From: Zestosphaera sp.
GTDB lineage: Archaea; Thermoproteota; Thermoprotei_A; Sulfolobales; NBVN01
Length of the DNA: 64,000 nucleotides
Assembly (NCBI GenBank): GCA_038843015.1
Contig: JAWBSH010000002.1
Coordinates: forward strand, 156,310 to 220,309
Direction: 5' to 3'
In this document: one piece after another, positions 1-64,000 of the stretch
How positions within the stretch are numbered: the stretch's first letter is position 1
How the letters are laid out: each line of letters starts with the position of its first letter
Notes under the pieces: model-generated
The model's database searches: none
What the model saw: only the letters and a program-made list of their open reading frames with translations
What the model was told of the DNA's origin: nothing
Made by a program: the position numbers and the translations under genes

Positions 1-376
1 CACCCTGAAGAGTAGAACCTATGGAATTCCTAAGGTACTCGTCTCTCACTTCAGCCTCTACGTGCTTATCTTCTATGACTCCAGCATTCCTGTCTATAAA
101 AACTCTTCCCGCAACACCTAAAGTAGTAACTTCTCTGAAAAACACGTCAAGCCTGATTAAAGACCCTGCACTAATATAAAGCTTGCAACTCCCGTTGACG
201 AACGCTGAAGGAATTATCCTCAACTTAAACTCCTTACCACCCCAAAGTACTGTGTGACCCGCGTTAACAGAGCCTACTCTCACAGCCGCACTCACTTCAT
301 CGTTGAGAGCTAGGTAAGCAACTACCTTACCCTTACCCTCATCGCCGAAGAACCCTCCAACAACTACATTTAACAC
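1..376 (-). CDS. purA: adenylosuccinate synthetase, N-terminal part (gene runs off the window start)
   Basis: This gene is absent from the ORF track because it is truncated. Reverse-strand translation from the GTG at 376 gives VLNVVVGGFFGDEGKGKVVAYL...VGSVNAGHTVLWGGKEF. The GDEGKGK P-loop and NAGHT motif are PurA signatures. Confidence 0.75.
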   Translation of the reverse strand, partial: MLNVVVGGFFGDEGKGKVVAYLALNDEVSAAVRVGSVNAGHTVLWGGKEFKLRIIPSAFVNGSCKLYISAGSLIRLDVFFREVTTLGVAGRVFIDRNAGVIEDKHVEAEVRDEYLRNSIGSTLQG

Positions 377-543
377 CTTACTCCCTAAATTAATTTATAT
401 TGAACAATATAAATGTTACTATTTATTTCGCTTAAGTTGTTTAAGCTTTTTTCAATAAATAATATAAAAATTAAGCTAGTACAAAGAAAACAATTCTCGC
501 CGTTAAGTTAAAAACCTATAGCAGATAGAGTCTAGGATAGTCA

Positions 544-2283
544 GTGATGAGCATCGAACGAATAACTAGAAGGTACTACAGACACTTGAGTCTACTGCCT
601 CGGAGGAGGTTCTTAGTAGTCATATATGTTTCCCTGGTCTTCCTAATCGGCATTGTTAATTCAGGGCGCTTCACTGCAGGAGATGTTCTTATCTCTATAG
701 GTACGTACTTCCTCTTAGGAAGTGTGTTGACTTTTATGTACTTACCCCTAATGCTCACTAAATTATTCAACGTTAAGAGAGTTCTTGGACTCTCTCTAGT
801 CACCTTTGCTATCTCCTTAATCGCGGAAATAATTCTTTATAGACTTACTGAGTTGAGAGGGTTAGGTCTAGTAGTCACTTCAGGCTTTATACTCATAATC
901 TTATCTGCTTTCACGAGCGTACGTCAGGCCTTAGCAGTTTCTCTAACAATACCCATCTTGACTCTTGTCTTAGTCAATACTGTACTGCTCGGGCAAGTAT
1001 TAAGTCGTGTACAATTAGTTAGTGCTTTAATGGTTGAGTCAGTCTCTGTACTTTTAGGGATTCTGCTTATTCGATACATTGATAGCAGGGGGAGACAGTT
1101 AAGCGGTGTCTCGCCCATAGTAGCCTTAAGAGCTTTTCTCAACACGTGGTTTACTGGCGAGCCTGAAAGACTCGAGAAACTCTTTGCTCATATAGGGTCT
1201 CAAGAAAGTATAGAAGTCAAAGCCGTAATCATTAAGCGTGAGTCAAAGCCCAGCATAATCATGGTATTCCCGCGAATTCATTTCGGTCCCTTCAACAACA
1301 TAGGTTCCTCTAGCTTCATACACTACGTTGACAGCTTCGCAGAGCCTGAGTTCAGAGTATTCACATTCCATACAGCAGGATCTCACGAGCATAACCTAGC
1401 TAGCAATAAAGATGCAGAGAGAATTGCTCACGAAATACTTACTAAAGTGAGGAGCTCTTTAAGTGACTCGTTTGAGGAACTCATGTGTGAACCTTACAGA
1501 ACTAGATTAAGCGATGGTTGGGAGGCTCTTACTCTTCGAGGTAGAGACTTCATAGCGCCGCTCATACTTAATAAGACATTAGGTAACGATGACATACCTT
1601 ACGATGCGTGGGACTACTTGAGCAAGCACCCTAAAACTCCCTCAAATACTATGATAGTTGACGCACACTCATGCAAGGGCGACAAAATCAGAGAACTCAA
1701 CAGTCTTAAAAACCTTCTAGATAAGGTAGCCGAAACTTATGAGTGTTCAGAACCTAGTGAGTTTCTAGTGGGATACGGAGAAATCAGGATCCCTAATACT
1801 TGCGTAGAGTTGTGTGACACGAGAGTAAAGACTTTAACTATACGAATAAAGAATAAAAGGTACGGGATCATCTACCTCTACGGGAACAACGTAGATAAGG
1901 AATTTCGAGCTAAGCTAGACAACATAATTAGAGAGAAAACAGACCTGTCAGATTTTGAGATAGTAACGCCAGATGACCACTCGTGTGCTGCTTCATTAAA
2001 AGAGTCTCCGTACGAGGTAGTTAAAGAGTGTGGCGGGCTTATTGAAGCAGTATTAAACTCGCTTAATAAGGCTTCAGAAGATGAAGCGCCAGCTTCTTAC
2101 AAGGTAGTGAGTCTCAAATTAGATAATGTGAGAGTAATGGGAGATAAGGTCTTCACGTTGATCGAGAGTCTTCACGTACTTGCTAAGAAGACAGAGATAG
2201 GGTTGCTTCTAATCTTCACGGTTCTCAACACTTTACTGCCATCAATATACGTAATTATAACGTCGTATATGACACTCTTTTAA
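544..2283 (+). CDS. multi-pass membrane protein with a large soluble domain and a C-terminal TM segment; function unknown (resembles archaeal DUF2070-type proteins from memory, unverified)
   Basis: The 579-aa ORF has about 5-6 hydrophobic helices in its first 190 aa, then a roughly 330-aa hydrophilic domain and a hydrophobic tail. An AT-rich promoter region lies upstream. Confidence 0.45.
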   Translation: MMSIERITRRYYRHLSLLPRRRFLVVIYVSLVFLIGIVNSGRFTAGDVLISIGTYFLLGSVLTFMYLPLMLTKLFNVKRVLGLSLVTFAISLIAEIILYRLTELRGLGLVVTSGFILIILSAFTSVRQALAVSLTIPILTLVLVNTVLLGQVLSRVQLVSALMVESVSVLLGILLIRYIDSRGRQLSGVSPIVALRAFLNTWFTGEPERLEKLFAHIGSQESIEVKAVIIKRESKPSIIMVFPRIHFGPFNNIGSSSFIHYVDSFAEPEFRVFTFHTAGSHEHNLASNKDAERIAHEILTKVRSSLSDSFEELMCEPYRTRLSDGWEALTLRGRDFIAPLILNKTLGNDDIPYDAWDYLSKHPKTPSNTMIVDAHSCKGDKIRELNSLKNLLDKVAETYECSEPSEFLVGYGEIRIPNTCVELCDTRVKTLTIRIKNKRYGIIYLYGNNVDKEFRAKLDNIIREKTDLSDFEIVTPDDHSCAASLKESPYEVVKECGGLIEAVLNSLNKASEDEAPASYKVVSLKLDNVRVMGDKVFTLIESLHVLAKKTEIGLLLIFTVLNTLLPSIYVIITSYMTLF

Positions 2284-2326
2284 TTCTCTTAGAGTTAAGA
2301 AAACTTAGCTCTTATGAAATTAAAGA

Positions 2327-3091
2327 TCATGCTTCTAGAGCTATTACTTCTCTTCTCTTAACTATCTTGTCTGGATATATTATTATGCCCTTATCTGTTA
2401 TTTCGAAAGGATGTCTCCTCATGTCATGTTTAGTTCCTCGCATCTTCCATATTAGTATTGACCTAGTTAAGACGCCGTCTAGCTCGTCTAGGTCTAGTCT
2501 TATTATTCCGTCAACGGCGTGCTCAACTCCCGGACCTCCGAACCCCCTCTCAGTGACACTTACTTGAGATACTAGAAATGTCGTCACGCCAAGTCCTGAG
2601 AGAACTCTCTTTAGTTGCATCAAAACACTCCTAGCTATAGAAGGCTTAGTTAAGTATAGTGTTGAGACAGAGTCTATCACGGCTCTCTGAGCCTTTGTAT
2701 CTTTCAACGCTTGCTTAACTACGTCTAGAAATTCTCCGATATCGTCAACACTCTTAACTACGTACTTCTCCCTCTTAGCAGCCTCACCTATCCCGCCCGT
2801 GAAGGCGTCTACTATGGCGAAAAAACCATCGTCTTCGTACTTCCTTATATCCCAACCAAACTCACTCATTTCTCTCCTAATCTGGATAGGGTGCTCCTCT
2901 AAAGTAACTAAGACACCAGGCTCGCCGTAAGTCAGTCCAAAATATAGGAATTGCTGACTCAGAATAGTTTTCCCAGTTCCTGGACCTCCTGAAATTAAGA
3001 CTATACTTCTCTTCGGGACTCCGCCAAAGAGTAGCTCATCTAGACCTGGAATACCGCTCCTCACTCTCTCGACCATGAGCACAACCCCCAA
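2327..3091 (-). CDS. KaiC/RadA-like RecA-superfamily ATPase (single domain)
   Basis: The N-terminus reads [30 protein letters not shown] (Walker A). A Walker B-like RAVIDSVS segment is also present. The true start is probably the internal Met at MVERV (about 3076). Confidence 0.75.
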
Positions 3092-3166
3092 TATTAAATA
3101 TAACGTAACAAATTAAGGTCTAAAGCAGTTATACTATTCAGTAGTTCAGTAAGGACTCAATGATAA

Positions 3167-4546
3167 TTATCTTATTATAGGCTTTGTCCAATTCCCGAAC
3201 TTTATCCAAGCAACACTTCCCAGACCTCCTACCACGTTGCTTAAGGCCATGGCAAGCCATATCCCGTAAGACTGTAAACCAGATATGTAGGCTAGGAAGT
3301 AACCTAAACCTATCCTAATCCCCCATAACCTAATCACGCCTAGCACTGTAGGCACGGTAGTGTGTCCTGATCCCCTACCTACAGACATGCCCACGAAAAA
3401 CATAGTAAAGAATGGTAAACTGAAGACAAAAGTCTCAAGAAATCTTAAAGCCTCTTCAAAGATCGCTGTGTCAGACGTGAATACAGAGATTAGCTGACTC
3501 CTTATTAAGAATACTGCTAAAGCACCAAGAGCCGTGAGTGAGGCTATAGTCAGTGATGACTTGTAAGCTATCTCACGAGACCTACTCATGTTACCAGCGC
3601 CTAGATTCTGCCCCACCATTATAGCTACTGGCATAGTCAAGCCCCACATAATGGCGTCAGCGAGATCCATTATTATGAACCCTATAGCGAAAGCTGCTGA
3701 CACTACCACCCCAAACGAATTTATGAGTGCGTTCTGAAACATGAAAGCTAAGCTATTAGAAGCGTGAAACAGGAATACGGGACCCCCTATACGAATATTC
3801 CTTAAAATCCACAATCTATCAATACTCTTCGTAGGAAGTATTCTCAAGTCAGGAAACTTACGTTTAGTTAAGTAAATCAACACAACAATACCGCCAAGTC
3901 TAGAAAGTACTGTGGCGAGAGCTGCACCAGCCGCACCCATCCTAGGGAAAGGAGGTATGCCGAGTATCAGGAAAGGATCCCAAACAATGTTTAGCAGAGC
4001 TGAGAAGCCTCCCACTATTGCTGGAGTTCTAGTGTCTCCCACAGACTGAAGTATCGTAGAGTAAGTTATTGAGAGTCCGGAAAGCATTAAATCAAGTGAT
4101 ATTATACCTGAATAACTCATTACATCATCAAATATCTCTGGCGGGACTCTAATCACGTAGTAGAACAAAGGATATCTCAGTGAGAAGTATGTTAAGCCGA
4201 AAGCTAAACTAGTTATCAAAGTTACAGTGAAAAACTTAGAAGCAACATTACTAGCTTCCTCATACTTTCTAGCACCAACATATTGAGAGAGGAGCGCCAT
4301 GTTAGCGGTTGAGATAGCCATGTTGAAAGCATTGAAGAACATGAAGGGGGGCCATGCCTGCCTAGGTACTGCCATAGCTACATCACTATACCTGCTCAAC
4401 CAGAACGCGTCAGCTACGTTATAAGACACATTCACTAACTGAACCAGCATGAGTGGGAATCCCAACCATAATAAAGTCTTAATTATAGGTCCGTTGACTA
4501 TCTCACTCCTATATCTATCTATGGTCGTTGCTGAAGAGCGAACCAC
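3167..4546 (-). CDS. MATE-family multidrug/oligosaccharide efflux transporter
   Basis: The 459-aa protein has about 12 predicted TM helices and the typical MATE N-terminus (PIIKTLLWLGFPLMLVQLVNVSYNVADAFWLS). Confidence 0.75.
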   Translation of the reverse strand: MVRSSATTIDRYRSEIVNGPIIKTLLWLGFPLMLVQLVNVSYNVADAFWLSRYSDVAMAVPRQAWPPFMFFNAFNMAISTANMALLSQYVGARKYEEASNVASKFFTVTLITSLAFGLTYFSLRYPLFYYVIRVPPEIFDDVMSYSGIISLDLMLSGLSITYSTILQSVGDTRTPAIVGGFSALLNIVWDPFLILGIPPFPRMGAAGAALATVLSRLGGIVVLIYLTKRKFPDLRILPTKSIDRLWILRNIRIGGPVFLFHASNSLAFMFQNALINSFGVVVSAAFAIGFIIMDLADAIMWGLTMPVAIMVGQNLGAGNMSRSREIAYKSSLTIASLTALGALAVFLIRSQLISVFTSDTAIFEEALRFLETFVFSLPFFTMFFVGMSVGRGSGHTTVPTVLGVIRLWGIRIGLGYFLAYISGLQSYGIWLAMALSNVVGGLGSVAWIKFGNWTKPIIR

Positions 4547-4715
4547 TCACGACACCCGCTGTTCGCGACCACTATATTCCTTAGAAATATAGTTATAAGC
4601 TTATAAGCAGAGCTACCGAGGACTCTACTATTACTGGCTAGTCTTTCAGGACGGGAAAAGGAGTCACTCATAAATACTTAAGTGTCGAAATTATTAATGT
4701 AGAGAGGGTGCTAGC

Positions 4716-5144
4716 ATGGTTAAGAGAAGGAGGACACAGGTACTTAGACACTTGATTCTAGCAGTCCTAGCTACTAACCCGCAGCTTCACGGCTACGGAA
4801 TCTACAAGAGAATAGTGTATGTCACGCAATCTGTGTGGAGACCTTCAATCGGGACTCTCTACAGAACATTAAATGATATGGTTAATGAGGGTCTTATTAC
4901 AAAGAACAGCAGTGATTCTAGGAGGTTACAGTACGAGATAACTAGCACTGGTCTTGAGATTTTCCTTAAAGAAACACTACCTCATGCAACGAAATCTGCA
5001 GGGATACTTACAGAGTTCCTAGAAGCCTATAAAGAGATACGTAAGAGGGGAAATCTCTCAGGATTGCCTGACGAGCTAGTAGAGAGGTTGCTTCGCTTAC
5101 GTAAAGCATTAGAAGAATTAATAAGCAGTTATGTAGCTAGTTAA
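4716..5144 (+). CDS. PadR-family winged-helix transcriptional regulator
   Basis: The sequence LAVLATNPQLHGYGIYKRI...GTLYRTLNDMVNEGLI matches the PadR wHTH pattern. The gene is divergent from the MATE exporter. Confidence 0.7.
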   Translation: MVKRRRTQVLRHLILAVLATNPQLHGYGIYKRIVYVTQSVWRPSIGTLYRTLNDMVNEGLITKNSSDSRRLQYEITSTGLEIFLKETLPHATKSAGILTEFLEAYKEIRKRGNLSGLPDELVERLLRLRKALEELISSYVAS

Positions 5145-5160
5145 TACAATAAAACTAGAG

Positions 5161-6132
5161 TTAGAGTTCTATCTCAATACCTAGTCCCCTACTCTTAGCT
5201 AGTCTGTAAGCTAACGCTGCAGTAGCCGCGTCTTGTATAGCGAGACCCACACTCTTAAACAGCGTTAATTCATCACCCTCTCTACCTTTCCTGAGCCCGG
5301 CAGAAACCTCCCCTAACTCAGCTACGTCTTCCTGCTTAATTAAGCCTTTCTCAAGCGGTATTCTTATGTCGCCTGTCTCGTCAAGCACAGCTCTTCTAGA
5401 ATCAACCACCACCTTGCTAAACTTAATCATTGCTTCATCATCTAAAGCTCTATAATCTTTAGCGTGAGCACCTATACTTATTATGTGCTGGTCCTTACTT
5501 AACCATCTGCCCAGAATCACGGGCTCTTTAGTAGTTGAAGCTTCTATAACTATCTTGGATTTCTTAACCAGATCTTCATTTGATGTAGCTTCAACGACTC
5601 TGAAACCAGCGTTCTCTGCCCAAGTTTTAAAAGACTTCATTTGATCAGGTCTTATGTCGTATATCACGACCTCATCAGTCCTATATACTGAAGATACAAA
5701 TCTCAACTGATACCTAGCTTGATAGCCAGTCCCTATAATGCCTATAGGACCAGCCTCTCTAGGAGCTAAGTACTTAGCTGATACAGCGCTGGCAGCCCCT
5801 GTCCTCAGGGCTGTTAAGACACCGCCCTCCATGACCGCAAGAGGAGAGCCGTTTAATCCATCAAATAAAGTTACTAAAGCTTGAATGGTTGGAAGACCCC
5901 TACTAGGGTTCTGAGGTATTAGGTTGACTACCTTCACACCAACCCCATAACCAGGCACGTAAGACTGCATAACACCCCACCAGTTACCCTCGACCCACAT
6001 AACAGTCCTAGGCGGTGTTACAGTTTCGTTTCTAGAGTACTTGATGAACGCATTCTCGATCTCAGGTATTAAGACCTCAGGACTCAATAACTCTTCTAAT
6101 TCTTTACTTCTTAAGAGGAGAATCTTAGACAT
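5161..6132 (-). CDS. ornithine cyclodeaminase / mu-crystallin family NAD(P) enzyme (archaeal alanine dehydrogenase-like)
   Basis: The 323-aa protein has the LTALRTGAASAVSAKYLA motif and a Rossmann segment IGIIGTGYQARYQL, both typical of the OCD/mu-crystallin family. Confidence 0.75.
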   Translation of the reverse strand: MSKILLLRSKELEELLSPEVLIPEIENAFIKYSRNETVTPPRTVMWVEGNWWGVMQSYVPGYGVGVKVVNLIPQNPSRGLPTIQALVTLFDGLNGSPLAVMEGGVLTALRTGAASAVSAKYLAPREAGPIGIIGTGYQARYQLRFVSSVYRTDEVVIYDIRPDQMKSFKTWAENAGFRVVEATSNEDLVKKSKIVIEASTTKEPVILGRWLSKDQHIISIGAHAKDYRALDDEAMIKFSKVVVDSRRAVLDETGDIRIPLEKGLIKQEDVAELGEVSAGLRKGREGDELTLFKSVGLAIQDAATAALAYRLAKSRGLGIEIEL

Positions 6133-6217
6133 TTATTAAGTCCCTCCAGTTAACATTACTTTAAAAATTATTTAAACATCTCCTGAGTACTACCTACTAG
6201 AACTCTATCAGTTAATA

Positions 6218-7270
6218 CTAGTAGTACATTATATTCAGTATTTTTCTAGGTGTAGTAGGGTAAGCCTCAACTACTCTGATTTGCTGATGTGTTGAGATTA
6301 CGTTTTTTAACTTCTTGAAGAGTTTCGTGCTTAAATATATCACTCCACCCTTCTTTAACGCGAGACTAGATAACACTAAGTAATTGATTAACTGATTGTC
6401 TTCGTAGGGTGCTTCAATCCATCTAACTGTGCCTTCCCTACTTATGATTTCATAAGGTAGTCTTGTTCTCTTGAATCTTTTTATGAGTCTCCTCCTATAC
6501 TGATACTTATCTTTGAATCTTGCCGGGCAATAATGAATGTTTAGTGTAATGCCCTCTTCTAACACCCAATTCATGACTTGTAAAGCTGCTTCTCTGGAAC
6601 CACTGACTGTAAGTCCGTCAGGGTTTATTTTAAACCCCTTACTTAAGATTCCAGCATAGTTAGACTCACTAACTTCCATCTCGTTTAGGTTTATGAACTG
6701 AACGCCGAGCCTATATCCTTCTCTGACGAGGTCTCTCAATTTACTGAAGTCTGGTATTGCTGGGTTCTCTATGCCTGTATTAAAACTATGATCTAGTGCG
6801 AGCTTTAAAGCACTCCATGAGTAAGGTCCTGTCACGTGTATTCTCAGTTCATCAAGTCCTGCATCACTTAACCTATCTAGGTGTTCTGCTTTAAGGTTCC
6901 TCCCGGTAGTGTACATGTGTATGTGGAAGCTCTTTCCTAGTACTTTCTTTAAAGTTCTTATTACTTCGATTACATAATCTATAGCGAGAAGAGGGTCTCC
7001 CCCAGTTATCCCAACACCTCTAGACCCAGAAGCCAAGACTTCTAAAACAATATCGTTTTTCCCACTTACGAGAACTTCATTAAGATACGCGTTAGTTTTT
7101 CCTCTCCTAGAGTTTGATATAGGGCAGTAGAAACACTTTTCATTACATGCTCCAGTCACGAAAAAAACACTCTTTAAACCCTTAATACATAAGTTGCATC
7201 CTTCCGGAAGCTTACCTATCCAGCAACCTAAGTCGTCACATCTGCTCGTGTCTAGCGCGTGACCCATCAA
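6218..7270 (-). CDS. radical SAM protein (pyruvate formate-lyase-activase-related, COG2108-like)
   Basis: A CX3CX2C cluster motif is present (GACNEKCFYCP), followed by GGDPLL. The N-terminus is Cys-rich. The gene lies 24 nt downstream of the ValRS-like gene on the same strand. Confidence 0.75.
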   Translation of the reverse strand: MMGHALDTSRCDDLGCWIGKLPEGCNLCIKGLKSVFFVTGACNEKCFYCPISNSRRGKTNAYLNEVLVSGKNDIVLEVLASGSRGVGITGGDPLLAIDYVIEVIRTLKKVLGKSFHIHMYTTGRNLKAEHLDRLSDAGLDELRIHVTGPYSWSALKLALDHSFNTGIENPAIPDFSKLRDLVREGYRLGVQFINLNEMEVSESNYAGILSKGFKINPDGLTVSGSREAALQVMNWVLEEGITLNIHYCPARFKDKYQYRRRLIKRFKRTRLPYEIISREGTVRWIEAPYEDNQLINYLVLSSLALKKGGVIYLSTKLFKKLKNVISTHQQIRVVEAYPTTPRKILNIMYY

Positions 7271-7294
7271 CTAGACCCTATGAAAGTAGGGTTC

Positions 7295-9733
7295 CTAGAC
7301 TACTAGGAAGATACCCTCAGCTAGCTTCACGGCATTACTTATATTGGCGGGAGCGCCTACAACTACCGATTTAATTTTATGCAAGTCTTTGATGTCGTAT
7401 GCTATCGCCTTATACTCCTCTGATAGGTAAAGTGTGCCCTCTAATGGTTCAGCGAACGATATGTTCCGCTCTTTCTTATACTTCCATATAGCTGAGTTAG
7501 CTGTTATTAGATACTCTACTAGCTTCTCATCACCACCTACGTCTCTCAAGTCTTCCTCAGTTATCGTAACATTTCTTAACCCACTACTAGAGTACATACA
7601 CCTCCATAAATAATCTGTAACGAAAGGCATTATCGGGTGCAGGGCCTTCAATATCAGTTTGAAGACTCTGTGTAGGACGTACCTAGCCCCATTCACGTAC
7701 TTAATGTCATAATCTCCTAAGCCATAAGCCCTCGACTTAACACTCTCGAGATAGTTCGACGCGAAAACATCCCACGCTAGAGCGTACAGCTCATTTATCG
7801 GTCTAAAAACATCAAATTCCTCATAATACTTAAGTACTCTCTTAATCACTGCTATAGAGTACTTAAGCATAGCTCTATCCAGGTCCTTTAAAACAGAATC
7901 CCTTAAAGGAGGTTCTTCGAAGAATGAAATAAACCTTCCTATATTAACTAGCTTAGTTGCGAAAGCTAGTCCACTCCTAACCACGTCTTCTGACCATCTA
8001 TAATCGCTTCCAAGCATTCCAGAAATTGCTGCCCAATACCTGAACGCATCAGCACCGTACTTCTCGACGTACGGTAGTGGCGGGACAATATTGCCGAGAG
8101 ACTTGTGCATGGCCCTACCCTTAGGGTCTAAACCCATGCCAGAGATCCTGACCCACCTAAAAGGAGGCTTACCAGTGAGTAACCAGACACGCAGTGTGGA
8201 GTAGTAGAGCCAGGTTCTTATTATATCGTATCCTTGAGGTCTGAGCGCGTGATCTAGTGCTTTAAGGGCTGCTTCCTTATCCTCAAGCCACCTAGTTACA
8301 TATAAGACACTAACAGATGAATCAAACCACGTGTCGAAAGTTCTAGACTCACCCACTAGTTCTTCTCGTGGAGCACCACAATTAGGGCATCTCTCGTAAG
8401 GTGGTGGATCTATCCATGGCCTTACATACTCCCCGTACCTGCCGAAGACTACGTGTCCGCATTTCCTGCACCTCCAAATAGGTATTTCAGTCCCGTAGAA
8501 TCTAGTTCTAGAAATAGGCCAATCCATCTTTAGTGAAGTCACCCAAGTATCAAACTTCACTTTATGCTCAGAAGGCTTGAAATCCATCATGTTGCCTACT
8601 CTGAGCACGTCTTCTTTAAAATCTAGTTGCTTCAAGAAAAACTCTCTAACGTGGATATACTCTACCGGCGTCTTACATCTCCAGCAGACAGGAACCTCGT
8701 GTTTCAAGTCTTCTTCTTTAATTAAGAAATTATTCTTACGTAACTCTTCTACTATAACCTTCCTAGCTTCTCTAACGTTTAACCCCTTAAGAAATCCTGC
8801 GTTCTCGTTCATAGTACCGTCTGAGTTGATGAGTATCTTAGGAGTAAGTCCTTGCTCCTTAAAAAACCAGATATCTCTAGTGTCTCCGTAAGAACACATC
8901 ATAGCTAGGCCTGTCCCGAATTCCGGATTAGCGTACGTACTAGGCATTATAGGTACTACATTATTATATAAGGGCACGACCGCGTGCTTCCCCTCAAGAT
9001 ACTTATACCTGGCATCGCTGGGATGGAAAATAACAGCGCCGCATCCATTAAGTAGCTCAGGTCGAGTAGTAGCTATCACTACATCCTCGTTAGTTTCTGC
9101 GACTACAAACCTGATATAGTATAGCTTACCGTCCTCTTCTTTCGTCTCTATTTCTGCCTCAGCAAGTGACGTCCTACATCTGGGACACCACATCACTGGT
9201 CTCTCAGCCTCGTATATGAGACCCTTATTCCATAAGTCAATGAACGTGGCTTGAGTTAGTCTCCTATACTTGGGTGAGTCTGTTCCGTCAGTCCAATACT
9301 GGTATGAGCACCCTAATCTCTTCCACACTTTAACTAAGGAGGCCTCATACTCGTCCAAGACCTCACTAACTAGTTTAAGAAACTTGAGTCTGCCCTCAGG
9401 AGTATTAGCTATCTCATGTGCTGAAATCCCGTACCGTTTTTCTACTGTTACCTCACCAGGCAAGCCATTCCTGTCTGCGTAAAAAGGTAGCATAACTTTA
9501 TACCCGAGTAGTCTCAACGCGCGAGCTACCATATCTATCTGAACATAATGAGCTGCCTGACCAACCCCCCATTCTCCAGAAGGATAAGGCGGCGGCGTAT
9601 CTATAACAACGTACTTATCTTCATTTAGAAAATCAATCACAGTCTCTTCAAATTCTTTCTCCCACTTCTCGAGTAACTCCTCCTCGATAGAGGGACTCCA
9701 CCTCTTAACTTTTACTTTCGGCTCTAGCGCCAC
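7295..9733 (-). CDS. valS: valyl-tRNA synthetase-like class Ia aminoacyl-tRNA synthetase (HIGH signature not recognisable)
   Basis: The 812-aa protein starts at a GTG. It has the DTPPPYPSG entry to the Rossmann fold, the TTRPELL editing-domain motif, a CPRCRTSL/CWRCKTPV/CRKCGH/CPNCG zinc-knuckle pattern and a KMSKS-like GRAMHKSLGN. It also has a class Ia anticodon-binding tail (DRAML...NYLESVKSR). Confidence 0.7.
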   Translation of the reverse strand: MALEPKVKVKRWSPSIEEELLEKWEKEFEETVIDFLNEDKYVVIDTPPPYPSGEWGVGQAAHYVQIDMVARALRLLGYKVMLPFYADRNGLPGEVTVEKRYGISAHEIANTPEGRLKFLKLVSEVLDEYEASLVKVWKRLGCSYQYWTDGTDSPKYRRLTQATFIDLWNKGLIYEAERPVMWCPRCRTSLAEAEIETKEEDGKLYYIRFVVAETNEDVVIATTRPELLNGCGAVIFHPSDARYKYLEGKHAVVPLYNNVVPIMPSTYANPEFGTGLAMMCSYGDTRDIWFFKEQGLTPKILINSDGTMNENAGFLKGLNVREARKVIVEELRKNNFLIKEEDLKHEVPVCWRCKTPVEYIHVREFFLKQLDFKEDVLRVGNMMDFKPSEHKVKFDTWVTSLKMDWPISRTRFYGTEIPIWRCRKCGHVVFGRYGEYVRPWIDPPPYERCPNCGAPREELVGESRTFDTWFDSSVSVLYVTRWLEDKEAALKALDHALRPQGYDIIRTWLYYSTLRVWLLTGKPPFRWVRISGMGLDPKGRAMHKSLGNIVPPLPYVEKYGADAFRYWAAISGMLGSDYRWSEDVVRSGLAFATKLVNIGRFISFFEEPPLRDSVLKDLDRAMLKYSIAVIKRVLKYYEEFDVFRPINELYALAWDVFASNYLESVKSRAYGLGDYDIKYVNGARYVLHRVFKLILKALHPIMPFVTDYLWRCMYSSSGLRNVTITEEDLRDVGGDEKLVEYLITANSAIWKYKKERNISFAEPLEGTLYLSEEYKAIAYDIKDLHKIKSVVVGAPANISNAVKLAEGIFLVV

Positions 9734-9834
9734 GCAATCACCTATACCATTAATAAGCTAAATTTTATTAATTTTAACTATTTAGTGATTGTTCCCTCTA
9801 GTTGGGGTAACCTGCTGAAGTGACGCGTGAAAGC

Positions 9835-9842
9835 TTTATTTA
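9835..9842 (+). promoter_or_regulatory. TATA box (TTTATTTA) for the inositol-phosphate synthase gene
   Basis: The box lies about 29 nt upstream of the ATG at 9871. This spacing is consistent with a leaderless or near-leaderless archaeal mRNA. Confidence 0.4.
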
Positions 9843-9870
9843 TGTCGATACAATATTTATTGGGATAAAT

Positions 9871-11016
9871 ATGTCGATAAAAGTAGTGATGTTAGGTGCC
9901 GGGTACGTCACTGCTCACTTAGCTACAGGACTAGAAAGACTTAAGAAAGGGCTTGTCGAGCCTTACGGAATACCCCTAGCTAAATACGTGCTTCCGTATG
10001 ACCTGAAAGATATTGAGATAGTAGGGGTTTATGATGTTGACGAAGGTAAGGTTGGTAAGACTCTATACGATGTAGCTAAGGAAGTCATGGGTAGTGAGTA
10101 CCCAGTACCTGAGGAGCTTAAAACAATAACTATTAGGAGAGGGATAAGAAGAAAATCTACAGACGGGTTAAATATGCGGGCTAAGGGGCTAGACGACCTA
10201 ATGAGTTACGAGGATAGCTTAAAAACTTTATTAGGTGAGTGGCTAGATTTAAGACCTGACGTCATAGTTAACGTAATAACTACAGAGTATGGTGAGGAGT
10301 ACTTTGATGAGTCAGTAGCTCTTGACAGAATCTTGAAGGGAGACGTGCCAGCCACGCACTCTTACGCGTATGTAGCCTCTCTATACGCTAAAGCTAGAGG
10401 TAGTGTAGCTTTCGTCAATGCAATACCAACACCTGTAGCAAACAACCCGGGGCTACTCAAACTCCTCGAGGAGTCAGGTGTTGTAGTTTTTGGTGATGAC
10501 GGAGCTACTGGAGCAACTCCCTTAACAGCTGACCTGATAGAGCATTTAGCAGAAAGAAATAGGCTGATAGAATTCATAGTGCAGTTTAACATAGGAGGTA
10601 ATACAGACTTCTACGCTCTTACAAGGCACGACAGGAACCACATGAAAGAACTTACTAAGAATAGCATGATAAAAGACATTACAGGCTATGAAGTTCCTGC
10701 GTTCATAAAGCCTACGGGATACCTAGAACCTCTAGGAGATAAGAAGTATGTCGCTATGCATATAGAATATATAAGCTTTAACGGCTTCAGAGACTCAATA
10801 TACATAAACGCTAGAATAAATGACTCCCCAGCCCTAGCAGGAATCTTGTGTGACCTAATAAGGTTAGGCAAGATATCCATAGATAAAGGGTTGAGAGGGA
10901 CTGTATACGAAGTTAATGCGTTTTACATGAAGAGACCGGGACCCCGAGGATCTCCTAACATAGCTAAAAACAAAGCATACGAGTTACTACTCAATAAGTT
11001 TGGGTTAACACGATAG
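9871..11016 (+). CDS. myo-inositol-1-phosphate synthase (archaeal type)
   Basis: The N-terminus reads IKVVMLGAGYVTAHL (Rossmann). The length and the internal GDDGATGATPL and FNIGGNTDF motifs fit the family. I place the start at the ATG at 9871 rather than the track start at 9820, because of the TATA spacing. Confidence 0.75.
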   Translation: MSIKVVMLGAGYVTAHLATGLERLKKGLVEPYGIPLAKYVLPYDLKDIEIVGVYDVDEGKVGKTLYDVAKEVMGSEYPVPEELKTITIRRGIRRKSTDGLNMRAKGLDDLMSYEDSLKTLLGEWLDLRPDVIVNVITTEYGEEYFDESVALDRILKGDVPATHSYAYVASLYAKARGSVAFVNAIPTPVANNPGLLKLLEESGVVVFGDDGATGATPLTADLIEHLAERNRLIEFIVQFNIGGNTDFYALTRHDRNHMKELTKNSMIKDITGYEVPAFIKPTGYLEPLGDKKYVAMHIEYISFNGFRDSIYINARINDSPALAGILCDLIRLGKISIDKGLRGTVYEVNAFYMKRPGPRGSPNIAKNKAYELLLNKFGLTR

Positions 11017-11111
11017 TCATTTACTTCTTTAGAGAAGATACTTAACTCGAAGCGATTCTTCAGGACGGGGAAGAGGGCTAAATACTAAAACTTATTTAAT
11101 AATTATTAAAA

Positions 11112-12056
11112 ATGTTTCGGGATTCGCGAATGAAGGGTGTTTTAGTAGTTCATTGCGGAGCCGGGACTTGGAGGAGCGTTGATGAAGAAGTTATAAGGAA
11201 AGTAATACAAGATGCGCTGAGAAGAGGTACTGACGTACTAGAAAGTGGAGGTTCAGCTCTAGACGCGGTTGTCGAAGCTACTATATCATTAGAGGATTCA
11301 GGAGTTCTAAACGCCGGTCTCGGCTCGGTACCTGACTTAAGGGGCGGCATATCAATGGATGCTGGAGTAATGGATGGGTGGAGTAGTCGTGCAGGGGCTG
11401 TTGCTGCGGTCACGTATCCTAAGAACCCAGTACTCTTAGCTCGCAAAGTTCTTGAATTAACAGACCACGTTTTATTAGCTGGCAACGCTGCTGATGAACT
11501 AGCAGCCAGGTTAGGTCTTTCTAAGCACCCAGGACTATCTGAAAGAGTTAAGAAGCGTTATGAAGAAGTACTCAAGAAAGCGTTATCAGGCGACGCAGTA
11601 TTCAAGAAGAGTTTTGAGTTAGCTCAGAAACTAGGATATTTCGACACTGTAGGTGCAGTCGCTCTAGATAGTGCAGGTAAACTAGCTGCAGCAGTGTCTA
11701 CTGGCGGCGTAATCTTAAAGCTCCCAGGACGTGTCGGCGACTCCGCGGTTCCTGGCGCGGGATTCTTTGCTAACAGATATGGCGCTGCAGTGGCTACAGG
11801 AATAGGTGAGACAATAATAATGAGTATGTTATCATTTAAGGCAGTAAACCTGATTAGTGAGGGTTACTTAGCTGACACTGCTGCTCGCTTAGCTATCCAG
11901 TACCATACATCTATATATGGTAAAGACACTGCCGGGCTCATAGCACTAGATTATAGAGGTAACGCATACGGCGCCTACAATACGCAGGCAATGCCGTGGG
12001 GTTACGCAAGAGCAGAAACAAAAGAGGTCATAATTTCTGGGTTTAGGAGGTCGTAA
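11112..12056 (+). CDS. plant-type L-asparaginase / isoaspartyl peptidase (Ntn hydrolase)
   Basis: VHCGAG occurs near the N-terminus. The autoprocessing site is GYFDTVGAVALD (nucleophile Thr). A GETIIM-like segment is present near the C-terminus. Confidence 0.8.
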   Translation: MFRDSRMKGVLVVHCGAGTWRSVDEEVIRKVIQDALRRGTDVLESGGSALDAVVEATISLEDSGVLNAGLGSVPDLRGGISMDAGVMDGWSSRAGAVAAVTYPKNPVLLARKVLELTDHVLLAGNAADELAARLGLSKHPGLSERVKKRYEEVLKKALSGDAVFKKSFELAQKLGYFDTVGAVALDSAGKLAAAVSTGGVILKLPGRVGDSAVPGAGFFANRYGAAVATGIGETIIMSMLSFKAVNLISEGYLADTAARLAIQYHTSIYGKDTAGLIALDYRGNAYGAYNTQAMPWGYARAETKEVIISGFRRS

Positions 12057-12672
12057 GCTTTTTTGGGGTCTTCTTTTCTTTTATGATTTTTAATGCTTCT
12101 TCACGTAATTCTCTGTCTGTACTTAACTCGCCTCTTGTTGTGAGAGTGATCATGGTTAAGGGTTCTTCTACTCCCCGTATCAAAGCACACGTATGTATAG
12201 CTTCTATCATTATCAAGAGTCCTCTAGTTTTAAGCTTTCCGAATAAGTAGTCAGCTATTTCTTCCGTTAATCTTTCTTGGATTTGCAACCTTCTAGCAAA
12301 AACGTTAATGACTCTAGCAAACTTACTCAGCCCGAACACTTCACCACTCGGGACGTAAACCACGTAAGCATTCCCATAGAATGGGAGTAAGTGATGCTCA
12401 CATATAGACCTAACAGGTATGTTGAGCACAGCAACGAGTCTGTTAGTGCTTATGTAATTTGCCGAGTTAACATGGAAGTACTTTAAGTATTCGTCCGGGT
12501 CTTTCCCATAGCCTAGAGCTAGTTCTTCAAGCCACATCCTGGCCACTCGTTCTGGCGTGTCCTTGAGTTCAGGTCTATCGGGGTTGTCCCCAATAAGCTT
12601 TATGAATTCTCTTATAAGGTCCTTAAGTTTCTCAAACCTATCGTTTAAGTCTTTGTTACTCACCATACTCAA
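12043..12672 (-). CDS. folE: GTP cyclohydrolase I (zinc-dependent FolE type)
   Basis: The motifs TPERVARMW, SICEHHLLPF and IHTCALIRGV are present and include the zinc ligand Cys and His residues. The start overlaps the stop of the upstream CDF gene. Confidence 0.8.
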   Translation of the reverse strand: MSMVSNKDLNDRFEKLKDLIREFIKLIGDNPDRPELKDTPERVARMWLEELALGYGKDPDEYLKYFHVNSANYISTNRLVAVLNIPVRSICEHHLLPFYGNAYVVYVPSGEVFGLSKFARVINVFARRLQIQERLTEEIADYLFGKLKTRGLLIMIEAIHTCALIRGVEEPLTMITLTTRGELSTDRELREEALKIIKEKKTPKKLTTS

Positions 12673-13480
12673 TACTCACCTTTGGAGTACGTAACTTAAA
12701 CTCGATTGTTAAATCAATGCCGAGACCGTGTAACGCCTCTTTAACCTTACCAACTCTCTCACTTAAGACTACTATATCGTCTTCGGGACTAACTAAAACT
12801 GTCGCGGCGCCTTGATAGTGTGAGCCATCAACATTTCTTAAACGTATGCTACCTAAACTCAAGTTATTTTTGCTAAACTCTTCTTCAACAACCCTCACCA
12901 CATCTAACGAAGGGGCAGTATCACCCACGTAATTCATGACCTCAGAGAAGACCTCTCTTAACTCGTAAAAGATGTATAACGCAAGAATTAACGCACCAAC
13001 ATAGTCTATCAAGTAACTAAGTAGCGCGCCGGCAAGAGAGGAAGTAACAACTACCGCACCCTCGATTAACTCGCTTACCGTAAACTTAGAGTAGTGTATA
13101 AAAATTCCTTTTAATCTCCTAGAAACAGATATTGCGACCACGTAACACAGTACTCCTAAGAAAGCCATTAAGGGAGCTTCTAAAGATACCGTATACTCTC
13201 TTAACTCAATCAACTTAAGCGTTACCAAACCAGCAACGAAAGAGTAGATCATTAAAGTAGATATAGAGCCTCCAAAAGCTAATTTATAGTGACCGAAGTG
13301 ATGGTCCTCATCTGGAGGCTTAAGACTGTTCCTCCAGTACCTTATAGCTAGCAACAACGCTAGCAAGTTAGCTATGGAAGTCATCGCATCAACAAAGACA
13401 GCTTTAGAGCCGTAAAGAATACCTCCTAAAATCTTGAAGACTCCTCCTAAACTCGAGAAAAAAAGGATTATAGCTAGCAT
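12656..13480 (-). CDS. cation diffusion facilitator (CDF) family divalent-metal transporter
   Basis: The 274-aa protein has six TM helices and then a cytoplasmic alpha/beta domain. The segment DAMTSIANLL...HHFGHYK is typical of CDF TM2 to TM5 metal sites. Confidence 0.65.
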   Translation of the reverse strand: MLAIILFFSSLGGVFKILGGILYGSKAVFVDAMTSIANLLALLLAIRYWRNSLKPPDEDHHFGHYKLAFGGSISTLMIYSFVAGLVTLKLIELREYTVSLEAPLMAFLGVLCYVVAISVSRRLKGIFIHYSKFTVSELIEGAVVVTSSLAGALLSYLIDYVGALILALYIFYELREVFSEVMNYVGDTAPSLDVVRVVEEEFSKNNLSLGSIRLRNVDGSHYQGAATVLVSPEDDIVVLSERVGKVKEALHGLGIDLTIEFKLRTPKVSIEYGE

Positions 13481-13551
13481 GCTTCCGCTACTCAGTAGCT
13501 ATCCACCCTAGAATAAAGAAATTTAAGATACCTTTAAGCTTTTCCCAGACT

Positions 13552-16227
13552 CTAAATCTTTATTTCTAGAGTCTTCCTAAGCTCATCAACTAACATTATT
13601 GGTACTGAAGTCAAAAGAGCTAAAAAGATAAGTTCTGGAGGCAACTCTACAGTCTTAAATACTGACGAGAGATGCGGTACATACACTGTAGCCAACAACA
13701 AAGCCAGTGAAGCAATTATTGAGGGAATGAGCCACTTATTAAAGGGTCTGAACCAGAAGTGCATATTCTCGGATCTTGAGACTAACGCTCTCCCAAACTC
13801 GCTCATTCCAATAGCTATGAAGACTAGTGTCCTAGCTAGGTCTCTGTCCATGTAAGCGCCAAGAGTAAACGTGTATATGGCTAAGTTAACCAACCCTATA
13901 AGGGAACCTAATAACACAAAATATGCTATCTTTCTGTTAGTTAAGAAAGGTGTTTGCCTCTTTCTCGGAGGTCTCTTCATCAGGTCAGGTTCTGGAGGCT
14001 CACTACTGAGAGCTAAAGCCGGTAAAGCGTCTGTCGTTACATTTATCCACAATAGTTGTGCTGGAGTTAAGGGTGATGGGAGCATAGCTAGCTCAGCCGA
14101 CAATATAGTTGCTATCTCACCTAGATTAGCGGGTAAAAGATAGTTTATTGGCTTTTTAAGATTCTCAAATATTACTCTACCCTCCTTAACAGCTGCGGCT
14201 ATGGTAACAAAGTTGTCATCTTTAATAACTAGCTTAGATACCTCCTTAGCCACGTCAGTCCCTTTAATACCCATAGCAATGCCTAGATCAGCTTCTTTAA
14301 GTGCTAGCGCGTCATTCACTCCGTCTCCCGTCATAGCGACTACGTGACCTCTTGCTTGAAGAGCCTTAACAACTCTTCTTTTATGTTCTGGCGTTACCCT
14401 AGCCAGTACGACTACGTCATCTATTACTCTCTCTAACTCTGCATCACTCATTTTGTCTAAGTCTTTGCCTTCAAGTACTAAGCCTTCATCGAGACCTATC
14501 AAACGACCTATAGCTTCAGCAGTTAGTCTATGGTCCCCTGTAATCATCACGGTTTTTATGCCGGCTCTACGCAACTCCTCTACAGCCTCCTTAACACCCT
14601 CTCTAGGAGGGTCAATGATCCCCATAACTGATAAGAAAGTAAGTCCTTCCTCAACCTCCTTAATACTCTGTTCAAGTACTTCAGACTTAACTAACTTGTA
14701 GGCAAAGCCGTACGTTCTGAAACCTTGAGAAGCTATTGACTCTATATACTCATTTATTTCTTTCTTAAGTTCATCGTTGAGTGGTTTGAGAGACCCATCA
14801 ATTAGGACGTAGCTCGAGAGACTGAGGAGTAATTCGGGAGCTCCTGAAGATATAACTAAATATTCGTCATCGCTAAGCTTGTGTATTGTAGTCTTTCTTT
14901 TTCTAAACCTGTCAAACGGAATGACCTTAACTAATTCAGTGTTTTTCTTTAAGTTCTCAACTCTTTTGCTACCTAAGACTTTATGAGCGAATACGAGGGC
15001 AGCCCCCTCTGTAGGGGATCCCTTAATTCTCCACACGCCGTTGTCGTAGAATAAGCTAGCGTCTTCACCAATATGAACAACTAGATACTCTGCTAGTTTT
15101 TCAAGCTCTTTAGATATGAGGGCTTCATTACCAGAATTGGTAAAGACTACCTCACCCACGGGTTCAAAACCTTCACCACTTACCCCGAGTTCCACACCAC
15201 TGACCCAGACTTTCTTAACAGTCATTTCACCCTTAGTTATAGTCCCGGTCTTGTCTGACGCCACGACATCGCAAGCGCCTAAAGTCTCTATAGCTCCTAA
15301 TTCTCTCACTATCACGTTTTTCTTCGACATTCTGTAAGCTCCTAAAGCGAGCACAGACGTAGCTATGGCGGGCAAACCCTCCGGTATAGCTGCTACGGCT
15401 AGAGCGACGGCTAGAAGTAGCGATTCTATTAAGGGCTCTCTAACTACCAGATATGAGATACTAAATACTAAGACGCTTATGCCGAGTATTATAGCCCCAA
15501 GTTTCTTGCCGAGTTTGTCAAGCTCTTCCTCAAGTAATGTTTTCTTTTCTTTTATCTCACCTAGCTTCTCGGCTATCTTACCTAGCTCAGTTTTAGACCC
15601 GGTCGCGACTACGACCCCCTTACACTTACCAGAATATATGTAGGTACCCATGAACAGCATATTAGTCCTTGAATGAATGCCTGTCTCTTCAGGCAATACG
15701 GCTGAATGGTCTTTCAGGACAGGCTCGGACTCTCCTGTGAGGGGGGACTCATCAACCTTCAAGTCTACGGAGTCTATGAGTCTAATGTCAGCAGGAACCT
15801 TATCGCCTTCACCTAAAAGAATGACGTCACCCGGCACTAACTCAGTTGAAGGAACTACGACGACTTTCCCGTCTCTAACGGCTTTAACCTCAGAAACAAC
15901 TAGCTTCTTCAGAGCTTCTATAGCTTTCTCAGCTCTAAACTCTTGAAGAAAGCCGGAAACACCCATTATGAGGACTATGAGTAGTATAGCTAAAGCATCA
16001 ACTAACTCTCCTAGAAAACCTGAGATTAACGTAGCTATTAACAAAATCAGTATTAAGAAGTTGGTGAACTGCTTAAGAAACAACTTGAGTGGGGATTTAG
16101 GCTTACCTCTTATCTCGTTTAAACCATACACGGTAAGCCTCTTCCTAACCTCACTTGACGAGAGACCTTCTGGGGTTGTATTTAGTTCTTTGAAGACTTC
16201 CTGAACTTCTTTCGAGTGCCATGACAT
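13552..16227 (-). CDS. P-type cation-transporting ATPase (type II-like)
   Basis: The protein has the DKTGTIT phosphorylation site, TGES, MITGDH and MTGDGVNDALALKEADLGIAMG hinge motifs, and 10 TM helices over 891 aa. Confidence 0.85.
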   Translation of the reverse strand: MSWHSKEVQEVFKELNTTPEGLSSSEVRKRLTVYGLNEIRGKPKSPLKLFLKQFTNFLILILLIATLISGFLGELVDALAILLIVLIMGVSGFLQEFRAEKAIEALKKLVVSEVKAVRDGKVVVVPSTELVPGDVILLGEGDKVPADIRLIDSVDLKVDESPLTGESEPVLKDHSAVLPEETGIHSRTNMLFMGTYIYSGKCKGVVVATGSKTELGKIAEKLGEIKEKKTLLEEELDKLGKKLGAIILGISVLVFSISYLVVREPLIESLLLAVALAVAAIPEGLPAIATSVLALGAYRMSKKNVIVRELGAIETLGACDVVASDKTGTITKGEMTVKKVWVSGVELGVSGEGFEPVGEVVFTNSGNEALISKELEKLAEYLVVHIGEDASLFYDNGVWRIKGSPTEGAALVFAHKVLGSKRVENLKKNTELVKVIPFDRFRKRKTTIHKLSDDEYLVISSGAPELLLSLSSYVLIDGSLKPLNDELKKEINEYIESIASQGFRTYGFAYKLVKSEVLEQSIKEVEEGLTFLSVMGIIDPPREGVKEAVEELRRAGIKTVMITGDHRLTAEAIGRLIGLDEGLVLEGKDLDKMSDAELERVIDDVVVLARVTPEHKRRVVKALQARGHVVAMTGDGVNDALALKEADLGIAMGIKGTDVAKEVSKLVIKDDNFVTIAAAVKEGRVIFENLKKPINYLLPANLGEIATILSAELAMLPSPLTPAQLLWINVTTDALPALALSSEPPEPDLMKRPPRKRQTPFLTNRKIAYFVLLGSLIGLVNLAIYTFTLGAYMDRDLARTLVFIAIGMSEFGRALVSRSENMHFWFRPFNKWLIPSIIASLALLLATVYVPHLSSVFKTVELPPELIFLALLTSVPIMLVDELRKTLEIKI

Positions 16228-16292
16228 TCCCTAGCCTCCCACTTCACATAAATAACGTACACTTAAAAATTGCGACCTAGATTTAGATTTGA

Positions 16293-17129
16293 GTGAATAA
16301 CTTGAAAGACACGTTAATCGCTGCGGCTGAGAAGGTTGCCAACTACTTGACAGAGACTCACAGACCATCTGCTATAGTTAGGGTTAACTCTAGTGGAGAT
16401 ACTAGTAAGGTCTTTGACATAGAAGCAGAAAACATTATTTTCGATGAGTTAAGAAGAAGAATTAAAGAGTGTTTCTTGTTCGTTAGTGAGGAGTCAGGCG
16501 TACGTCGCTTTTGTGGTGAGCCTGAATGGGTCGTTGTAGTAGACCCGGTAGACGGGTCTATGAACTACGACGCTCAAATACCTTGGGTATCTATCTCCAT
16601 AGCTGTAGCCCCGCTAGACGGCGAAGACCCAACTATAGGAGATGTTTCTTATGCTGTAGTCTATGATGTTTTTCGTAGAATAGACTATAGCTTTGACCAC
16701 TCAGAAGGGGTGACTATTGCTGGCATCCCAGCAACTAGAAGGCCGAAGCCTCCAGGAGTCGTGTTAGGATATTTTGAATTACCTGACTCATATAAAATAA
16801 TCCCGTATTACTGGGCTGAGAGAGGTTCTCGAGCTAGTCTAAGGTCGCTAGGTAGTGCTGCATTAGACATAATATATGTGGGGCTCGGCAACGCTGAAGC
16901 ATTCATAGACACAAGAGCTAAACTGAGAAATGTCGATGTGGCGGCTGCATTAAGAATAGCTTCAGCTCTCGGAGCTAAAGCCAAGCTATGCAATGGATTA
17001 AACGCGTTGTCAGTGACTTTGAAAGACATCACCAAGATCGAGTGCTTGCTGGTAGGATACAACGAGGATTACTTGAACAAGCTTAGTGAGGCACATTACG
17101 AAAGCCAAACCCAAAGCTATAGAGAGTAA
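16293..17129 (+). CDS. inositol monophosphatase / fructose-1,6-bisphosphatase family phosphatase
   Basis: The motifs FVSEESG and WVVVVDPVDGSMNY match the metal-binding E and DPxDG(T/S) signatures of the family. Confidence 0.75.
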   Translation: MNNLKDTLIAAAEKVANYLTETHRPSAIVRVNSSGDTSKVFDIEAENIIFDELRRRIKECFLFVSEESGVRRFCGEPEWVVVVDPVDGSMNYDAQIPWVSISIAVAPLDGEDPTIGDVSYAVVYDVFRRIDYSFDHSEGVTIAGIPATRRPKPPGVVLGYFELPDSYKIIPYYWAERGSRASLRSLGSAALDIIYVGLGNAEAFIDTRAKLRNVDVAAALRIASALGAKAKLCNGLNALSVTLKDITKIECLLVGYNEDYLNKLSEAHYESQTQSYRE

Positions 17130-17159
17130 ATATTCTTTAATAAAGGGGATTACCTGATC

Positions 17160-17654
17160 TTAAGGTAATGGCTTGTAGACTAGCTTCTTCAGAGCCCTCA
17201 CTCTCAATTCTTTAGCTACCTCAGCTGTAGTGCCCCACACTATAGCCCTAGTAGGGCACATAGCTACACATCCAGGCGTCAAACCCTCAGACCTTAACGG
17301 ATTGCATAAGTCACACTTAGTCGCAAATCCAGGCGGTATTATCTCGGGGATGCCGAAAGGACAGGCGGCTAAACACGCGGAACACCCTATACACTTTGAA
17401 ATATCCACTAATACAGCACCGTCCTCGTCTTTATGCATGGCTCCGGTGGGGCATGCCGTAATGCAGGGTGCCTTAGCACAGTGGAAGCACGATATGGGCT
17501 TGTTAAGTCCTCCCCCTATATCGTATAACTTTATGTAGCCTCTACCTTCATGTATGAACGAACACACTTCCTCACAAGTATAGCAACCTATACACACGTC
17601 GTAGTTTATTACTCGGCTCATGCCACCATACTTACTGAAAGTTTCTAAATCCAT
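17160..17654 (-). CDS. four-cluster [4Fe-4S] ferredoxin-like electron-transfer subunit (HycB / DMSO-reductase beta-like)
   Basis: Four Cys groups are present: CIGCYTCEEVC, CFHCAKAPCITACP, CIGCSACLAACP and CDLCNP...CVAMCP. The start abuts the stop of the GltD-like gene (17654 versus 17656). Confidence 0.75.
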   Translation of the reverse strand: MDLETFSKYGGMSRVINYDVCIGCYTCEEVCSFIHEGRGYIKLYDIGGGLNKPISCFHCAKAPCITACPTGAMHKDEDGAVLVDISKCIGCSACLAACPFGIPEIIPPGFATKCDLCNPLRSEGLTPGCVAMCPTRAIVWGTTAEVAKELRVRALKKLVYKPLP

Positions 17655-17655
17655 C

Positions 17656-18714
17656 TCATAACACCCTCTTAGCTCTTAAAAAATGATCTAAGTGTGTTGC
17701 TGCCTTTAAGCCACTCCCGATAGCTTTACCTACCATTGAAGGACCCGTTACTACGTCTCCCGCCGCAAAGACTTTCTCAACTCCTGTCTGCATTCTTTCG
17801 TTGACTATCACTGTTCTTCTCTTAGGGTCTACCTTAATACCATCACATTCTGTACCCAGTGGCGGAGTTGGTATCTCTCCTACAGCTGCTAAGACGGTGT
17901 CTGCCTCTATAACGTGTTCTGTGCCAGGCACGGGCATCGGCCTAGGTCTTCCAGTCTCGTCAGGCTCGCCTAACTTCATCTTAACAAACTCTACCCCAAC
18001 TACTCTATCACCAGATACAACGACTTTAGTAGGTTGAACAAGCTCCACCCACTTAACACCCTCAGAAGCTACTCTACGTATTTCGTATTCACCCGCCGGT
18101 GCTTCCTTGATAGTCCTTCTATAAGTTAGGTAGACTTCCTTAGCCCCCTTCATCAAGGCTACTTCAGCAGCGTCTATCGCGCTATATCCCCCGCCAATGA
18201 CGACCACTTTATTGCCTACAAGAGGCTTATGTGTTGAGTACCCTAACTCGTATGTCCACCAGCTATAAACGTATTCCAGAGCTGAGAAAACTCCTTTAGC
18301 GTTATCTCCAGGCACTCCTAACCTCCTCGAAGACCATATGCCTGTTGTCAACAACACGGCATCATACTCTTCCATGACTTTCTTTAAGTCAACCACGTTA
18401 TTGACGAATTCGTCTCCCTCATCGTGTCTAGGCTCGCCGCAGAAGACTTTAGTCCTATAAATAAACTTAACACCGAAATTCTTTTCAAGGTCTTCAGTCC
18501 CTTCCATAACGCTATCTCTGGGTATTCTGTAGGGGGGTATGCCGAACATCATTAAGCCTCCCGCAAGAGGTAATTTCTCGTAAACGTCTACTTCATATCC
18601 CTGACATACTAGGTAGCCTGTAGCTGCTAGTCCCGCTGGACCACCGCCTACAACAGCTACCTTACCCCTACCTCCGCCTCCTTGCCTTTTCTTGCACATG
18701 AAAGCAAACTTCAT
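17656..18714 (-). CDS. GltD/SudA-like NAD(P)H-dependent FAD oxidoreductase lacking the N-terminal Fe-S domain
   Basis: VAVVGGGPAGLAA (FAD), KVVVIGGGYSAIDAA (NAD(P)H) and VFAAGDVVTGPSMVGKAIGSG are present. At 352 aa the protein begins directly at the first dinucleotide fold. Confidence 0.75.
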   Translation of the reverse strand: MKFAFMCKKRQGGGGRGKVAVVGGGPAGLAATGYLVCQGYEVDVYEKLPLAGGLMMFGIPPYRIPRDSVMEGTEDLEKNFGVKFIYRTKVFCGEPRHDEGDEFVNNVVDLKKVMEEYDAVLLTTGIWSSRRLGVPGDNAKGVFSALEYVYSWWTYELGYSTHKPLVGNKVVVIGGGYSAIDAAEVALMKGAKEVYLTYRRTIKEAPAGEYEIRRVASEGVKWVELVQPTKVVVSGDRVVGVEFVKMKLGEPDETGRPRPMPVPGTEHVIEADTVLAAVGEIPTPPLGTECDGIKVDPKRRTVIVNERMQTGVEKVFAAGDVVTGPSMVGKAIGSGLKAATHLDHFLRAKRVL

Positions 18715-18733
18715 TTCATCATCACCTCATAAA

Positions 18734-18991
18734 CTACTCTGAAACTATAATTAACTTTATGTAGGAGTTCTCGACTCTTTTTCCAGAGAGCTTTTCAGTT
18801 ATCTCTATACTACTGATTCTAGCTTCTCCTCTCTTGAGTAGCTGGTCTAGTGCTTGAGCTGGTAAAATGTTCCTTAAGTAATCTAGTTCTACCACGTCTA
18901 CGTCCTCGCAAACAGAATACGGCGCTACGTGATGTCTCGGAATCACAGCACCTGAACCGTGTTCAACACAGTAGTAAATTCTAACCTTCAA
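18734..18991 (-). CDS. hypothetical 85-aa protein embedded in the hydrogenase operon
   Basis: The ORF overlaps the stop of the NuoB-like gene by 11 nt and ends 19 nt before the GltD-like gene. I recognise no motif in it. Confidence 0.4.
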   Translation of the reverse strand: MKVRIYYCVEHGSGAVIPRHHVAPYSVCEDVDVVELDYLRNILPAQALDQLLKRGEARISSIEITEKLSGKRVENSYIKLIIVSE

Positions 18992-19526
18992 TGGCTACCA
19001 CCCTCTTATGTTTTGATTTGGGTTGGAGAAGACCTAATAAAACCGCAACCCCGTATATGATTGCTTCAGGCCTTACAGGACATCCTGGGACGTAAACTAC
19101 TCTATCTACCTCTACACCAGCTTCCTTAAGAATTTCTTCGAGCTTGGTATACCCGCCTAAAGTTGCGTAAGTATTAAACCATATCCCGCCCCCAACACCA
19201 CAAGAACCTAGAGCCAACACAAGCCTGGGTCTCGGCATGGCCTTAATAGCTTTAATCACCTTGTTTATAGTCTTGATAGTTACAGGACCTGTCAACAATA
19301 TCAGGTCTGCGTGTCTGGGAGAACCCACCAACTTAATACCGAATCTCTCTACATCAAAGTAAGGTGTTAGCACGTCTAAGACTTCAATATCACACCCGTT
19401 GCAGCTGCCAGTATTTAGGTGAAAAACCCATATACTCCTCTTAAGCTTGCTGAAGGCTTCCTCAAGAACGCTAGGGCCAGACGAGGATGTCAAGTCAAGT
19501 CTTCCCTCTTCACTCACCGCTAACAC
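18981..19526 (-). CDS. group 4 [NiFe] hydrogenase small subunit (NuoB/HycG/MbhJ-like)
   Basis: The motifs NTGSCNGCDIEV, ALGSCGVGGGIW and YVPGCPVRPE provide the four Cys ligands of the proximal [4Fe-4S] cluster. Confidence 0.85.
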   Translation of the reverse strand: MLAVSEEGRLDLTSSSGPSVLEEAFSKLKRSIWVFHLNTGSCNGCDIEVLDVLTPYFDVERFGIKLVGSPRHADLILLTGPVTIKTINKVIKAIKAMPRPRLVLALGSCGVGGGIWFNTYATLGGYTKLEEILKEAGVEVDRVVYVPGCPVRPEAIIYGVAVLLGLLQPKSKHKRVVAIEG

Positions 19527-20028
19527 CCACTACCTTGCTCCCGATCTTACGAGCAGTTAGTTTCTTCCTACACTCGGGACACACGCTGAGGAGGTCTTCA
19601 GGAACTTTATTCTCTATTCTTTTCTCAACTTCCTTAACAAACTTTACCGTAGTAAAAGACTTGCCGCAAATCCTACACCTGACAGTATTATGGACTACCT
19701 CATCATAAAGATCTCCTAACTCCCACGTAGCCAGCTCAAATTCTCTAGAGATTGATATAGCTTTCTGAGGGCACACGTACGCACACATACCACAGAAGAT
19801 ACACTTGCCGACGAAATACTTGAGTGTTGCTTCATTACCTTCGTAACCCATGGTTAACGCTTTAGGAGGGCATATCTTAGTGCAGGCGCCGCACCCAACA
19901 CACTTAATCGGGTCTACCTCAATCTTCCCTCTAAATTCAGGCGTAACTAACGGTGACTCAAAAGGATATTTTCTTGTAGCAGTCCCTTCACGAGCAGAGA
20001 TTGAAAGCATCTTAAGGAACTTAACCAT
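19510..20028 (-). CDS. 2x[4Fe-4S] subunit (NuoI/HycF/MbhN-like) with an extra C-terminal CxxC...CxxC element
   Basis: CVGCGACTKICPP and CIFCGMCAYVCPQ are present. The tail carries RCRICGK...VCPECRKK, which looks like a zinc ribbon. Confidence 0.8.
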   Translation of the reverse strand: MVKFLKMLSISAREGTATRKYPFESPLVTPEFRGKIEVDPIKCVGCGACTKICPPKALTMGYEGNEATLKYFVGKCIFCGMCAYVCPQKAISISREFELATWELGDLYDEVVHNTVRCRICGKSFTTVKFVKEVEKRIENKVPEDLLSVCPECRKKLTARKIGSKVVGVSGE

Positions 20029-21724
20029 TCTTTCTCCCTCTTCTAGAAATAACTCCTAAAGGTAATGTCTTAACATTGCCAGATTTCAAGTTTATGATTA
20101 CTGCTCTGTCAGTACATGAGAAGCAAGGGTCTATGCTAGCTATAGTTAGTGGTGCGTCAGCTAGGTCAACTCCTTTAAGCATTATGGGTACTGCCTGGAG
20201 ATTCTGGTAGGTCGGGGCTCTAACTCTCCACCTGTATGGTCCGTAAAGGTCTGTTAGAACTACGTGTATTACCTCACCTCTAGGAGCTTCTACAGCGCCA
20301 ATACCTAGCCTCATTGGTTGAGGCTCCCACTTATCAGTTTTTATAGGTCCGCCCGGTAACATATCAATGAGTTGCTCAATAATACTTATACTCTCGAAAA
20401 CCTCATCTATCCTGACTAGAGTTCTAGCCAGGTTATCGCCTTCAGTGTAGACAGGCACTTTAAAGCTAACGTAGTGGTAAGCTGCGTACGTGTAGTCTTT
20501 CCTCACGTCTCTCGCTAACCCGGAACCTCGGACAGTAGGCCCTACTAAGGAGTAGGCCCTAGCTTCACCTCTAGGTAGTATGCCTGTTCCTGTGAGTCTT
20601 GCTCTAACCTGCGGCACGCTTGTCGCGACCTCTACGAGTTCTTTAAATTCTTTCTTAAGCAGGTTTAGTGTCTCTCTGATTTTAGGTATCTTATCCTTAT
20701 CAATGTCTTTCTTAACGCCCCCGACTAAGTCTATGCCGTAAGTTTTCCTGCTACCCGTCAGTAGCTCTGCTAACACCATGACTTTCTCTCTAATCCTCCA
20801 AGCATGCATGAATCCTGTGTCGTAGCCTAGCAGGTGAAGAGCTACGCCTAGCCATAGGAGATGACTATGTAGTCTCTCGACTTCAAGAACTATGGATCTT
20901 ATGAAGTGTGCTCTTTCAGGCACGTCTATCTCTAGCGCATCCTCTACTGCCTGGACATAGCTGGTTGAGTGAACAAAGCCGCAGATACCGCAAATACGTT
21001 CAGCCAAGAAAGGAACTTGGTCGTATTTCATGCTTTCTGCTAGTTTCTCTATACCTCTGTGAACCATGAAGCCAACATATCTTGCGTCAACTACTTTCTC
21101 TCCTCTAACGTATAGCTCGAAATACTCTGGCTCGTGAAGTGCTGGGTGGTAGGGGCCGACAGGTATCCTCACAACCTCTTCCACACCTAACTCAGAAACA
21201 CGAGTTACTGTCTGAGGCTGATACATCTTTTTTATCTCATCTACACTAATATCTTTCCTCAGAGGGTAAAGACCTTCTGGCCAGTCGTCAGGCAAAACTA
21301 ACCTCCTTAAGGGTCTGCCATTAAATTCTACTCCTACGAGGTCATGCGCTTCTAACTCGTACCAGTCGGAAGCTCTGAAGAGATCACTTATAGTGTCTAC
21401 CTTAACCCCGTCTATTACGGGTACTTCGAAAACAATATTTGTTCCTTCACTATCAATCCCGAAAACGTAGTAAAGTTTAGTAAGACCTTCCTTAAGTCTC
21501 TCGTCTGAGGCGGCCATAGTTCTAAAATACAAGTCATGTTCTTTATAGATACTCTCAAGAGCCGTACGTAAGCAATCAGCTTTAATCACTACCTTGATGG
21601 TTACACCTCTCCTACTTAAGTCTAGTAATGAGTCTCCGCAAACACTAAGTACTCTAGATAATATTGCGTGACTTCTAGGACCTCTAGAGAGGTCTTCAAT
21701 TAATTTACTGAAATCATGACTCAT
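20021..21724 (-). CDS. group 4 [NiFe] hydrogenase large subunit, fused NuoC-NuoD type (HycE-like)
   Basis: The N-terminal part is NuoC-like (SDWYELEAHDLVGVEFNGRP). Both NiFe-ligand pairs are present: ERICGICGFVHS and DPCFSCTDR. A 27-aa C-terminal extension follows the last motif. Confidence 0.85.
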   Translation of the reverse strand: MSHDFSKLIEDLSRGPRSHAILSRVLSVCGDSLLDLSRRGVTIKVVIKADCLRTALESIYKEHDLYFRTMAASDERLKEGLTKLYYVFGIDSEGTNIVFEVPVIDGVKVDTISDLFRASDWYELEAHDLVGVEFNGRPLRRLVLPDDWPEGLYPLRKDISVDEIKKMYQPQTVTRVSELGVEEVVRIPVGPYHPALHEPEYFELYVRGEKVVDARYVGFMVHRGIEKLAESMKYDQVPFLAERICGICGFVHSTSYVQAVEDALEIDVPERAHFIRSIVLEVERLHSHLLWLGVALHLLGYDTGFMHAWRIREKVMVLAELLTGSRKTYGIDLVGGVKKDIDKDKIPKIRETLNLLKKEFKELVEVATSVPQVRARLTGTGILPRGEARAYSLVGPTVRGSGLARDVRKDYTYAAYHYVSFKVPVYTEGDNLARTLVRIDEVFESISIIEQLIDMLPGGPIKTDKWEPQPMRLGIGAVEAPRGEVIHVVLTDLYGPYRWRVRAPTYQNLQAVPIMLKGVDLADAPLTIASIDPCFSCTDRAVIINLKSGNVKTLPLGVISRRGRKNG

Positions 21725-21760
21725 TATTCTATCATCCTCTTATTACTATGTTATTTACAC

Positions 21761-22666
21761 TTAAATACCAATCCATGTAAAAATCACCAAAACAGTTAAA
21801 ACAATCAAGTAGTATATGAATAGCGTCCTCACACCTATATCCACGCGCGTCCTCCCTAGAAGAGTAGCTACTACTCCGTAGGCTATGTAGAGAAGTGTCG
21901 AGAGTAACAGAGATATTAGAAAAGCTACTAAGAGTGAAGGGAAGAAAAGCGTGAGTGGAGATATCAAGGCCACAGCTACTAGAAGAGACAACACATACCT
22001 TATCAATAGATGTGAGTATATGTAGAAGCCAAGTACCTTACCACTAAATTCGATGAGTATTCCTGAAGCTAGTTCAGGCTCTGCTTCGTGAATATCAAAT
22101 GGTAAACGACCACTACTAACGTATGTGGCTACGAACAAGATTGCTAAGCTCAACAAGTATGTAGCTAGTGTTGAGACCGAGTAATGAGTTGCTAGCTTAA
22201 GACCTAAAAAAATAGATAAGAAACTGCCTACAATTAATCCAAGCTCGTTAAGTACTGCCAGAAGTATGCTTCTGTAGCCACCTATTAAAGCGAAAGGATT
22301 AGAAGTCGTGGCTGAAGCTACCAAACCTAAGCTATGCGAGGTAACCACAAGAACTAAGAACATGGCTAGAACTATAAGGTCTATGTTAGTTAGCGTCAGG
22401 ACTACGTAAACTACGGCATAGAGAGACATTAAAGCTACTAACAGGGAGAGCATGACTAAGAATACTGCAGACTCTCCGCTGAGAGGTATCTTAAGCTCTT
22501 TAACACCCAACTTAAACAGGTCGTACCAGGTCTGGAGGAAAGTTGGTGGTCCAAACCTACTCTGTATTTTAGCGCGGACTTTCCTCTCGATACCGTCTAG
22601 TAGCGGGGGTAGGAGAGAAAGTACGAACGTAAATAAAAGAGAAAATGAGATTGTTAGGGCTTCCAT
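21761..22666 (-). CDS. membrane subunit NuoH/HycD/MbhM-like
   Basis: The 301-aa polytopic protein starts with LLDGIERKVRAKIQSRFGPP, which is the NuoH-family signature. Confidence 0.8.
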   Translation of the reverse strand: MEALTISFSLLFTFVLSLLPPLLDGIERKVRAKIQSRFGPPTFLQTWYDLFKLGVKELKIPLSGESAVFLVMLSLLVALMSLYAVVYVVLTLTNIDLIVLAMFLVLVVTSHSLGLVASATTSNPFALIGGYRSILLAVLNELGLIVGSFLSIFLGLKLATHYSVSTLATYLLSLAILFVATYVSSGRLPFDIHEAEPELASGILIEFSGKVLGFYIYSHLLIRYVLSLLVAVALISPLTLFFPSLLVAFLISLLLSTLLYIAYGVVATLLGRTRVDIGVRTLFIYYLIVLTVLVIFTWIGI

Positions 22667-23025
22667 GCTAGGAACACCATAAGTAGCATTGCGAAAACTA
22701 CTAATAAGTTCATGTATAGTGAAGTGAAGGATAGGGCGTCTTCAATCGCTGAAGTTAAGTCTATCAGATCCTTAGCGAACATCTTATAATGTTTGTAAAG
22801 CAAGCCTTCACTAACGCTGAATACCTTGTATACGTAGCTAGCAGAATCGAGTAAAAGATGTGTGAATGATTTTTCCCCTCTTTCGAAATTCTGACCTACG
22901 TCGTAATAGAAACTCATCTTAACTGCTGAAGGGACTAGTCTCCTCAGGTATTTACGTAGTATATCGCTGAATCTACCTATGACTGACGCAGACTCAGAAC
23001 TCAAGGCAGTGCACCCCCTAACCAA
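22654..23025 (-). CDS. hypothetical 123-aa protein with one C-terminal TM helix, embedded in the hydrogenase operon
   Basis: The ORF overlaps both neighbours (by 25 nt and 13 nt). It has a hydrophilic body and a hydrophobic tail ([19 protein letters not shown]). Its position corresponds to MbhI, but I see no recognisable similarity. Confidence 0.4.
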
Positions 23026-24527
23026 GATTCCTCTCTAGCACCCCTTCTTACGTAGAAGTAGGTGTAATACACAAGTACTGACATCATCGCCGTAGCTAAA
23101 CCCAACGGGACTACGTAGAGTAAGTCTAGTGAAGCTAAGCCAGCGACTACTACAACAAAGTAAACAGGCAGTGTTAGTGCGATGTTAAGTATTGAGAGCC
23201 CTAATTCTGAAGATTCAGTACCGGTATTCAGTTTAAGTTCTTTAGGTTTACTGAAAGAGGTCGCTCCCCAGTAGACAGTTACGTATCTCAAGCCGTAAGC
23301 AACTGCTAGTGCAGCACCTAAAGCCGCTACTACTAAGAGTAGTACAGCCATAGTTACTGATACCTGATATATTGATACTAGCCCTGCGAGGAGTAGTATC
23401 TTACCTAAAAATCCTAGTGTTGGGGGCGTACCTATTAAAGAAAGAACAGAAAGAAGAGCTGTTATAGTAGGCTTAATAACTATCTTGGCTAAATATCCTA
23501 GTTTGTTTATGTCTCTAGTGTGTGTTAATATCTCGACAGTGCCTGAATTCATGAACAACGTAGCTTTGAAAATTCCGTGAGCTACTGAGTAAATTAGTGC
23601 TGCGATTAGGAGTAGTTCTATCTTGAAAGCTCCGTAGGAAGCTAGCGCTATCGTTATTAAGCTAGTATTCTCGATTGTGCTGTAAGCCAAGATTCTCTTT
23701 ATATCTGCTTGTATGAGAGCTTGCAGACCACCGTAGATGACAGTCAGTGACGCAAAAACCAGTAGCGCGTAGTACACGTACATAGACTCAATAGCGGGCA
23801 CTATTAAGTAGAATCCGTAAATACCCATCTTAACCATCACCCCAGACAAAATTGCTGAGGCCGGAGCCGGCGCTAGTGAGTGCGCGTCAGGCAACCAGAA
23901 GTGGAATGGCGCTACAGCAGCTTTTGCGAGCAGTCCTACCGCTATTATTAAGTGTAGTAGTGGGTTAACGCCTAATAGATGCGTGCTTAGCTCGCTGATA
24001 GGTAGCTGAAAAGCTCCTGCGAATCCTAGCTTCAAAGCCGTAAGCCCGAGTATAGTGAGGAGAGCTACGTCTGCTGGAACCATAGAAATGAGCAAATACC
24101 TAAGCCCGGCTACTAAAGTCCTCCTCTCCACCTCAAAAACTATCGTGAAGAAACCAACTATCTCAGCGAAAAGCCAGAACATCACGAAGCTCGTTAAATT
24201 CTCTGATATGAATACTAGGTAAACACTTAAAACGAATAAGTCTATCAGTAGCGTCAAGTTTCTTCCAGGATACTTGTGGTTTTCATAGTGTATCGTGTAC
24301 GGGGTGATGAATAAAGCTACTATCGAAGCTAATAAAGCAAACAAGCCTTTAACTAGACCGAACGGCTGACTAATGACTACTATAGAGTAAAGCAACATTA
24401 CTATGGGAGAGCTATACCTTATGATTAGTGATGTTCGCGAGTACTTAGCCTTAACCGCGTTACCTACGACGTAGAGTAAGAATGAGATAGAAGCGATGAT
24501 GTAAGGATACATCCACTTATCTATCAT
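23001..24527 (-). CDS. antiporter-like membrane subunit (NuoL/HycC/MbhH-like)
   Basis: The 508-aa polytopic protein has the motifs [27 protein letters not shown] and LAYSTIEN, typical of the NuoL/M/N-MrpA/D family. Confidence 0.8.
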
Positions 24528-24558
24528 TTTTACTACCTCACTAATGTTTTTGTTTCAC

Positions 24559-24596
24559 TATTTAAAAATGCATAAACATTTGCTCTCCTATATAAA
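24559..24596 (-). promoter_or_regulatory. candidate internal promoter (TTTATATA and TTTTTAAATA boxes) between the Mrp module and the hydrogenase module
   Basis: This 95-nt AT-rich stretch is the only sizeable gap in the cluster. On the minus strand it reads GTCTTTATATAGG...GCATTTTTAAATAG. The boxes sit 34 to 62 nt upstream of the ATG at 24527. Confidence 0.35.
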
Positions 24597-24622
24597 GACT
24601 TACCCAAATTATTTAAACTCAT

Positions 24623-26284
24623 TTAACCACCCCCAAGAGCTTTACTCAACTCACTTACTGAGTTAATATATTTACTTAAGCCATCAATACTTAATAGGCT
24701 TTCCGCGTGACTTATTAACTCGCTGATTATAGCTCCCTGCAAAATCATAACTCCTAAAATAACTAACGTAGCCGCTAAGACTAAGAGTATTAGGGTCGGG
24801 ATAATTAAGCGGTCCCGCTGCACCCTCTCTTCAGAGCTCCTGCCCACGACTAACGTATAAATGACTTTAAAGTAACCGAGAGCTGAGATTCCAGAGATTA
24901 GTACTATGGATAGGGCATGTAAGGGTAAGCCAGAGTTCATTAATGCTGTGAAAATCATGAACTTACTGAAGAATCCTGCTAGCGGTATGACGCCTAGTAA
25001 GCTTAGAAAACCTAATATTATGGAGGCAGTGAGTAGCGGGTACCTACTACCTAAGCCCTGCATTTCAGCCAGGCTTGTGGAGCCTGCTACTATCGAAAGT
25101 GTTCCTAAGCCTATAAATAGCGCGAATTCGCCAATAGCGTGAGTTATCATGTGAAGTAAGATACCACCTAACGCTTCTGCTGAAGCGCTCAAGGGCATTC
25201 TAGAAACTAACGCGCCAAAAGAAGTAAATATTATCCCGATATGACTTATTGTTGAGTAAGCAAGCAATCTCTTCACGTTCTTCTGCGGAAACATAAGTAG
25301 AGCTCCTAAGTAGCCTGTAATTAAGCCGAGAAAACTCAGTATCATGAGGATGAAATCTCTGAAAGCAATACCCCATAGAGGGAATGCTAGTACTGCGCCG
25401 TAGGCCGTAAACAACGTTATGAAAAGCCTAATAACGCCGTAAGTACCGACTTTATCGACTATCCCAGCAAATAAGGCTGAGGCAGGAGTTGGTGACTCTG
25501 CGTAAGCGCTAGGCATCCAGTAGTTGTTGGGGAATAAGCCAGCCTCAAAATTCAGTGCCCACAACATCAGAGCTACTGCTAAAGCAGAACTTATGAATAC
25601 GTTACCGTAACACCACTCACCAACACACTTACCAGACCATCTCTCTAAGTACTCAGAGAGTAACTGAGGTTCTTGGTGAGTCTTAACTACTAAGTCTGCA
25701 ATATTTACTGTCCCGAAAGACGCGTAGATAAAAATAACACCGAAAAAGAATAACATAGTAGCTAAAGCTCCTATAAAGCTGTAGGCCATAGAAGCTTCAA
25801 CAGCCCACTTCCTCCTCCTAAAGAATGCTACTAACGCGTAAGAAGAGATGCTGAGTACCTCAAGCATTACGAAGAAGTTGAAGAGGTCGCCTGTATAGAG
25901 ACAGCCGAGAACGCCGGCTAGCAGTATGAGAATTAATGTTGAGAGCCACTCATACCCAGACTCAATCTTACTAAAATACCAATACATGTAGAGTGACGAG
26001 AAGAAAAATAAAGTAGCTGCTAGGAAGCCCAAGACGCCATTAAGAAAATCAACTACATAAACGATGCCTAGGGGTGGTGGCCACCCACCAAAAGAGTATG
26101 TCAAGACATTGCCTCTAACTACTTCTACTAAGTTAACCAAGGTTAGAACCGCTACAAAAAATGTAGTTGCAGTAGTTATGGTAGCGTAAAGAATACGAGA
26201 CCTGAACTTAAGTGTCAGAACTGGCAACACGAAAGCAACTAAGACGGGCGCCACAGTGACTAAACCGACTGATGGTTCGTTCAT
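24623..26284 (-). CDS. mrpD: Mrp antiporter subunit D-like (second NuoL/M/N-type subunit)
   Basis: The 553-aa polytopic protein has WMPSAYAESPTPASALFAG and LAYSTISHIG motifs. Confidence 0.75.
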   Translation of the reverse strand: MNEPSVGLVTVAPVLVAFVLPVLTLKFRSRILYATITTATTFFVAVLTLVNLVEVVRGNVLTYSFGGWPPPLGIVYVVDFLNGVLGFLAATLFFFSSLYMYWYFSKIESGYEWLSTLILILLAGVLGCLYTGDLFNFFVMLEVLSISSYALVAFFRRRKWAVEASMAYSFIGALATMLFFFGVIFIYASFGTVNIADLVVKTHQEPQLLSEYLERWSGKCVGEWCYGNVFISSALAVALMLWALNFEAGLFPNNYWMPSAYAESPTPASALFAGIVDKVGTYGVIRLFITLFTAYGAVLAFPLWGIAFRDFILMILSFLGLITGYLGALLMFPQKNVKRLLAYSTISHIGIIFTSFGALVSRMPLSASAEALGGILLHMITHAIGEFALFIGLGTLSIVAGSTSLAEMQGLGSRYPLLTASIILGFLSLLGVIPLAGFFSKFMIFTALMNSGLPLHALSIVLISGISALGYFKVIYTLVVGRSSEERVQRDRLIIPTLILLVLAATLVILGVMILQGAIISELISHAESLLSIDGLSKYINSVSELSKALGGG

Positions 26285-26293
26285 TCAGCTCAC

Positions 26294-26800
26294 CTAATCA
26301 AAAACTTTTAAAGCGTACGTATCAAAAACCTCACTTACTTCTTTATAAGACTCTTCAGGCTTCGTTGTCTTTGCGTATATCCAGTGAACATAGATATTCC
26401 CTTTCTCTTTATTAAGGTCAACAACTACAGTGCCTGGAGTGTTAGTTATAGATAGAGAAACTAGAGTTATTCCGTAGTCGTTTCTAGTCTTTATAGGCAT
26501 CTTAACTATAGCAGGCCTTAAGTCTAGTTTAGGACTTAGGCTTAACTTAATCAAGAGTAAGTGAGCTTTGACCTCATCTATGAAGAAATATCTAAAAGCG
26601 AACCTGACTAAGTTAACAAACCTTCTTAAACTCAAACTCTTTCTCCAGTCTTCTATGAGTAAGTTTGAAGTAAGTACTCCTATAATGAGAGCTACTAAAA
26701 AACCTGTGAGGATGTCATAGAGTCTTAAAGTTCCTGTATATACTACGTAGATAATGAACGAAAGCAGTACTGGAACTATAGACTTATACAGCCTCCTCAT
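26294..26800 (-). CDS. mrpE: Mrp antiporter subunit E-like
   Basis: The size is 168 aa, with two N-terminal TM helices and a soluble C-terminal domain. Its position within the Mrp gene set supports the call. Confidence 0.6.
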   Translation of the reverse strand: MRRLYKSIVPVLLSFIIYVVYTGTLRLYDILTGFLVALIIGVLTSNLLIEDWRKSLSLRRFVNLVRFAFRYFFIDEVKAHLLLIKLSLSPKLDLRPAIVKMPIKTRNDYGITLVSLSITNTPGTVVVDLNKEKGNIYVHWIYAKTTKPEESYKEVSEVFDTYALKVFD

Positions 26801-27230
26801 GTATGTACACCCTCTTACTCCTGCCTATCTCGTCCACGTTCACAGTCTTGAAGTGGTAGCTTACATGAACTACTATAGTGGTTAAAAAAAGAGTCACTGC
26901 TAGACCTATGACTATCGCTGTTAGAACGAAGGCTTGTGGTAGTGGGTCAACAGATCTTTCTACGAATTCTCTGAGAGTTTCTGGAGTAGGGCTTAAGTCT
27001 GTTAAGACAGGTGGCTGCAGTAAGAGACCCGGCCTCCAAAGCTTATAACCAACTAAAATCGTAAACATGTTTACCGTGTCCTGAAATATTGTTAATGCTA
27101 TAAGTTTCTTCACTAAGTTTGCTTTAGCTACTACGCCATAAAGTGATATAGCTACGTTGAAGTAAAGAGATATTACTGTAAGCATGAACATAAACTTAAT
27201 CAACTCAATATCCAAGTTCTTCACCCTCAA
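26784..27230 (-). CDS. mrpC: Mrp antiporter subunit C-like (NuoK-like)
   Basis: The sequence LYGVVAKANLVKKLIALTIFQDTVNMF matches the MnhC/NuoK pattern. The protein has a longer C-terminal part than usual. Confidence 0.65.
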   Translation of the reverse strand: MRVKNLDIELIKFMFMLTVISLYFNVAISLYGVVAKANLVKKLIALTIFQDTVNMFTILVGYKLWRPGLLLQPPVLTDLSPTPETLREFVERSVDPLPQAFVLTAIVIGLAVTLFLTTIVVHVSYHFKTVNVDEIGRSKRVYIHEEAV

Positions 27231-28020
27231 GCTCTCTGCGCAGTGTTTCGTCTTTACTCAGTAATATCGTGAAGACTAGAGTAAACCCGCCAGCAACAGC
27301 TAAGAACTCAAAAAGATTGAAGAAGAAGAGTGAGCCTCCTAAAGGAACGTCTAGCAAGTGTGTCGGGTAGGAGAGAGTTGATATAGTCTTAGCTTGGTTT
27401 TGGAAGATGTAGCTTTCTACGCCAATTAAGAAACCCAAGACTAAGAGAGCTACAGAAGTAAAGCCCAGTAGAGCTAGGGAGATGTTCCGTATAGAGAGTA
27501 GCTTATTGTAAGTTATTTTCCTGTCAATGAAGAACTGCTTACCAAAAACTACTAGTAGGAGCAAGGGAGCTACTGAAGCTATCGCCCCACCTTGGAAACC
27601 CCCACCCGGTGTTAAGTGCCCGTGAAGAGCTGTTGAAGCGGCTACAGTCAGTATTGCTAAAGTAACTATAGCGGTAATTCTCTTGACAACTAGGCTTAAC
27701 CCAGCACTACTAACAAGCTCAGGCACTTTAGAGATACTCCGGAATAGAGTTAGGGCTGCAAGTATCGCGCCGTAAAAGACCACGGTCTCAAATAGAGTGT
27801 CAAGACCTCTATAGTCCCAGACTATCGCCGTAACTGCCTCGGGTGACGCAGCCCACAACCAGGAAATTTCCTGGTTGTAGGTCAGATTCAAGTAATTCTT
27901 CGCTATAAATCTAATGTCTTGAGGCGGTAGGTCTCCTAACCCGCCAGAGTAAGTAAGGTATGTGAGAGCCAGTATGATCACGACGAGTAGAGACACGAAG
28001 ATAAGATCTCTCAGCATCAT
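27205..28020 (-). CDS. mrpB: Mrp antiporter subunit B-like (MbhE/F-like)
   Basis: VTAIVWDYRGLDTLFETVVF is the MnhB-domain signature. Confidence 0.7.
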   Translation of the reverse strand: MMLRDLIFVSLLVVIILALTYLTYSGGLGDLPPQDIRFIAKNYLNLTYNQEISWLWAASPEAVTAIVWDYRGLDTLFETVVFYGAILAALTLFRSISKVPELVSSAGLSLVVKRITAIVTLAILTVAASTALHGHLTPGGGFQGGAIASVAPLLLLVVFGKQFFIDRKITYNKLLSIRNISLALLGFTSVALLVLGFLIGVESYIFQNQAKTISTLSYPTHLLDVPLGGSLFFFNLFEFLAVAGGFTLVFTILLSKDETLRRELEGEELGY

Positions 28021-28283
28021 GTCATCACCTCATACCTACCTACCTTCTTAACGAGAAGTATCACTACTAAGGGGTAGATACCTACAGCTACTGCCACATA
28101 TACTAAGACTATGTCGGGAGCTAGTAACAAGAAGTAAATTAGTGCGTAAGCCACACTCTGAACAGATGAGAAAACCACGGCGTACATTAAGTCTTTAGTT
28201 CTAATAGTGAGGAAAGTAAACAAGACCGAAGAAAGAGCTGAGATACCCATAATCAGGAAGATTAAGTCGATGTAATCCATCAC
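28017..28283 (-). CDS. small Mrp/Mbh membrane subunit (MbhD / DUF4040-like)
   Basis: The 88-aa protein has three TM helices and an LLLAPDIVLVYVAVAVG motif, which resembles the C-terminal domain of MrpA. Confidence 0.55.
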   Translation of the reverse strand: MMDYIDLIFLIMGISALSSVLFTFLTIRTKDLMYAVVFSSVQSVAYALIYFLLLAPDIVLVYVAVAVGIYPLVVILLVKKVGRYEVMT

Positions 28284-28663
28284 ACCTCACCCTTACTCCT
28301 ATCCTCCTCTAGTTGATCCACGATGACGGGTTTCACGGGTGCAGCTTTAGCCCTATGTGTAGCTCTAGCTAACGCGTGACTGCCTGCACCAGCAAGTAGC
28401 AACTCAATAAAAGCAACAACTAGTGAGGCACCGCACAAGAACCACCTATAAGGTCCTAAGAAATCAGCTCCTGCAGCCACTAAAGCAACGCCTATTATGG
28501 GTAGGAAGGCACCTCCTATACTACCTACAGTAGCTGCGTGTAATCTTGTGTAGAAGTTGGGGAATCTTATCATAGCTATTGAAGCAACTAAGTCGCAGAA
28601 GACTCCTACAGTTATCAAAGCCTGACCAGCTATGACTAAGAACCACTCAATTAGCGTAGTCAT
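28280..28663 (-). CDS. mrpG: Mrp antiporter subunit G-like
   Basis: IAMIRFPNFYTRLHAATVGS is the MnhG signature. Confidence 0.75.
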   Translation of the reverse strand: MTTLIEWFLVIAGQALITVGVFCDLVASIAMIRFPNFYTRLHAATVGSIGGAFLPIIGVALVAAGADFLGPYRWFLCGASLVVAFIELLLAGAGSHALARATHRAKAAPVKPVIVDQLEEDRSKGEV

Positions 28664-28665
28664 TG

Positions 28666-28953
28666 CTAATCACCTAACTCTCTAGCTTCAAGATACTTAG
28701 CTACGTAAATATCTAAAGAAAATATCCATAAAATCAAAACAACTCCGCAAACTATGAGTAAAGGAGATCTTAAAATGATCGTTAAGACAGTCATGAAAGC
28801 CGCTAAATCGTAGCCTAACGCGTCAACGGCTAAGACTCTATCAGGTAGTGTAGGCCCCTTAATTATTCTGACCATATATAGAAGAAACGCTGTGAAGTAA
28901 GGAATCATGAGAGCGGTGAGATAGGTAATCACCCACCATTCTAAATCAGGCAT
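28666..28953 (-). CDS. mrpF: Mrp antiporter subunit F-like
   Basis: IKGPTLPDRVLAVDAL is the MrpF/PhaF signature. This is the first gene of the cluster. Confidence 0.75.
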   Translation of the reverse strand: MPDLEWWVITYLTALMIPYFTAFLLYMVRIIKGPTLPDRVLAVDALGYDLAAFMTVLTIILRSPLLIVCGVVLILWIFSLDIYVAKYLEARELGD

Positions 28954-29010
28954 GAGGTCCAGCCCATATTTAAGAACTGGGATACCTTTTTAAGCATTGA
29001 TTTAAAGAAA

Positions 29011-30063
29011 TTAATAAGCTTCCAAAACTATGTTCCTTTTAATGATCTCATTCACTATAAAGTTAAATGTGTAGTCACTCATACCTAAATATTCAGGAGG
29101 ATTCACTCCAGGTTCTACGTAATTCTTCAGTACTAGGCGCGTGATTAATGCCGTCATATAACCTGTCACGCGAGACATAGAACTAAAGCCTTCTCTATAC
29201 TCATCATACATGAAAAACCTCATTTCTTTCTCACCGCTCTTGCCGTAAACATCCATAACTGAAAAGTCTGGTGAGTCGTAAGTCATAGCAGGTATTACTA
29301 GCTTCATTGTAGATTCTATGAACTCGCTTCTGAAGAACCCTAGCTCCTTCAGGAACTTCATTCTAGTTAAGTGGCCAGGCCACCTAAGCGTGTACTCAAT
29401 CAAGTTCTTAGCTCTTATAGTACTCAATAAAGTTCTCAAACCGTCAGTAGGGAATCTCTCAAACGTGAAATTCTTTATACGTACTTCCTCAATAACCTCT
29501 AGAGGGTCTTTCAACGTAAGTTTACCGTCTATTATGCACCTGGCTGGACGCAAATACTCATCTATCAGGTCTTGAGGAGAGAAAAGTACTTGATGGTATA
29601 GGGGAGGTCTAGGCTCCTTAGGCAAACCACCCACGTTTATGACACCCAAATCTAACACGCCTAGCTTACTGTATATGTGTCCTAATAATACATTGCTAAG
29701 ACCTGGTGCAAATCCGGCGTCTACAACAACTCTTACTTCTCGTTGCCTAGCTTCGTTATTCAGGGGTAGGGGGTCTTCAGGCATAAAAGACACGTCAACG
29801 AGGTCACGCCCTACGACTAAAGCCTTCTTAAGTATTTTAAAGCCGAGAAAACCAGGCAACGCGTTTACTACGACGTCAAAACCCCTGAATATGTCGTCGA
29901 GAACCTCAGTTCTTGAGAGGTCTAGCTTAAGCACACTAGCAAATTCCTCAACTCTCTTTAATTTTGACTCATCCCTATCTACAACCAAAACCTCAAAATC
30001 CTTGCTTAAGTCATGTGCTACTAAAGTTCCGACACTACCAGAACCCAGTACTAGAACCCTCAT
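29011..30063 (-). CDS. saccharopine dehydrogenase-family NAD(P) oxidoreductase
   Basis: The N-terminus reads MRVLVLGSGSVGTLVAHDL (Rossmann). The length and C-terminal domain fit the family. The start is placed at the internal Met, whereas the track ORF begins at 30090. Confidence 0.6.
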   Translation of the reverse strand: MRVLVLGSGSVGTLVAHDLSKDFEVLVVDRDESKLKRVEEFASVLKLDLSRTEVLDDIFRGFDVVVNALPGFLGFKILKKALVVGRDLVDVSFMPEDPLPLNNEARQREVRVVVDAGFAPGLSNVLLGHIYSKLGVLDLGVINVGGLPKEPRPPLYHQVLFSPQDLIDEYLRPARCIIDGKLTLKDPLEVIEEVRIKNFTFERFPTDGLRTLLSTIRAKNLIEYTLRWPGHLTRMKFLKELGFFRSEFIESTMKLVIPAMTYDSPDFSVMDVYGKSGEKEMRFFMYDEYREGFSSMSRVTGYMTALITRLVLKNYVEPGVNPPEYLGMSDYTFNFIVNEIIKRNIVLEAY

Positions 30064-30162
30064 AATGAGACCTCCATAATTTTTAGTCAATGAAAATAAA
30101 AATTGAGCACTTTACTATCTTTAAGCTGATCAGAGACATATTCCCAAACTTTTAGTTTTCTT

Positions 30163-31575
30163 CTAGCTCTGTAGTGAGTATTGTTTTAAAACGTTATTAG
30201 CGTACTCTACGGCTCGCTTAATCAGCTCTTTATGCATTCCGAGATATCTCTTATGATCTAGTACTTCTTTAATCTCTTCTTTGCTGAGATACTTAAGCAC
30301 CCTTGAGTCTTCTGACGCTATGATTGGGAAGTCTTTATTCTCGCTAACTGCTTTACCCACTAACTCTCTAACAAGTTTATACGCTTCATGCCTTAGCATG
30401 CCCTTATCAGTTAATCTGAGTACTAAAGCTTCACTAACGTTCGTGCCACGACTCAACTCTAGATTCTTAATCATCTTCTCAGGATAGACCCTGAGATTCT
30501 CAACAACCTTGATTAAGGTGTTTAAGATTTCGTCTATTATTAAGAAAGAGTGAGGAATCAAGAATCTCTCAGCACTACTATTGCTTAAGTCTCTCTCATG
30601 CCAAAGAGGAATATCTTCTAACGCAGTTATGGTTAAAGCCCTCATCAACCTGGCAAGACCTGCTAACTTCTCGCTGAGAACAGGGTTTTCCTTATGAGGC
30701 ATCGTACTACTGCCTACCCTGCCCTCAACACCCTCTGCTAATTCCATGATCTCGGGTCTCATAAGCTCTCTCACTTCTATGCCTAACCTTTCAGCTTGTG
30801 AGGCTAGGATTGCTAAGGCACTAATTAACTCAGCAACACCGTCTCTGGGGGAAACCTGCGTGGTTATGATGTGTGGCTGGAGGTTGAGTTCTCTCATAGA
30901 TGTAGACTCTACACAAAGTCCCTTACTCCCCCAACCCGCCATAGTGCCTACAGCGCCTGCCATCTTCCCACGAACGACTTGAGGTTCGGCCTTTATTAAC
31001 CGCTCAAGACTTCGCGTAAACTCGTATAAGTAGTTAGCAAATTTAAATCCTAGAGTTATCGGTAGGGCGTGCTGGGCGTGAGTCCTGCCAACCATTAAGG
31101 TATCACTATATCTCTCTGAAAGCTTTATGAGCAACTCAATCAACTTAACTAGCTTAGATTTGATTAGCCGCAACGCGTCTCTAATTAAGAGAGCCCACAC
31201 AGTGTCTATCAAGTCATTACTCGTAGCCCCATAGTGGACAAACCTAGCGCTCTCCCCGCACGCGTCAGCAATGGCTGCAACCAGAGCCATGACCTCGTGA
31301 CCTAACGACTTCTCATAAGAGTCTACCTCATCAAGCTTGATTGAATGAGCACAAGACTCTAGATTCACAGAATATCCTTTCGGGATAAGACCACATTCTT
31401 CTAAACTCTTAACCAAAATTATCTCAACATCAATCATTCTCATCAGAATATTTTCTTTCCTGAAGATCTTCCTCATTTCTTCAGAACCATACCTGAACTC
31501 GAGAGGACACAAACTCAAATTATTCACCAACAATAATAGTATACCTAAGTAAAGTATTAGTAAGTTAGTAGTCAC
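30163..31575 (-). CDS. purB: adenylosuccinate lyase
   Basis: PLEFRYGSEEMRKIF occurs at the N-terminus. The fumarate-lyase signature GSSTMPHKENP is present. The first 15-22 codons of the track ORF are hydrophobic, so the real start is probably one of the TTG or GTG codons at 31512-31533. Confidence 0.85.
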   Translation of the reverse strand: MTTNLLILYLGILLLLVNNLSLCPLEFRYGSEEMRKIFRKENILMRMIDVEIILVKSLEECGLIPKGYSVNLESCAHSIKLDEVDSYEKSLGHEVMALVAAIADACGESARFVHYGATSNDLIDTVWALLIRDALRLIKSKLVKLIELLIKLSERYSDTLMVGRTHAQHALPITLGFKFANYLYEFTRSLERLIKAEPQVVRGKMAGAVGTMAGWGSKGLCVESTSMRELNLQPHIITTQVSPRDGVAELISALAILASQAERLGIEVRELMRPEIMELAEGVEGRVGSSTMPHKENPVLSEKLAGLARLMRALTITALEDIPLWHERDLSNSSAERFLIPHSFLIIDEILNTLIKVVENLRVYPEKMIKNLELSRGTNVSEALVLRLTDKGMLRHEAYKLVRELVGKAVSENKDFPIIASEDSRVLKYLSKEEIKEVLDHKRYLGMHKELIKRAVEYANNVLKQYSLQS

Positions 31576-32104
31576 TCATATTCACTTCAAGTGCCACAGT
31601 TGTTTGGTTTACGTGTGTAAGTTCGCTCCAACTACAACTGAAAGCTTCGCCTCTATAGAGCTGGAAGGAGGTTAGGTTTTCTCCGTCTTCTGTCTACGAA
31701 GCCCAGCTCCTGTGTTAACTCCATCGTCTTATTTCTTTCTCCCTTCATCCTGTTTGGGCTTTTATCGAGCTCGGGAGGATTCAGGGCGACCTCAGACACC
31801 CCCGCATCTTGAGTAGCTTGGGAAGAGCTCGCTTTACAGGGCTCTCAAACCCTCATCAAATTACTCCCACGCATGAAGCACTAGAAACACTTACAAGCGT
31901 CCCCACCTACATCAACCAACATGAACAGATACGAAACCCGAAACAACTACAAGAGGTCCTAGAAGGTTGCTGTGTTTTCAGACTTCGGCGAAGAGCGGCT
32001 CACGTGTCTTGCACCTCACCAAAGACTCACGCGCTATGCATTAAGTCCTAAATTTATAGGATTTTAAAGATAGTTTAGAAGTAATACTTAGGTGTGGTGG
32101 CAAA

Positions 32105-32377
32105 ATGTTTAGAGTTACGATAGAAGTATTTACTACTCTTAAAGAGAAGCTTGGCTGGTCTAGAAAAGAATTAATTATTAGCTCTCCAGAGACGACCTTA
32201 AAAGATGCTCTGGAAGCTGTTCCAGACTTAAAGTCTCTGATAGTAGAGCGAGATAGTCTCAAAAGAGGTTTTATAGTTCTAGTTAATGGAAGACATGTTG
32301 AGTTCCTAGGAGGTCTTCAAGCAGTAGTTAGAGACGGCGATACTATAGCAGTATTTCCTCAAAGTGGTGGAGGTTGA
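32105..32377 (+). CDS. MoaD/ThiS-family beta-grasp sulfur-carrier / ubiquitin-like small modifier candidate
   Basis: The 90-aa protein ends ...DGDTIAVFPQSGGG. The C-terminal glycines and the GDxxxxxPP/QxSGG pattern are typical of MoaD and SAMP proteins. Confidence 0.75.
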   Translation: MFRVTIEVFTTLKEKLGWSRKELIISSPETTLKDALEAVPDLKSLIVERDSLKRGFIVLVNGRHVEFLGGLQAVVRDGDTIAVFPQSGGG

Positions 32378-33330
32378 TTTAAGCAGGTCTGAGTAAGTAA
32401 CAAGTGTTGAAATACTTTATTGACACACCACTCAGTATAAAGTTTCTTAAAACCTAGGAAGTACATAACTCTTCTTATTAGGTCTGGCTTAAGACCAGCT
32501 CCAGCAGCTCTTGGATGACCTCCCCCGCCCATCGAGAGAGCCACTTTCCTCACATCAATAGATTTAGACCTTAAACTAACAGAGCCTCTGCGACATATTA
32601 CTGCTACGTCAGCTCCATACCTAGACATTAGTATGTTCGCAATATACGAGGTTAAGTGTTCTTCTTGATCTTTAAAATAGTAGACTATCTTAAGATCACC
32701 GCACTCTCTTATCTTAGCTTTCTTTAAGGCTTTGTCATAAATCTTTAACTCTTCAGTAACAGCTCTTTCAACTACTTCACTCACTTCTGAGTCTATAGAG
32801 CCGTCGAAACTAACTAGCTTCTTAAGAGCTTTTTCTTTCCAGGAAGCCCCTCCGGCATAGCCTACATACCTCGAGAGAAAGTTTCCTCTCCAGTCGTTCA
32901 TTAACCACAAATCAACAGAGCAGGTCGCTTTAACTAATTCTTCAGAGTTCTCGACTTCAAGATACTTACTAACTACTCCGGCACTGCAGGTTGTTCTATC
33001 CACGTAGAGAGTTACTCCTAACTCAGTAAGTTCCTTGATCCACGATTCTTCCCAAACATGATGATCAAACCAGTATATCTCGCCACCTGAGTTCAGGATC
33101 CTCTTGATGTTTTCCTTAATTCTATCTAGAGAAGTTTTGTTAACGCCTATGTCCGTTATATGAACTATGCTACCGTTTGGTATCCCAGCTAGTCTCGCGT
33201 GAAGGTTGTGTGGCTGAGTAAAGTATATCTTATCTAAGTGACCGTACTTCTTCATAATTAAGGCTCCTGAAGCTACCCCATCTAGGTCCGTGTGTGTTAT
33301 GAGTACTCTCCGCACTTTACGATACCTCAA
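32359..33330 (-). CDS. DHH-family phosphoesterase
   Basis: The motifs ITHTDLDGVASGA, WFDHHVW and GGGHPRAAG (DHHA1) are present. Confidence 0.75.
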   Translation of the reverse strand: MRYRKVRRVLITHTDLDGVASGALIMKKYGHLDKIYFTQPHNLHARLAGIPNGSIVHITDIGVNKTSLDRIKENIKRILNSGGEIYWFDHHVWEESWIKELTELGVTLYVDRTTCSAGVVSKYLEVENSEELVKATCSVDLWLMNDWRGNFLSRYVGYAGGASWKEKALKKLVSFDGSIDSEVSEVVERAVTEELKIYDKALKKAKIRECGDLKIVYYFKDQEEHLTSYIANILMSRYGADVAVICRRGSVSLRSKSIDVRKVALSMGGGGHPRAAGAGLKPDLIRRVMYFLGFKKLYTEWCVNKVFQHLLLTQTCLNQPPPL

Positions 33331-33373
33331 AATATGTTTTTGTAGGTTATAAGTTCGCTCTCGCTAGCCGCTA

Positions 33374-34582
33374 TTAACCAGTAGCTTTAGAGGCTATATA
33401 TTCGATAGTTCTCTTAATCACCTCTCTTACTTGTTGAGGTAATTTAGGCTCCTCGATATTGAGGAAGCCTTTTATTATTGCTGTGCGAGCCTCTTCTTCA
33501 GAGAAGCCCTTACTTAAAAGATAATTAATTAAGTCTTCACTTATCTTACCTATGGCTGCTTCATGAGTTAAGATAGCTTCAGGGTTTGAAGAACTTATTT
33601 CAGGTAGTGATTCTATAGTAGCACTGCTGTTCTCTATTAGCCCTAAACACTCTATGTGACCTCTAGAGGGGCCGGCACGACCCTCTATCCTCGACCTAGC
33701 GTAAATGAATGAGGATCCCCTACCTAAATTCCTTGAGAGGATCTCACCAGCCGAGTCTCTACCCTCTAGCACTATAGCTGAGCCCACGTCGTAAACTCCA
33801 CTACCTTCACTAACAACTATAGAATTTAGCGTAGCTCTACCACCCTCACTCAAATAAACCTTCGGGTAGGTCTGTAAAGACTCCACAGGCGAGTAAATGA
33901 CGTAATAACTTACGTACTCTCCACCCTCCCCCACCCTAACAGCAGTTCGAGGCCTTACAACCATGTCTGGGGCCCAAGCGTGTATCATAGTATAGGTTAG
34001 TTTACCTCTCTTACCAACGTAGTACTCTGAAATACCAACATGTAAGGAGCCCACGGGTTGGTCAGGAACTCCACAACCAGTAATTAAGTTTAGTTCAGCC
34101 CCATCATCGACTATCACTATATTATGGAGTAACTGAGCAAATCCTTTCTTCGTTATGAATAAGCACGTATAAATAGGGTCTTTAATTTTTGTGTTTGGCG
34201 GCACGTAGATGAAAAACCCTAGCTCATTGCCGTAAAGACTTGTAGCCGCGGTATACTTGTCTGTGTCAGGACTCACTAGCTTCCACGAGTACTCTCTGGC
34301 CCAGTTAAGCTTCTTCAAAGCTTCACTAGTTGGTAAGACTACCGCACCACGTTCAGCTAGCTTCTCACGCATAGACCTCGAAAGTACGGACTCATTAACT
34401 TGGAGGTAGTCGGCTTTTCTTAAGAGACCACCGCCAAAACCTAACCTGCTCGAAATCTTATCAATCTCTTCTTCTCCAAGGTGTTCTCTTCCTGTCGGTC
34501 CTACGTTAAACCTGTCTAAATCGACGTCGGGACCGTAAGGTGAGGGCTTGTTAAGAGCTTTTAAAAGTGTCTCACGATCCAT
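33374..34582 (-). CDS. SufB/SufD-family Fe-S cluster assembly scaffold protein
   Basis: The 402-aa protein lies immediately downstream of sufC. Its beta-helix-type core ends ...THEAAIGKISEDLINYLLSKGFSEEEA, which is typical of SufB/D. Confidence 0.75.
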   Translation of the reverse strand: MDRETLLKALNKPSPYGPDVDLDRFNVGPTGREHLGEEEIDKISSRLGFGGGLLRKADYLQVNESVLSRSMREKLAERGAVVLPTSEALKKLNWAREYSWKLVSPDTDKYTAATSLYGNELGFFIYVPPNTKIKDPIYTCLFITKKGFAQLLHNIVIVDDGAELNLITGCGVPDQPVGSLHVGISEYYVGKRGKLTYTMIHAWAPDMVVRPRTAVRVGEGGEYVSYYVIYSPVESLQTYPKVYLSEGGRATLNSIVVSEGSGVYDVGSAIVLEGRDSAGEILSRNLGRGSSFIYARSRIEGRAGPSRGHIECLGLIENSSATIESLPEISSSNPEAILTHEAAIGKISEDLINYLLSKGFSEEEARTAIIKGFLNIEEPKLPQQVREVIKRTIEYIASKATG

Positions 34583-34591
34583 TTAACCACC

Positions 34592-35329
34592 TCACATCCT
34601 AGCAAACTGGGTTAGAGCTCCTGAGAAACCATATTTCTCTATGTAGGGTATTATCTCGTCATAAAGTCCAGAATACATGACTGTCCCTCCATAAAGTACG
34701 TGAACAGCAGTAATATGTTCTTGTAAAAGCTTAAGCATGTGTAGGGAGTGAGTAACTAACACTATTGAGATACCCCTACTCAGAGACACCTTCAGCGCTT
34801 CAGACATCCTGTTGAGAGACTCTATGTCTACACCGCTATCAGGCTCGTCAAGTAAAGCTACCCTGGGTTTAGTAAGTAATGTCAGGAAAGTCTCAAGCCT
34901 CTTCTTCTCCCCACCACTCATCTTGTCAAATAAGTATCTGTTAAAAAGGTCCTTGACTTCTAAAACCTCGGAAAGAACCTCCGCATAACTGCTTTCCACA
35001 TTAAATCTCTTCATAAGTTCCTCTACGAACCTCCCAGTCATCAAACCCTTAATTACTGGAGGTAGCTGATAAGCTACCATTATCCCCCTCCTAGCCTTAA
35101 CGTGAGGGGGCTCCAGAGTGATATCAGAGCCTTCAAAAACGATGCTACCTCTGGTCACCTCATAGGGCTTAAGACCCATTATCGCGTTGAGAAGAGACGT
35201 CTTACCAGAGCCATTAGGTCCTACCACTGCGTGTAGTTCTTTAAACTTAATATTCATGTTTATATTTGAGAGTATTCTTTTCCCGCTAACTGCTACATCG
35301 ACTCCCCTAATCTCAAGCATCTTCATCAC
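34592..35329 (-). CDS. sufC: Fe-S cluster assembly ATPase SufC
   Basis: Walker A is GPNGSGKTSL, the ABC signature is MSGGEKKR and Walker B is ALLDEPDSGVD. Confidence 0.85.
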   Translation of the reverse strand: MMKMLEIRGVDVAVSGKRILSNINMNIKFKELHAVVGPNGSGKTSLLNAIMGLKPYEVTRGSIVFEGSDITLEPPHVKARRGIMVAYQLPPVIKGLMTGRFVEELMKRFNVESSYAEVLSEVLEVKDLFNRYLFDKMSGGEKKRLETFLTLLTKPRVALLDEPDSGVDIESLNRMSEALKVSLSRGISIVLVTHSLHMLKLLQEHITAVHVLYGGTVMYSGLYDEIIPYIEKYGFSGALTQFARM

Positions 35330-35399
35330 CTAATAGAGTAATATTATGAGCAGTAATTAGTTTTAATTTTCCGTAAGAAATGCTTCCATGGTGTGACAG

Positions 35400-36449
35400 G
35401 TGTTAGTAGTTTATGACTTAAGACATAGACTACATACAGATCCTCAATCTAGACATCCTGAAAACCCTTCTAGAGCTCTCAAGATTATTGAGGCATTAAT
35501 TAAGTCTGAATTCTCTACTCAATTAAGTTTTGTAGGTGTTCGAGAGCCTGAGGACGAGATTTTACTCTTAATCCACGACGCCGAGTATGTAGAATACATT
35601 AAAAGAGAATCGTCTAAGGGCTTTCACTACATAGACCCGGACACTTACGTGAACGAACACACATACACGATATCAGCATCATACATTACTACTACCTATT
35701 ATGCAACACTCGAATCTCTAGAGAAGAGAGAGCCTGTATTAGTTGTTCCCAGACCTGGGGGACATCATGCAGGCAGGACTGGCAAGGCTTTAGGAGCCCC
35801 AACACTTGGTTTCTGCATCTTTAATTACGCAGCCATAGCTTCAGTAGCTTTCCTGAAAGAAGTAAAGAAAGTGTTGATAATTGATTTCGACGCACACCAC
35901 GGCAACGGCACTCAAGATATCTTCTGGGAAGACGGACGTGTAGTTCACGTAGACATACATCAAGAAGGCATTTATCCGGGAACAGGAGACGTATCAGAAG
36001 TTGGGAGTGGTGCTGGAGAAGGCAAAATGATTAACATACCCGTGTCTTCAGGAGCAGGGGACGAGACCTACATGTGGATTCTTGAGGAAGTTGTGAGGAA
36101 AGTGGTAAGTGCTTTCAAGCCAGACGCTATAGTCGTTTCAGCAGGTTTTGACGCACACATAAACGATCCCCTAACCTCGCTGGCGGCAACTAAGATTACT
36201 TATAGAAACTTAGGCGCGTATCTTGGTGAGTTATTAGCTAGAAATGAAGTAGTGGGTTTGACGTCAGTAGTCGAAGGAGGATATGGAGAAGGGCTAGTGT
36301 CTGGGCTACTTAATTACGTGAACGGTGTCTTGACATGTAGTAAGCACCCTAACGACGTTAAAGTAAGTCCTGCAGGCATTAAGAAAAGAGTTAAAGAGAC
36401 TCTAAAGAAAAACTTGAGCAAATATTGGGGAATAGAAATCCTAGTTTAG
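35400..36449 (+). CDS. histone deacetylase / acetoin-utilisation (AcuC) family Zn-dependent deacetylase
   Basis: The motifs PGGHHA, IIDFDAHHGNGTQDIF and SAGFDAH are present. Confidence 0.8.
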   Translation: MLVVYDLRHRLHTDPQSRHPENPSRALKIIEALIKSEFSTQLSFVGVREPEDEILLLIHDAEYVEYIKRESSKGFHYIDPDTYVNEHTYTISASYITTTYYATLESLEKREPVLVVPRPGGHHAGRTGKALGAPTLGFCIFNYAAIASVAFLKEVKKVLIIDFDAHHGNGTQDIFWEDGRVVHVDIHQEGIYPGTGDVSEVGSGAGEGKMINIPVSSGAGDETYMWILEEVVRKVVSAFKPDAIVVSAGFDAHINDPLTSLAATKITYRNLGAYLGELLARNEVVGLTSVVEGGYGEGLVSGLLNYVNGVLTCSKHPNDVKVSPAGIKKRVKETLKKNLSKYWGIEILV

Positions 36450-36508
36450 CACTAGTTAAGACTTATTTTTAGCTGTTCTTATAAGTTTAGGTAACTAATA
36501 ATGCTGAG

Positions 36509-36853
36509 GTGTTTAAAGAGTTGTCAAAGCCTTTAATCAGACTTAAAAGAAAGCTAACTATAGAGAACTTATGGATTTACGTAATCGCGTCCTTAATGAT
36601 TAAGCCTACTTACGCGTATCACGTGCGGAAACTCATTAAAGAGTTCTTCGGTTTTAGTCCTACGACTATAACCCTCTACTCAGTAATATACAGGCTCAAA
36701 AAGAGTGGCTTAATTAAAGAAGAGCTAGTGTCTGGTGAGAGAATTTATAAGCCTACTGAAGAAGGCATTAAAGAACTGGAAGAAGCTCTATCTTTCATGG
36801 AGCAGACAATTAAGCGTCTTAAAGAAATTACGCATCATGCTCGGAAACAATGA
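36509..36853 (+). CDS. PadR-like winged-helix transcriptional regulator
   Basis: The sequence YAYHVRKLIKEFFGFSPTTITLYSVIYRLKKSGLI...YKPTEEG matches the PadR pattern. Confidence 0.6.
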   Translation: MFKELSKPLIRLKRKLTIENLWIYVIASLMIKPTYAYHVRKLIKEFFGFSPTTITLYSVIYRLKKSGLIKEELVSGERIYKPTEEGIKELEEALSFMEQTIKRLKEITHHARKQ

Positions 36854-36897
36854 GAACAGGATTAATTTTGGTTAAGGTATGATCTTGGGTTGATAAA

Positions 36898-37470
36898 GTG
36901 CGTTATGGCGTGGGTCTCGACTTAGCGGCTAAGCAAGATAGGTGTTCAGGCGTTGCGGCGATTGACTCACGTAGTAGGGAGGTCGTAGAAGTGAAGTGCT
37001 TAAACACAAACAACGAAATAATTGGTTTCGTCTCTAGTTTGAGACCCTCAGTTGTAGCTATTGACGCGCCACTGGCTAGCGAGCCTATAATGAGAGAAGT
37101 AGATAGGTTGATGATAAAGCTTGGTTTAAGGGTCTTCCCACCTAACTTTAAATGGATGAAGCAACTTACTCTGAGAGGTTATGAGTTAATGAATAAGCTT
37201 AATAACTTAGGTTTCACAGTGATTGAGACACATCCCAGGAGTGTTTTAAAGTATGCTGGCGTAGAAGACTTTAAAGAACTTTTCGACGTTATAGGTGTGA
37301 AATTAGTCAATCTGCAGGTGTTCAACAAACATATTGTGGACGCTCTAATAGCTTCTGCAGTCGCTTACTGCTACGTGGCTGGCTGTACAAGCAAGGTGAG
37401 CTCTCATGACGGAGTTATCTACTTGTTAGAGAAGAGGAAGATGGGGAGAGAATCAGTCTCAAGGACCTAA
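36898..37470 (+). CDS. predicted RNase H-fold nuclease (DUF429/COG2410-like)
   Basis: GVGLDLAAKQDRCSGVAAID...VVAIDAPLA is typical of this family. The gene starts at a GTG. Confidence 0.5.
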   Translation: MRYGVGLDLAAKQDRCSGVAAIDSRSREVVEVKCLNTNNEIIGFVSSLRPSVVAIDAPLASEPIMREVDRLMIKLGLRVFPPNFKWMKQLTLRGYELMNKLNNLGFTVIETHPRSVLKYAGVEDFKELFDVIGVKLVNLQVFNKHIVDALIASAVAYCYVAGCTSKVSSHDGVIYLLEKRKMGRESVSRT

Positions 37471-38897
37471 ATCTCTGTTTCTGATGGCAAGTAAGTTATT
37501 AGGATTCCCTGGAATCTCCTAGCCCACCACCTTAAGTATTCTTGAATAGACCTCCTCTCTTCAGTGCTAATCATAAATTTCTTTTTAGCCCATTCAACCT
37601 CATCATTTCTCACTATCCCATCGCCTTTGCTAGCAGCGAGTCTTAAAAACGCGTCTAGCTCAGCAAGAGAAAACCACTTACTTAGTTCTACAATCCTGTC
37701 TATCACAGACTCTTCAGCAAACCTTATTAAGTATCTCCTAGCGTTGTTAAGAATAGCTTTCCTCCTCATTTCCCGGTCGGGATATCCTAAAACTACGGTA
37801 GTGTCTATCCTGCCAGGCCTCAAGAGTGCTGGGTCTATCAAGTCTGGATTGTTGGCAGTAAGTATAGTGAATGGTCTGTCAGGTTTTTGCAGGTGGTAGA
37901 GGATAGTTGATATCTCGCTCACATGCGCCTCATGTATCGTGTACTTCCTGGAAGATATGAACTCTGCATCATCTATCACTAGAGCAACTTTATTCTTTTG
38001 CTTGAATATTTGCTGAAATATCGCGTTAAGAGCCTTCTCAGTAGCTCCGTACCACATAGACCTGTAGTTTTGGGGCCTTAACTCTATTATGTTGAGGTTG
38101 AGTGCCGAAGCCAGAGCTTCAGCTAACACAGTCTTGCCAACACCTGGAGGTCCAGTAACGAAGGCCCCCTTAGCTGAGAAAGTAAGACCCTTGAATATAG
38201 GGTTAATTAAAATAATCCTGATTTCCTCTATTAACTTGTGAGGCAAGTCACTTAAACTCCATGAGGGCTTCCTTATAGGTATTCTTATGTCTCTATATTC
38301 GTTTCCGTCACTCACGATCACTCGAAGCTCGTTGTGCTCAACAGGTCTCAAGCTGATCACTGAGATTGGCTGGAGTAGTTCGTAAGGAGCTACATCTATT
38401 CTTTGCTTTCTCAAATCTTCTACGAGCCTTACCCAACAACTATTCACTATCTCCATGATTCTGTTCCTGATCTTATCATCCTCCTCGTCAGGAGACACCA
38501 AGATTACAACAGGTCTCAACCCCTCTATTTCTTTACCCTCTGTGAAAGTAACTGAAGCTGCGAGTAACTCAGCCTTCTTAAATCCGCTTAATACTAACCC
38601 TAATATCCCGTAATACTTCTTCTTAGAAACTATCTTAGAGAATATGTTGAGTGAGAGCGGCACTAACGCGGAGGAAATGTCACTCTCTCTAACTAAGAAC
38701 CTAGACCTAATCTTCAGGTAGTAAGCAAAATCTAGGTTGTCAAGGTTTTCTAGGTAGTTATAGTGCTTACTAAGAGTTGCTAGGAGTCTGTAAGATATGT
38801 ATGAGTCTTTGTAGGGAACGTAAGATACGAAGAGATTCTTAACGTCCCTGTAAAGATTACTCCAAAGCATCTTAGCGTCTCTAAGCTTCCTCGTCAT
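37467..38897 (-). CDS. AAA+ ATPase with an uncharacterised ~230-aa N-terminal domain
   Basis: A single classical AAA module is present, with GPPGVGKT, VIDDAEF and second-region-of-homology-like PALLRPGRID motifs. The N-terminal half has no motif I recognise. Confidence 0.7.
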   Translation of the reverse strand: MTRKLRDAKMLWSNLYRDVKNLFVSYVPYKDSYISYRLLATLSKHYNYLENLDNLDFAYYLKIRSRFLVRESDISSALVPLSLNIFSKIVSKKKYYGILGLVLSGFKKAELLAASVTFTEGKEIEGLRPVVILVSPDEEDDKIRNRIMEIVNSCWVRLVEDLRKQRIDVAPYELLQPISVISLRPVEHNELRVIVSDGNEYRDIRIPIRKPSWSLSDLPHKLIEEIRIILINPIFKGLTFSAKGAFVTGPPGVGKTVLAEALASALNLNIIELRPQNYRSMWYGATEKALNAIFQQIFKQKNKVALVIDDAEFISSRKYTIHEAHVSEISTILYHLQKPDRPFTILTANNPDLIDPALLRPGRIDTTVVLGYPDREMRRKAILNNARRYLIRFAEESVIDRIVELSKWFSLAELDAFLRLAASKGDGIVRNDEVEWAKKKFMISTEERRSIQEYLRWWARRFQGILITYLPSETEI

Positions 38898-39177
38898 CTC
38901 TAACCCAATGTAGGATACTTAATCAACACATATAAACATATCTGACTTTCTGCCTCTAGGGGGTTGAGGCTCTCTCCAGAACTGCCCGCGAGTTCAGTTT
39001 TGTTGTTCTGTCTCTCGTTGTTAATATGTATTATTACTTAAAGTCTACTTATTTACGTGGGTTTTCGTCATCTCGAGGAGCAGAGCTTATTCGGTTGTCG
39101 GGACTCTTAACGCAAGAGCTTTAAGAGTTGCTTCATTTAATTAGTGCGTCATAGAATGATTCTTGGGGTTATGAGAA

Positions 39178-40422
39178 GTGTTGAAGATAGCTGTAGTACC
39201 TGTTGGCGGCGAGGCTGTTAGGCTGAGACCACTCACTATAGAGACTTCAAAAAGTATGGTGAGATTTCTTAACAAGCCTCTCTTAGAGCTAGCTTTGCTT
39301 CGATTAGCTAGGTCAGGTATTAAGGAGGTCTACCTAGGTGTTAGAGGATACTATAATTATAGAGACTTATTCGATTATTTCAGGGAAGGATACTGGTTTA
39401 GAGAAAGATACGGTCTCAAAGAAGATTTGAGAATTCGTTATATGCCGAGGTATGACACTTTAGGCAATGCTGACGCTGTGAGGATAATTATGGAGTATTA
39501 CGAGATAAAAGAACCTGTCGTTGTGATTCAGGGCGACAACATATTTGATTTAGATGTTCAGGAAGTTTTTAGAGAGCATTTGAGGAAGAAAGCATTCATG
39601 ACTATCGTGCTTAAGGAAGTCGAGGACGTCAGGGAGTTCGGGGTTGCTGAGTTAGGTGATGACTTAAGAATAAAGAGATTTGTTGAGAAGCCGAAGCCGG
39701 AAGAGGCTCCCAGCAAGTTGGCTAATACAGGAATTTACGTGATTGACGCAGAAATAGTTGAGTTTTTTAAGGAGGGGGAAGGCAAGAGACTGCTTGAAGA
39801 AGGCAAGATGGATTTTGGGAATGACGTGATACCTAAGCTAATAGAGTTAGGCTTTCCTGTCTACGGGTACTTAACGACTAGTTACTGGTTTGATGTGGGG
39901 ACCCCCGAAAGATACCTAAAAGCCATGATCTACCTACTCCATAGTATGAAGGCCGAAGACCTTGAAGCTAAAGAAATCCACGGTGGTGTCTTAGGTATGG
40001 GCAAGTCTAAGATGTCTATGAACCTGCATGAAACTATACGTAGGAGAATACTTGAGAACGACCTCATCTTTATAGGCAAGGCGTTGATAGGGAGACACGT
40101 ATCTATAGGTAGTAGGTGCTTGATAGAAGACTCAACGATAGATAATTATGTGGTCGTAGGGAATAGGTGCGAGATAGTTAGGTCGGCAGTCATGGACAGA
40201 GTCAGGACAGGAGATAGAGTCAGAATAGTTGACTCAATTATTGGTAGGCACGCACTTATAGGCAATAACACCATCATAATAAATAGTGTCGTAGGAGACA
40301 ATTCTGTCGTAGGAGATAACGTTAGGTTAGTTAATGTGAAGGTGTGGCCGCACGAGCAAGTATCAAGTAACGCATCAATAGAAAACTACGTCGTTAAGCC
40401 ACATTACGTACAGCAGTATTGA
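39178..40422 (+). CDS. sugar-1-phosphate nucleotidylyltransferase with C-terminal left-handed beta-helix
   Basis: The N-terminus reads VPVGGEAVRLRPLTIETSKSMV (GxGxRLxPLT-type). The C-terminal part contains hexapeptide repeats (IGRHA.IGNNT.I.NSVVGDNSVVGDNV). A glycogen synthase gene follows directly. Confidence 0.75.
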   Translation: MLKIAVVPVGGEAVRLRPLTIETSKSMVRFLNKPLLELALLRLARSGIKEVYLGVRGYYNYRDLFDYFREGYWFRERYGLKEDLRIRYMPRYDTLGNADAVRIIMEYYEIKEPVVVIQGDNIFDLDVQEVFREHLRKKAFMTIVLKEVEDVREFGVAELGDDLRIKRFVEKPKPEEAPSKLANTGIYVIDAEIVEFFKEGEGKRLLEEGKMDFGNDVIPKLIELGFPVYGYLTTSYWFDVGTPERYLKAMIYLLHSMKAEDLEAKEIHGGVLGMGKSKMSMNLHETIRRRILENDLIFIGKALIGRHVSIGSRCLIEDSTIDNYVVVGNRCEIVRSAVMDRVRTGDRVRIVDSIIGRHALIGNNTIIINSVVGDNSVVGDNVRLVNVKVWPHEQVSSNASIENYVVKPHYVQQY

Positions 40423-40465
40423 GGAGGGGTCTACTCTGATAATCGCGCCCTCTCAGATAAGGAGG

Positions 40466-42010
40466 ATATGGATAGTTACGTTCGAGTATGCAGGCATTAA
40501 AAAAGTCGGCGGTTTGGGTGAGGCAGTCAAAAACATTTCAGTAGCTTTAGGCAACCTAGGCTACGAAGTAACTGTGGTTATGCCTTCACACGGAGTTGAT
40601 TTGGGTCAGCCGCTAGAAGGTGTTGTCTGTAGCGGGACACGTGTTGGGGAAGACCGCTGGCACTACCCCTACAAAATAGGGTTTAGTTCTTTAAACATCA
40701 GCGATAGAGTCAAGCTAATATTAGTTAGGGGAGTTGACTCTAGAACTTCTACGATCCTAGAAGATCCTTACGTGTATGGTAGGGTTGAAGAAAAAGCTTG
40801 TCTACTGTGTAGAGCTCTAATGTGTTTAGCTGAGTACCTAGGCTTTCCAGACATTATTCACAGCAATGACTGGCATTCTGCGTTAGCAGCCGTCGCACTC
40901 AAAATATATGCTGAGCAAAAAGGTATAGCACTTCCCCACTTACATCAGATACACTTGCCAGGCTCTCCCAGGTTTTCATGGCATTATATATCGTCTGAGT
41001 GGTGCGGTGTTCCGGCAGATGCGCACCGTATCTGGAGAGTCTGCTGTCACCGTCTCGAAAACACATACGATTTGTGGAAGTCCGTCGACGGCGACCTCGA
41101 AGCGTTCGCCGTTGTAGAAGCTGATGCGGTCGCTACAGTCAGTCGTAGCATGATCAACGAATTACTTAGTAGGTACGGTGACTGGATTCGAGAAAAGACT
41201 TGTTTTATATATAACTCGACAGACTGGAGCTTAAAGGAAGTAACTGACTACGCCTTAAGTAGTTACGGGGAACTTGACAGGGCTAAGTTGAGGTGGGTTT
41301 TAATCAGAGACCTACTCAGTAGGTACAGCAGTACGGGTCGGTTAACTGAAGGTGACGCATTAGTACTTAGTACCGGACGCTTAACTCCACAGAAAGGCTT
41401 TGAGTATCTCCTCAGAAGTTTTAGGAAAGTGCCGGAAAGACTAAGACTAGTTATTCTCGGTATCTCAGTAGGGGATTTAGGGTACGAGGAATACATACGT
41501 CAGTTAGTGCGAGACTTAGATGGCAGGGCGGTCTTAATTACGGAGAGAGTAGATCCGCGCACATATAAGTTGCTGCATTACGTGGCAAACGCGTTTGTAG
41601 TTCCCTCGATCTACGAGCCTTTCGGGGTAGTAGCTATTGAGGCGATGGCTGTCGGCACCCCGGTAGTGGCGAGTAATGTAGGTGGATTAAGCGAGATAGT
41701 TGAAGACTTGAGGTCCCGGGAAGATGGTTGTGGGTTTAAGGTTCAGCCAGGAAATGAGTTAGAACTAAGTGAAGCTATACAGAACTTATCGTATTTAACG
41801 CTAGTTAGTGAGTTAGGCGAAGGCTTTGAGTACTTAACATACGATAATCTAAGAAAGCTAGCTAGCAAGAACTTGTCGTTAGGACATATAGTTAGAGAGA
41901 ACTGTATTAAGCGCGTTGAGCAAAACTTCAGAATACACCACACTGCCGAGCAAGTGATTAGATGCTACGAGCTAAGTAGGAAGATGGCTTACTTCAGAGC
42001 AATAACTTAA
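40466..42010 (+). CDS. glgA: glycogen/starch synthase (GT-B glycosyltransferase); start codon unresolved
   Basis: The conserved N-terminus IWIVTFEYAGIKKVGGLGEAV is encoded upstream of the first canonical start (TTG at 40514). The motif YEPFGVVAIEAMAVGTPVVAS is present near the C-terminus. See the matching finding. Confidence 0.7.
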   Translation: MWIVTFEYAGIKKVGGLGEAVKNISVALGNLGYEVTVVMPSHGVDLGQPLEGVVCSGTRVGEDRWHYPYKIGFSSLNISDRVKLILVRGVDSRTSTILEDPYVYGRVEEKACLLCRALMCLAEYLGFPDIIHSNDWHSALAAVALKIYAEQKGIALPHLHQIHLPGSPRFSWHYISSEWCGVPADAHRIWRVCCHRLENTYDLWKSVDGDLEAFAVVEADAVATVSRSMINELLSRYGDWIREKTCFIYNSTDWSLKEVTDYALSSYGELDRAKLRWVLIRDLLSRYSSTGRLTEGDALVLSTGRLTPQKGFEYLLRSFRKVPERLRLVILGISVGDLGYEEYIRQLVRDLDGRAVLITERVDPRTYKLLHYVANAFVVPSIYEPFGVVAIEAMAVGTPVVASNVGGLSEIVEDLRSREDGCGFKVQPGNELELSEAIQNLSYLTLVSELGEGFEYLTYDNLRKLASKNLSLGHIVRENCIKRVEQNFRIHHTAEQVIRCYELSRKMAYFRAIT

Positions 42011-42070
42011 AACACTTCTGTCATAATGTCAGAGAATCTAATGAACTAGTGTTCAAATAATGAATCAAAC

Positions 42071-42078
42071 TTTATATA
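42071..42078 (+). promoter_or_regulatory. consensus archaeal TATA box TTTATATA
   Basis: The box lies 34 nt upstream of the ATG of the six-Cys micro-ORF. Confidence 0.5.
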
Positions 42079-42111
42079 ATCCCTTAACTCACATAATTTT
42101 ATGTGATAGAC

Positions 42112-42243
42112 ATGGACGGTTTAAGTTCTTCTCTAATGATGTGTGAAGATTTTTGTAGCGAGTTCTGTGATCTGAAGGAGGAAGAAGAGCTTGAGTTATG
42201 TCTAGATTCATGCATGAAATACTGTACCGCATCTAGAGACTGA
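42112..42243 (+). CDS. 43-aa six-cysteine microprotein (twin CX3CX3C)
   Basis: This ORF is not in the track because it is below the size cut-off. It runs from ATG to TGA and encodes MDGLSSSLMMCEDFCSEFCDLKEEEELELCLDSCMKYCTASRD. It has its own TATA box. Confidence 0.5.
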   Translation: MDGLSSSLMMCEDFCSEFCDLKEEEELELCLDSCMKYCTASRD

Positions 42244-42327
42244 GTTAGGTACTGATTTTACGGAAAATTTAAAAACTTGCTTCATCAGTAATCATAGTGT
42301 CTGTAAGAATGATTAACACGAGCAATT

Positions 42328-43038
42328 TTGTGGACTCACGTAAGAGGGAGTATCTTGTTAGAGCTTCCTAGCCTTATTTTCATGCTTGTTTACTGGGCTT
42401 TAATAGACTCTGTAGATCCATGCATCTTTGCTTTATTCGTGTCCATATTGATCTCTGCTTCTTTAATGAATATTAGACACGTAGTTAAGATAGGGTCTAC
42501 CTTCATAATATCGACGTTTCTCGGATACCTAGCTTTCGGCGCTTTGCTAAGGTTCCTAGCCGGGGGATTACCTAGATGGTTGTTAGGTCTTGCTACACTA
42601 TCATACGGTCTAGTCATGCTAGTTAATACTCTCAAGAGTAAAGAAACTGACACTCAATTGTTCGTGTGCAGAGAAGATAATCTGCCGTGTAGAATAATCA
42701 ACACTCTGAAACTCGATAAAGTCTCAAGAGATGAAGTACTGCCGACAGCGACGTTAGGTGTTATAGCGTCTTTTACGTTGCTTCCCTGTAGTGCAGGTCT
42801 CTATATATTGTTCAATATTGTAATGATTGAGTACGGCTTCTTAACTTGGTTATTGTTATCTTTGCTATACGTAGCCGTGTTTGAGACTCCTCTAATACTA
42901 ATATTGCTGTTCTTCGTAGGCTTTTCCAGAACTAAGAGAGTCAACGAGGCATTAATGAGTAAGCAGAAAGCAATTAAAGTGATAGGCTCTCTCACTATGA
43001 TTGCAGTATCGATCTACATACTAGCGACTAACATTTAA
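42328..43038 (+). CDS. DsbD/CcdA-like polytopic membrane protein (candidate transmembrane thiol-disulfide transfer protein)
   Basis: The protein has about 6 TM helices. Cys motifs sit inside hydrophobic segments: IDSVDPCIFALF and FTLLPCSAGLY. Confidence 0.5.
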   Translation: MWTHVRGSILLELPSLIFMLVYWALIDSVDPCIFALFVSILISASLMNIRHVVKIGSTFIISTFLGYLAFGALLRFLAGGLPRWLLGLATLSYGLVMLVNTLKSKETDTQLFVCREDNLPCRIINTLKLDKVSRDEVLPTATLGVIASFTLLPCSAGLYILFNIVMIEYGFLTWLLLSLLYVAVFETPLILILLFFVGFSRTKRVNEALMSKQKAIKVIGSLTMIAVSIYILATNI

Positions 43039-43072
43039 ATCTCTGAAGCGTTATTTAGTTAGGTGATTTTAA

Positions 43073-43417
43073 ATGACGGAAGCGGACATCGGGCAAGATG
43101 AGGTTACTTGGGGGATAATAGCCTGGATAATACCCTTAATAGGGGCTATATTAGCTCTAGTTTTGAGACCAGGATATAAATACGCTAAGTACTGGGCTTA
43201 CCTAAACATATCCTTCTTCATAGTAATCGTCGTTAGCGGCATCGTAACAAGTATACTAGCTTTTATACCGTTCATCGGCTGGCTTATAGGCATCCTCATA
43301 TGGGTTGCATTACTTATCTTGTGGGTTATAGGCATAGTAAAGTCAGCTAGCAGGACCTACTGGAAGCCACCAATCATCTACGACTTAGCTAGGGCTCTAG
43401 GTATTGAGAGGGTATGA
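43073..43417 (+). CDS. small membrane protein, unknown function
   Basis: The 114-aa protein has three hydrophobic helices (WGIIAWIIPLIGAILALVL...). Confidence 0.45.
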   Translation: MTEADIGQDEVTWGIIAWIIPLIGAILALVLRPGYKYAKYWAYLNISFFIVIVVSGIVTSILAFIPFIGWLIGILIWVALLILWVIGIVKSASRTYWKPPIIYDLARALGIERV

Positions 43418-43513
43418 TAACTTCATAGCAGTTTGAGAGGATAACGCTCAAAAACTTTCATAAATTTTTGCATGTATTGTTTTTATAGTTTCGCAATACT
43501 AGAGTTTGGTGTC

Positions 43514-43747
43514 GGTATGAGTGAACCGGGGACTAAATGGAGGGAATTAGTGATTAGAGACATTGATCAAGTGTGGTTTGAGTATGATAGGCAGACAGAC
43601 ATTCTATACATAAACTTCGGTTACGATGTTGAGGAAGCTGATGAGGCTTTACTGACGGAAAACAACGTGGTTGTGAGGATTAAAGAGGGCAGAGTAGTTT
43701 CTCTGACTGTGTTTGATTTCATGAAGAGAATAGGTCTTGAGGTATGA
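43514..43747 (+). CDS. small DUF2283-like protein
   Basis: The ...QTDILYINFGYD... pattern is present. The likely start is the Met at MSEPG. The stop overlaps the start of the next gene (ATGA). Confidence 0.45.
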   Translation, partial: GMSEPGTKWRELVIRDIDQVWFEYDRQTDILYINFGYDVEEADEALLTENNVVVRIKEGRVVSLTVFDFMKRIGLEV

Positions 43748-45423
43748 GTGCTTCATCACTACTTAAGAATGTCGAGTCTGACGCAAGACCTTACGAGTTA
43801 GTAGAGTTAGTTACGAGATTATCTTCTTACCACAGGATACAGGGCTCGCGCGATTTGATAGAGGCGGGAGATTTCATAAGAGCTTCTTTGGAAGAACTGA
43901 GTAAGGACGTAAGCGTTAGAGTTTTTAATTACGCGAATCCGCCGAGATGGTTAAGCCCCATAATTGGTTGGGACTTGATCGACGGTGAAGTACGCGTAAC
44001 ACACCCAGAAAAAAAGATGCTTTCATCTGTTAAGAAAGCGTTCACGTCTGTCGCAGCTCACTCGCCGTCAGGCGAGTTCTATGGCCAAGTAAGTTATGCG
44101 GAAAGCGAGAATTTAATACCAGACGACGTTGAAGTGTTACTGACTAGTAACAGAAGCCTGGACATGTACTTCGAAGCTGTTAAGAGAGGAGCTAGCGCTG
44201 TCTTAATATATAGGAGAGACGCGCCATCAAGAGGCATACCATATGTAGGGCTTTTCCCAACACCTGATGAAGCCCACAAGATGAAAGCTCCAGTAGTCTG
44301 CATTCCTAGAAGGAGCGCGGAAAGGATAAAGACGCTACTCAACAGGGGCGAGAAAGTAGTTGTTGAAGGCTTTGTTAAGTCAATATATAGTGACCCGAGA
44401 GAATTGAAGGTCGTTACAGCTGAATTCGGTAATGGTGAAAAAGAAATACACATAACAGCACACTATTGCCACCCTAAAGGAACTGTTAACGATAATGTGA
44501 GTGGTGCGGCGACGTCATTATATGTAGCCAGGTTACTCAGTAAGCACTTTGAGAAAACACCACGCTATTCACGAGGTATTAAAGTCAGGTTTGTATGGGT
44601 ACCTGAGCATTACGGGTCGCTAGCTTTAGTCAGTAGATTACTTGAAGAGAATGTTGAGATTTTAGGAACGCTTAATCTGGACATGATTGGCGAGAAACAA
44701 ACTTTAACAAACTCTACACTAAATTTTATACGTTCGCCAGTACTGCTCTTAAGCGAGTTTGAGGCACACGCTTTCAAAATCTTCAAGAGGTTGAGTATCG
44801 GCTGGGGGCTAACTACCTCAAGTACTGGAAGACCTTTACTGAGGTTTGATTTGAAGCCTTATGAGGCTGGGAGCGACCACGATTCTTACGTAGTTTTCGG
44901 GATACCTGCAGTCTCATTAACTAACTGGCCTGACAAATTCTATCACACTAATTTAGACTCAATCGACAAGTTCAGCCCTGCTAACTCTTTAAGAATTGTG
45001 ATTGCAGCACTCAGAGCAGCACTAACTTTTGAACCCAGTAATTCCGAAATGTATCACTACGTAAACTACGTGAAGGGCACAGAATACTTTAGTCTTCCAG
45101 CACCCTTATATAGAGTCCGTCAGAATCTTTATGAAGAAAGAAGAGCCTGCGAGATTGCGAGGGAATTGGCTGGCTATCCATCTCCTCAATATCTGCTTAG
45201 AAAGATTAGAGAGCCTGAGGTTCGTGAAGAAGTGAAGAAGTTTCTTAGTAAAGCGTCGTGGGCTACGACAGCCTACATTATAGCGAATCTCTACTCTTCT
45301 TGTGGGCTCGTCGCCAGCGACTTGAGAAAGTCTCTGGTTGCTGAGTTGGGAGTTAGAATTGATGAGAGAGACTTCAACACTATATTAAAGTCTATAGAAT
45401 TACTGAGAAACACTTCTCTTTAG
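43744..45423 (+). CDS. M28-fold aminopeptidase-like protein (DUF4910-type)
   Basis: The motifs HYCHPKGTVNDNVSGAA, VWVPEHYGS, NLDMIGE and GSDHDSY recapitulate the order of M28 metal-ligand positions. Confidence 0.55.
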   Translation: MSASSLLKNVESDARPYELVELVTRLSSYHRIQGSRDLIEAGDFIRASLEELSKDVSVRVFNYANPPRWLSPIIGWDLIDGEVRVTHPEKKMLSSVKKAFTSVAAHSPSGEFYGQVSYAESENLIPDDVEVLLTSNRSLDMYFEAVKRGASAVLIYRRDAPSRGIPYVGLFPTPDEAHKMKAPVVCIPRRSAERIKTLLNRGEKVVVEGFVKSIYSDPRELKVVTAEFGNGEKEIHITAHYCHPKGTVNDNVSGAATSLYVARLLSKHFEKTPRYSRGIKVRFVWVPEHYGSLALVSRLLEENVEILGTLNLDMIGEKQTLTNSTLNFIRSPVLLLSEFEAHAFKIFKRLSIGWGLTTSSTGRPLLRFDLKPYEAGSDHDSYVVFGIPAVSLTNWPDKFYHTNLDSIDKFSPANSLRIVIAALRAALTFEPSNSEMYHYVNYVKGTEYFSLPAPLYRVRQNLYEERRACEIARELAGYPSPQYLLRKIREPEVREEVKKFLSKASWATTAYIIANLYSSCGLVASDLRKSLVAELGVRIDERDFNTILKSIELLRNTSL

Positions 45424-45974
45424 TGATTTTCATGTTGTTAGTTTATTACGGTAAGGGAAAAGGCAAGACTACCGCGGCGTTAGGTACGGCTTTGCGGGCT
45501 CTGGGGAGGGGTTGGAGAGTACTATTAATTCAGTTCATGAAAAGTGGTGCGAGCGGTGAAGTCTACTTCCTGAGAAGCTTGCCACACACCTGCAGGAAAA
45601 GGATTTACGTAGTTAACGTAGGTATAAAAGAATTTGTTAATCCAGAAGACTTAAGTGATTACAGAGCCTCAGTGACTATGGCTTTAATATACGGTTTCCT
45701 CAGGGAGGTTTACCCGTCTCTAATGCGCAGGTTGCGTCCTGAGCTAGTCATTTTTGATGAGCTAGGCATAGCGTCTCATATAGGGCTAGTTGATGAGGGA
45801 CTGGTACTCAGTATTCTGAAGAAATTTGTGAGTAATCCTCAAAAACATGCCATAATCACGGGGCGCTACGTACCGAAGACTGTGAGAGATATTGCTGACT
45901 TAGTTACTGAGGTGAAGGAAGTCAAGCATTACTATAAAAAAGGCTTTGTCAACATCGAAGGCTTAGACATTTGA
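45423..45974 (+). CDS. CobA/CobO/BtuR-family ATP:corrinoid adenosyltransferase-like P-loop protein
   Basis: The N-terminus reads VYYGKGKGKTTAALGTALRALGRGWRVLLIQFMK. The start overlaps the stop of the upstream gene. Confidence 0.7.
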   Translation: MIFMLLVYYGKGKGKTTAALGTALRALGRGWRVLLIQFMKSGASGEVYFLRSLPHTCRKRIYVVNVGIKEFVNPEDLSDYRASVTMALIYGFLREVYPSLMRRLRPELVIFDELGIASHIGLVDEGLVLSILKKFVSNPQKHAIITGRYVPKTVRDIADLVTEVKEVKHYYKKGFVNIEGLDI

Positions 45975-45989
45975 TTGGTCGTATCTAGC

Positions 45990-48089
45990 TCAAGGTGGTA
46001 TCAACATCTTATAGAGGTTGTAGCTTACCACGTAGTACGCGAAAACCAGCGACACTATACTCATCAATTTAATCAATATATTTATGGAGGGTCCTGCCGC
46101 ATCCTTCATTGGGTCGCCAACAGTATCTCCTATTACGGCAGCTTTATGAGCCTCACTGCCCTTACCTCCATGATGTCCTGCCTCAATATACTTTTTCGCG
46201 TTGTCCCACGTATTCCCTACGTTGCCCTGGAAAAGCCCTAACAGCAATCCAGAGATAGTTGCTGCGAGTAGCATGCCTGCAAGACCGTGAGGTCCTAAAA
46301 TGAAGCCTACGACAAGTGGAGTCGCTATAGCTATTACTCCAGGAAGTATTAGTCTCTTTATAGCGTAGGAAGTCACTATAGCTACTGCTTTCCCGTAGTC
46401 AGGTTTCTCCTTAAACTCTAGTATTCCGGGCTTTTCTTTGAATTGTCTCCTGATCTCTTCTATTAGGACAAAAGCTGAATCACTGACTGCGAGTATTACT
46501 ATCGAAGTAAATAGAGCAGGCATCACTACCCCTATGAACATCCCTGAAATTAGTCTAGCGTCTAACACTGTTAGTGACTGGAATAAGCTACTTAAGTCTG
46601 CCCCGGTATAGTACTGAAGTATCGATGCGTAAGCGCCTATGAAGGCTAGAGCTGTGAGAGCCGCTGAACCTATTGCGAAACCCTTGCTAACAGACTTCAT
46701 AGTGTTTCCTGCAGCGTCTAACTTATCAGTTATAGTTCTAACTTCCTCTCCTAGGCCTGCCTGCTCAGCTATTCCTGCAGCATTGTCAGTTATAGGTCCG
46801 TAGGCGTCAGCACTCACTACAACTCCTGTTAAAGACAGCATGCCCACTGCAGAGAGTGCTACACCGTATATGCCTAGCCAGAACTCTCGCGTGGGTAGCC
46901 ACAAAACTAAGAAAGCTGTTAAGGAGGCAACAGATATCATTACTGCAGGTATGAAGGCGCTTAAGAAACCATACGAGAAACCTGTTAAAAGAGTGAGAGC
47001 AGGTCCTGCCTCAGACATCTTAGCAACTTTCTTTACTGGTGAGTACCTAGAGTTAGTGAAGTAGTCACTAGTTAGTCCTATTGCTACCCCAGCTATCAGA
47101 CCAGCAACTATCACAATCCATACTCTAAAACCTAATTCACCACTGATTAGTGAGTTGATCCCGAAGAAAGACATGAGGGCTATAAGAACGGAGGCCGTCA
47201 CGGTAGCTAGGGTTAGTGGTTTTGAAGGGTCTCCACCCTCTCTTGTACGCACGACAAACGAAGACAGTATTGAAGCGAGAATCCCTGTAGCAGCCACTAA
47301 GAGCGGGATTAAGGCAAAGCTACTCCAGGAATAGAGACTGAAACTCCTTAGTTGCGTAGACGCTATCACCATCGTAGAGATTATAGCACCGACGTAAGAC
47401 TCAAAAAGATCAGCACCCATCCCAGCCACGTCACCCACGTTATCACCCACGTTATCTGCTATCACTCCAGGATTTCTAGGGTCGTCTTCAGGAATCCCTA
47501 CCTCAACCTTACCTACTAAGTCAGAACCTATGTCGGCTGCCTTAGTGTATATTCCTCCCCCTACTCTAGCAAATAAAGCTACTGAGGAAGCCCCGAAACT
47601 ATAACCGATTATGTCGTTTATAGCTTCAGGAGTCTCCCCGTAAATGATGTATTGAATAACAATTAATAATAACCCTATACCTACTGTCATTAAACCCATT
47701 ACTAAACCGCCGTTAAAAGCTAGTCTAAGAGCTCTGTTTAGACCTTTCTCTTTAGCCACGTTAGTTGTTCGCACGTTAGCGTTCACAGCTATCTTCATAC
47801 CAACAAAACCTGCAATTATTGAAGAGAGTGCTCCTAAAACGTAGCTAGCCGCCATTCTATACCATCCGAGGAGTAGCAGAAGAACAACTATTATGACCGC
47901 AATACCGAAGATAACTGTATACTGTTTCTTGAGATAAGCACTAGCTCCTTCTTTTATGTACTCGTGAATCTCTACCATCTTGCCGGACCCTGGAGACTCT
48001 TTAATGATTCTATAAGAAGTCAATAAAGCATAAACTATTGCTATCACTGAAATACCCAAGACCACGACTTCAGCATACATATCATACAC
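45990..48089 (-). CDS. hppA: membrane-bound H+/Na+-translocating pyrophosphatase
   Basis: The motifs [40 protein letters not shown] and [10 protein letters not shown] are present. The protein is 699 aa with about 16 TM helices. Confidence 0.9.
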
Positions 48090-48197
48090 CCGGAATACTA
48101 CATATGAGGTAATGCTTAAAAAGCTTCATTTTGTTTTATAAATGAAGTCTGTAGACTTCAGATAACTAGTAATGGTTGCTGAGGTGATGAAGAGGGA

Positions 48198-49202
48198 TTG
48201 AATACTCAGTATACGTCCATATACACCAAGATAGGGCTTGACGAAATCCTAGCGACCGCTGTGCTCTCAACGGCTCTGGTTAGTAAGGGAGTTAGAGCGT
48301 ACGTGGAGTTCGTCCCCCCAACAATCAAGAGCCCAATCAAGATAATTAAGAGTTACGCCGTAGGAGTCGCTCCCTCTCAGAACGTAAGCATATATAGCTC
48401 GATAGGCTTCCTCCTAATTCCAGAGAAAAGATTGGGTGTTGTTACTAAATACGACGACACCGGAAAAAGCGAGATTTTAATGAGTCTCTCTGAAACACAT
48501 ACTCTAACTCAAGTAGCATTAGAGTACGTTCAGACACTAAATGCTTTGATAGACCCTCCAGAACAACTAATTAAAGACATCACATACATAGCTACTGGAA
48601 AGCCTGCTGAGGCTAGCAAGGTAGGCAAGGCTCTAGCTAAGGCTATCAGGATAGACTACAGCTCCTCAGAGTTTTTGAGTAGTCTCTACGCGTATTTCCT
48701 ACAAGTATTACGAACTAAGTCATACAAGTTAAGTCCTGAGATAGAAGAGAGAGCCGCGAAATACGATGAGGCCTTAAGACTAGTAGATGAATTACTAAAA
48801 AGTGATAACCTCTTAAGTTATGGTCCTCTCAGAGTAGCCGTGATATCGCGTAGCTTTGAGAAACCGTTAATTCGAGATAATTATAAGTTATTGAAGCCTT
48901 TAGTCAATGACGTGCTAATTAAGCTCTGTAAAGAAGACGGAATTGGGATGGTGGTTCTTGAGACAGACTTAGGGCATACCTTGAAGATATGTCTTGGCTC
49001 AAGAAAAATTAGTTTCGTTAACATAATATCTTCTCTCCCCAAAGAACTCTCTAGCGAGCTTAACGTGACGCTGAAAGGTAATCACGTATTAATTAAGTTT
49101 AAAGACCCATCTAAAAGTTCCCTAGATGCTGTCTTAAGCATAGCTGAGTCCGTAGCTACGGGCTTAACCCCTCTATTAACCTCATCACTTAAGACTCAGT
49201 GA
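48198..49202 (+). CDS. hypothetical protein
   Basis: The 334-aa ORF has coding-like composition. I can defend no motif in it. Confidence 0.4.
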   Translation: MNTQYTSIYTKIGLDEILATAVLSTALVSKGVRAYVEFVPPTIKSPIKIIKSYAVGVAPSQNVSIYSSIGFLLIPEKRLGVVTKYDDTGKSEILMSLSETHTLTQVALEYVQTLNALIDPPEQLIKDITYIATGKPAEASKVGKALAKAIRIDYSSSEFLSSLYAYFLQVLRTKSYKLSPEIEERAAKYDEALRLVDELLKSDNLLSYGPLRVAVISRSFEKPLIRDNYKLLKPLVNDVLIKLCKEDGIGMVVLETDLGHTLKICLGSRKISFVNIISSLPKELSSELNVTLKGNHVLIKFKDPSKSSLDAVLSIAESVATGLTPLLTSSLKTQ

Positions 49203-49209
49203 TTATAAG

Positions 49210-50166
49210 ATGAAGGCAGTAGTTACTGGCGGGGCAGGCTTCATAGGCTCGCACGTAACTGAATACCTAGTCATTAAAGGTTTTGAAGTAGTAGTCGTGG
49301 ACAACTTGAGTTCAGGTAGCCTAGAAAACATTAACCATTTAATCAAGAACGGTAAAGTCAAGCTCTTAATTAAAGATTTAAAGATTTTCGATGACGAACT
49401 AAGGAACGCATTTAATGAAGCAGACACAGTATATCATTTCGCGGCCAACCCAGAAGTAAGAGTTTCGATGACAGAGCCGCGCACACACTTTGAGGAGAAC
49501 GTGTTAGTAACTTTTAATGTTCTTGAGGGCTGCAGACTGAACGACGTTAAAGAAGTAGTCTTCGCAAGTTCCTCGACAGTATACGGTGACGCGCAAGTCT
49601 TTCCTACTCCAGAAGACCACCCGACTAAACCCATATCTGTTTATGGCGTCTCAAAACTAATGTCTGAGAACTTGCTTGCTGGCTACAGCGATATTTACGG
49701 CATAAGAGCGCTGAGTCTTAGGTTCGCTAATATAGTAGGTCCCAGACAAACGCATGGCGTCATAGTAGACTTTATTAGTAAGTTAAGAAGGAACCCTAAG
49801 AAGCTTGAGATCTTAGGTGACGGGACACAGAAAAAGTCATACCTTCATGTGATAGACTTAATAGAAGGCATGCATATAGCACTAGAACACTTGAGAAAAT
49901 CAAGCGCTAGATACGAAGTATACAATATAGGCAACACTGACTGGATCTCAGTCAAGGAAATAGCTGATTTAGTTGTCGAGGAACTAGGACTTAACAATGT
50001 TGAGTACGTCTTCAAGCCAGCAACACAGGATGGTAGAGGGTGGTTGGGAGACGTCAAATTTATGCTGCTTGACGTCAGGAAACTGATGAGTTTAGGATGG
50101 CGGCCAAAGCTTTCTTCAAAAGAAGCTCTAAGAGAAGCTATTAAGTGGGTTAAGAGAAGATCTTAG
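49210..50166 (+). CDS. NAD-dependent nucleotide-sugar epimerase/dehydratase (SDR family)
   Basis: VTGGAGFIGSH and the YGVSKLMSE catalytic YxxxK are present. Confidence 0.8.
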   Translation: MKAVVTGGAGFIGSHVTEYLVIKGFEVVVVDNLSSGSLENINHLIKNGKVKLLIKDLKIFDDELRNAFNEADTVYHFAANPEVRVSMTEPRTHFEENVLVTFNVLEGCRLNDVKEVVFASSSTVYGDAQVFPTPEDHPTKPISVYGVSKLMSENLLAGYSDIYGIRALSLRFANIVGPRQTHGVIVDFISKLRRNPKKLEILGDGTQKKSYLHVIDLIEGMHIALEHLRKSSARYEVYNIGNTDWISVKEIADLVVEELGLNNVEYVFKPATQDGRGWLGDVKFMLLDVRKLMSLGWRPKLSSKEALREAIKWVKRRS

Positions 50167-50187
50167 AAAATTGCGTGTTCTAATTGC

Positions 50188-52404
50188 TTAGAAAGGAGAT
50201 ATGAAGTCATCAGGCCTCGGAGGTTCTGGCTTCAAACCTTTCCTTTGCCTTATCTTAGCAACGATATCCATTAACAGGGACTCCGGTACTGGTGCCCACC
50301 TACTGAACTCAGTACCCCAGAAGGCCCTGCCAGCAGTCGCTGATCTCAGTTCATTAGCTAGGTCTAGTGATTCGCTCACAGGTATCTCAGCTATTACTCT
50401 AGTAGCGTTACTACTTAGGGTAATTACGTCAAGAACTTTACCTCTCTTTCTAGTTATGACGGAAATAGCTGAGCTCATTAAGTCTACTGGCACTCTAATG
50501 TCTATCTTCTGTATTGGTTCTAAGAGTGTAGGTCTAGATAACAACATCCCAGCATATATTGGGTTCCTGACGGCCGGGAATATTTGTGCTGGACCTCTAT
50601 GCGCCGGGTCTTCATGAACTACCGCATCGTGCAGAATAACTTTTACTCCTCTAACTCTCTCCATGCAGAGAGGACCCTCACTCATGGCTAGTCTAAAGCC
50701 CTGAATAATAGTATCTTTAATTTCTCTTAGGTATTGTACGCCAGTAGTTTTATCAACGAATACGTTTATGCCTTCGTCTATTGCCCAAATCCTCTTTGCT
50801 TCATCATAGTCCCAGCCAGCCTGGTCTCTTAATATTCTTGCTACTTCTCTAGGATCCATGTTTTCGGTTATAGCTCCTTGCTGAATGAGCGAGATTGTTT
50901 CATCGTTGAGTGGTTCAACACTTATGTAGAACTTGTTATGCTTGTTAGGAGACTTGCCTTCAAGAACTTGAGAAGAGCTCCTTATGGTTTCTCTATACAC
51001 GATTATCGGGGGTGTTGTGTCTACTTCTATCCCATAATTTTCTTTAAGTAGTGTGAGAGTTATTTCTAGGTGTAAGGGTCCCATACCAGCTATCAAGTAC
51101 TCTCCAGTCTCCTCATTTATTTTAACTATTAAGTTAGGGTCTTCTATAGCCATTTTTCTCAGAGAATCTATGAGTTTTGTTAGGTCTTGGGTTTTCTTAG
51201 GCTCTATTGCCATAGTAACGACTGGTTCTGTGACATACCTTAATCTCTCGAAGGGTGCGGCCATGTCCTTAAATGCTGTGCTAACTGCTGTCTCTCCCGC
51301 TCTAGCCCTCTCAAGACCTAAGACTGCACCAATATTACCTGCAACAACTTGATCTACTTGCTCTCTGAAAGGTCCCATATAGAGCGATACTTGAAGAATT
51401 TTCTGTGGCGTCCTCGAGTTAACTAGCCAGACCTCCTCACCAGCTCTGAGAGTACCTGACATTACCCTCCCAGTGGCTACGAACCCGGCATGAGGGTCTA
51501 ACCTCATGTCGTTAATCATGTACACCAGGGGTCCGTTAGGGTCTGCTTCTAGCATAGCTCTCCCAAGTTCTGTGTTTATGTCTCCCTTCCATATCTTAGG
51601 TATTCTGTATTTTTGTGCTGTTCTTGGGTTAGGAACGTGAGTAATCACAGACTCTAACAAGGTTTCATGCAGTGGAGCTATTTTCTGGAACTCCTCGACA
51701 GCTTCTCTGCCTTTCTCATAAGCTTTAATTAACTCCATTATGTTGGTTCCCTTCTTCTGAGCGTGCGGGACCGTCAAGCCGATCTTATCTTTTGCTGAGC
51801 CAAATATTACCTGACCTTTCGCGGCATCTAAAACCCACTTATCCCTAAACTCTGGGTCAGCATTCTCTATTATTAACCTATTAACTTCTTTTATTATGTC
51901 TATAAACCGCTTCTGAATCTCTTGTGGTGATAGCTTCAGCTCCTTTATTAACCTGTCTATTTTGTTTATGAATAGGAGTGGTCTTACCCTCTCTTCTAAA
52001 GATTGCCTGAGTACTGTTTCAGTCTGGGTCATTACTCCCTCAACAGCGTCAACCACTACTATCGCGCCGTCGAGAACACGTAGAGACCTAGTGACCTTGC
52101 CTGAGAAGTCTACGTGTCCAGGAGTGTCAATCAAGTTTATGACGTAGCCTCTACCGCCTAACTCGTGATATAGACTTATGTTAGCAGCCTTTACTGTAAC
52201 ACCTCTCTTCTGTTCTACGTCAAGGTAGTCTAGAGCTAGAGCCTCACCAGCAACCTTAGCAGAAATTATGCCTGCAGCAGCTAACAAGACATCAGACGTG
52301 GTAGTCTTGCCATGATCTACGTGTGCAATTATGCCTATGTTTCTCACGTGTTCTAAATCACTCATTATCTTCTGGATTTGTTCTACTGTCTTGTATCTAG
52401 GCAT
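50188..52404 (-). CDS. fusA: translation elongation factor 2 (aEF-2)
   Basis: The N-terminus reads [36 protein letters not shown] and the diphthamide-loop sequence HEDPAHRG are present. The start is placed at the Met of MPRYK, whereas the track ORF begins at 52419. Confidence 0.9.
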
Positions 52405-52493
52405 ACCTACTACCCACAAAAGTAATCTTAAGAGAGTTATAAGCTTATGCTATCCTCGATTTCGAGAGTGAGTACATAAGACACTAAGGGTCG

Positions 52494-53195
52494 CTACTTT
52501 CTATTAATAAACTTATCTAGTGAAGTTCCTGGAGTGCTCTGAGATCCTTCCTCAACTATTTTCTTAAACAATTTCACTTTATCTTCACTCATGCCCTCAA
52601 CTCTCATAAGTTCTGCCGCCTGAGCGTTTATCACTGCTTTCAAGCTACCGAATTTGTTGAGTAGCCTCTCTGCTAATGTGGGTCCTATCTTAGGAAATGA
52701 AGAGAGCACGTAGATTTGCCAGGCTCTCAGGTCACTCGTTTTAGGCTTCCTTTCCTTCCTGTAAGTAGGTAAGGGAGCAGATGTCTTTCTACCGAATTTC
52801 TGCGTTTTCTCAGCAATATACTTTATGAGCTCGGCGGTGTGCCTAGAGTCCCTCGTGTAGAGTATGGGGATACTAAAAGATAACACGGCACTAACTAAAG
52901 CAGCCTCGATAGATCTAGGGTTTTCCGTGTATTTATCTATATCTAATAAGTTACCTTCCACTACTAAGATAGCTTTAAATTTTTCAAGACTCTTTAATCT
53001 CTTCAGCTGATCAAAAAATCTACCCTCATAAACAGATCTAATCAAGTCATCCAATCTCTTTCTCTCCAAGATAATCAAGTCGTTAATCACGTAATCGCCT
53101 ACATCTAAAACCTTAAAAATAACTGAAAATCCCGCACTTAATAAGTAATAAGGAATCTCGGAAGATTTTTCTCGTTCATCAACGTAAACTCTCAT
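52494..53195 (-). CDS. xpf: XPF/ERCC4-type structure-specific endonuclease, short (crenarchaeal) form
   Basis: The motifs VDEREK, GDYV and ERKRLDDL form the ERCC4 nuclease signature. A C-terminal tandem helix-hairpin-helix region is present (FPKIGPTLAERLLNKFGSL). Confidence 0.8.
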   Translation of the reverse strand: MRVYVDEREKSSEIPYYLLSAGFSVIFKVLDVGDYVINDLIILERKRLDDLIRSVYEGRFFDQLKRLKSLEKFKAILVVEGNLLDIDKYTENPRSIEAALVSAVLSFSIPILYTRDSRHTAELIKYIAEKTQKFGRKTSAPLPTYRKERKPKTSDLRAWQIYVLSSFPKIGPTLAERLLNKFGSLKAVINAQAAELMRVEGMSEDKVKLFKKIVEEGSQSTPGTSLDKFINRK

Positions 53196-53397
53196 ATCGT
53201 GACCAACTCCAAATAGTATGCTATAATTATCACTTAAATTAGTATCTTTACACTTAAGATAATATTGTTGCTAAAGGTTAAAGGAAAGGATGAGGTTGCA
53301 TGGATTGAGTCGAAATTTACAGGGAGATTGTTTTTGAGGTGATTGTATTTTCTCATTGATAAAAGTTAGAGCTTGTAAGGATATGAGTTCCCAACCT

Positions 53398-53646
53398 TCA
53401 GGAATTTGTGCTCTTCTTAACTCTAGCTAATATAGCGTTATCTTCCAACTCTTTGAGAACTTCTAATGTATACCCTTTCTTCTTTAAGATAACCCTAAGC
53501 ACGTCGGGAGGTAGAACATCCCTATAAAATACTATCTCAAAATAGTCAAGCTTTTCACTGATTAACTTCATTAACTTAATGACGGGATCACTTGTACATC
53601 CACCGACCTTACCACTACGCAGATCAAAGATTCTATCCTCACTCAT
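53398..53646 (-). CDS. TusA/SirA-like small sulfur-relay protein candidate (variant active-site motif)
   Basis: The 82-aa protein matches the TusA fold pattern, but carries GGCTSDPVIKL where TusA has CPxP. It is the last gene of the iscS-iscU string. Confidence 0.45.
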   Translation of the reverse strand: MSEDRIFDLRSGKVGGCTSDPVIKLMKLISEKLDYFEIVFYRDVLPPDVLRVILKKKGYTLEVLKELEDNAILARVKKSTNS

Positions 53647-53651
53647 CCGCC

Positions 53652-54179
53652 TTACCTACTTGTTGGCTCCTTAGGCTGTCTTCCATACATTCTCTCAATG
53701 AGTTCTTCCTCTTCCATAGTCTGTTTCTCCTCAACGGTTAGGTCTGAAGGCAGCCACTCAGGTGTTTTGCCTATTATGCTGTAGTAGCTCCTAACAGCTC
53801 TTTTGAGAGCTCCTACAGCAAGTACGCTACAGTGGTATTTTATTGGTGGTAGACCGCCCAACTTATCGGAGAGGTCTTGCCACTTAATGCTCCAAGCTTC
53901 TCTAAGAGTCTTTCCAGTTATTAAGTCTGTAAGTATGCTTGCAGCTGCTATGTTAGCGGCACATCCGTAACTCTCAAAAGATGCCTTCTCTATGATTTCG
54001 TCATTGCTTATTTTAAGATAAAGTTTTATCATGTCGCCACACGCGGGACTGCCCGCTACTGACTGAACCGTCGGGTTTTCGATGGGTCCAGCGTTCTTTG
54101 GGTTCTTAAAGTACTTAAGCACTTCCGGCGAGTAGGGGAGTGGAATTCGTGAACTCATTGTTTTGCCTCCATATAACAT
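53652..54179 (-). CDS. iscU: IscU/NifU-like Fe-S cluster scaffold
   Basis: GSPACGDMIKL, YGCAANIAA and YHCSVLA carry the three conserved Cys residues. Confidence 0.85.
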   Translation of the reverse strand: MLYGGKTMSSRIPLPYSPEVLKYFKNPKNAGPIENPTVQSVAGSPACGDMIKLYLKISNDEIIEKASFESYGCAANIAAASILTDLITGKTLREAWSIKWQDLSDKLGGLPPIKYHCSVLAVGALKRAVRSYYSIIGKTPEWLPSDLTVEEKQTMEEEELIERMYGRQPKEPTSR

Positions 54180-54195
54180 TGTTATTTTAGAGTTA

Positions 54196-55422
54196 TTAAG
54201 CTTTCTTAGGAGTCAGTGGACTGAGGCTCCTAAGCCTCTCAACAGACTTAGGTAGCACCTCAAGCACGTACGTTATGTCATCTGCTTTATGGTGCTTCGA
54301 TACCTTAAATAATATACTCCCGTGAGCTAGCTCATACTCTCTCCCGATAGCTAAGAGTACGTGACTAGGCTCGAGAAACCTCGAACTACAAGCACTACCA
54401 CTCGAGACGTAGACCCCGTGGCGGCTAAGCTCTACGGTCAGCGCCTCACCCTCTACATATCTGAATGATATGTTTACGTTATCTGGCGCTCTTCTGTCAC
54501 CTAAAGGGCCGTTGACAACTACCTCATTAACAGAGTTTAAGATTCCTGTCAATAATTTATCTCTTAACTTAATCATGTGGCTTACATTTTCCTCGAATTT
54601 ATTGAATGCCAGCTCTATTGCTTTCTTGAAACCGGCTATCAAGGGAATTAACTCAACGCCAGGCCATAACTTCTCGACACTTAGTTGTCCTCTTATTATG
54701 GGTTCGATCTTTACATTTTCCTTAATGTAAAGTAATCCGACTCCTCGAGGCCCCTGGATTTTATGACTACTTAAGGTCATCATATCAACGTCTAATTCTC
54801 TCACACTTACTTTGATTCTGCCATAAGCATCACTAGCATCCGTATGAATGACTGCTTCAGGACTGTAATCTCTGATTATATCTATTAATTCTTTTAGTCT
54901 CTGTATTGTCCCTATCTCGTGATTAACTAGCTGGATGCTTACTAGTGCTGTATCCTTATCCACGTAGTACTTAAGGATCTCGGGGTTTATGAAGCCCTCC
55001 TCATCTACAGGAATCCTCACTACTTTTAATCCGAAAAGCTCTCCGACAAACTCAGCTGGGAATATGACACTCAAGTGCTCAACAGATGAAACTAATAACT
55101 TCTTGCCTCTCAGATTCTTTCTGTTAGCTATGACGTAGCCTTGTATGGCTAAGTTATTAGCTTCAGTGCCGCTGTGCGTAAATACGAAATCCTCTGTATT
55201 GCTGGCCTCGACTGTTTTCTTTACAAGCTCCTTAGTCTCTATGAGAAGGTCTAGGGCTTCCCAACCCGGCTTATGAGTTATTGCTGGATGTCCATAACCA
55301 TACTTATTGAAAAAAGGCCTCATGGCTTCTACGACCTCATCAGGTACGTAGCCTGAGTTCTCTAAGTCAAAGTAGACTTCTCTTGATGGCGTACCATGCT
55401 CTTTCAGTAGCTCTTTAACCAT
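54196..55422 (-). CDS. iscS: cysteine desulfurase, IscS/NifS type
   Basis: LSSHKIQGPRG holds the PLP lysine. SSGSACSS is the active-site Cys loop. Confidence 0.85.
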   Translation of the reverse strand: MVKELLKEHGTPSREVYFDLENSGYVPDEVVEAMRPFFNKYGYGHPAITHKPGWEALDLLIETKELVKKTVEASNTEDFVFTHSGTEANNLAIQGYVIANRKNLRGKKLLVSSVEHLSVIFPAEFVGELFGLKVVRIPVDEEGFINPEILKYYVDKDTALVSIQLVNHEIGTIQRLKELIDIIRDYSPEAVIHTDASDAYGRIKVSVRELDVDMMTLSSHKIQGPRGVGLLYIKENVKIEPIIRGQLSVEKLWPGVELIPLIAGFKKAIELAFNKFEENVSHMIKLRDKLLTGILNSVNEVVVNGPLGDRRAPDNVNISFRYVEGEALTVELSRHGVYVSSGSACSSRFLEPSHVLLAIGREYELAHGSILFKVSKHHKADDITYVLEVLPKSVERLRSLSPLTPKKA

Positions 55423-55524
55423 GTTCCATCCCTAATAACAAATTTATAGTAGAGTTATTAAGCGTTATTTGCTGTTCAAAAAGTAAACAGAGTTTATCTT
55501 ACGCTAATAACTAATTTATTTTCG

Positions 55525-56829
55525 GTGAAAACTTTAAATTATTGTTGGAGGTGTTGCGTAGTGCTCGATCCAAGTGTTTTAAGGGAGGATTTTCCGCTCC
55601 TCATGAAGAGAAATCTCATATACTTCGATAACGCCGCTACGTCTCAGAAGCCTCTTCAAGTAATTGAGGCAATGAGGAATTTTTATGAGAACATTAATAG
55701 CAACATTCATAGAGGTGTTTACAGTCTCTCCATGGAGGCGAGTAGAGCATATGAAGACGCTCGCGAAGTAGTGAAGGATTTCATAAGAGCTAAGTATCTT
55801 GAGGAAGTGGTATTCACGAGTGGCGCTACTCAATCCCTTAACATAGTTGCTTACATGCTTGCTCCAAAGTTGAGTCCCGGAGACAACATCGTGGTCTCTA
55901 TAATGGAACACCATAGTAATATGCTACCCTGGGTACGGATCTCCAAGCTTAGAGGAGTTGAACTCAGAGTTGTTAGATTAAGTAAAGACTACGTTATAAA
56001 TTATGAAGAACTGACTGAACTGGTAGATAAGAAGACTAAGATTATAGCTATTAGCCACATGAGTAATGTGCTGGGAACTATAGTTGACATTAGAGCTGTT
56101 TCTAAGCTAGCTCGGGAAAATGAGTCGTTCCTAGTCGTAGATGGAGCGCAAAGCGTGCCTCATATGCCTGTCTCAGTTAGAGATCTCGACGTGGATTTCC
56201 TAGTTTTTAGTGGACATAAAATGCTAGGTCCTACTGGGATTGGAGTTCTCTACATTAAGAAAGAAATACAAGAGTTCTTAGAACCGCCTTTTACGGGTGG
56301 CGGCACGGTGGAGGACGTAACGCTTAAGAACGGTACTCTCGAGGTGAAATTTCTGAGGATGCCGTGGAGTCTGGAGGCAGGCACTCCCAACATAGCCGGT
56401 GCTATAGGCTTAAGTGAGGCAATTAAGTATCTCTCGAAAGTTGGAATGGAAAACGTAATTCTCCACGAGAAAGCTCTCACTGCTTACACGCTCAAAGAGG
56501 TCAGTAACGATGAACTATTAAGCAAATACGTTAAGATATATGGACCAACAAACCTGGAAGTAAGGGGCGGTATTGTAGCATTCAACGTTGATGATATGAA
56601 TCCCAATCTAGTCGCATCATTTATGGATGCCTATAACGTAGCTGTGAGGAGTGGGTACCACTGTGCTCAACCCCTTCATGAGTATATAGGGGCAAAACTA
56701 GGTACAGTCAGAGCAAGTTACTATATTTATAACACTAAAGAGGAGATAAGTTTAATGATTGATGCGCTACGTGAACTCGTGAAAAATAGGAAGATCTTGC
56801 AGGCTACACGCAATAATGATATTATCTAG
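55525..56829 (+). CDS. sufS: cysteine desulfurase, SufS/CsdA type (group II)
   Basis: The motifs IYFDNAATSQKP, FSGHKMLGPTGIG and RSGYHCAQP are present. The likely true start is the GTG at 55561, which is preceded by GGAGGTG. Confidence 0.85.
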   Translation: MKTLNYCWRCCVVLDPSVLREDFPLLMKRNLIYFDNAATSQKPLQVIEAMRNFYENINSNIHRGVYSLSMEASRAYEDAREVVKDFIRAKYLEEVVFTSGATQSLNIVAYMLAPKLSPGDNIVVSIMEHHSNMLPWVRISKLRGVELRVVRLSKDYVINYEELTELVDKKTKIIAISHMSNVLGTIVDIRAVSKLARENESFLVVDGAQSVPHMPVSVRDLDVDFLVFSGHKMLGPTGIGVLYIKKEIQEFLEPPFTGGGTVEDVTLKNGTLEVKFLRMPWSLEAGTPNIAGAIGLSEAIKYLSKVGMENVILHEKALTAYTLKEVSNDELLSKYVKIYGPTNLEVRGGIVAFNVDDMNPNLVASFMDAYNVAVRSGYHCAQPLHEYIGAKLGTVRASYYIYNTKEEISLMIDALRELVKNRKILQATRNNDII

Positions 56830-56905
56830 GAAGTTAAGACTCGCAGTATGTGCCTACTGCCGATGAGCTTATAGGTCTCATTATGTTTGAGATCTTACTT
56901 CTTTA

Positions 56906-57997
56906 CTAAGAGCACTTATCAGCCCATCTACCCTCCTCTAATACATTAACTCTTACGTTTAGTTTGGTAAAGAATCGCCTCACCAACTTAATCACTTCAT
57001 TAACGTCTATTTCGTAATTTAAGGAAAGTCCTGCCGCCCCCTCATGACCTCCACCCGACCCCCTAAGCTCTTCAGCCATATACGTAATTAGGTCAGACGC
57101 TACCGGAATTCTCAGAGTGTTTATTATTCTTCGAGAGGCTCTGACATAGATTCTTGTTTCGCCGGACCTGGGTGAAATAGCTATAGCCACATCAGCTCCT
57201 GAATCAATAAGGGTTTTCAGAACTGAAGCTTCGTACGCACCCACACAAGTTACAGCGAGTATAAAGTCTCTATTTAACTCGTAAAGTCCAGCTCTTGAAA
57301 TCCCTTTAAGAATAGCTATTTTTTCGCTTCTGTCAATTTCTGTTGTAGTAATCATCATATTAAAAGCTTCTTCAAAACACTCACTACACAAGCTCATTAA
57401 GTAGTAGAGAGCTCGGAAAGTAGAAGGCTTAGCTAATCTCAAGTTCTTAGTATCATATAGTATTCCAGTAATCAAGAGAGTTGCTAAACGAGCTTCTGGC
57501 TTTAGCGAAAGTATCTCCATCATTAAAGCAACTAACTCACTAGTAGACCCAGCATCTTTAAAGTGAATAGACACTAGAGCCTTCTCAGACAGCTCGTTAG
57601 TTTCGTGATGATCTATAATCACGTAGTTGCGGCTAGTCGCAACGTCCAGTGCAGGAACTTGAGACTTGCTTGAAGCGTCGACACACACTATTAGATCACA
57701 CGAATTTACTGAAGTGGCTAAGTCTTCCTCAAGTCTTAAATTCTTGACTATCTTAGCAGCAATCCTGTTAAGTCCTTCAGGAATGAGGACTCCAGACTTA
57801 ATGGTGCTGGATACTGATTCAGTAATAAACTTGACCCCGAGAAGAGAAGCTATGGCATCAGGATCTGCGTCTCTGTGTGTAGAAAAACACACTACTGGAT
57901 AGTTTTTAAGGGTATTCACTAGCTTATGTGTTAACTCTATTAGCCTTCCCATATCTTCTGAGTAACTCATCCTCAAACGACTCCAAAACATTATCAA
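56906..57997 (-). CDS. DHH/DHHA1 phosphoesterase (NrnA-like nanoRNase/pAp phosphatase candidate)
   Basis: The motifs HRDADPDAIAS, IIDHHETN and GGGHEGAAG are present. The real start is probably an internal Met (57970 or 57952). Confidence 0.7.
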   Translation of the reverse strand: MIMFWSRLRMSYSEDMGRLIELTHKLVNTLKNYPVVCFSTHRDADPDAIASLLGVKFITESVSSTIKSGVLIPEGLNRIAAKIVKNLRLEEDLATSVNSCDLIVCVDASSKSQVPALDVATSRNYVIIDHHETNELSEKALVSIHFKDAGSTSELVALMMEILSLKPEARLATLLITGILYDTKNLRLAKPSTFRALYYLMSLCSECFEEAFNMMITTTEIDRSEKIAILKGISRAGLYELNRDFILAVTCVGAYEASVLKTLIDSGADVAIAISPRSGETRIYVRASRRIINTLRIPVASDLITYMAEELRGSGGGHEGAAGLSLNYEIDVNEVIKLVRRFFTKLNVRVNVLEEGRWADKCS

Positions 57998-58253
57998 TTA
58001 TTTGATCTAATAAGACCTCTAGCTCCGGATCCGGGTTTTTAGGTCCTCTATACTCTAGCTCAATAACCACATTAATCTGGCCTGAGTCGAGACTTAAAGA
58101 AATTGACGTCTCATACTCATCTACACGGCCAGATATAGAGTTAAGAAACCTACTCAGTTTATCCTCAATTAAAAAAGTCAGCTCTCTTAAGTCTTCCTGA
58201 GTTATTCGACTTAGGTCAAGACCTAAGGACTTCACGTAATCCTTACTAACCAC
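57924..58253 (-). CDS. small conserved archaeal protein downstream of prefoldin beta (DUF3194-like)
   Basis: The 109-aa acidic protein overlaps pfdB by 8 nt. The call rests on position and size only. Confidence 0.4.
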   Translation of the reverse strand: MVSKDYVKSLGLDLSRITQEDLRELTFLIEDKLSRFLNSISGRVDEYETSISLSLDSGQINVVIELEYRGPKNPDPELEVLLDQIIDNVLESFEDELLRRYGKANRVNT

Positions 58254-58611
58254 TCTTTCCCTCGCCCGGCACTATCCTATACTTCTCTAGTTCTTTCTTC
58301 ACGGTTTCAAACTGCTTCCTCAGCGACTCCTCAATCTTCTCGAAACTCTGTAGTCTTACCTCAAGTTCTTCTTTCTTTTCCTGAAGTTCTTTTATTGTAG
58401 AGTCCCTGTCTACTTTCACGAATACGAATCCAGTATTTTTATACACGGCTGTATCTGGCGAGACACTCTGGAGTATGTTTAAAGCTCTTTCAACATCTTT
58501 CAGCTCTGAAGAAATTACGGTCTTCTGCGTTATTACCGACGCTAGCTGAGACTCTATCTGTTGGTACTTAAGTATTATCTGCTCAAGTTCGGGCGGTATT
58601 TTCTGAGCCAT
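58246..58611 (-). CDS. pfdB: prefoldin beta subunit
   Basis: The 121-aa protein has a coiled coil, a beta hairpin and a second coiled coil (QQIESQL...VYKNTGFVFVKVD...ELEVRLQSFEK). Confidence 0.8.
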   Translation of the reverse strand: MAQKIPPELEQIILKYQQIESQLASVITQKTVISSELKDVERALNILQSVSPDTAVYKNTGFVFVKVDRDSTIKELQEKKEELEVRLQSFEKIEESLRKQFETVKKELEKYRIVPGEGKSG

Positions 58612-58688
58612 ACCATCGCCTCACATAGATAACGCCACACACCTTATAAAACTTCACTCAGATAGGCAACCAACTAACCTACTCGAGA

Positions 58689-58955
58689 TTATTCATTGAG
58701 GTTCCTTAAAACCCCTATAATCATACTGACTAACCTGAGGGTGTTTGAGAGAGGCGGTATTAGTGCTCTCGGCTCAGAACCTCTGAAGACTAACTTGAGA
58801 GTACAGCTTACGCGACTAACATCAAACGAAGTACCCCTCAGCTTGAGGCTACTTTCAGGCATTAAAGATTTTAATAAAGCTTCAGCAAGTAAGCAGTCTT
58901 CTAAGTCAATTAATACCTCAACAAGAACCTCGCCAGTATCAGAACCGCTGAACAC
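58689..58955 (-). CDS. pcc1: KEOPS subunit Pcc1-like protein
   Basis: The 88-aa protein sits between the Brix-domain gene and pfdB in the exosome superoperon. Its alternating beta and alpha pattern fits the family. Confidence 0.5.
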   Translation of the reverse strand: MFSGSDTGEVLVEVLIDLEDCLLAEALLKSLMPESSLKLRGTSFDVSRVSCTLKLVFRGSEPRALIPPLSNTLRLVSMIIGVLRNLNE

Positions 58956-58971
58956 TTACCGAAACACCGAT

Positions 58972-59550
58972 CTAAATGCTTTCCTGATTATTATTTAGAG
59001 TAGAGTAACATAATATCTTAGTTATGTTGAAAGCAGGTCCGCAAGCCCTCCCCGTACTAGAGCAGTAGAAAGCTATGGAGGCAATATTCTCGTTTCCGGT
59101 CACTTCAAGTTCTATGGCTTCAGTAGGTTCTGTAGACTCGTGTATTAGTGCGGGCCTAAAAATTTCTATCAGTACCTCACACACTCTCTGAGGGAATCCC
59201 TGAGGAACCCTACTAAAGTTAAGCACGAGCTTCTTCACATTGTAAGGTATTTGATGACCTCTAATCTCTCTAAGCAGCTTTAATGAAGACATCAGCATTA
59301 AGTATTTTCTAACTAAGTTTGTGGTGTCTCCTGGAACTAAGTATGTGAGTGCTGACGGATTACCCTTCTTTTCTAAAACCATTAAAACACCGTGTGAGGA
59401 GTAGTGCTTAGTAATAGCGGCAAGATCCTCATATGTTGCTTTACCCCTGTTAAACTTAATTGAGTTAGGAACTACCCTGACGAGGTCATTAACAAAACTC
59501 CTAGTTCTTCTTGAAGGCTCTCTAGAAGTAGTTATTAATAAGCTACTCAT
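58972..59550 (-). CDS. Brix-domain (Imp4-like) ribosome biogenesis protein
   Basis: The N-terminus MSSLLITTSREPSRRTRSFVNDL is the typical archaeal Brix start. Confidence 0.75.
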   Translation of the reverse strand: MSSLLITTSREPSRRTRSFVNDLVRVVPNSIKFNRGKATYEDLAAITKHYSSHGVLMVLEKKGNPSALTYLVPGDTTNLVRKYLMLMSSLKLLREIRGHQIPYNVKKLVLNFSRVPQGFPQRVCEVLIEIFRPALIHESTEPTEAIELEVTGNENIASIAFYCSSTGRACGPAFNITKILCYSTLNNNQESI

Positions 59551-59563
59551 AAAAGAGCTCCAC

Positions 59564-59812
59564 TTACTCCTGGACTTTCGGAGTCCCTACTTCTGTGGTG
59601 GGGGTATACGCGCCCCCAGCGAAAATAGTTTCACACTTAGGGCATTGCCATACTCCCACAGAGAGTCTCTTCATAGTCACTCTAGCTTTACAGAAAGGAC
59701 ACGTGACATCAGAGTATCTCTTCTCCATGATTTCCTTCCACTTCTTCCTCAGAGAAGAGCCGTACCTGGCCCCGAACCTCCCTGCAATGCCAGTAACTTT
59801 AAGTTTACTCAT
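59564..59812 (-). CDS. rpl37ae: 50S ribosomal protein L37Ae (eL43)
   Basis: AGRFGARYGSSLRK and the zinc ribbon CPFC...CPKC are present. Confidence 0.9.
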   Translation of the reverse strand: MSKLKVTGIAGRFGARYGSSLRKKWKEIMEKRYSDVTCPFCKARVTMKRLSVGVWQCPKCETIFAGGAYTPTTEVGTPKVQE

Positions 59813-59846
59813 AGCTTTATCCCCTCACACAAACTATTTGAAGATT

Positions 59847-60749
59847 TTAAGCGTTACTCTTATTCTCAGGAGATTCTCTCTTCTCCTCCTCAGCAGGAGA
59901 GGAGCTTGCTACTTCAAGTACCTTAAGAGACTCAGCAACTTTCGTCATCAACTCATTACCTTTCCTTAAAGCCAACTCAGTAGCTTTCTCAACTTCCTGC
60001 AGTGTTAAGTATCCGTCGCCAGACTTCTGCAATCCAGCTATAGAGCCGTCCTCACCGACTCCCACAACTAGCTTAGCAGTTACTACCTTCTCCTCTTCTA
60101 TCGTTGGATCAACTATTAGTGAATCACCTAACTTCCCCACAGTTACTGTAAGTGCTTTCTTAATTACAGGTAATAGACCAGCGTAAGATGACTTATCTAC
60201 TTGTATCAACTCATTTTCTGTGACTGTATATCTAGGAACTTTAGTCGTTAGTAAAGCTGCTAGAGTAGCTATTGCTGAAGCGTCTATTAGATTTCCTCCA
60301 TGATCTAGCACGTAAATGTCTATCCAGACAACCCAGACCTTCCTCCCAGGCACTACAACCAGCTTGCTAGTGTCTATGACACCGTACTCTCTTAAAACTC
60401 TGTCAATCACTCTAGCTAACTCGATAGCGTTCTCGTCAGGAGGTCCCGGCTCAAAAGCTGGTGATGCCGTAGGAACAAACTCGGCTGAAACTACTAAAAC
60501 ACCCTCTTCTGGGGCGTCAGCATATGGCGAGCCAAGCTCTAACTTCACCCCAACTAATACTTGCGTGTCACCGAGCTTCACTAACGCGGAACCGTCGGCT
60601 TTAGGCAAGTAGTCAGTAATTATCTTTAACTCTCTAAAGTCTTCTAGACCTCTCCCGTCAGCTCTCACACCCTTCTTCACAAGTGTTGAGAGAGTCTCTG
60701 CCTTAAGTCTAGGTATTATTGAGTCTGATGATGTAGGAGTTACAGACAT
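59847..60749 (-). CDS. rrp42: exosome complex component Rrp42 (RNase PH-like, inactive subunit)
   Basis: The sequence RADGRGLEDFRELKI...DGSALVKLGDTQVLVGV is present. An acidic, Ser-rich C-terminal tail follows. Confidence 0.85.
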   Translation of the reverse strand: MSVTPTSSDSIIPRLKAETLSTLVKKGVRADGRGLEDFRELKIITDYLPKADGSALVKLGDTQVLVGVKLELGSPYADAPEEGVLVVSAEFVPTASPAFEPGPPDENAIELARVIDRVLREYGVIDTSKLVVVPGRKVWVVWIDIYVLDHGGNLIDASAIATLAALLTTKVPRYTVTENELIQVDKSSYAGLLPVIKKALTVTVGKLGDSLIVDPTIEEEKVVTAKLVVGVGEDGSIAGLQKSGDGYLTLQEVEKATELALRKGNELMTKVAESLKVLEVASSSPAEEEKRESPENKSNA

Positions 60750-60750
60750 C

Positions 60751-61476
60751 TTACTCCACCCTAACTAAATACTTATTACGTAAAGTCTCTTTCTGGAGCC
60801 TATACACCTCGTTAATGCCCTTAAGCGCTAGGTTTAAGGCCTGATTAAACTCTTTAGGCGTTAAAACACCATTTAGCTGGAGTAATGTGATCATATTGAG
60901 TGAGGGCGCCATAGCTACCGGCATGTCGGCCTCACCATAATTATCTTCAACTTGGTCTATATCTAGAACTAAATACCCGCTGACTTTACCTACAGCTACT
61001 GCCGCTACTAGGTCTCTCATTGGTATGCCGGCATCCGCTAGAGCTAATGAAGCTGCGTTGAGAGCTGCTGTCCGAGTTCCCCCGTCAGCACTAATGACTT
61101 CTATGAAAATATCTATTGATGTTCTAGGAAACGCCTCACTCATTACTACAGGCTCTAAAGCTTCTCTAATCACTTTAGAAATCTCTATCTCTCTCCTCGA
61201 GGGTGCTGGGTTTTTCCTCTCGTCAGTAGAGAATGGCGCCATATGATACCTGCACCTGAGTACAGCTCGGTGCGGCAATACCATGTAGCGTTGAGGCGGT
61301 TCTCTAGGACCGTATACTGCTGCTATGACTCTAGTCTTGCCAAACTCTACGTACGCTGAGCCGCTCGCGTTGCTCAGAATACCGACTTCCATCTTAGTAG
61401 GTCTCAACTCGTCTAACTTCCTCCCATCGTGACGTTTTCCGTCTTCATCTACTAACCTAGGTTTCTCTCCTCTCAT
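60751..61476 (-). CDS. rrp41: exosome complex exonuclease Rrp41 (RNase PH-like, catalytic subunit)
   Basis: [35 protein letters not shown] and DGGTRTAA are present. Confidence 0.9.
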
Positions 61477-62200
61477 TTTTCACCAAACCTCTCTTAACTT
61501 TCTCTACTAGAATAAATTCCTTCACACGGTCTGTTAACCCAGATATGTGTGCTTCTACCTCAATTTTCCTGATCGCTCTGACTACTATGTCTTCATATTG
61601 CTTATCCTCGCAGAGGACAATCACCCTGCCGTTGTTGCCGATAATTAGTTTACAGTTAGTTTCTGATTCAATTAATGACTGCATCGAGCCCTTCTTACCT
61701 ATGAGTCTCGGAACCTTAACAGGGTTTATCTCTACTAAAGCACCATCAACAACTTTACCAAACTCCTTACCCTTAGTAGAGATTACTGGATTTCTAGTTC
61801 TGTCAAAGACTTCTACCTTGCCCACTACTACATCGCCTACGTCTAAGAAGTCTTTTAGATTTTCTTTAGAAGGATTGACTGCTCGCCCGAGATAGTCAAC
61901 CGCGTATAGGGTTCCTGGGAATGGCGCTCTTATATCTAATTCCCAGTTAGTAAGTCCTACATCACTCACTATCCCAATCACTACGTCACCTACTTTAGGG
62001 TAGTAAGAGCCCTTAAGCGGTATTACCTTAAGACTCTTTTCTTGAGTATTGAGTTCGAGTAAGCCGACCACGGAGGAATAGTAGGAACTCCCTACTCTGT
62101 AAGCAGTAGTTGGTGTTGAGATTCTGTAATCTCCTTCAGCCAATTTATCTCCAGGCGCTACCAAAACTCTCTCTACTTTCTGCTCAACTTGAGTGCTCAC
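61457..62200 (-). CDS. rrp4: exosome RNA-binding cap subunit Rrp4 (S1 + KH)
   Basis: The protein has an N-terminal domain, an S1 domain ([20 protein letters not shown]) and a KH domain ([25 protein letters not shown]). Confidence 0.85.
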
Positions 62201-62896
62201 TTAGATCACCTTAACACTCAGCTCCACATCACCTTTAGTTATCCTATTTACAGAATCTATCACATCATTCTGCATCCCAGCAGGTATCTCTATCTCCATA
62301 TAGAGTGAGCCGTCATTTAACCACTTCTCGTTTTTGACGTCGCCTAGTTTTCTTAACTCGCTATATGCTCTCCCAGCAGTTGCGGGAGGTACTTTAATAG
62401 TTATTAGCGCCTTAGCTACCTTTATTGGGAGGACTTTAACTAATTCTTTGATTATCTTAGATGCTTGCTCTTCTACGGTCTTGTAGAGGTCTATTGAGAC
62501 CCTGGCTTCCTCCATGGCTTTCTCTATGCGCTGAGGAGGGATAGGAACCTTAGTCTTAGGGTCTATCACGGACTTACTAATGTAATTTATTATCAGCCTC
62601 TTCTTCTGCTCTAGCAGTTTTCTCCTCTGTTCAGTAGTTAGTTGTAGTTCTCCCTTCTTTATTATTATGTCAGCGACAATTCTCACGTCTGTCGTGCCGA
62701 AGTTTTTCTGAAGTTCTTGTGGAGACGCTTTATCTCCTTTCTTAACGTCCTTATATATTATGTCTCCTACCAAGACCTCATTCACGTCTTTTAAATTTCC
62801 TTCTCTATACTTGAGGGCCTTGTCTGGATCTACTAATATCTCAAACCTAGAACCACTCTTTTCTAGCCTGGCTATCACGTACTCCCTACTACTCAC
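62201..62896 (-). CDS. sdo1: SBDS/Sdo1-family ribosome maturation protein
   Basis: VIARLEKSGSRFEILVDPDKALKYREG is the SBDS N-terminal FYSH domain pattern. Confidence 0.85.
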   Translation of the reverse strand: MSSREYVIARLEKSGSRFEILVDPDKALKYREGNLKDVNEVLVGDIIYKDVKKGDKASPQELQKNFGTTDVRIVADIIIKKGELQLTTEQRRKLLEQKKRLIINYISKSVIDPKTKVPIPPQRIEKAMEEARVSIDLYKTVEEQASKIIKELVKVLPIKVAKALITIKVPPATAGRAYSELRKLGDVKNEKWLNDGSLYMEIEIPAGMQNDVIDSVNRITKGDVELSVKVI

Positions 62897-63624
62897 CTGT
62901 TAACACCTGTCTTATGTATGAAGTCAGCAGTCTCTTCATAGGTAAGTTTCCTGAATATACCCTCTTCTAAAGTTACTATGCCTACCTCAATTAAGTCTGG
63001 AGAGAGGCCTTCCTCGGTAGAGGCTCTGAGAGCTTTTAAGGCTAACTCGATAGCGCCTTCCTTATCCACTTTCTTATCATAGTTTTTCTCTAGATACTCC
63101 ATAGCAGGCTGTTCCCCAGACCCAACAGCTAGAGCTAAGTAAGCAAAGTAATACCCATTTATCTCAGTCTTAAAAACGTGAATGCCTTTCTTATCCCTGC
63201 CCACGAAAATTAACGAGACACCGAAGGGTCTGACGCCAGCGTGTTGTGTGTAGAGCTGCTTTACATCACAAACAGCCTTAACCACATACTCTACGTCAGC
63301 GGGCTCGTCATACACGAACCTGTAGTTGAGTGCTTCTCTCCTAGCATAGTCTATTAAGATCCTGCCGTCAGCAGCTAAACCAGCGAAAGAAGCCCCCATA
63401 TGAGAGTCAACTAGAAATATCTTATTTATTGAGTTCATGTCTATAAGTGTTGATATCCTCCTCTTCTCAGCTACTAAAACACCGACTTCGTCTGTCTTGA
63501 GAGCTACAGTAGTCCAACCCTTCCTGACGTTCTCGGCAGCATACTCAACCTGGTATAGCTTACCGTCAGGTGAGAACACCGTTATAGCTCTATCGTAACC
63601 GAGAGCTGGTGGACCGAAAGCCAT
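62893..63624 (-). CDS. psmA: proteasome alpha subunit
   Basis: The alpha-subunit signature YDRAITVFSPDGKLYQVEYA is present. A TTTATATTA box lies on the minus strand at 63657-63665. Confidence 0.9.
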   Translation of the reverse strand: MAFGPPALGYDRAITVFSPDGKLYQVEYAAENVRKGWTTVALKTDEVGVLVAEKRRISTLIDMNSINKIFLVDSHMGASFAGLAADGRILIDYARREALNYRFVYDEPADVEYVVKAVCDVKQLYTQHAGVRPFGVSLIFVGRDKKGIHVFKTEINGYYFAYLALAVGSGEQPAMEYLEKNYDKKVDKEGAIELALKALRASTEEGLSPDLIEVGIVTLEEGIFRKLTYEETADFIHKTGVNR

Positions 63625-63928
63625 TTCCTAACCCTCTAACTCTTAATCGCGTGAAGTAATATAAACCTTCGACTTAACTAGCAATGACAAGTCTTCTCAG
63701 GAAGTACTTCCGAGTCTTACCTAAAAATAATAACCTCGTCCTTGAATCAAGTGTTGATTATATGTCTCGCCACGCATGAGAAGAGAACCGAAGAGAAAAC
63801 ATTGAGAAAGTAGCGATACAAGAAGCTAAATACTTGACCAAATATGAGAAACTCTATAAGAAGATCTAGTCTGTTGCTTGAGCCTCAAGTGAGTTGAAAT
63901 GGTGGGGGGACGGGTCTACTGAGGGCGA

Positions 63929-63967
63929 TATGAGCCCCGCGGGCTAACCTGGCTACCCCACCCCGCT
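63929..63967 (-). tRNA. 5' half (positions 1-37) of initiator tRNA-Met (anticodon CAT); no 3' half adjacent
   Basis: The minus strand reads AGCGGGG TG GGGT AGCCAGGTTA GCCC G CGGGG CTCATA. This gives A1, the acceptor strand, a complete D arm, the GGG run in the anticodon stem and a CAU anticodon. The sequence stops being tRNA-like exactly after position 37. Confidence 0.7.
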
Positions 63968-64000
63968 ACTCTGTCCCCCTACTCATTATTAGTAATTACG

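What the first reader, a model, noticed from the sequence alone, without database searches (positions are those of the whole stretch)
17160..28953. Mrp antiporter plus FHL-type [NiFe] hydrogenase supercluster that ends in a GltD-like NAD(P)H flavoprotein instead of a formate or CO dehydrogenase
What the sequence shows:
- Seventeen co-directional minus-strand genes, most with overlapping or abutting stop and start codons.
- Gene order is mrpF-G-(MbhD-like)-B-C-E-D, a 95-nt AT-rich gap, then a NuoL-like gene, a 123-aa unknown, a NuoH-like gene, the fused NuoC-NuoD large subunit, a HycF-like gene, a NuoB-like gene, an 85-aa unknown, a GltD-like flavoprotein and a HycB-like four-cluster ferredoxin.
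- The large subunit keeps both NiFe-ligand Cys pairs (RICGICG and DPCFSCTDR) and has a cleavable-looking 27-aa C-terminal tail. It therefore reads as a true hydrogenase, not an Mbx/Mbs-type sulfane reductase.
- The fused large subunit together with the HycF-, HycG-, HycD-, HycC- and HycB-like set is the formate hydrogenlyase architecture.

Established knowledge: in E. coli FHL, HycB wires FdhH to the hydrogenase. In Thermococcus, Fdh-Mfh-Mnh and Codh-Mch-Mnh clusters attach a formate or CO dehydrogenase to the same chassis plus an Mrp module.

Inference: here the equivalent position holds a 352-aa GltD/SudA-like FAD/NAD(P)H protein. It begins right at its first GxGxxG and so lacks the usual N-terminal Fe-S domain. 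The adjacent HycB-like protein could supply that domain. This suggests an ion-translocating NAD(P)H:H+ (or H2:NAD(P)+) oxidoreductase.

Limits: no hyp or endopeptidase maturation genes occur in the window. I cannot tell from the sequence whether this exact module combination has been characterised.
Basis: partly seen in the sequence, partly recalled or inferred. Interest (0 to 1): 0.7.

Follow-up and report, generated by a model that had tools for sequence, protein, structure and literature searches.

The report
NADPH-linked membrane hydrogenase gene cluster
This is a 16-gene cluster of a hot-spring archaeon (Zestosphaera) for a membrane-bound hydrogen-making enzyme that appears to be wired to NADPH instead of formate or CO; the design is real and widespread but was already noted in genome papers from 2009-2010 and has never been tested biochemically.

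Summary
There are 16 co-directional minus-strand genes at 17160-28953, not 17.

**What the genes are**
- Seven form an Mrp module.
- Seven form a formate-hydrogenlyase-type [NiFe] hydrogenase. Its large subunit is 43% identical to E. coli HycE, and both NiFe Cys pairs and a 27-aa tail are intact.
- Two form an electron-input pair: a 352-aa FAD/NADP(H) flavoprotein and a 16-Cys HycB-like polyferredoxin. The flavoprotein is an NfnB/SudA/GltD homologue without the N-terminal Fe-S domain.

**Linkage in relatives**
- Among 86 related loci, the polyferredoxin follows the flavoprotein in 79.
- The hydrogenase is co-directional in the same locus in 52. In 19 loci the pair sits between the Mrp and hydrogenase modules.
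- Relatives whose large subunit is ≤50% identical carry FdhA or CooS in the equivalent slot.
- A flavoprotein of this size with 18-kDa Fe-S subunits is the NADP+ module of purified Thermococcus onnurineus Fdh3.

**Best reading**
An ion-coupled H2:NADP+ / NADPH:H+ oxidoreductase. This is an inference; the enzyme has not been tested.

**Novelty**
The design is not new. The same architecture was described for Staphylothermus marinus (2009) and for Thermosphaera and Desulfurococcus (2010). This is a new member of a known but uncharacterised kind, of modest interest.

The parts
28666..28953 (-). MrpF-like subunit (95 aa), first gene of the cluster
   Evidence: Pfam PF04066 MrpF_PhaF, 9e-12. TATA-like CTTAAATA lies about 20 nt upstream of the ATG.
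28280..28663 (-). MrpG-like subunit (127 aa)
   Evidence: Pfam PF03334 PhaG_MnhG_YufB, 1.7e-15.
28017..28283 (-). MbhD-like small membrane subunit (88 aa)
   Evidence: Pfam PF13244 MbhD, 4.2e-11.
27205..28020 (-). MrpB/MnhB-like subunit (271 aa)
   Evidence: Pfam PF04039 MnhB, 2.4e-18.
26784..27230 (-). MrpC / NuoK-like subunit (148 aa by longest ORF; gene callers give 135-143 aa)
   Evidence: Pfam PF00420 Oxidored_q2, 1.9e-19.
26294..26800 (-). MrpE-like subunit (168 aa)
   Evidence: Pfam PF01899 MNHE, 3.4e-34.
24623..26284 (-). MrpD-like antiporter subunit (553 aa)
   Evidence: Pfam PF00361, 1.4e-43. Best NCBIfam matches are 'monovalent cation/H+ antiporter subunit D'.
24528..24622 (-). 95-nt AT-rich intergenic gap between the Mrp and hydrogenase modules; candidate internal promoter
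   Evidence: 25% G+C. Contains TTTATATA and TTTTTAAAT boxes and a GTGAGGT ribosome-binding-like site before the ATG. The boxes are conserved in Zestosphaera-lineage relatives. Promoter function is an inference.
23001..24527 (-). HycC/HyfB-like antiporter-type membrane subunit (508 aa), short form without the ND3-like C-terminal extension
   Evidence: Pfam PF00361, 3.1e-44. Best NCBIfam match is 'hydrogenase 4 subunit B'. 29% identical to E. coli HycC. Length is 500-528 aa in this clade against 608-702 aa in Fdh/CODH-linked relatives.
22654..23025 (-). Small membrane protein (123 aa ORF, called as 116 aa) with one C-terminal transmembrane helix; probably the split-off C-terminal (ND3-like) part of HycC
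   Evidence: No Pfam or NCBIfam hit. A 93-145 aa ORF fills the HycC-NuoH gap in nearly all clade members, whereas long HycC abuts NuoH elsewhere. Profile comparison is inconclusive: HMM E 0.48, hhalign probability 15%.
21761..22666 (-). HycD/NuoH-like membrane anchor (301 aa)
   Evidence: Pfam PF00146, 2.4e-32. 33% identical to E. coli HycD.
20021..21724 (-). [NiFe] hydrogenase large subunit, fused NuoC-NuoD (HycE type, 567 aa)
   Evidence: Pfam PF00329 + PF00346 + PF00374. PDB best match is E. coli HycE 7z0s_E, 1.2e-125. 43% identical over 535 aa. C245/C248 and C534/C537 are invariant. 27-aa tail after DPCFSCTDR.
19510..20028 (-). HycF-like 2x[4Fe-4S] subunit with an extra Cys quartet (172 aa)
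   Evidence: NCBIfam best match is 'formate hydrogenlyase complex iron-sulfur subunit', 7.5e-41. 36% identical to HycF. C118, C121, C150 and C153 correspond to the E. coli C117/120/155/158 metal site.
18981..19526 (-). HycG/NuoB-like small subunit (181 aa), four Cys for the proximal cluster
   Evidence: Pfam PF01058, 1.5e-24. 45% identical to E. coli HycG. Cys at 42, 45, 109 and 149.
18734..18991 (-). Conserved 85-aa soluble protein of unknown function that always follows the HycG-like gene
   Evidence: No family hit. A counterpart follows NuoB in 55 clade loci in all gene orders. AF2 pLDDT 88. No PDB fold match, best E 1.5. No hhalign match to HycH, HycI, HypA or HypC.
17656..18714 (-). FAD/NADP(H) flavoprotein (352 aa), an NfnB/SudA/GltD homologue lacking the N-terminal 2x[4Fe-4S] domain
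   Evidence: Pfam PF07992, 3.6e-35. NCBIfam NF009409, 468 bits against a cut-off of 343, full length. PDB sequence and fold best matches are NfnI-L, NfnABC, StnA and NfnB. Y198-R199-R200 are invariant.
17160..17654 (-). HycB-like 4x[4Fe-4S] polyferredoxin (164 aa), last gene of the cluster
   Evidence: Pfam PF13247 Fer4_11, 3.3e-20. 16 Cys in the HycB pattern; 33% identical to E. coli HycB. Starts 1 nt after the flavoprotein stop. Followed by a convergent gene.

Best explanation
[quoted passage not shown] The literature files its orthologues in HydDB group 4b. It is joined to an Mrp cation/proton antiporter module.

Its electron-input/output module is not a formate or CO dehydrogenase. It is a two-protein NADP(H) module: a truncated NfnB/SudA-type FAD flavoprotein plus a HycB-type polyferredoxin with four [4Fe-4S] clusters.

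**Proposed electron path**
NADP(H) <-> FAD <-> four HycB-like clusters <-> two HycF-like clusters <-> the HycG-like proximal cluster <-> the Ni-Fe site in the HycE-like subunit.

**Proposed coupling**
Redox turnover at the HycE/HycD interface is coupled to ion movement through the HycC-like and MrpD-like subunits. The Mrp module exchanges H+ for Na+, as proposed for Thermococcus Fdh-Mfh-Mnh.

**Net reaction and direction**
The net reaction is NADPH + H+ <-> NADP+ + H2, coupled to the ion gradient.
- In the H2-uptake direction it is exergonic under standard conditions. It could make NADPH while exporting ions.
- In the H2-evolving direction it could dispose of NADPH from peptide fermentation. 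That requires either very low H2 or spending the ion gradient.

**Shown versus inferred**
- Shown: gene content, motifs, homologies, conserved linkage and module swapping.
- Inferred: physical attachment of the pair, NADPH rather than NADH, ion coupling and direction.
For: **Subunit identities and cofactor ligands**.

**Clade-wide conservation of the NiFe ligands**: 52 of 52 complete large subunits.

**Linkage, selecting loci by the flavoprotein**
- HycB-like is directly downstream in 79 of 86 loci.
- An FHL-type large subunit is co-directional in the same locus in 52. About 12 more loci are cut by a contig end inside the hydrogenase or Mrp genes.
- The pair is found at the 3' end (16 loci), at the 5' end (17 loci), or between the Mrp and hydrogenase modules (19 loci). 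It has therefore moved with the hydrogenase through several rearrangements.

**Reverse test, selecting loci by the large subunit**
- At ≥57% identity most loci have the pair.
- At ≤50% identity none has the pair in the slot next to the hydrogenase genes. The equivalent slot holds FdhA+HycB (Thermococcus L142, Anaerolineae L127) or CooF-CooS-CooC (L115, L125, L114). L114 does carry a pair, 1.5 kb downstream beside an AFOR gene.
- HycB-like proteins next to the flavoprotein are 47-83% identical to the window's, against 32-44% for those next to FdhA or CooS.

**Natural fusions**
Flavoprotein-polyferredoxin fusions exist: P0110 of 537 aa and L081 of 532 aa.

**Biochemical precedent (PMC8965080)**
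- Purified T. onnurineus Fdh3 contains FdhA, a 39-kDa NfnI-like flavoprotein with Arg204-Arg205, and 18-kDa Fe-S subunits.
- It reduces NADP+ with formate.
- Adding ferredoxin gave no stimulation.

**E. coli structure (PMC9474812)**
HycB is the four-cluster wire from the donor enzyme to HycF, HycG and HycE.

**Physiology**
- D. amylolyticus has the same cluster type without fdh and makes no H2 from formate (PMC7143981).
- In P. furiosus, NADPH from peptide fermentation cannot be oxidised by the ferredoxin-specific MBH (PMC4731540). An NADPH-linked membrane hydrogenase would fill that gap.
- Published genome papers reached the same proposal.
Against: - No activity, purification or expression data exist for any member, as far as I could find.
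- The pair also occurs without a hydrogenase: next to AFOR tungsten oxidoreductases (L017, L081, L088, L092, L114), next to aldo/keto reductases (L022, L031), and in other contexts I did not resolve. It is a portable module and could in principle act on its own.
- Four loci of the clade lack an adjacent flavoprotein: L098, L101, L105 and L106.
- In one locus (L019) the pair is convergent to the Mrp-hydrogenase genes rather than co-transcribed with them.
- NADPH to H2 is endergonic under standard conditions (E0' about -320 against -414 mV, textbook values). An H2-evolving, ion-exporting mode is therefore unlikely unless H2 is kept very low.
- Orthology of the window flavoprotein to T. onnurineus TON_0542 was not tested directly. 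I could not obtain that sequence.
- The closest structural relatives of the flavoprotein are all bifurcating Nfn-type subunits. A more complex electron flow is not excluded.
Confidence: 0.65

Rival explanations
1. The flavoprotein and polyferredoxin form an independent soluble NADPH:ferredoxin (or NADPH:acceptor) oxidoreductase. It merely sits near the hydrogenase. The hydrogenase itself takes electrons from ferredoxin, and the pair balances the NADPH and ferredoxin pools.
For: - The pair occurs alone or fused in loci with no hydrogenase.
- In L019 it is convergent to the hydrogenase genes.
- T. onnurineus Fdh3 shows that the module can serve different catalytic partners.
- The nearest solved relatives are ferredoxin-linked Nfn enzymes.
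Against: - In FHL-type complexes HycB is the subunit that docks on HycF and HycE. In the window and in nearly all loci of the clade that I examined, the only HycB-like gene found lies next to the flavoprotein.
- The pair sits between the Mrp and Hyc modules in 19 loci.
- Its presence tracks one clade of large subunits, while sister clades carry FdhA or CooS in its place.
- The N-terminal two-cluster domain is absent. From my own knowledge of the Nfn structures, that is the domain that leads to ferredoxin.
Confidence: 0.15
2. The complex is a flavin-based electron-confurcating or bifurcating membrane hydrogenase. The NfnB-type FAD would combine NADPH with a second, low-potential donor such as ferredoxin to drive H2 formation. 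In reverse it would split electrons from H2 between NADP+ and ferredoxin.
For: - The five best fold matches are the NADPH-binding flavin subunits of bifurcating enzymes: NfnI, NfnABC, Stn and NfnAB.
- NADPH alone is a thermodynamically poor donor for H2.
- A 2026 survey proposes bifurcation for bacterial group 4b clusters that carry NADPH-binding SHI-type subunits (PMC13582414).
Against: - Nfn bifurcation needs two exit paths from the flavin. By my own knowledge of the Nfn structures these are the N-terminal [4Fe-4S] pair and the NfnA [2Fe-2S]/FAD.
- The N-terminal domain is missing. No NfnA/SudB-like gene appeared among the Pfam families of the cluster or its flanks.
- Only one polyferredoxin is present.
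- The homologous Fdh3 module showed no stimulation by ferredoxin.
Confidence: 0.08
3. The flavoprotein is an NAD(P)H-dependent sulfur or polysulfide reductase, and the membrane complex supplies or consumes NAD(P)H in sulfur respiration. This is the proposal made for S. marinus Smar_1055.
For: - Proposed in PMC2678158.
- The homologue SudA was first described as sulfide dehydrogenase.
- S. marinus is an obligate sulfur reducer.
- Two cysteines, C7 and C37, are invariant in the family.
Against: - The large subunit keeps all NiFe ligands across the clade. The complex is therefore a hydrogenase, not an Mbs-type sulfane reductase.
- The cluster is common in non-sulfur-dependent fermenters such as Thermosphaera, which sulfur inhibits.
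- There is no CxxC or CoA-disulfide-type redox-active motif.
- SudAB is now regarded as an Nfn-type ferredoxin:NADP oxidoreductase.
Confidence: 0.06
4. [quoted passage not shown]
For: - Database names include 'glutamate synthase (NADPH/NADH) small chain'.
- The adjacent-gene argument suggests this gene was counted as GOGAT in the Z. tamdykulense reconstruction.
Against: - There is no GltB-type large subunit in the cluster or its flanks.
- The N-terminal Fe-S domain of GltD is absent.
- Linkage to HycB-like and hydrogenase genes is constant.
- The protein scores above the cut-off for the separate family NF009409, but well below the cut-offs of the gltA, GOGAT_sm_gam and gltD_gamma_fam models.
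Confidence: 0.02

Closest known systems
'Dehydrogenase-linked MBX/MBH-type' clusters of Desulfurococcaceae: S. marinus Smar_1055-1071, T. aggregans Tagg_0050-0059, D. kamchatkensis, D. amylolyticus Desfe_1134-1141
   Same: - Same gene set: a truncated SudA-like flavoprotein plus an FdhB/HycB-like polyferredoxin, together with HycC, HycD, HycE, HycF and HycG-like genes.
- S. marinus also has the Mrp module.
- The same NADPH-dehydrogenase hypothesis has been published.
- My synteny survey places the window in this clade: large subunits 55-67% identical, flavoproteins 52-64%.
   Different: - Gene order. The window has Mrp first and the pair last. S. marinus has the pair first and Mrp last. Thermosphaera and Desulfurococcus have no Mrp and two HycC-like genes.
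- None of these has been characterised biochemically.
Thermococcus onnurineus Fdh2-Mfh2-Mnh2 and Codh-Mch-Mnh3 (HydDB group 4b respiratory hydrogenases)
   Same: - Three-module design: donor module, FHL-type hydrogenase, Mrp-type antiporter.
- The large subunit is about 46-50% identical to Thermococcus loci L111, L142 and L154.
- The donor module consists of a catalytic protein plus a HycB/CooF-type polyferredoxin.
   Different: - The donor is NADP(H)/FAD instead of formate/Mo-W-pterin or CO/Ni-Fe-S.
- HycC is short, with a separate small ORF, instead of a long HycC.
- The driving force is much smaller or reversed.
E. coli formate hydrogenlyase (FdhF-HycBCDEFG, PDB 7Z0S)
   Same: - All six Hyc subunits have homologues: HycE 43%, HycG 45%, HycF 36%, HycD 33%, HycB 33%, HycC 29%.
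- HycB's 16 Cys, HycF's Cys quartet and a cleavable-type C-terminal tail on the large subunit are all present.
   Different: - No FdhF.
- An Mrp module is added.
- No hycA, hycH or hycI and no hyp genes are linked.
T. onnurineus Fdh3 (NADP+-dependent formate dehydrogenase; Fdh3A/B/G1/G2)
   Same: - The same kind of NADP(H) module: a flavoprotein of about 39 kDa modelled on NfnI, with an Arg-Arg 2'-phosphate site, plus polyferredoxins of about 18 kDa.
- The window protein has R199-R200 and a 164-aa partner.
   Different: - The partner is a soluble formate dehydrogenase, not a membrane hydrogenase.
- Direct orthology to TON_0542 was not tested.
NfnAB / SudAB / NfnABC / StnABC and GltD
   Same: The FAD and NADPH domains are homologous. 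TM-score is 0.80-0.85 and identity 31-38% for the Nfn and Stn subunits, and TM-score 0.76-0.83 with 28-32% identity for GltD.
   Different: - Lacks the N-terminal 2x[4Fe-4S] domain.
- Has no NfnA/SudB or GltB partner.
- It is therefore neither an Nfn nor a glutamate synthase.
AorABC tungsten aldehyde oxidoreductase of Aromatoleum aromaticum
   Same: - Analogous wiring: catalytic subunit, 4x[4Fe-4S] polyferredoxin, FAD subunit, NAD+.
- Archaeal paralogues of the window pair sit next to AFOR genes.
   Different: Homology between AorC and the window flavoprotein was not tested. AorC did not appear among the 60 PDB sequence matches listed, of 64 found.

Membership tests
Group 4 membrane-bound [NiFe] hydrogenase, FHL (Hyc/Hyf) type | Large subunit with both CxxC Ni-Fe ligand motifs | tested here: met
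   RICGICG at 243-249 and DPCFSCTDR at 532-540. Both are invariant in an 18-sequence alignment and present in 52 of 52 complete clade members.
Group 4 membrane-bound [NiFe] hydrogenase, FHL (Hyc/Hyf) type | Fused NuoC-NuoD large subunit, closer to HycE than to MbhL or MbsL | tested here: met
   Pfam 30kDa + 49kDa domains in one protein. HycE 1.2e-125, MbhL 2.6e-74, MbsL 8e-49.
Group 4 membrane-bound [NiFe] hydrogenase, FHL (Hyc/Hyf) type | HycG, HycF, HycD, HycC and HycB homologues present | tested here: met
   blastp against E. coli Hyc proteins gives 29-45% identity, with the cluster-ligand Cys patterns conserved. NCBIfam best hits agree.
Group 4 membrane-bound [NiFe] hydrogenase, FHL (Hyc/Hyf) type | C-terminal extension removed by a HycI-type endopeptidase; Hyp maturation machinery | tested here: inconclusive
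   A 27-aa tail follows the conserved Arg, as in HycE with 32 aa. No hycI or hyp gene is in the 64-kb window. In D. amylolyticus these genes are unlinked. The rest of this genome is not available.
Group 4 membrane-bound [NiFe] hydrogenase, FHL (Hyc/Hyf) type | H2 evolution or uptake activity | not testable with these tools
   Needs enzyme assays.
HydDB subgroup 4b (Mrp-linked, formate/CO-respiring) | Classifier or phylogenetic placement of the large subunit | not testable with these tools
   HydDB is not available here. The literature calls the antiporter-linked clusters of Z. tikiterensis and Z. tamdykulense group 4b. I take these to be the orthologous clusters L021 and L012, whose large subunits are 74% and 91% identical to the window's.
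HydDB subgroup 4b (Mrp-linked, formate/CO-respiring) | Adjacent Mrp antiporter genes | tested here: met
   MrpF, G, B, C, E, D and an MbhD-like gene lie directly upstream, co-directional.
Formate hydrogenlyase / CO-dependent hydrogenase in the strict sense | Formate dehydrogenase (molybdopterin) or CooS catalytic subunit in the cluster | tested here: not met
   No Molybdopterin or Prismane family protein is in the cluster or its flanks. Relatives L142 and L127 have FdhA, and L115, L114 and L125 have CooS.
Nfn / SudAB ferredoxin:NADP oxidoreductase | FAD and NADPH domains of the large subunit | tested here: met
   PDB sequence E-values of 1e-58 to 1e-62. Foldseek TM-score 0.80-0.85.
Nfn / SudAB ferredoxin:NADP oxidoreductase | N-terminal domain with two [4Fe-4S] clusters | tested here: not met
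   The alignment starts at residue 136 of T. maritima NfnB and 155 of P. furiosus NfnI-L. The protein has only 4 Cys. The maximal ORF is 352 aa. The family is 342-376 aa long.
Nfn / SudAB ferredoxin:NADP oxidoreductase | Small subunit NfnA/SudB ([2Fe-2S], FAD) | tested here: not met
   No such gene is in the cluster or flanks.
Glutamate synthase small subunit (GltD) | Pairing with a GltB large subunit, and the N-terminal Fe-S domain | tested here: not met
   No GltB is nearby. The N-terminal domain is absent. Scores are below the cut-offs of the gltA, GOGAT_sm_gam and gltD_gamma_fam models.
NCBIfam NF009409 (PRK12770, 'putative glutamate synthase subunit beta', ~360 aa) | Full-length score above the curated cut-off | tested here: met
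   468.1 bits against a cut-off of 343. Residues 1-349 align to profile positions 4-353 of 360.
Fdh3B/Fdh3G-type NADP(H) electron module (T. onnurineus) | Truncated NfnI-like flavoprotein of about 39 kDa with an Arg-Arg 2'-phosphate site, plus an adjacent polyferredoxin of about 18 kDa | tested here: met
   352 aa. Y198-R199-R200 are invariant. The 164-aa 16-Cys partner starts 1 nt downstream.
Fdh3B/Fdh3G-type NADP(H) electron module (T. onnurineus) | Direct sequence orthology to TON_0542, and NADP+ specificity | not tested
   The TON_0542 sequence could not be obtained with the tools. Specificity needs assays.

The most novel reading that the evidence does not exclude
The NfnB-type flavin makes this a flavin-based electron-confurcating or bifurcating, ion-translocating membrane [NiFe] hydrogenase. 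It would couple NADPH and a low-potential donor to H2, or split H2 electrons between NADP+ and ferredoxin. The conserved 85-aa protein or the invariant Cys7/Cys37 would help provide a second electron path. That would combine bifurcation and chemiosmotic coupling in one complex.
Probability: 0.07. Interest if true: 0.85.

Novelty: new member of a known kind. Interest (0 to 1): 0.3.

Why it matters
**The open question**
Heterotrophic hyperthermophiles that ferment peptides make NADPH, and the ferredoxin-specific MBH cannot oxidise it. How sulfur-independent Desulfurococcaceae dispose of it, or how they make NADPH from H2, is unresolved.

**What a positive result would mean**
- A membrane-bound, possibly ion-coupled H2:NADP+ oxidoreductase would be a third input type, after formate and CO, for the modular Mrp-hydrogenase chassis from which complex I is thought to derive.
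- In outline it would resemble a proto-complex I with a nicotinamide-nucleotide input module.

**What this study adds**
- The design is not restricted to three cultured species. It is frequent in Desulfurococcales MAGs, and the survey also picked it up in a Pyrodictiaceae MAG and one labelled Methanobacteriota.
- It occurs in at least four gene orders.
- It tracks one clade of large subunits.
- Cultured carriers exist for a direct test.

**A practical consequence**
The flavoprotein gene is easily mis-scored as glutamate synthase in metabolic reconstructions.

Tried and rejected
- **The 85-aa protein as a HycH-like assembly factor.** HycH follows hycG in E. coli, which prompted the idea. blastp and hhalign against E. 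coli HycH, HycI, HypA, HypC and HycA gave nothing: probability ≤7%. A confident AF2 model has no PDB fold match. Rejected; function unknown.
- **The 123-aa ORF as the split-off ND3-like C-terminus of HycC.** The length and position pattern is strong. The HMM (E 0.48) and hhalign (probability 15%) comparisons are not significant. Kept only as a positional inference.
- **hyp and hycI genes.** None found in the window.
- **tRNA and Rfam scans.** Nothing found.
- **Schut et al. 2013 (FEMS Microbiol Rev 37:182) and Yu et al. 2018.** Neither is held. My recollection that the 2013 abstract mentions modules oxidising 'formate, CO or NAD(P)H' is from memory only.
- **TON_0542 and AorC.** I could not obtain either sequence for a direct comparison.
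- **Glutamate synthase and Nfn membership.** Both rejected because defining features are missing (see membership tests).
- **Mbx/Mbs-type sulfane reductase.** Rejected because all four NiFe cysteines are kept.

Full report
**1. The observation**

The only other ORF of that size, 17230-17538 on the plus strand, lies antisense inside the last gene.

Pfam assigns the genes as follows:

| Module | Genes, in order |
|---|---|
| Mrp | MrpF, MrpG, MbhD-like, MnhB, MrpC (Oxidored_q2), MrpE, MrpD-like antiporter subunit |
| Gap | 95 nt |
| Hydrogenase and input pair | HycC-like antiporter subunit, 123-aa ORF (no family), NuoH/HycD-like, fused NuoC+NuoD/NiFeSe large subunit, two-cluster ferredoxin, NuoB/HycG-like, 85-aa ORF (no family), Pyr_redox_2 flavoprotein, Fer4_11 polyferredoxin |

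- The gap is 25% G+C against 43% for the cluster.
- The other junctions overlap or lie 1-36 nt apart.
- The flanking genes are unrelated or on the other strand: saccharopine-dehydrogenase-like and adenylosuccinate lyase upstream, and a convergent inositol-phosphatase-like gene downstream.

**2. The organism**

An identical flavoprotein is found on at least 23 contigs of Zestosphaera sp. MAGs with the same neighbours. The closest named relatives are Zestosphaera and 'Candidatus Zestomicrobium tamdykulense', in the Desulfurococcaceae.

**3. The hydrogenase**

The large subunit's best solved relative is E. coli HycE (1.2e-125). P. furiosus MbhL (2.6e-74) and the sulfane reductase subunit MbsL (8e-49) follow well behind.

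Against the E. coli hyc operon:

| Window protein | E. coli counterpart | Identity |
|---|---|---|
| Large subunit | HycE | 43% over 535 residues |
| NuoB-like | HycG | 45% |
| Two-cluster ferredoxin | HycF | 36% |
| NuoH-like | HycD | 33% |
| Polyferredoxin | HycB | 33% |
| Antiporter-like | HycC | 29% |

- The HycF-like protein keeps the extra Cys quartet (C118, C121, C150, C153). In the E. coli structure that quartet binds a metal ion next to HycB and FdhF.
- The HycB-like protein has the same 16-Cys, four-cluster pattern.
- Both Ni-Fe ligand pairs are present (C245/C248 and C534/C537).
- Twenty-seven residues follow DPCFSCTDR, compared with 32 in HycE.
- All 52 complete flavoprotein-linked large subunits in related loci keep both motifs and a tail of 8-29 residues.

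This is a genuine FHL-type hydrogenase under selection, not an Mbx/Mbs-type enzyme. The literature calls the antiporter-linked clusters of Z. tikiterensis and Z. tamdykulense HydDB group 4b. I take those to be the orthologues of this one, but I could not run the classifier.

**4. The flavoprotein**

- It aligns with residues 136-460 of 468 of T. maritima NfnB and 155-471 of 474 of P. furiosus NfnI-L. It therefore has the FAD and NADPH domains but not the N-terminal two-cluster domain.
- It has only four cysteines. The ORF cannot be extended.
- This short form is a family of its own. The top 120 homologues are nearly all 342-376 aa.
- The protein passes the curated NCBIfam model NF009409 over its full length, with 468 bits against a cut-off of 343.
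- An AlphaFold model (pLDDT 91) matches NfnI-L, NfnABC, StnA and NfnB best (TM-score 0.80-0.85), followed by GltD and DPD.
- Tyr198-Arg199-Arg200 are invariant. In the purified T. onnurineus Fdh3 complex, a 39-kDa NfnI-like flavoprotein (TON_0542) has Arg204-Arg205, assigned to the 2'-phosphate of NADP(H). Together with 18-kDa Fe-S subunits it gives the enzyme a strong preference for NADP+ (PMC8965080). That is a biochemical precedent for this kind of two-protein NADP(H) module, although I could not compare the sequences directly.

**5. Linkage: loci selected by the flavoprotein**

I collected 86 loci by similarity to the flavoprotein. Eighty-one came from two scans of one genome per species, and five from contig look-ups of two homologues. 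I mapped all 16 window proteins onto them.

- The polyferredoxin gene is immediately downstream in 79 of 86 loci.
- An FHL-type large subunit is co-directional in the same locus in 52. About a dozen more are cut by a contig end inside the HycC, NuoH or Mrp genes.

The gene order varies:

| Arrangement | Loci | Where |
|---|---|---|
| Pair at the 3' end, after the HycG-like gene; Mrp visible upstream in 14 | 16 | Window, Zestosphaera, some Ignisphaera |
| Pair between the Mrp and hydrogenase modules | 19 | Many Desulfurococcales MAGs |
| Pair at the 5' end, no Mrp seen | 15 | Thermosphaera/Desulfurococcus type |
| Pair at the 5' end, Mrp after the hydrogenase | 2 | S. marinus type |
| Pair convergent to the Mrp-hydrogenase genes | 1 | L019 |

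Staying together through these rearrangements is good evidence for a functional unit.

**6. Linkage: loci selected by the large subunit**

In loci selected by the large subunit:

- Among the 13 new loci at ≥57% identity, eight have the pair.
- One of them, L104, has the flavoprotein gene cut by the contig end. L099 starts at the large subunit and is uninformative.
- The four exceptions are L098, L101, L105 and L106.
- At ≤50% identity none has the pair in the slot next to the hydrogenase genes.

L114 does carry a pair, 1.5 kb downstream beside an AFOR gene. Where the equivalent slot in those distant relatives could be read, it holds one of two alternatives:

- FdhA plus HycB (Thermococcus L142, Anaerolineae L127).
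- CooF-CooS-CooC (L115, L125, Methanodesulfokora L114).

The HycB-like proteins also split. Those next to the flavoprotein are 47-83% identical to the window's, against 32-44% for those next to FdhA or CooS.

**7. The pair is portable**

- Fused versions of 532-537 aa exist.
- Separate pairs also occur without a hydrogenase. They recur next to AFOR-family tungsten oxidoreductases with a radical-SAM/SPASM gene (L017, L081, L088, L092, L114).
- This resembles the wiring of bacterial AorABC: W-enzyme, four-cluster subunit, FAD subunit, NAD+.
- The E. coli AegA and YgfT profiles match the polyferredoxin with their N-terminal part and the flavoprotein with their C-terminal part.

This supports the pair as a general NAD(P)(H)/Fe-S adaptor. 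It also keeps alive the rival that it can work on its own.

**8. Mechanism**

The best-supported reading is NADP(H) <-> FAD <-> four HycB-like clusters <-> two HycF-like clusters <-> the HycG-like cluster <-> Ni-Fe. Ion movement would go through the HycD/HycC-like and Mrp subunits, by analogy with E. coli FHL and Thermococcus Fdh2-Mfh2-Mnh2.

- With textbook potentials (NADP+/NADPH about -320 mV, H+/H2 -414 mV at pH 7), H2 oxidation with NADP+ is exergonic by about 18 kJ/mol. That is comparable to what formate-driven Thermococcus lives on, so NADPH production with ion export is plausible.
- NADPH-driven H2 evolution needs very low H2 or input from the ion gradient.
- The physiological need is real. 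In P. furiosus, NADPH from peptide fermentation cannot be coupled to H2 by the ferredoxin-specific MBH.
- D. amylolyticus carries the Mrp-less version without any fdh gene and makes no H2 from formate.

Everything beyond gene content, motifs, homology and linkage is inference.

**9. The two unknown ORFs**

*The 85-aa protein*
- It has counterparts directly after the HycG-like gene in 55 clade loci, whatever the position of the flavoprotein.
- Its conserved pattern is Cys, about ten residues, Arg-His, about seven residues, Cys.
- It has a confident model (pLDDT 88) but no fold match in the PDB. It bears no relation to HycH, HycI, HypA or HypC.

*The 123-aa ORF*
- It has one C-terminal transmembrane helix and fills a gap that exists only in this clade.
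- Here HycC is 500-528 aa and is followed by a small ORF. In Fdh- and CODH-linked relatives HycC is 608-702 aa and abuts NuoH.
- In E. coli the extra C-terminal part of HycC is ND3-like.
- The ORF is therefore probably that part, split off. Profile comparisons are not significant.

**10. Transcription**

- The 95-nt gap carries TTTATATA and TTTTTAAAT boxes and a GTGAGGT site before the ATG.
- These are conserved in relatives of the Zestosphaera lineage.
- An internal promoter for the hydrogenase and flavoprotein genes is possible. This is an inference, because the tools do not model archaeal promoters.

**11. What is already known**

- Anderson et al. 2009 (PMC2678158) noted that S. marinus Smar_1055 is a SudA homologue 120 residues shorter, without SudB. 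[quoted passage not shown] They suggested a sulfur-related role.
- Spring et al. 2010 (PMC3035292) drew the clusters of T. aggregans, D. kamchatkensis and S. marinus. They stated that a sudA homologue replaces fdhA, proposed an NADPH-dehydrogenase-linked complex, and pointed out that only S. marinus has the antiporter genes.
- From memory only, the 2013 review by Schut et al. also lists NAD(P)H among the donors of Mrp-Mbh-type clusters. That paper is not held.
- Later papers on Zestosphaera relatives mention the antiporter-linked group 4b cluster without the flavoprotein.
- In the Z. tamdykulense paper the gene called glutamate synthase (QN229_01995) is next to the homologue of the 85-aa protein (QN229_02000). 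It is therefore most likely this flavoprotein.
- I found no biochemical work on any member.

**12. Verdict**

- The finding is a new member, with a different gene order, of a kind described from genomes more than a decade ago and still uncharacterised.
- The survey here adds breadth, the clade-specific module swap, the link to the characterised Fdh3 module, and two conserved accessory ORFs.
- Interest is modest (0.3).
- The most novel reading not excluded is a bifurcating or confurcating membrane hydrogenase. I put it at about 7%.

Noticed in passing
window 18734-18991 (-); counterparts in 55 related loci (e.g. L037, L042, L049, L083): A conserved soluble protein of about 85 aa always follows the HycG/NuoB-like gene in this hydrogenase clade. 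It has the conserved pattern Cys...Arg-His...Cys. It has no family assignment and a confident AlphaFold model with no PDB fold match. It could be an unrecognised subunit or a maturation factor.
   Followed up: yes
window 22654-23025 (-) and 23001-24527 (-); loci L001-L107 compared with L108-L142: In the flavoprotein-linked clade HycC is short (500-528 aa) and is followed by a small one-helix ORF. In Fdh- and CODH-linked relatives HycC is 608-702 aa and abuts NuoH. This looks like a gene split of the ND3-like C-terminal extension, but profile comparisons are not significant.
   Followed up: yes
window 17656-18714 (-), residues Cys7 and Cys37: Two cysteines are invariant in the truncated flavoprotein family. 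At Cys37 the two NfnB-type relatives whose alignments were printed have Lys and Thr instead. They could form a disulfide or contact the polyferredoxin. Not resolved.
   Followed up: partly
L017 8615-10228, L081 10001-11599 (fused); L088, L092, L114: Paralogous flavoprotein-polyferredoxin pairs, sometimes fused into one protein of 532-537 aa, lie next to AFOR-family tungsten oxidoreductase and radical-SAM/SPASM genes. They occur in an Ignisphaera MAG, Methanodesulfokora, a Thermoproteota MAG and two unassigned contigs. They may be archaeal NAD(P)-linked AOR complexes analogous to bacterial AorABC.
   Followed up: partly
L012 (Ca. Zestomicrobium tamdykulense), gene next to QN229_02000: The published metabolic reconstruction of this MAG lists QN229_01995 as glutamate synthase (GOGAT). 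Its neighbour QN229_02000 is the homologue of the 85-aa protein. The 'GOGAT' gene is therefore most likely the hydrogenase-linked flavoprotein, which would be a mis-assignment.
   Followed up: partly
L105 4031-6183 and L106: Orphan pairs of a large subunit (57% identical, both NiFe motifs intact in L105) and a HycF-like gene occur with no NuoB- or NuoH-like gene nearby. They are in genomes that also carry a complete flavoprotein-linked cluster.
   Followed up: partly
window 24528-24622: The AT-rich gap between the Mrp and hydrogenase modules carries TATA-like boxes that are conserved in relatives of the Zestosphaera lineage. This suggests an internal promoter.
   Followed up: partly
window 33374-35329 (-), 53652-55422 (-): Two Fe-S cluster assembly loci lie in the same 64 kb as this Fe-S-rich complex: SufBD/SufC, and NifU with a cysteine desulfurase.
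   Followed up: no
window 9820-11016 (+), 16293-17129 (+), 13552-16227 (-), 45990-48089 (-): Inositol-1-phosphate synthase and an inositol-monophosphatase/FBPase-like gene are present, a possible route to the compatible solute di-myo-inositol phosphate. A P-type cation ATPase directly flanks the cluster, and a membrane H+-pyrophosphatase lies about 17 kb away.
   Followed up: no
window 17230-17538 (+): A 102-aa ORF lies antisense inside the hycB-like gene.
   Followed up: partly

Follow-up and report, generated by a model that had tools for sequence, protein, structure and literature searches.

The GC-rich minus-strand element near the end of the window (the whole 64,000-nt stretch of DNA that was analysed) very probably encodes the 5′ half of an initiator tRNA-Met that a Zestosphaera species (Desulfurococcaceae) makes by trans-splicing from a split gene. 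A split gene was one of the options raised by a sequence-only reading of the window, and it is the one that held: a partner of the predicted architecture is present in the same genomes, its leader can pair with the trailer that follows the 5′ half, and the two separate gene pieces together encode a complete cloverleaf tRNA.

The tRNAiMet(CAU) 5′ half lies on the minus strand from 63967 to 63929. It reads AGCGGGGTGGGGTAGCCAGGTTAGCCCGCGGGGCTCATA, 39 bases that represent tRNA positions 1–37 plus two extra D-loop bases, as the sequence-only reading had recognised. The half comprises the 5′ strand of the acceptor stem, the D arm, the 5′ strand of the anticodon stem and the anticodon loop through A37, with the 3′ end of the exon at 63929, and it is identical to nucleotides 1–37 of the intact tRNAiMet of Z. 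tikiterensis. The sequence that directly follows on the minus strand (63928–63901) is TCGCCCTCAGTAGACCCGTCCCCCCACC. The estimate of roughly 70 percent GC made earlier for the half agrees with the 70.1 % G+C of half and trailer, compared with 42.6 % in the whole window. Neither a return strand for the anticodon stem nor a T arm nor CCCCGCT follows in the ~300 nt down to psmA (ATG at 63624), in line with the earlier remark that a 3′ half is missing nearby, and none of them occurs anywhere in the 64-kb window. Scanning the window with ARAGORN and with Rfam at the gathering threshold gave no call, and a permissive Rfam scan of 63600–64000 produced nothing but noise; a bare half goes unreported by the tRNA model.

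The 5′ half is identical at 39/39 positions in 9/9 aligned loci. Because the half and the first 18 nucleotides of the trailer (18/18) are identical in five species while their flanks diverge, the half and trailer nucleotides 1–18 are, judging from this alignment, under purifying selection. The flanks show only about 30–40 % column identity, and the downstream flank has only 13–18 of 43 positions identical across the species compared.

A free-standing 3′ half (nucleotides 38–76, CCA encoded) was found in the same assemblies on another contig, at least 144 kb from the 5′ half. In GCA_038895735.1, GCA_038879975.1 and GCA_038828845.1 the 5′ halves (loci L149, L147 and L144) and the 3′ halves (L278, L284 and L286) are on different contigs, the minimum separation in GCA_038895735.1 being 58,033 + 86,573 nt. 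The halves of a second species (CAYZXH01) are likewise on different contigs (5′ L003, 3′ L215). The 3′ half has tRNA-Arg(CCG) on one side and a TIM-barrel (AP_endonuc_2) gene on the other, and its layout consists of a TTTATAA box, the leader, tRNA positions 38–76 with CCA and a T-rich tail; an invariant TTTATAAG is located 22 nt before the leader. The partner that the sequence-only reading had expected was thus recovered, with a complementary leader, A38-CCCCG, a variable loop, a T arm and CCCCGCTA. The leader was foreseen as "GGTGGGGGGAC-like", and here the expectation failed: it pairs with the proximal trailer CGCCCTCAGTAGACCC and not with the distal GTCCCCCCACC. When joined, the halves match at every base the intact tRNAiMet that Z. 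tikiterensis has in the syntenic position, a gene with a score of 65.1 bits against the Rfam tRNA model and called tRNA-Met(CAT) by ARAGORN.

The genome scan for 3′ halves used the 36-nt 3′ body, which is common to intact iMet genes across Thermoproteota. The numbers of lineages with 3′ halves are to be read as "at least", and the 3′ halves of L001, L002 and L004 were not among the matches listed; a lineage missing from these matches is therefore weak evidence that it has no 3′ half. A genome scan with the 14-mer GGGTCTACTGAGGG was too unspecific, with chance matches among those listed; one match, on a contig that also carries a 5′ half (L065), is within a coding sequence, has no tRNA 3′ half after it and was treated as chance. 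The pattern GAGGGCG next to ACCCCG recovered the partner in one MAG only (L140). It is too strict, since the leader of the window lineage has an extra bulged base (GAGGG-T-CG). A metagenome scan gave the L140 organism only.

The 5′ leader of the 5′ half, AGGGGGACAGAGT (63980–63968, minus strand), contains a G-run at 63979–63973 which is conserved in all nine loci, including the intact gene. This leader is presumably the start of the primary transcript and removed by RNase P; the putative transcription start was placed here because of the spacing to a conserved TATA-like box. The box, CTTAAAAACC, is situated 34 nt upstream of nucleotide 1 at about 64002–64011, just outside the window, which we extended past 64000 using L145 (1 mismatch in 11,108 nt). 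It overlaps the stop codon of the DUF1152 gene, is 10/10 identical in all 8 comparisons and also precedes the intact gene. The TATA-like stretch proposed earlier at 63985–63998 falls inside the spacer between box and G-run (64000–63981, minus strand) and is only partly conserved, the spacer being identical at 8–16 of 22 positions; the conserved box is the one described above. Each half seems to possess its own promoter, as promoter-like boxes sit at archaeal spacing before both.

The distal trailer GTCCCCCCACC (63911–63901, minus strand) is a C-run outside the trans helix, and its length differs between strains (6, 7 or 11 C). It is complementary to the G-run of the 5′ leader. The 7-nt complementarity between GGGGGAC (63979–63973) and GTCCCCC (63911–63905) pointed out earlier is real, and the pairing potential is conserved in relatives. 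The 5′-half transcript alone folds at −35.6 kcal/mol, with G-run and C-run forming the closing stem. A short hairpin noticed further downstream is indeed present at 63889–63877 (CTTGA-GGC-TCAAG), with the loop GGC and not gcc. It had been taken for a terminator, but it is absent from relatives and is no conserved terminator.

The trailer zipper CGCCCTCAGTAGACCC (63927–63912, minus strand) is predicted to form a helix in trans with the 3′-half transcript, pairing with its leader GGGTCTACTGAGGG-T-CG. The helix has 14 contiguous base pairs plus 2 bp beyond a bulged U and abuts the exon junction. The GC-rich trailer had been likened to the zippers of split tRNAs, and the comparison proved apt: GGGTCTACTGAGGG, the exact complement of trailer 63925–63912, precedes the 3′ half in 10 loci of the window species. 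Co-folding of the halves yields the acceptor, anticodon and T stems together with the zipper, at −83.3 kcal/mol. The zipper also covaries, with 90 % of cells pairing in register versus 30–52 % in slid controls and two pairs changed on both sides, and the leader-trailer helix covaries between tandem and dispersed Zestosphaera lineages. Split or tandem iMet genes of Acidilobaceae, Aeropyrum and other Desulfurococcales MAGs have unrelated yet still complementary zippers.

The 5′ side of the bulge-helix-bulge junction spans 63934–63928 on the minus strand, its register being taken from the partner leader (…UGUGAG|A38). C32–A35 (63934–63931) provide the 5′ strand of a 4-bp central helix, a 3-nt bulge is made up of U36, A37 and the U with which the trailer opens (63930–63928), and cleavage is predicted between 63929 and 63928. 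A canonical register can be drawn with the anticodon stem, the bulge A-G|A38, the 4-bp helix, the bulge U36-A37|U and a 2+14-bp helix. The central helix consists of C32:G, a U33-U mismatch, C34:G and A35:U, and C32:G(−3), C34:G(−5) and A35:U(−6) are invariant in all six genomes with both halves known. In the minimum free energy (MFE) co-fold the junction closes up as one uninterrupted helix, and the canonical register is about 11 kcal/mol less favourable. Orthologues with cis-introns and the same junction behave alike (9–13 kcal/mol), and L172 and L257 have the bulge-helix-bulge as their MFE structure. The junction CUCAUA|U…UGUGAG|A is common to related genes with cis-introns of 17–27 nt, and such cis-intron iMet genes must be spliced to function.

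We propose that the half transcripts anneal along the acceptor and anticodon stems as well as over the 14(+2) bp of leader and trailer, and that this annealing would present the bulge-helix-bulge at 37/38. The archaeal splicing endonuclease would cut both bulges, an RtcB-type ligase would join A37 to A38, and RNase P together with 3′ trimming would complete the tRNA. The predicted 5′ precursor is …GGGGGACAGAGU-AGCGGGG…CUCAUA-UCGCCCUCAGUAGACCC… and the predicted 3′ precursor GGGUCUACUGAGGGUCGUGUGAG-ACCCCG…CCA, with predicted transcription starts at the G-run for the 5′ half and at GGGTCTAC. Many relatives have the mature tRNA sequence in common, and only the precursors are distinctive of this species. 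For L182, where the 3′-half leader is GGGTCTGCTGAGGG, the trailer is predicted to be CCCTCAGCAGACCC (compensatory) or to keep the unchanged U (wobble).

Both halves could instead be dead relics of a rearranged gene, with translation relying on an intact iMet elsewhere in the genome. Most Desulfurococcaceae hold iMet at a different locus (PGDH-iMet-AspRS), and the KM4337-20 bin contains a free 3′ half (L140) as well as an intact iMet (L226). However, this bin is probably mixed, as contig coverage differs and the synteny of L226 is of the Thermosphaera type. As a second iMet copy L226 was rejected, having another D arm, no encoded CCA and about twice the contig coverage besides that synteny. Relics would decay, whereas five species with diverging flanks share the half and 18 trailer bases outside the tRNA without a single difference, the non-tRNA leader and trailer are still complementary and covarying, and the promoter boxes of both halves are invariant. 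No iMet was seen by the AspRS gene of one abundant co-occurring organism, an organism that is not tied to the window species. There is no intact iMet in the 64-kb window, in the 20-kb loci around the 5′ half or in the 7-kb loci around the 3′ half, and where Z. tikiterensis has its intact gene, the window species has the 5′ half. We consider dead relics unlikely. The sequence-only reading had also allowed for a decayed fragment, which is very unlikely given that half and zipper are perfectly conserved and the zipper covaries with its partner. It had named an intact iMet elsewhere combined with no complementary 3′ half as the mark of a pseudogene, and this combination does not occur here because a complementary 3′ half exists.

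The chance that the half acts by itself, as a small regulatory RNA resembling a tRNA half that functions without being joined to a 3′ half, appears slight. Such a role would suit the lone transcript, which folds closed through its G-run leader and C-run trailer with conserved pairing potential, but it leaves unexplained the conserved, covarying complementarity to the 3′-half leader and why the pieces sum exactly to the orthologous intact tRNA. Integration of viruses or plasmids is a common source of tRNA fragments in Crenarchaeota and leaves half-length duplicates, and mobile-element genes do occur near some 3′-half loci, e.g. a TnpB/Cas12f-like gene in L284. A remnant attachment site of this kind, i.e. 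a partial tRNA copy from the integrating element, duplicates part of an intact gene, but in the 64-kb window and the 20-kb loci the half is single and an intact gene is absent. The tRNA sequence breaks off precisely at 37/38, where the junction is compatible with a bulge-helix-bulge, there is a complementary partner preceded by a promoter-like box of its own, and at least five species keep the same arrangement between housekeeping genes, all of which makes an attachment remnant exceedingly improbable. A circularly permuted gene with its 3′ half upstream beyond 64000, as in the tRNAiMet of Thermofilum pendens, had also been entertained, and the window, with just 33 nt beyond the half on that side, is too short to judge it. 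This option is refuted by the DUF1152 coding sequence, which ends 39 nt upstream of nucleotide 1 in six window-species assemblies; the same assemblies have no 3′ half within 9.6 kb upstream, the actual 3′ half is on another contig, and we put the probability of a permuted gene close to nil.

The history of the split gene can be followed within the genus. The order in Z. tikiterensis is DUF1152, intact tRNA, psmA; in the window species it is DUF1152, 5′ half, psmA, with the 3′ half next to the TIM-barrel gene at a second locus; and a tandem Zestosphaera species has DUF1152, 5′ half, 3′ half, TIM barrel. The halves of other Zestosphaera species stand in tandem, 119–242 nt apart (L151, L261 and L274). 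We infer that the split arose recently within Zestosphaera, because the congeneric Z. tikiterensis has an intact gene at the same locus. Tandem halves with a promoter between them would represent an intermediate stage still present in sister species, and the halves would later have been separated by local inversions. The spacer gene in L189 encodes an archaeal ATPase, not a transposase or integrase, and so gives no support for a mobile-element origin there. With intact, tandem (internal promoter) and fully dispersed states in one genus, identical exons and traceable synteny, the series would, if this history is right, be direct evidence that the split is derived and came about via local rearrangement, and it is relevant to the long-standing "split-early versus split-late" dispute over tRNA origin. 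It also offers the crenarchaeal splicing endonuclease a natural set of substrates whose bulge-helix-bulge motifs range from strict to relaxed.

Halves of iMet, either free-standing or in tandem, are present in Zestosphaera, Acidilobaceae, Aeropyrum and other Desulfurococcales MAGs, each with a promoter-like box before the 3′ half. Zestosphaera has in addition a conserved G-run/C-run pairing through which the 5′-half transcript would close on itself. It is conceivable, albeit rather doubtful, that splitting of iMet is recurrent and selected in hyperthermophilic Thermoproteota and not a neutral accident. In that case two promoters under separate regulation, followed by an assembly step, may set how much initiator tRNA is supplied, or, alternatively, a broken gene may be protected from integrating elements that target tRNA genes. 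None of these split iMet genes is called by ARAGORN or the Rfam tRNA model, so that routine annotation and completeness checks would score the genomes as having no initiator tRNA.

Few tRNA genes are known to be trans-spliced, with 29 in seven genomes counted in a 2014 review (PMC4033280), and in the literature searched a split initiator is known from Nanoarchaeum only. The split tRNAiMet(CAU) of Nanoarchaeum equitans (Randau et al. 2005; tabulated in PMC3218864) is the same isoacceptor with the same split point, 37/38, and shares with the Zestosphaera model two separately transcribed halves, a GC-rich leader-trailer helix and a bulge-helix-bulge cut by the endonuclease. It differs in belonging to Nanoarchaeota and not Thermoproteota, in its independent origin and in its unrelated zipper sequences; the Zestosphaera 3′ half, in contrast, encodes CCA. 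[quoted passage not shown] In the Asp genes, too, the break is at 37/38, and the halves in A. pernix are adjacent with separate promoters as in the tandem Zestosphaera forms. The trans helix is of similar length in these cases (13 nt versus 14+2 in Zestosphaera), and a compensatory change between sister species has been reported there as well (PMC3218864). However, these cases concern other isoacceptors, the initiator not being among them, and their halves are adjacent or about 5 kb apart (PMC3218864), compared with at least 144 kb in the window species. In Zestosphaera a single genus shows intact, tandem and dispersed states.

The permuted tRNAiMet of T. pendens, with the 3′ part upstream in one transcript, the junction at 59/60 and an intron at 37/38 (PMC3218864), is likewise a disrupted initiator gene of Thermoproteota that needs the bulge-helix-bulge endonuclease, but the Zestosphaera locus is not permuted. 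A close likeness in sequence is seen in iMet genes with 37/38 cis-introns from related Desulfurococcaceae/"Sulfolobales" MAGs (L177, L186, L188, L211, L214, L239, L253 and L262). Their exons are near-identical to those of Zestosphaera, with the same 36-nt 3′ body and a D loop in the 5′ exon of GCCTGGT-AGCCC versus GCCAGGTTAGCCC, and they share the boundaries CUCAUA|U … UGUGAG|A including the U33-U mismatch of the central helix. They are, however, single transcripts with introns of 17–18 nt, whereas the "intron" of Zestosphaera would be the trailer and leader on two transcripts, each with a putative promoter of its own. As predicted from these genomes, the Zestosphaera iMet is a further archaeal tRNA made by trans-splicing, and the evolutionary series seen inside this single genus is unusually complete.

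On the minus strand, at 63967-63929, the window carries a tRNAiMet 5′ half reading AGCGGGGTGGGGTAGCCAGGTTAGCCCGCGGGGCTCATA, which covers an archaeal initiator tRNA from the 5′ strand of its acceptor stem through the D arm and the 5′ strand of the anticodon stem to A37 in the anticodon loop. Position 1 is A, the anticodon is CAT and three G:C pairs close the anticodon stem. After A37 the window reads TCGCCCTCAGTAGACCCGTCCCCCCACC, not A38-CCCCG. The sequence-only reading had described this orphan half accurately, both as a GC-rich element in an AT-leaning region (70.1 % G+C for half plus trailer vs 42.6 % for the window) and as lacking its return strands. Neither an anticodon-stem return strand nor a T arm nor an acceptor 3′ strand occurs before psmA (ATG at 63624) or elsewhere in the 64 kb. 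Two details have to be corrected: the hairpin at 63889-63877, with the loop GGC, is not conserved, and the supposed TATA-like AT-rich stretch turned out to be poorly conserved spacer. ARAGORN and Rfam found no match in the window, and there was no tRNA call across the whole 64 kb.

The layout of the partner gene was predicted from bulge-helix-bulge geometry at 37/38: a leader complementary to the trailer, then about 4 nt pairing with C32-A35, two bulge nucleotides and A38-CCCCG…CCCCGCTA. This pattern matched a 3′ half gene in one MAG (L140), with tRNA-Arg(CCG) and a TIM-barrel gene as neighbours, and further 3′ halves were reached through homologues of that TIM-barrel protein (ten loci). All ten read …AAAACTTTATAAGGTGTGGTTGTTTTAGGATTTAT, GGGTCTACTGAGGGTCGTGTGAG, ACCCCGAGGTCGGTGGTTCAAATCCACCCCCCGCTACCA and CTTTGTTTTCTTATTTTCTG in succession. 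The first 14 bases of their leaders are the exact complement of window positions 63925-63912, and one bulged U lies beyond this 14-bp helix, followed by two further pairs. Three of the ten come from assemblies that also carry a window-type 5′ half: GCA_038895735.1 (5′ half L149, 3′ half L278), GCA_038879975.1 (L147 and L284) and GCA_038828845.1 (L144 and L286). The expected partner, with A-CCCCG, variable loop and T arm, is thereby present in the same assemblies on other contigs. In GCA_038895735.1 the two halves are on separate contigs; the nearest contig end is 58,033 nt away for one and 86,573 nt for the other, which puts a minimum of about 144 kb between them. The halves are on two contigs in a second species, CAYZXH01, as well: the 5′ half on contig 13 (L003), the 3′ half, with the leader GGGTCTACTGAGGGTAGTGTGAG, on contig 1 (L215).

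The 14-mer GGGTCTACTGAGGG also occurs, unaltered, at L065 4015-4028 (CAZWSU010000071.1), about 4.4 kb from the L004 5′ half on the same contig and strand. This copy was taken as a chance match despite the low prior probability; it lies inside a coding region and no tRNA sequence follows it. Ahead of tRNA-Arg and the 3′ half, one strain of the window species has a Cas12f1/TnpB-like gene (L284 1616-2479) where a HEPN/nucleotidyltransferase pair would otherwise stand, which indicates mobile-element activity beside this locus.

Where the window holds the half alone, between DUF1152 and psmA, Z. tikiterensis encodes a tRNAiMet in one piece. Its nt 1-37 are identical to the window half and its nt 38-76 to the free-standing 3′ halves, and it scores 65.1 bits on the Rfam tRNA model (gathering threshold 29). 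The split-gene option is supported by this match of the joined halves to an intact tRNA and by the complementary-leader 3′ halves in the same assemblies. A co-fold of both predicted transcripts, at -83.3 kcal/mol, contained the zipper helix between trailer and leader along with the acceptor, anticodon and T stems. Drawn in the canonical register, the junction has a 3′ bulge of A(-2) G(-1)/A38 and a central helix of C32:G(-3), U33-U(-4), C34:G(-5) and A35:U(-6); its 5′ bulge, U36 A37/U, is next to the 2+14-bp helix. The energy model favours a zipped junction (C32:G(-1) etc.), and the bulges, if forced, cost about 11 kcal/mol. We do not regard this penalty as a problem for the split reading, because cis-intron genes that must be spliced share it. 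Related MAGs contain tRNAiMet genes with cis-introns at the same boundaries, CUCAUA/U…UGUGAG/A (eight with introns of 17-18 nt), and three that were folded (L177, L186 and L222, introns of 17, 18 and 27 nt) pay 9-13 kcal/mol. Moreover, the central strand is a perfect UGAG in some other lineages (L261, L274, L219), and in others the minimum free energy structure is itself the bulge-helix-bulge (L172, L257). In all six genomes for which both halves are known, the pairs C32:G, C34:G and A35:U do not vary.

To assess covariation, the junctions, trailers and leaders of six genomes were aligned. In-register pairing reached 90.3 % of cells vs 30-52 % with the partner strand slid by 1-3 columns; two pairs changed on both sides (G:C to A:U, C:G to U:A) and three more vary via wobble. 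The depth of six genomes is small, and the shuffle control is no more than suggestive. A stronger, qualitative argument comes from zippers that are unrelated yet complementary: in the tandem loci L172 (Acidilobaceae), L189 and L202 (Desulfurococcales) and L257 (Aeropyrum sp.) the trailers are entirely different, and each leader matches its own trailer with 11-15 perfect base pairs.

The half could alternatively belong to a permuted gene, with its 3′ half beyond coordinate 64000, or be a decayed fragment, as the sequence-only reading had also proposed. Six contigs of the window species, gathered by exact match to the window's psmA protein, reach beyond this coordinate, and L145 (GCA_038839925.1) differs from the window by 1 mismatch in 11,108 bases. 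On the contigs of this species the end of a DUF1152 gene lies 39 nt before tRNA nt 1 and no 3′ half was found in the 9.6 kb upstream of the 5′ half, so a permuted gene is excluded. A further intact iMet gene may exist elsewhere in the genome of the window species. The sole apparent co-occurrence of a 3′ half and an intact iMet is in the MAG 'Desulfurococcaceae archaeon KM4337-20', where the free 3′ half is on the Zestosphaera-like L140 (JBMFML010000029.1, coverage 2.4) and the intact gene, between PGDH and AspRS, on the Thermosphaera-like L226 (JBMFML010000010.1, coverage 5.3); a mixed bin is probably the best explanation. Conservation is sharply regional, centred on the half, the trailer and the TATA-like box. 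The half is identical in all 9 aligned loci (39/39), trailer bases 1-18 in five species (18/18) and the TATA-like CTTAAAAACC, 34 nt upstream, in all loci compared (10/10). Identity is 8-16 of 22 in the spacer from this box to the G-run and 13-18 of 43 downstream of the trailer in the closest relatives. The exact 57-mer of half plus 18 trailer bases recurs in four other Desulfurococcaceae/Zestosphaera MAGs with a different downstream context. A decaying fragment would not be expected to leave such a pattern, and a pseudogene is unlikely. The locus is very probably the 5′ half of a split, trans-spliced iMet gene, and from the sequences we infer that its halves are transcribed, cleaved and ligated; the splicing mechanism itself is already known.

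A genome scan for the 36-nt 3′ body gave about 130 loci among the matches listed, including at least 101 intact iMet genes, at least 12 with a short intron at 37/38 and at least 17 with a TATA-like box instead of a 5′ half within 120 nt upstream. Among Zestosphaera and near relatives, the intact state is found in Z. tikiterensis (TIM barrel (divergent), DUF1152, tRNA, psmA). Tandem halves, 119-242 nt apart, occur in L274 (Zestosphaera sp. JAWBLQ01), L261 and L151-153 (psmA (divergent), DUF1152, 5′ half, 3′ half, TIM barrel). In the window species, L001-L004/L215, L150, L156, L143 and L182 the halves are dispersed between a 5′-half locus (DUF1152, 5′ half, psmA) and a 3′-half locus (tRNA-Arg (divergent), 3′ half, TIM barrel). 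The three gene orders differ through inversions of the DUF1152(+tRNA) segment, with one breakpoint between the halves. TIM-barrel identity to the L143 reference is 84-90 % for the nearest homologues, including the dispersed L150 (86 %) and L156 (89 %), 71 % for the tandem form and 64 % for Z. tikiterensis. These identity steps would fit a stepwise, recent split within Zestosphaera. At L189 the halves are 1.6 kb apart, with an antisense archaeal ATPase gene between them (1834-3225, minus strand; PF01637 match, DUF234 just below cut-off). The tandem locus of one Zestosphaera assembly is followed, at a distance of a few kb, by type III CRISPR-Cas genes for Csx1, a Cas_APE2256-family protein and Cas10 (L152 6468-8846). 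A Thermoproteota MAG (L205, JAADCU010000015.1) has the 3′ body twice on one strand, at 3656-3691 and 4509-4544, with about 850 nt between the copies. CTCATA directly precedes each, so both resemble intact iMet genes.

The 5′-leader G-run (GGGGGAC, 63979-63973) is, as first noticed, complementary to the distal-trailer C-run (63911-63901), and a pairing potential of 6-8 bp is retained in tandem and dispersed relatives (L151 3590-3680, L261, L274, L001-L004). In the window species the C-run differs in length from strain to strain (6, 7 or 11 C). It is missing from the intact Z. tikiterensis gene and from the short-intron genes, which do carry the G-run. In the tandem loci of Acidilobaceae, Aeropyrum and Desulfurococcales (L172 7166-7490, L202, L189, L257 and L266), a CCCCGCC located a few nt past the encoded CCA of the 3′ half is the complement of GGCGGGG in the 5′ leader. 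The two could pair in a leader-trailer helix and so lengthen the acceptor stem once the precursor is assembled.

ARAGORN and the Rfam tRNA model at its gathering threshold called no split or tandem iMet gene in the window, L151, L261, L172 or L278, and routine annotation would therefore show such genomes without an initiator tRNA. No published split iMet was found for Desulfurococcaceae, Zestosphaera, Acidilobaceae or Aeropyrum in the part of the literature that was searched. Specialists in tRNA and archaeal genomes should take note of the serial states found in a single genus and of how initiator-tRNA splitting appears to recur. tRNAs assembled from split genes through a bulge-helix-bulge are an established feature of N. 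equitans, iMet at 37/38 included, and of Caldivirga (PMC3218864, PMC4033280); A. pernix tRNAAsp has adjoining halves with separate promoters and T. pendens a permuted iMet (PMC3218864, PMC4033280). The N. equitans gene resembles the present one as an iMet split at 37/38 with a bulge-helix-bulge, and the A. pernix tRNAAsp resembles the tandem Zestosphaera forms in its adjoining halves.
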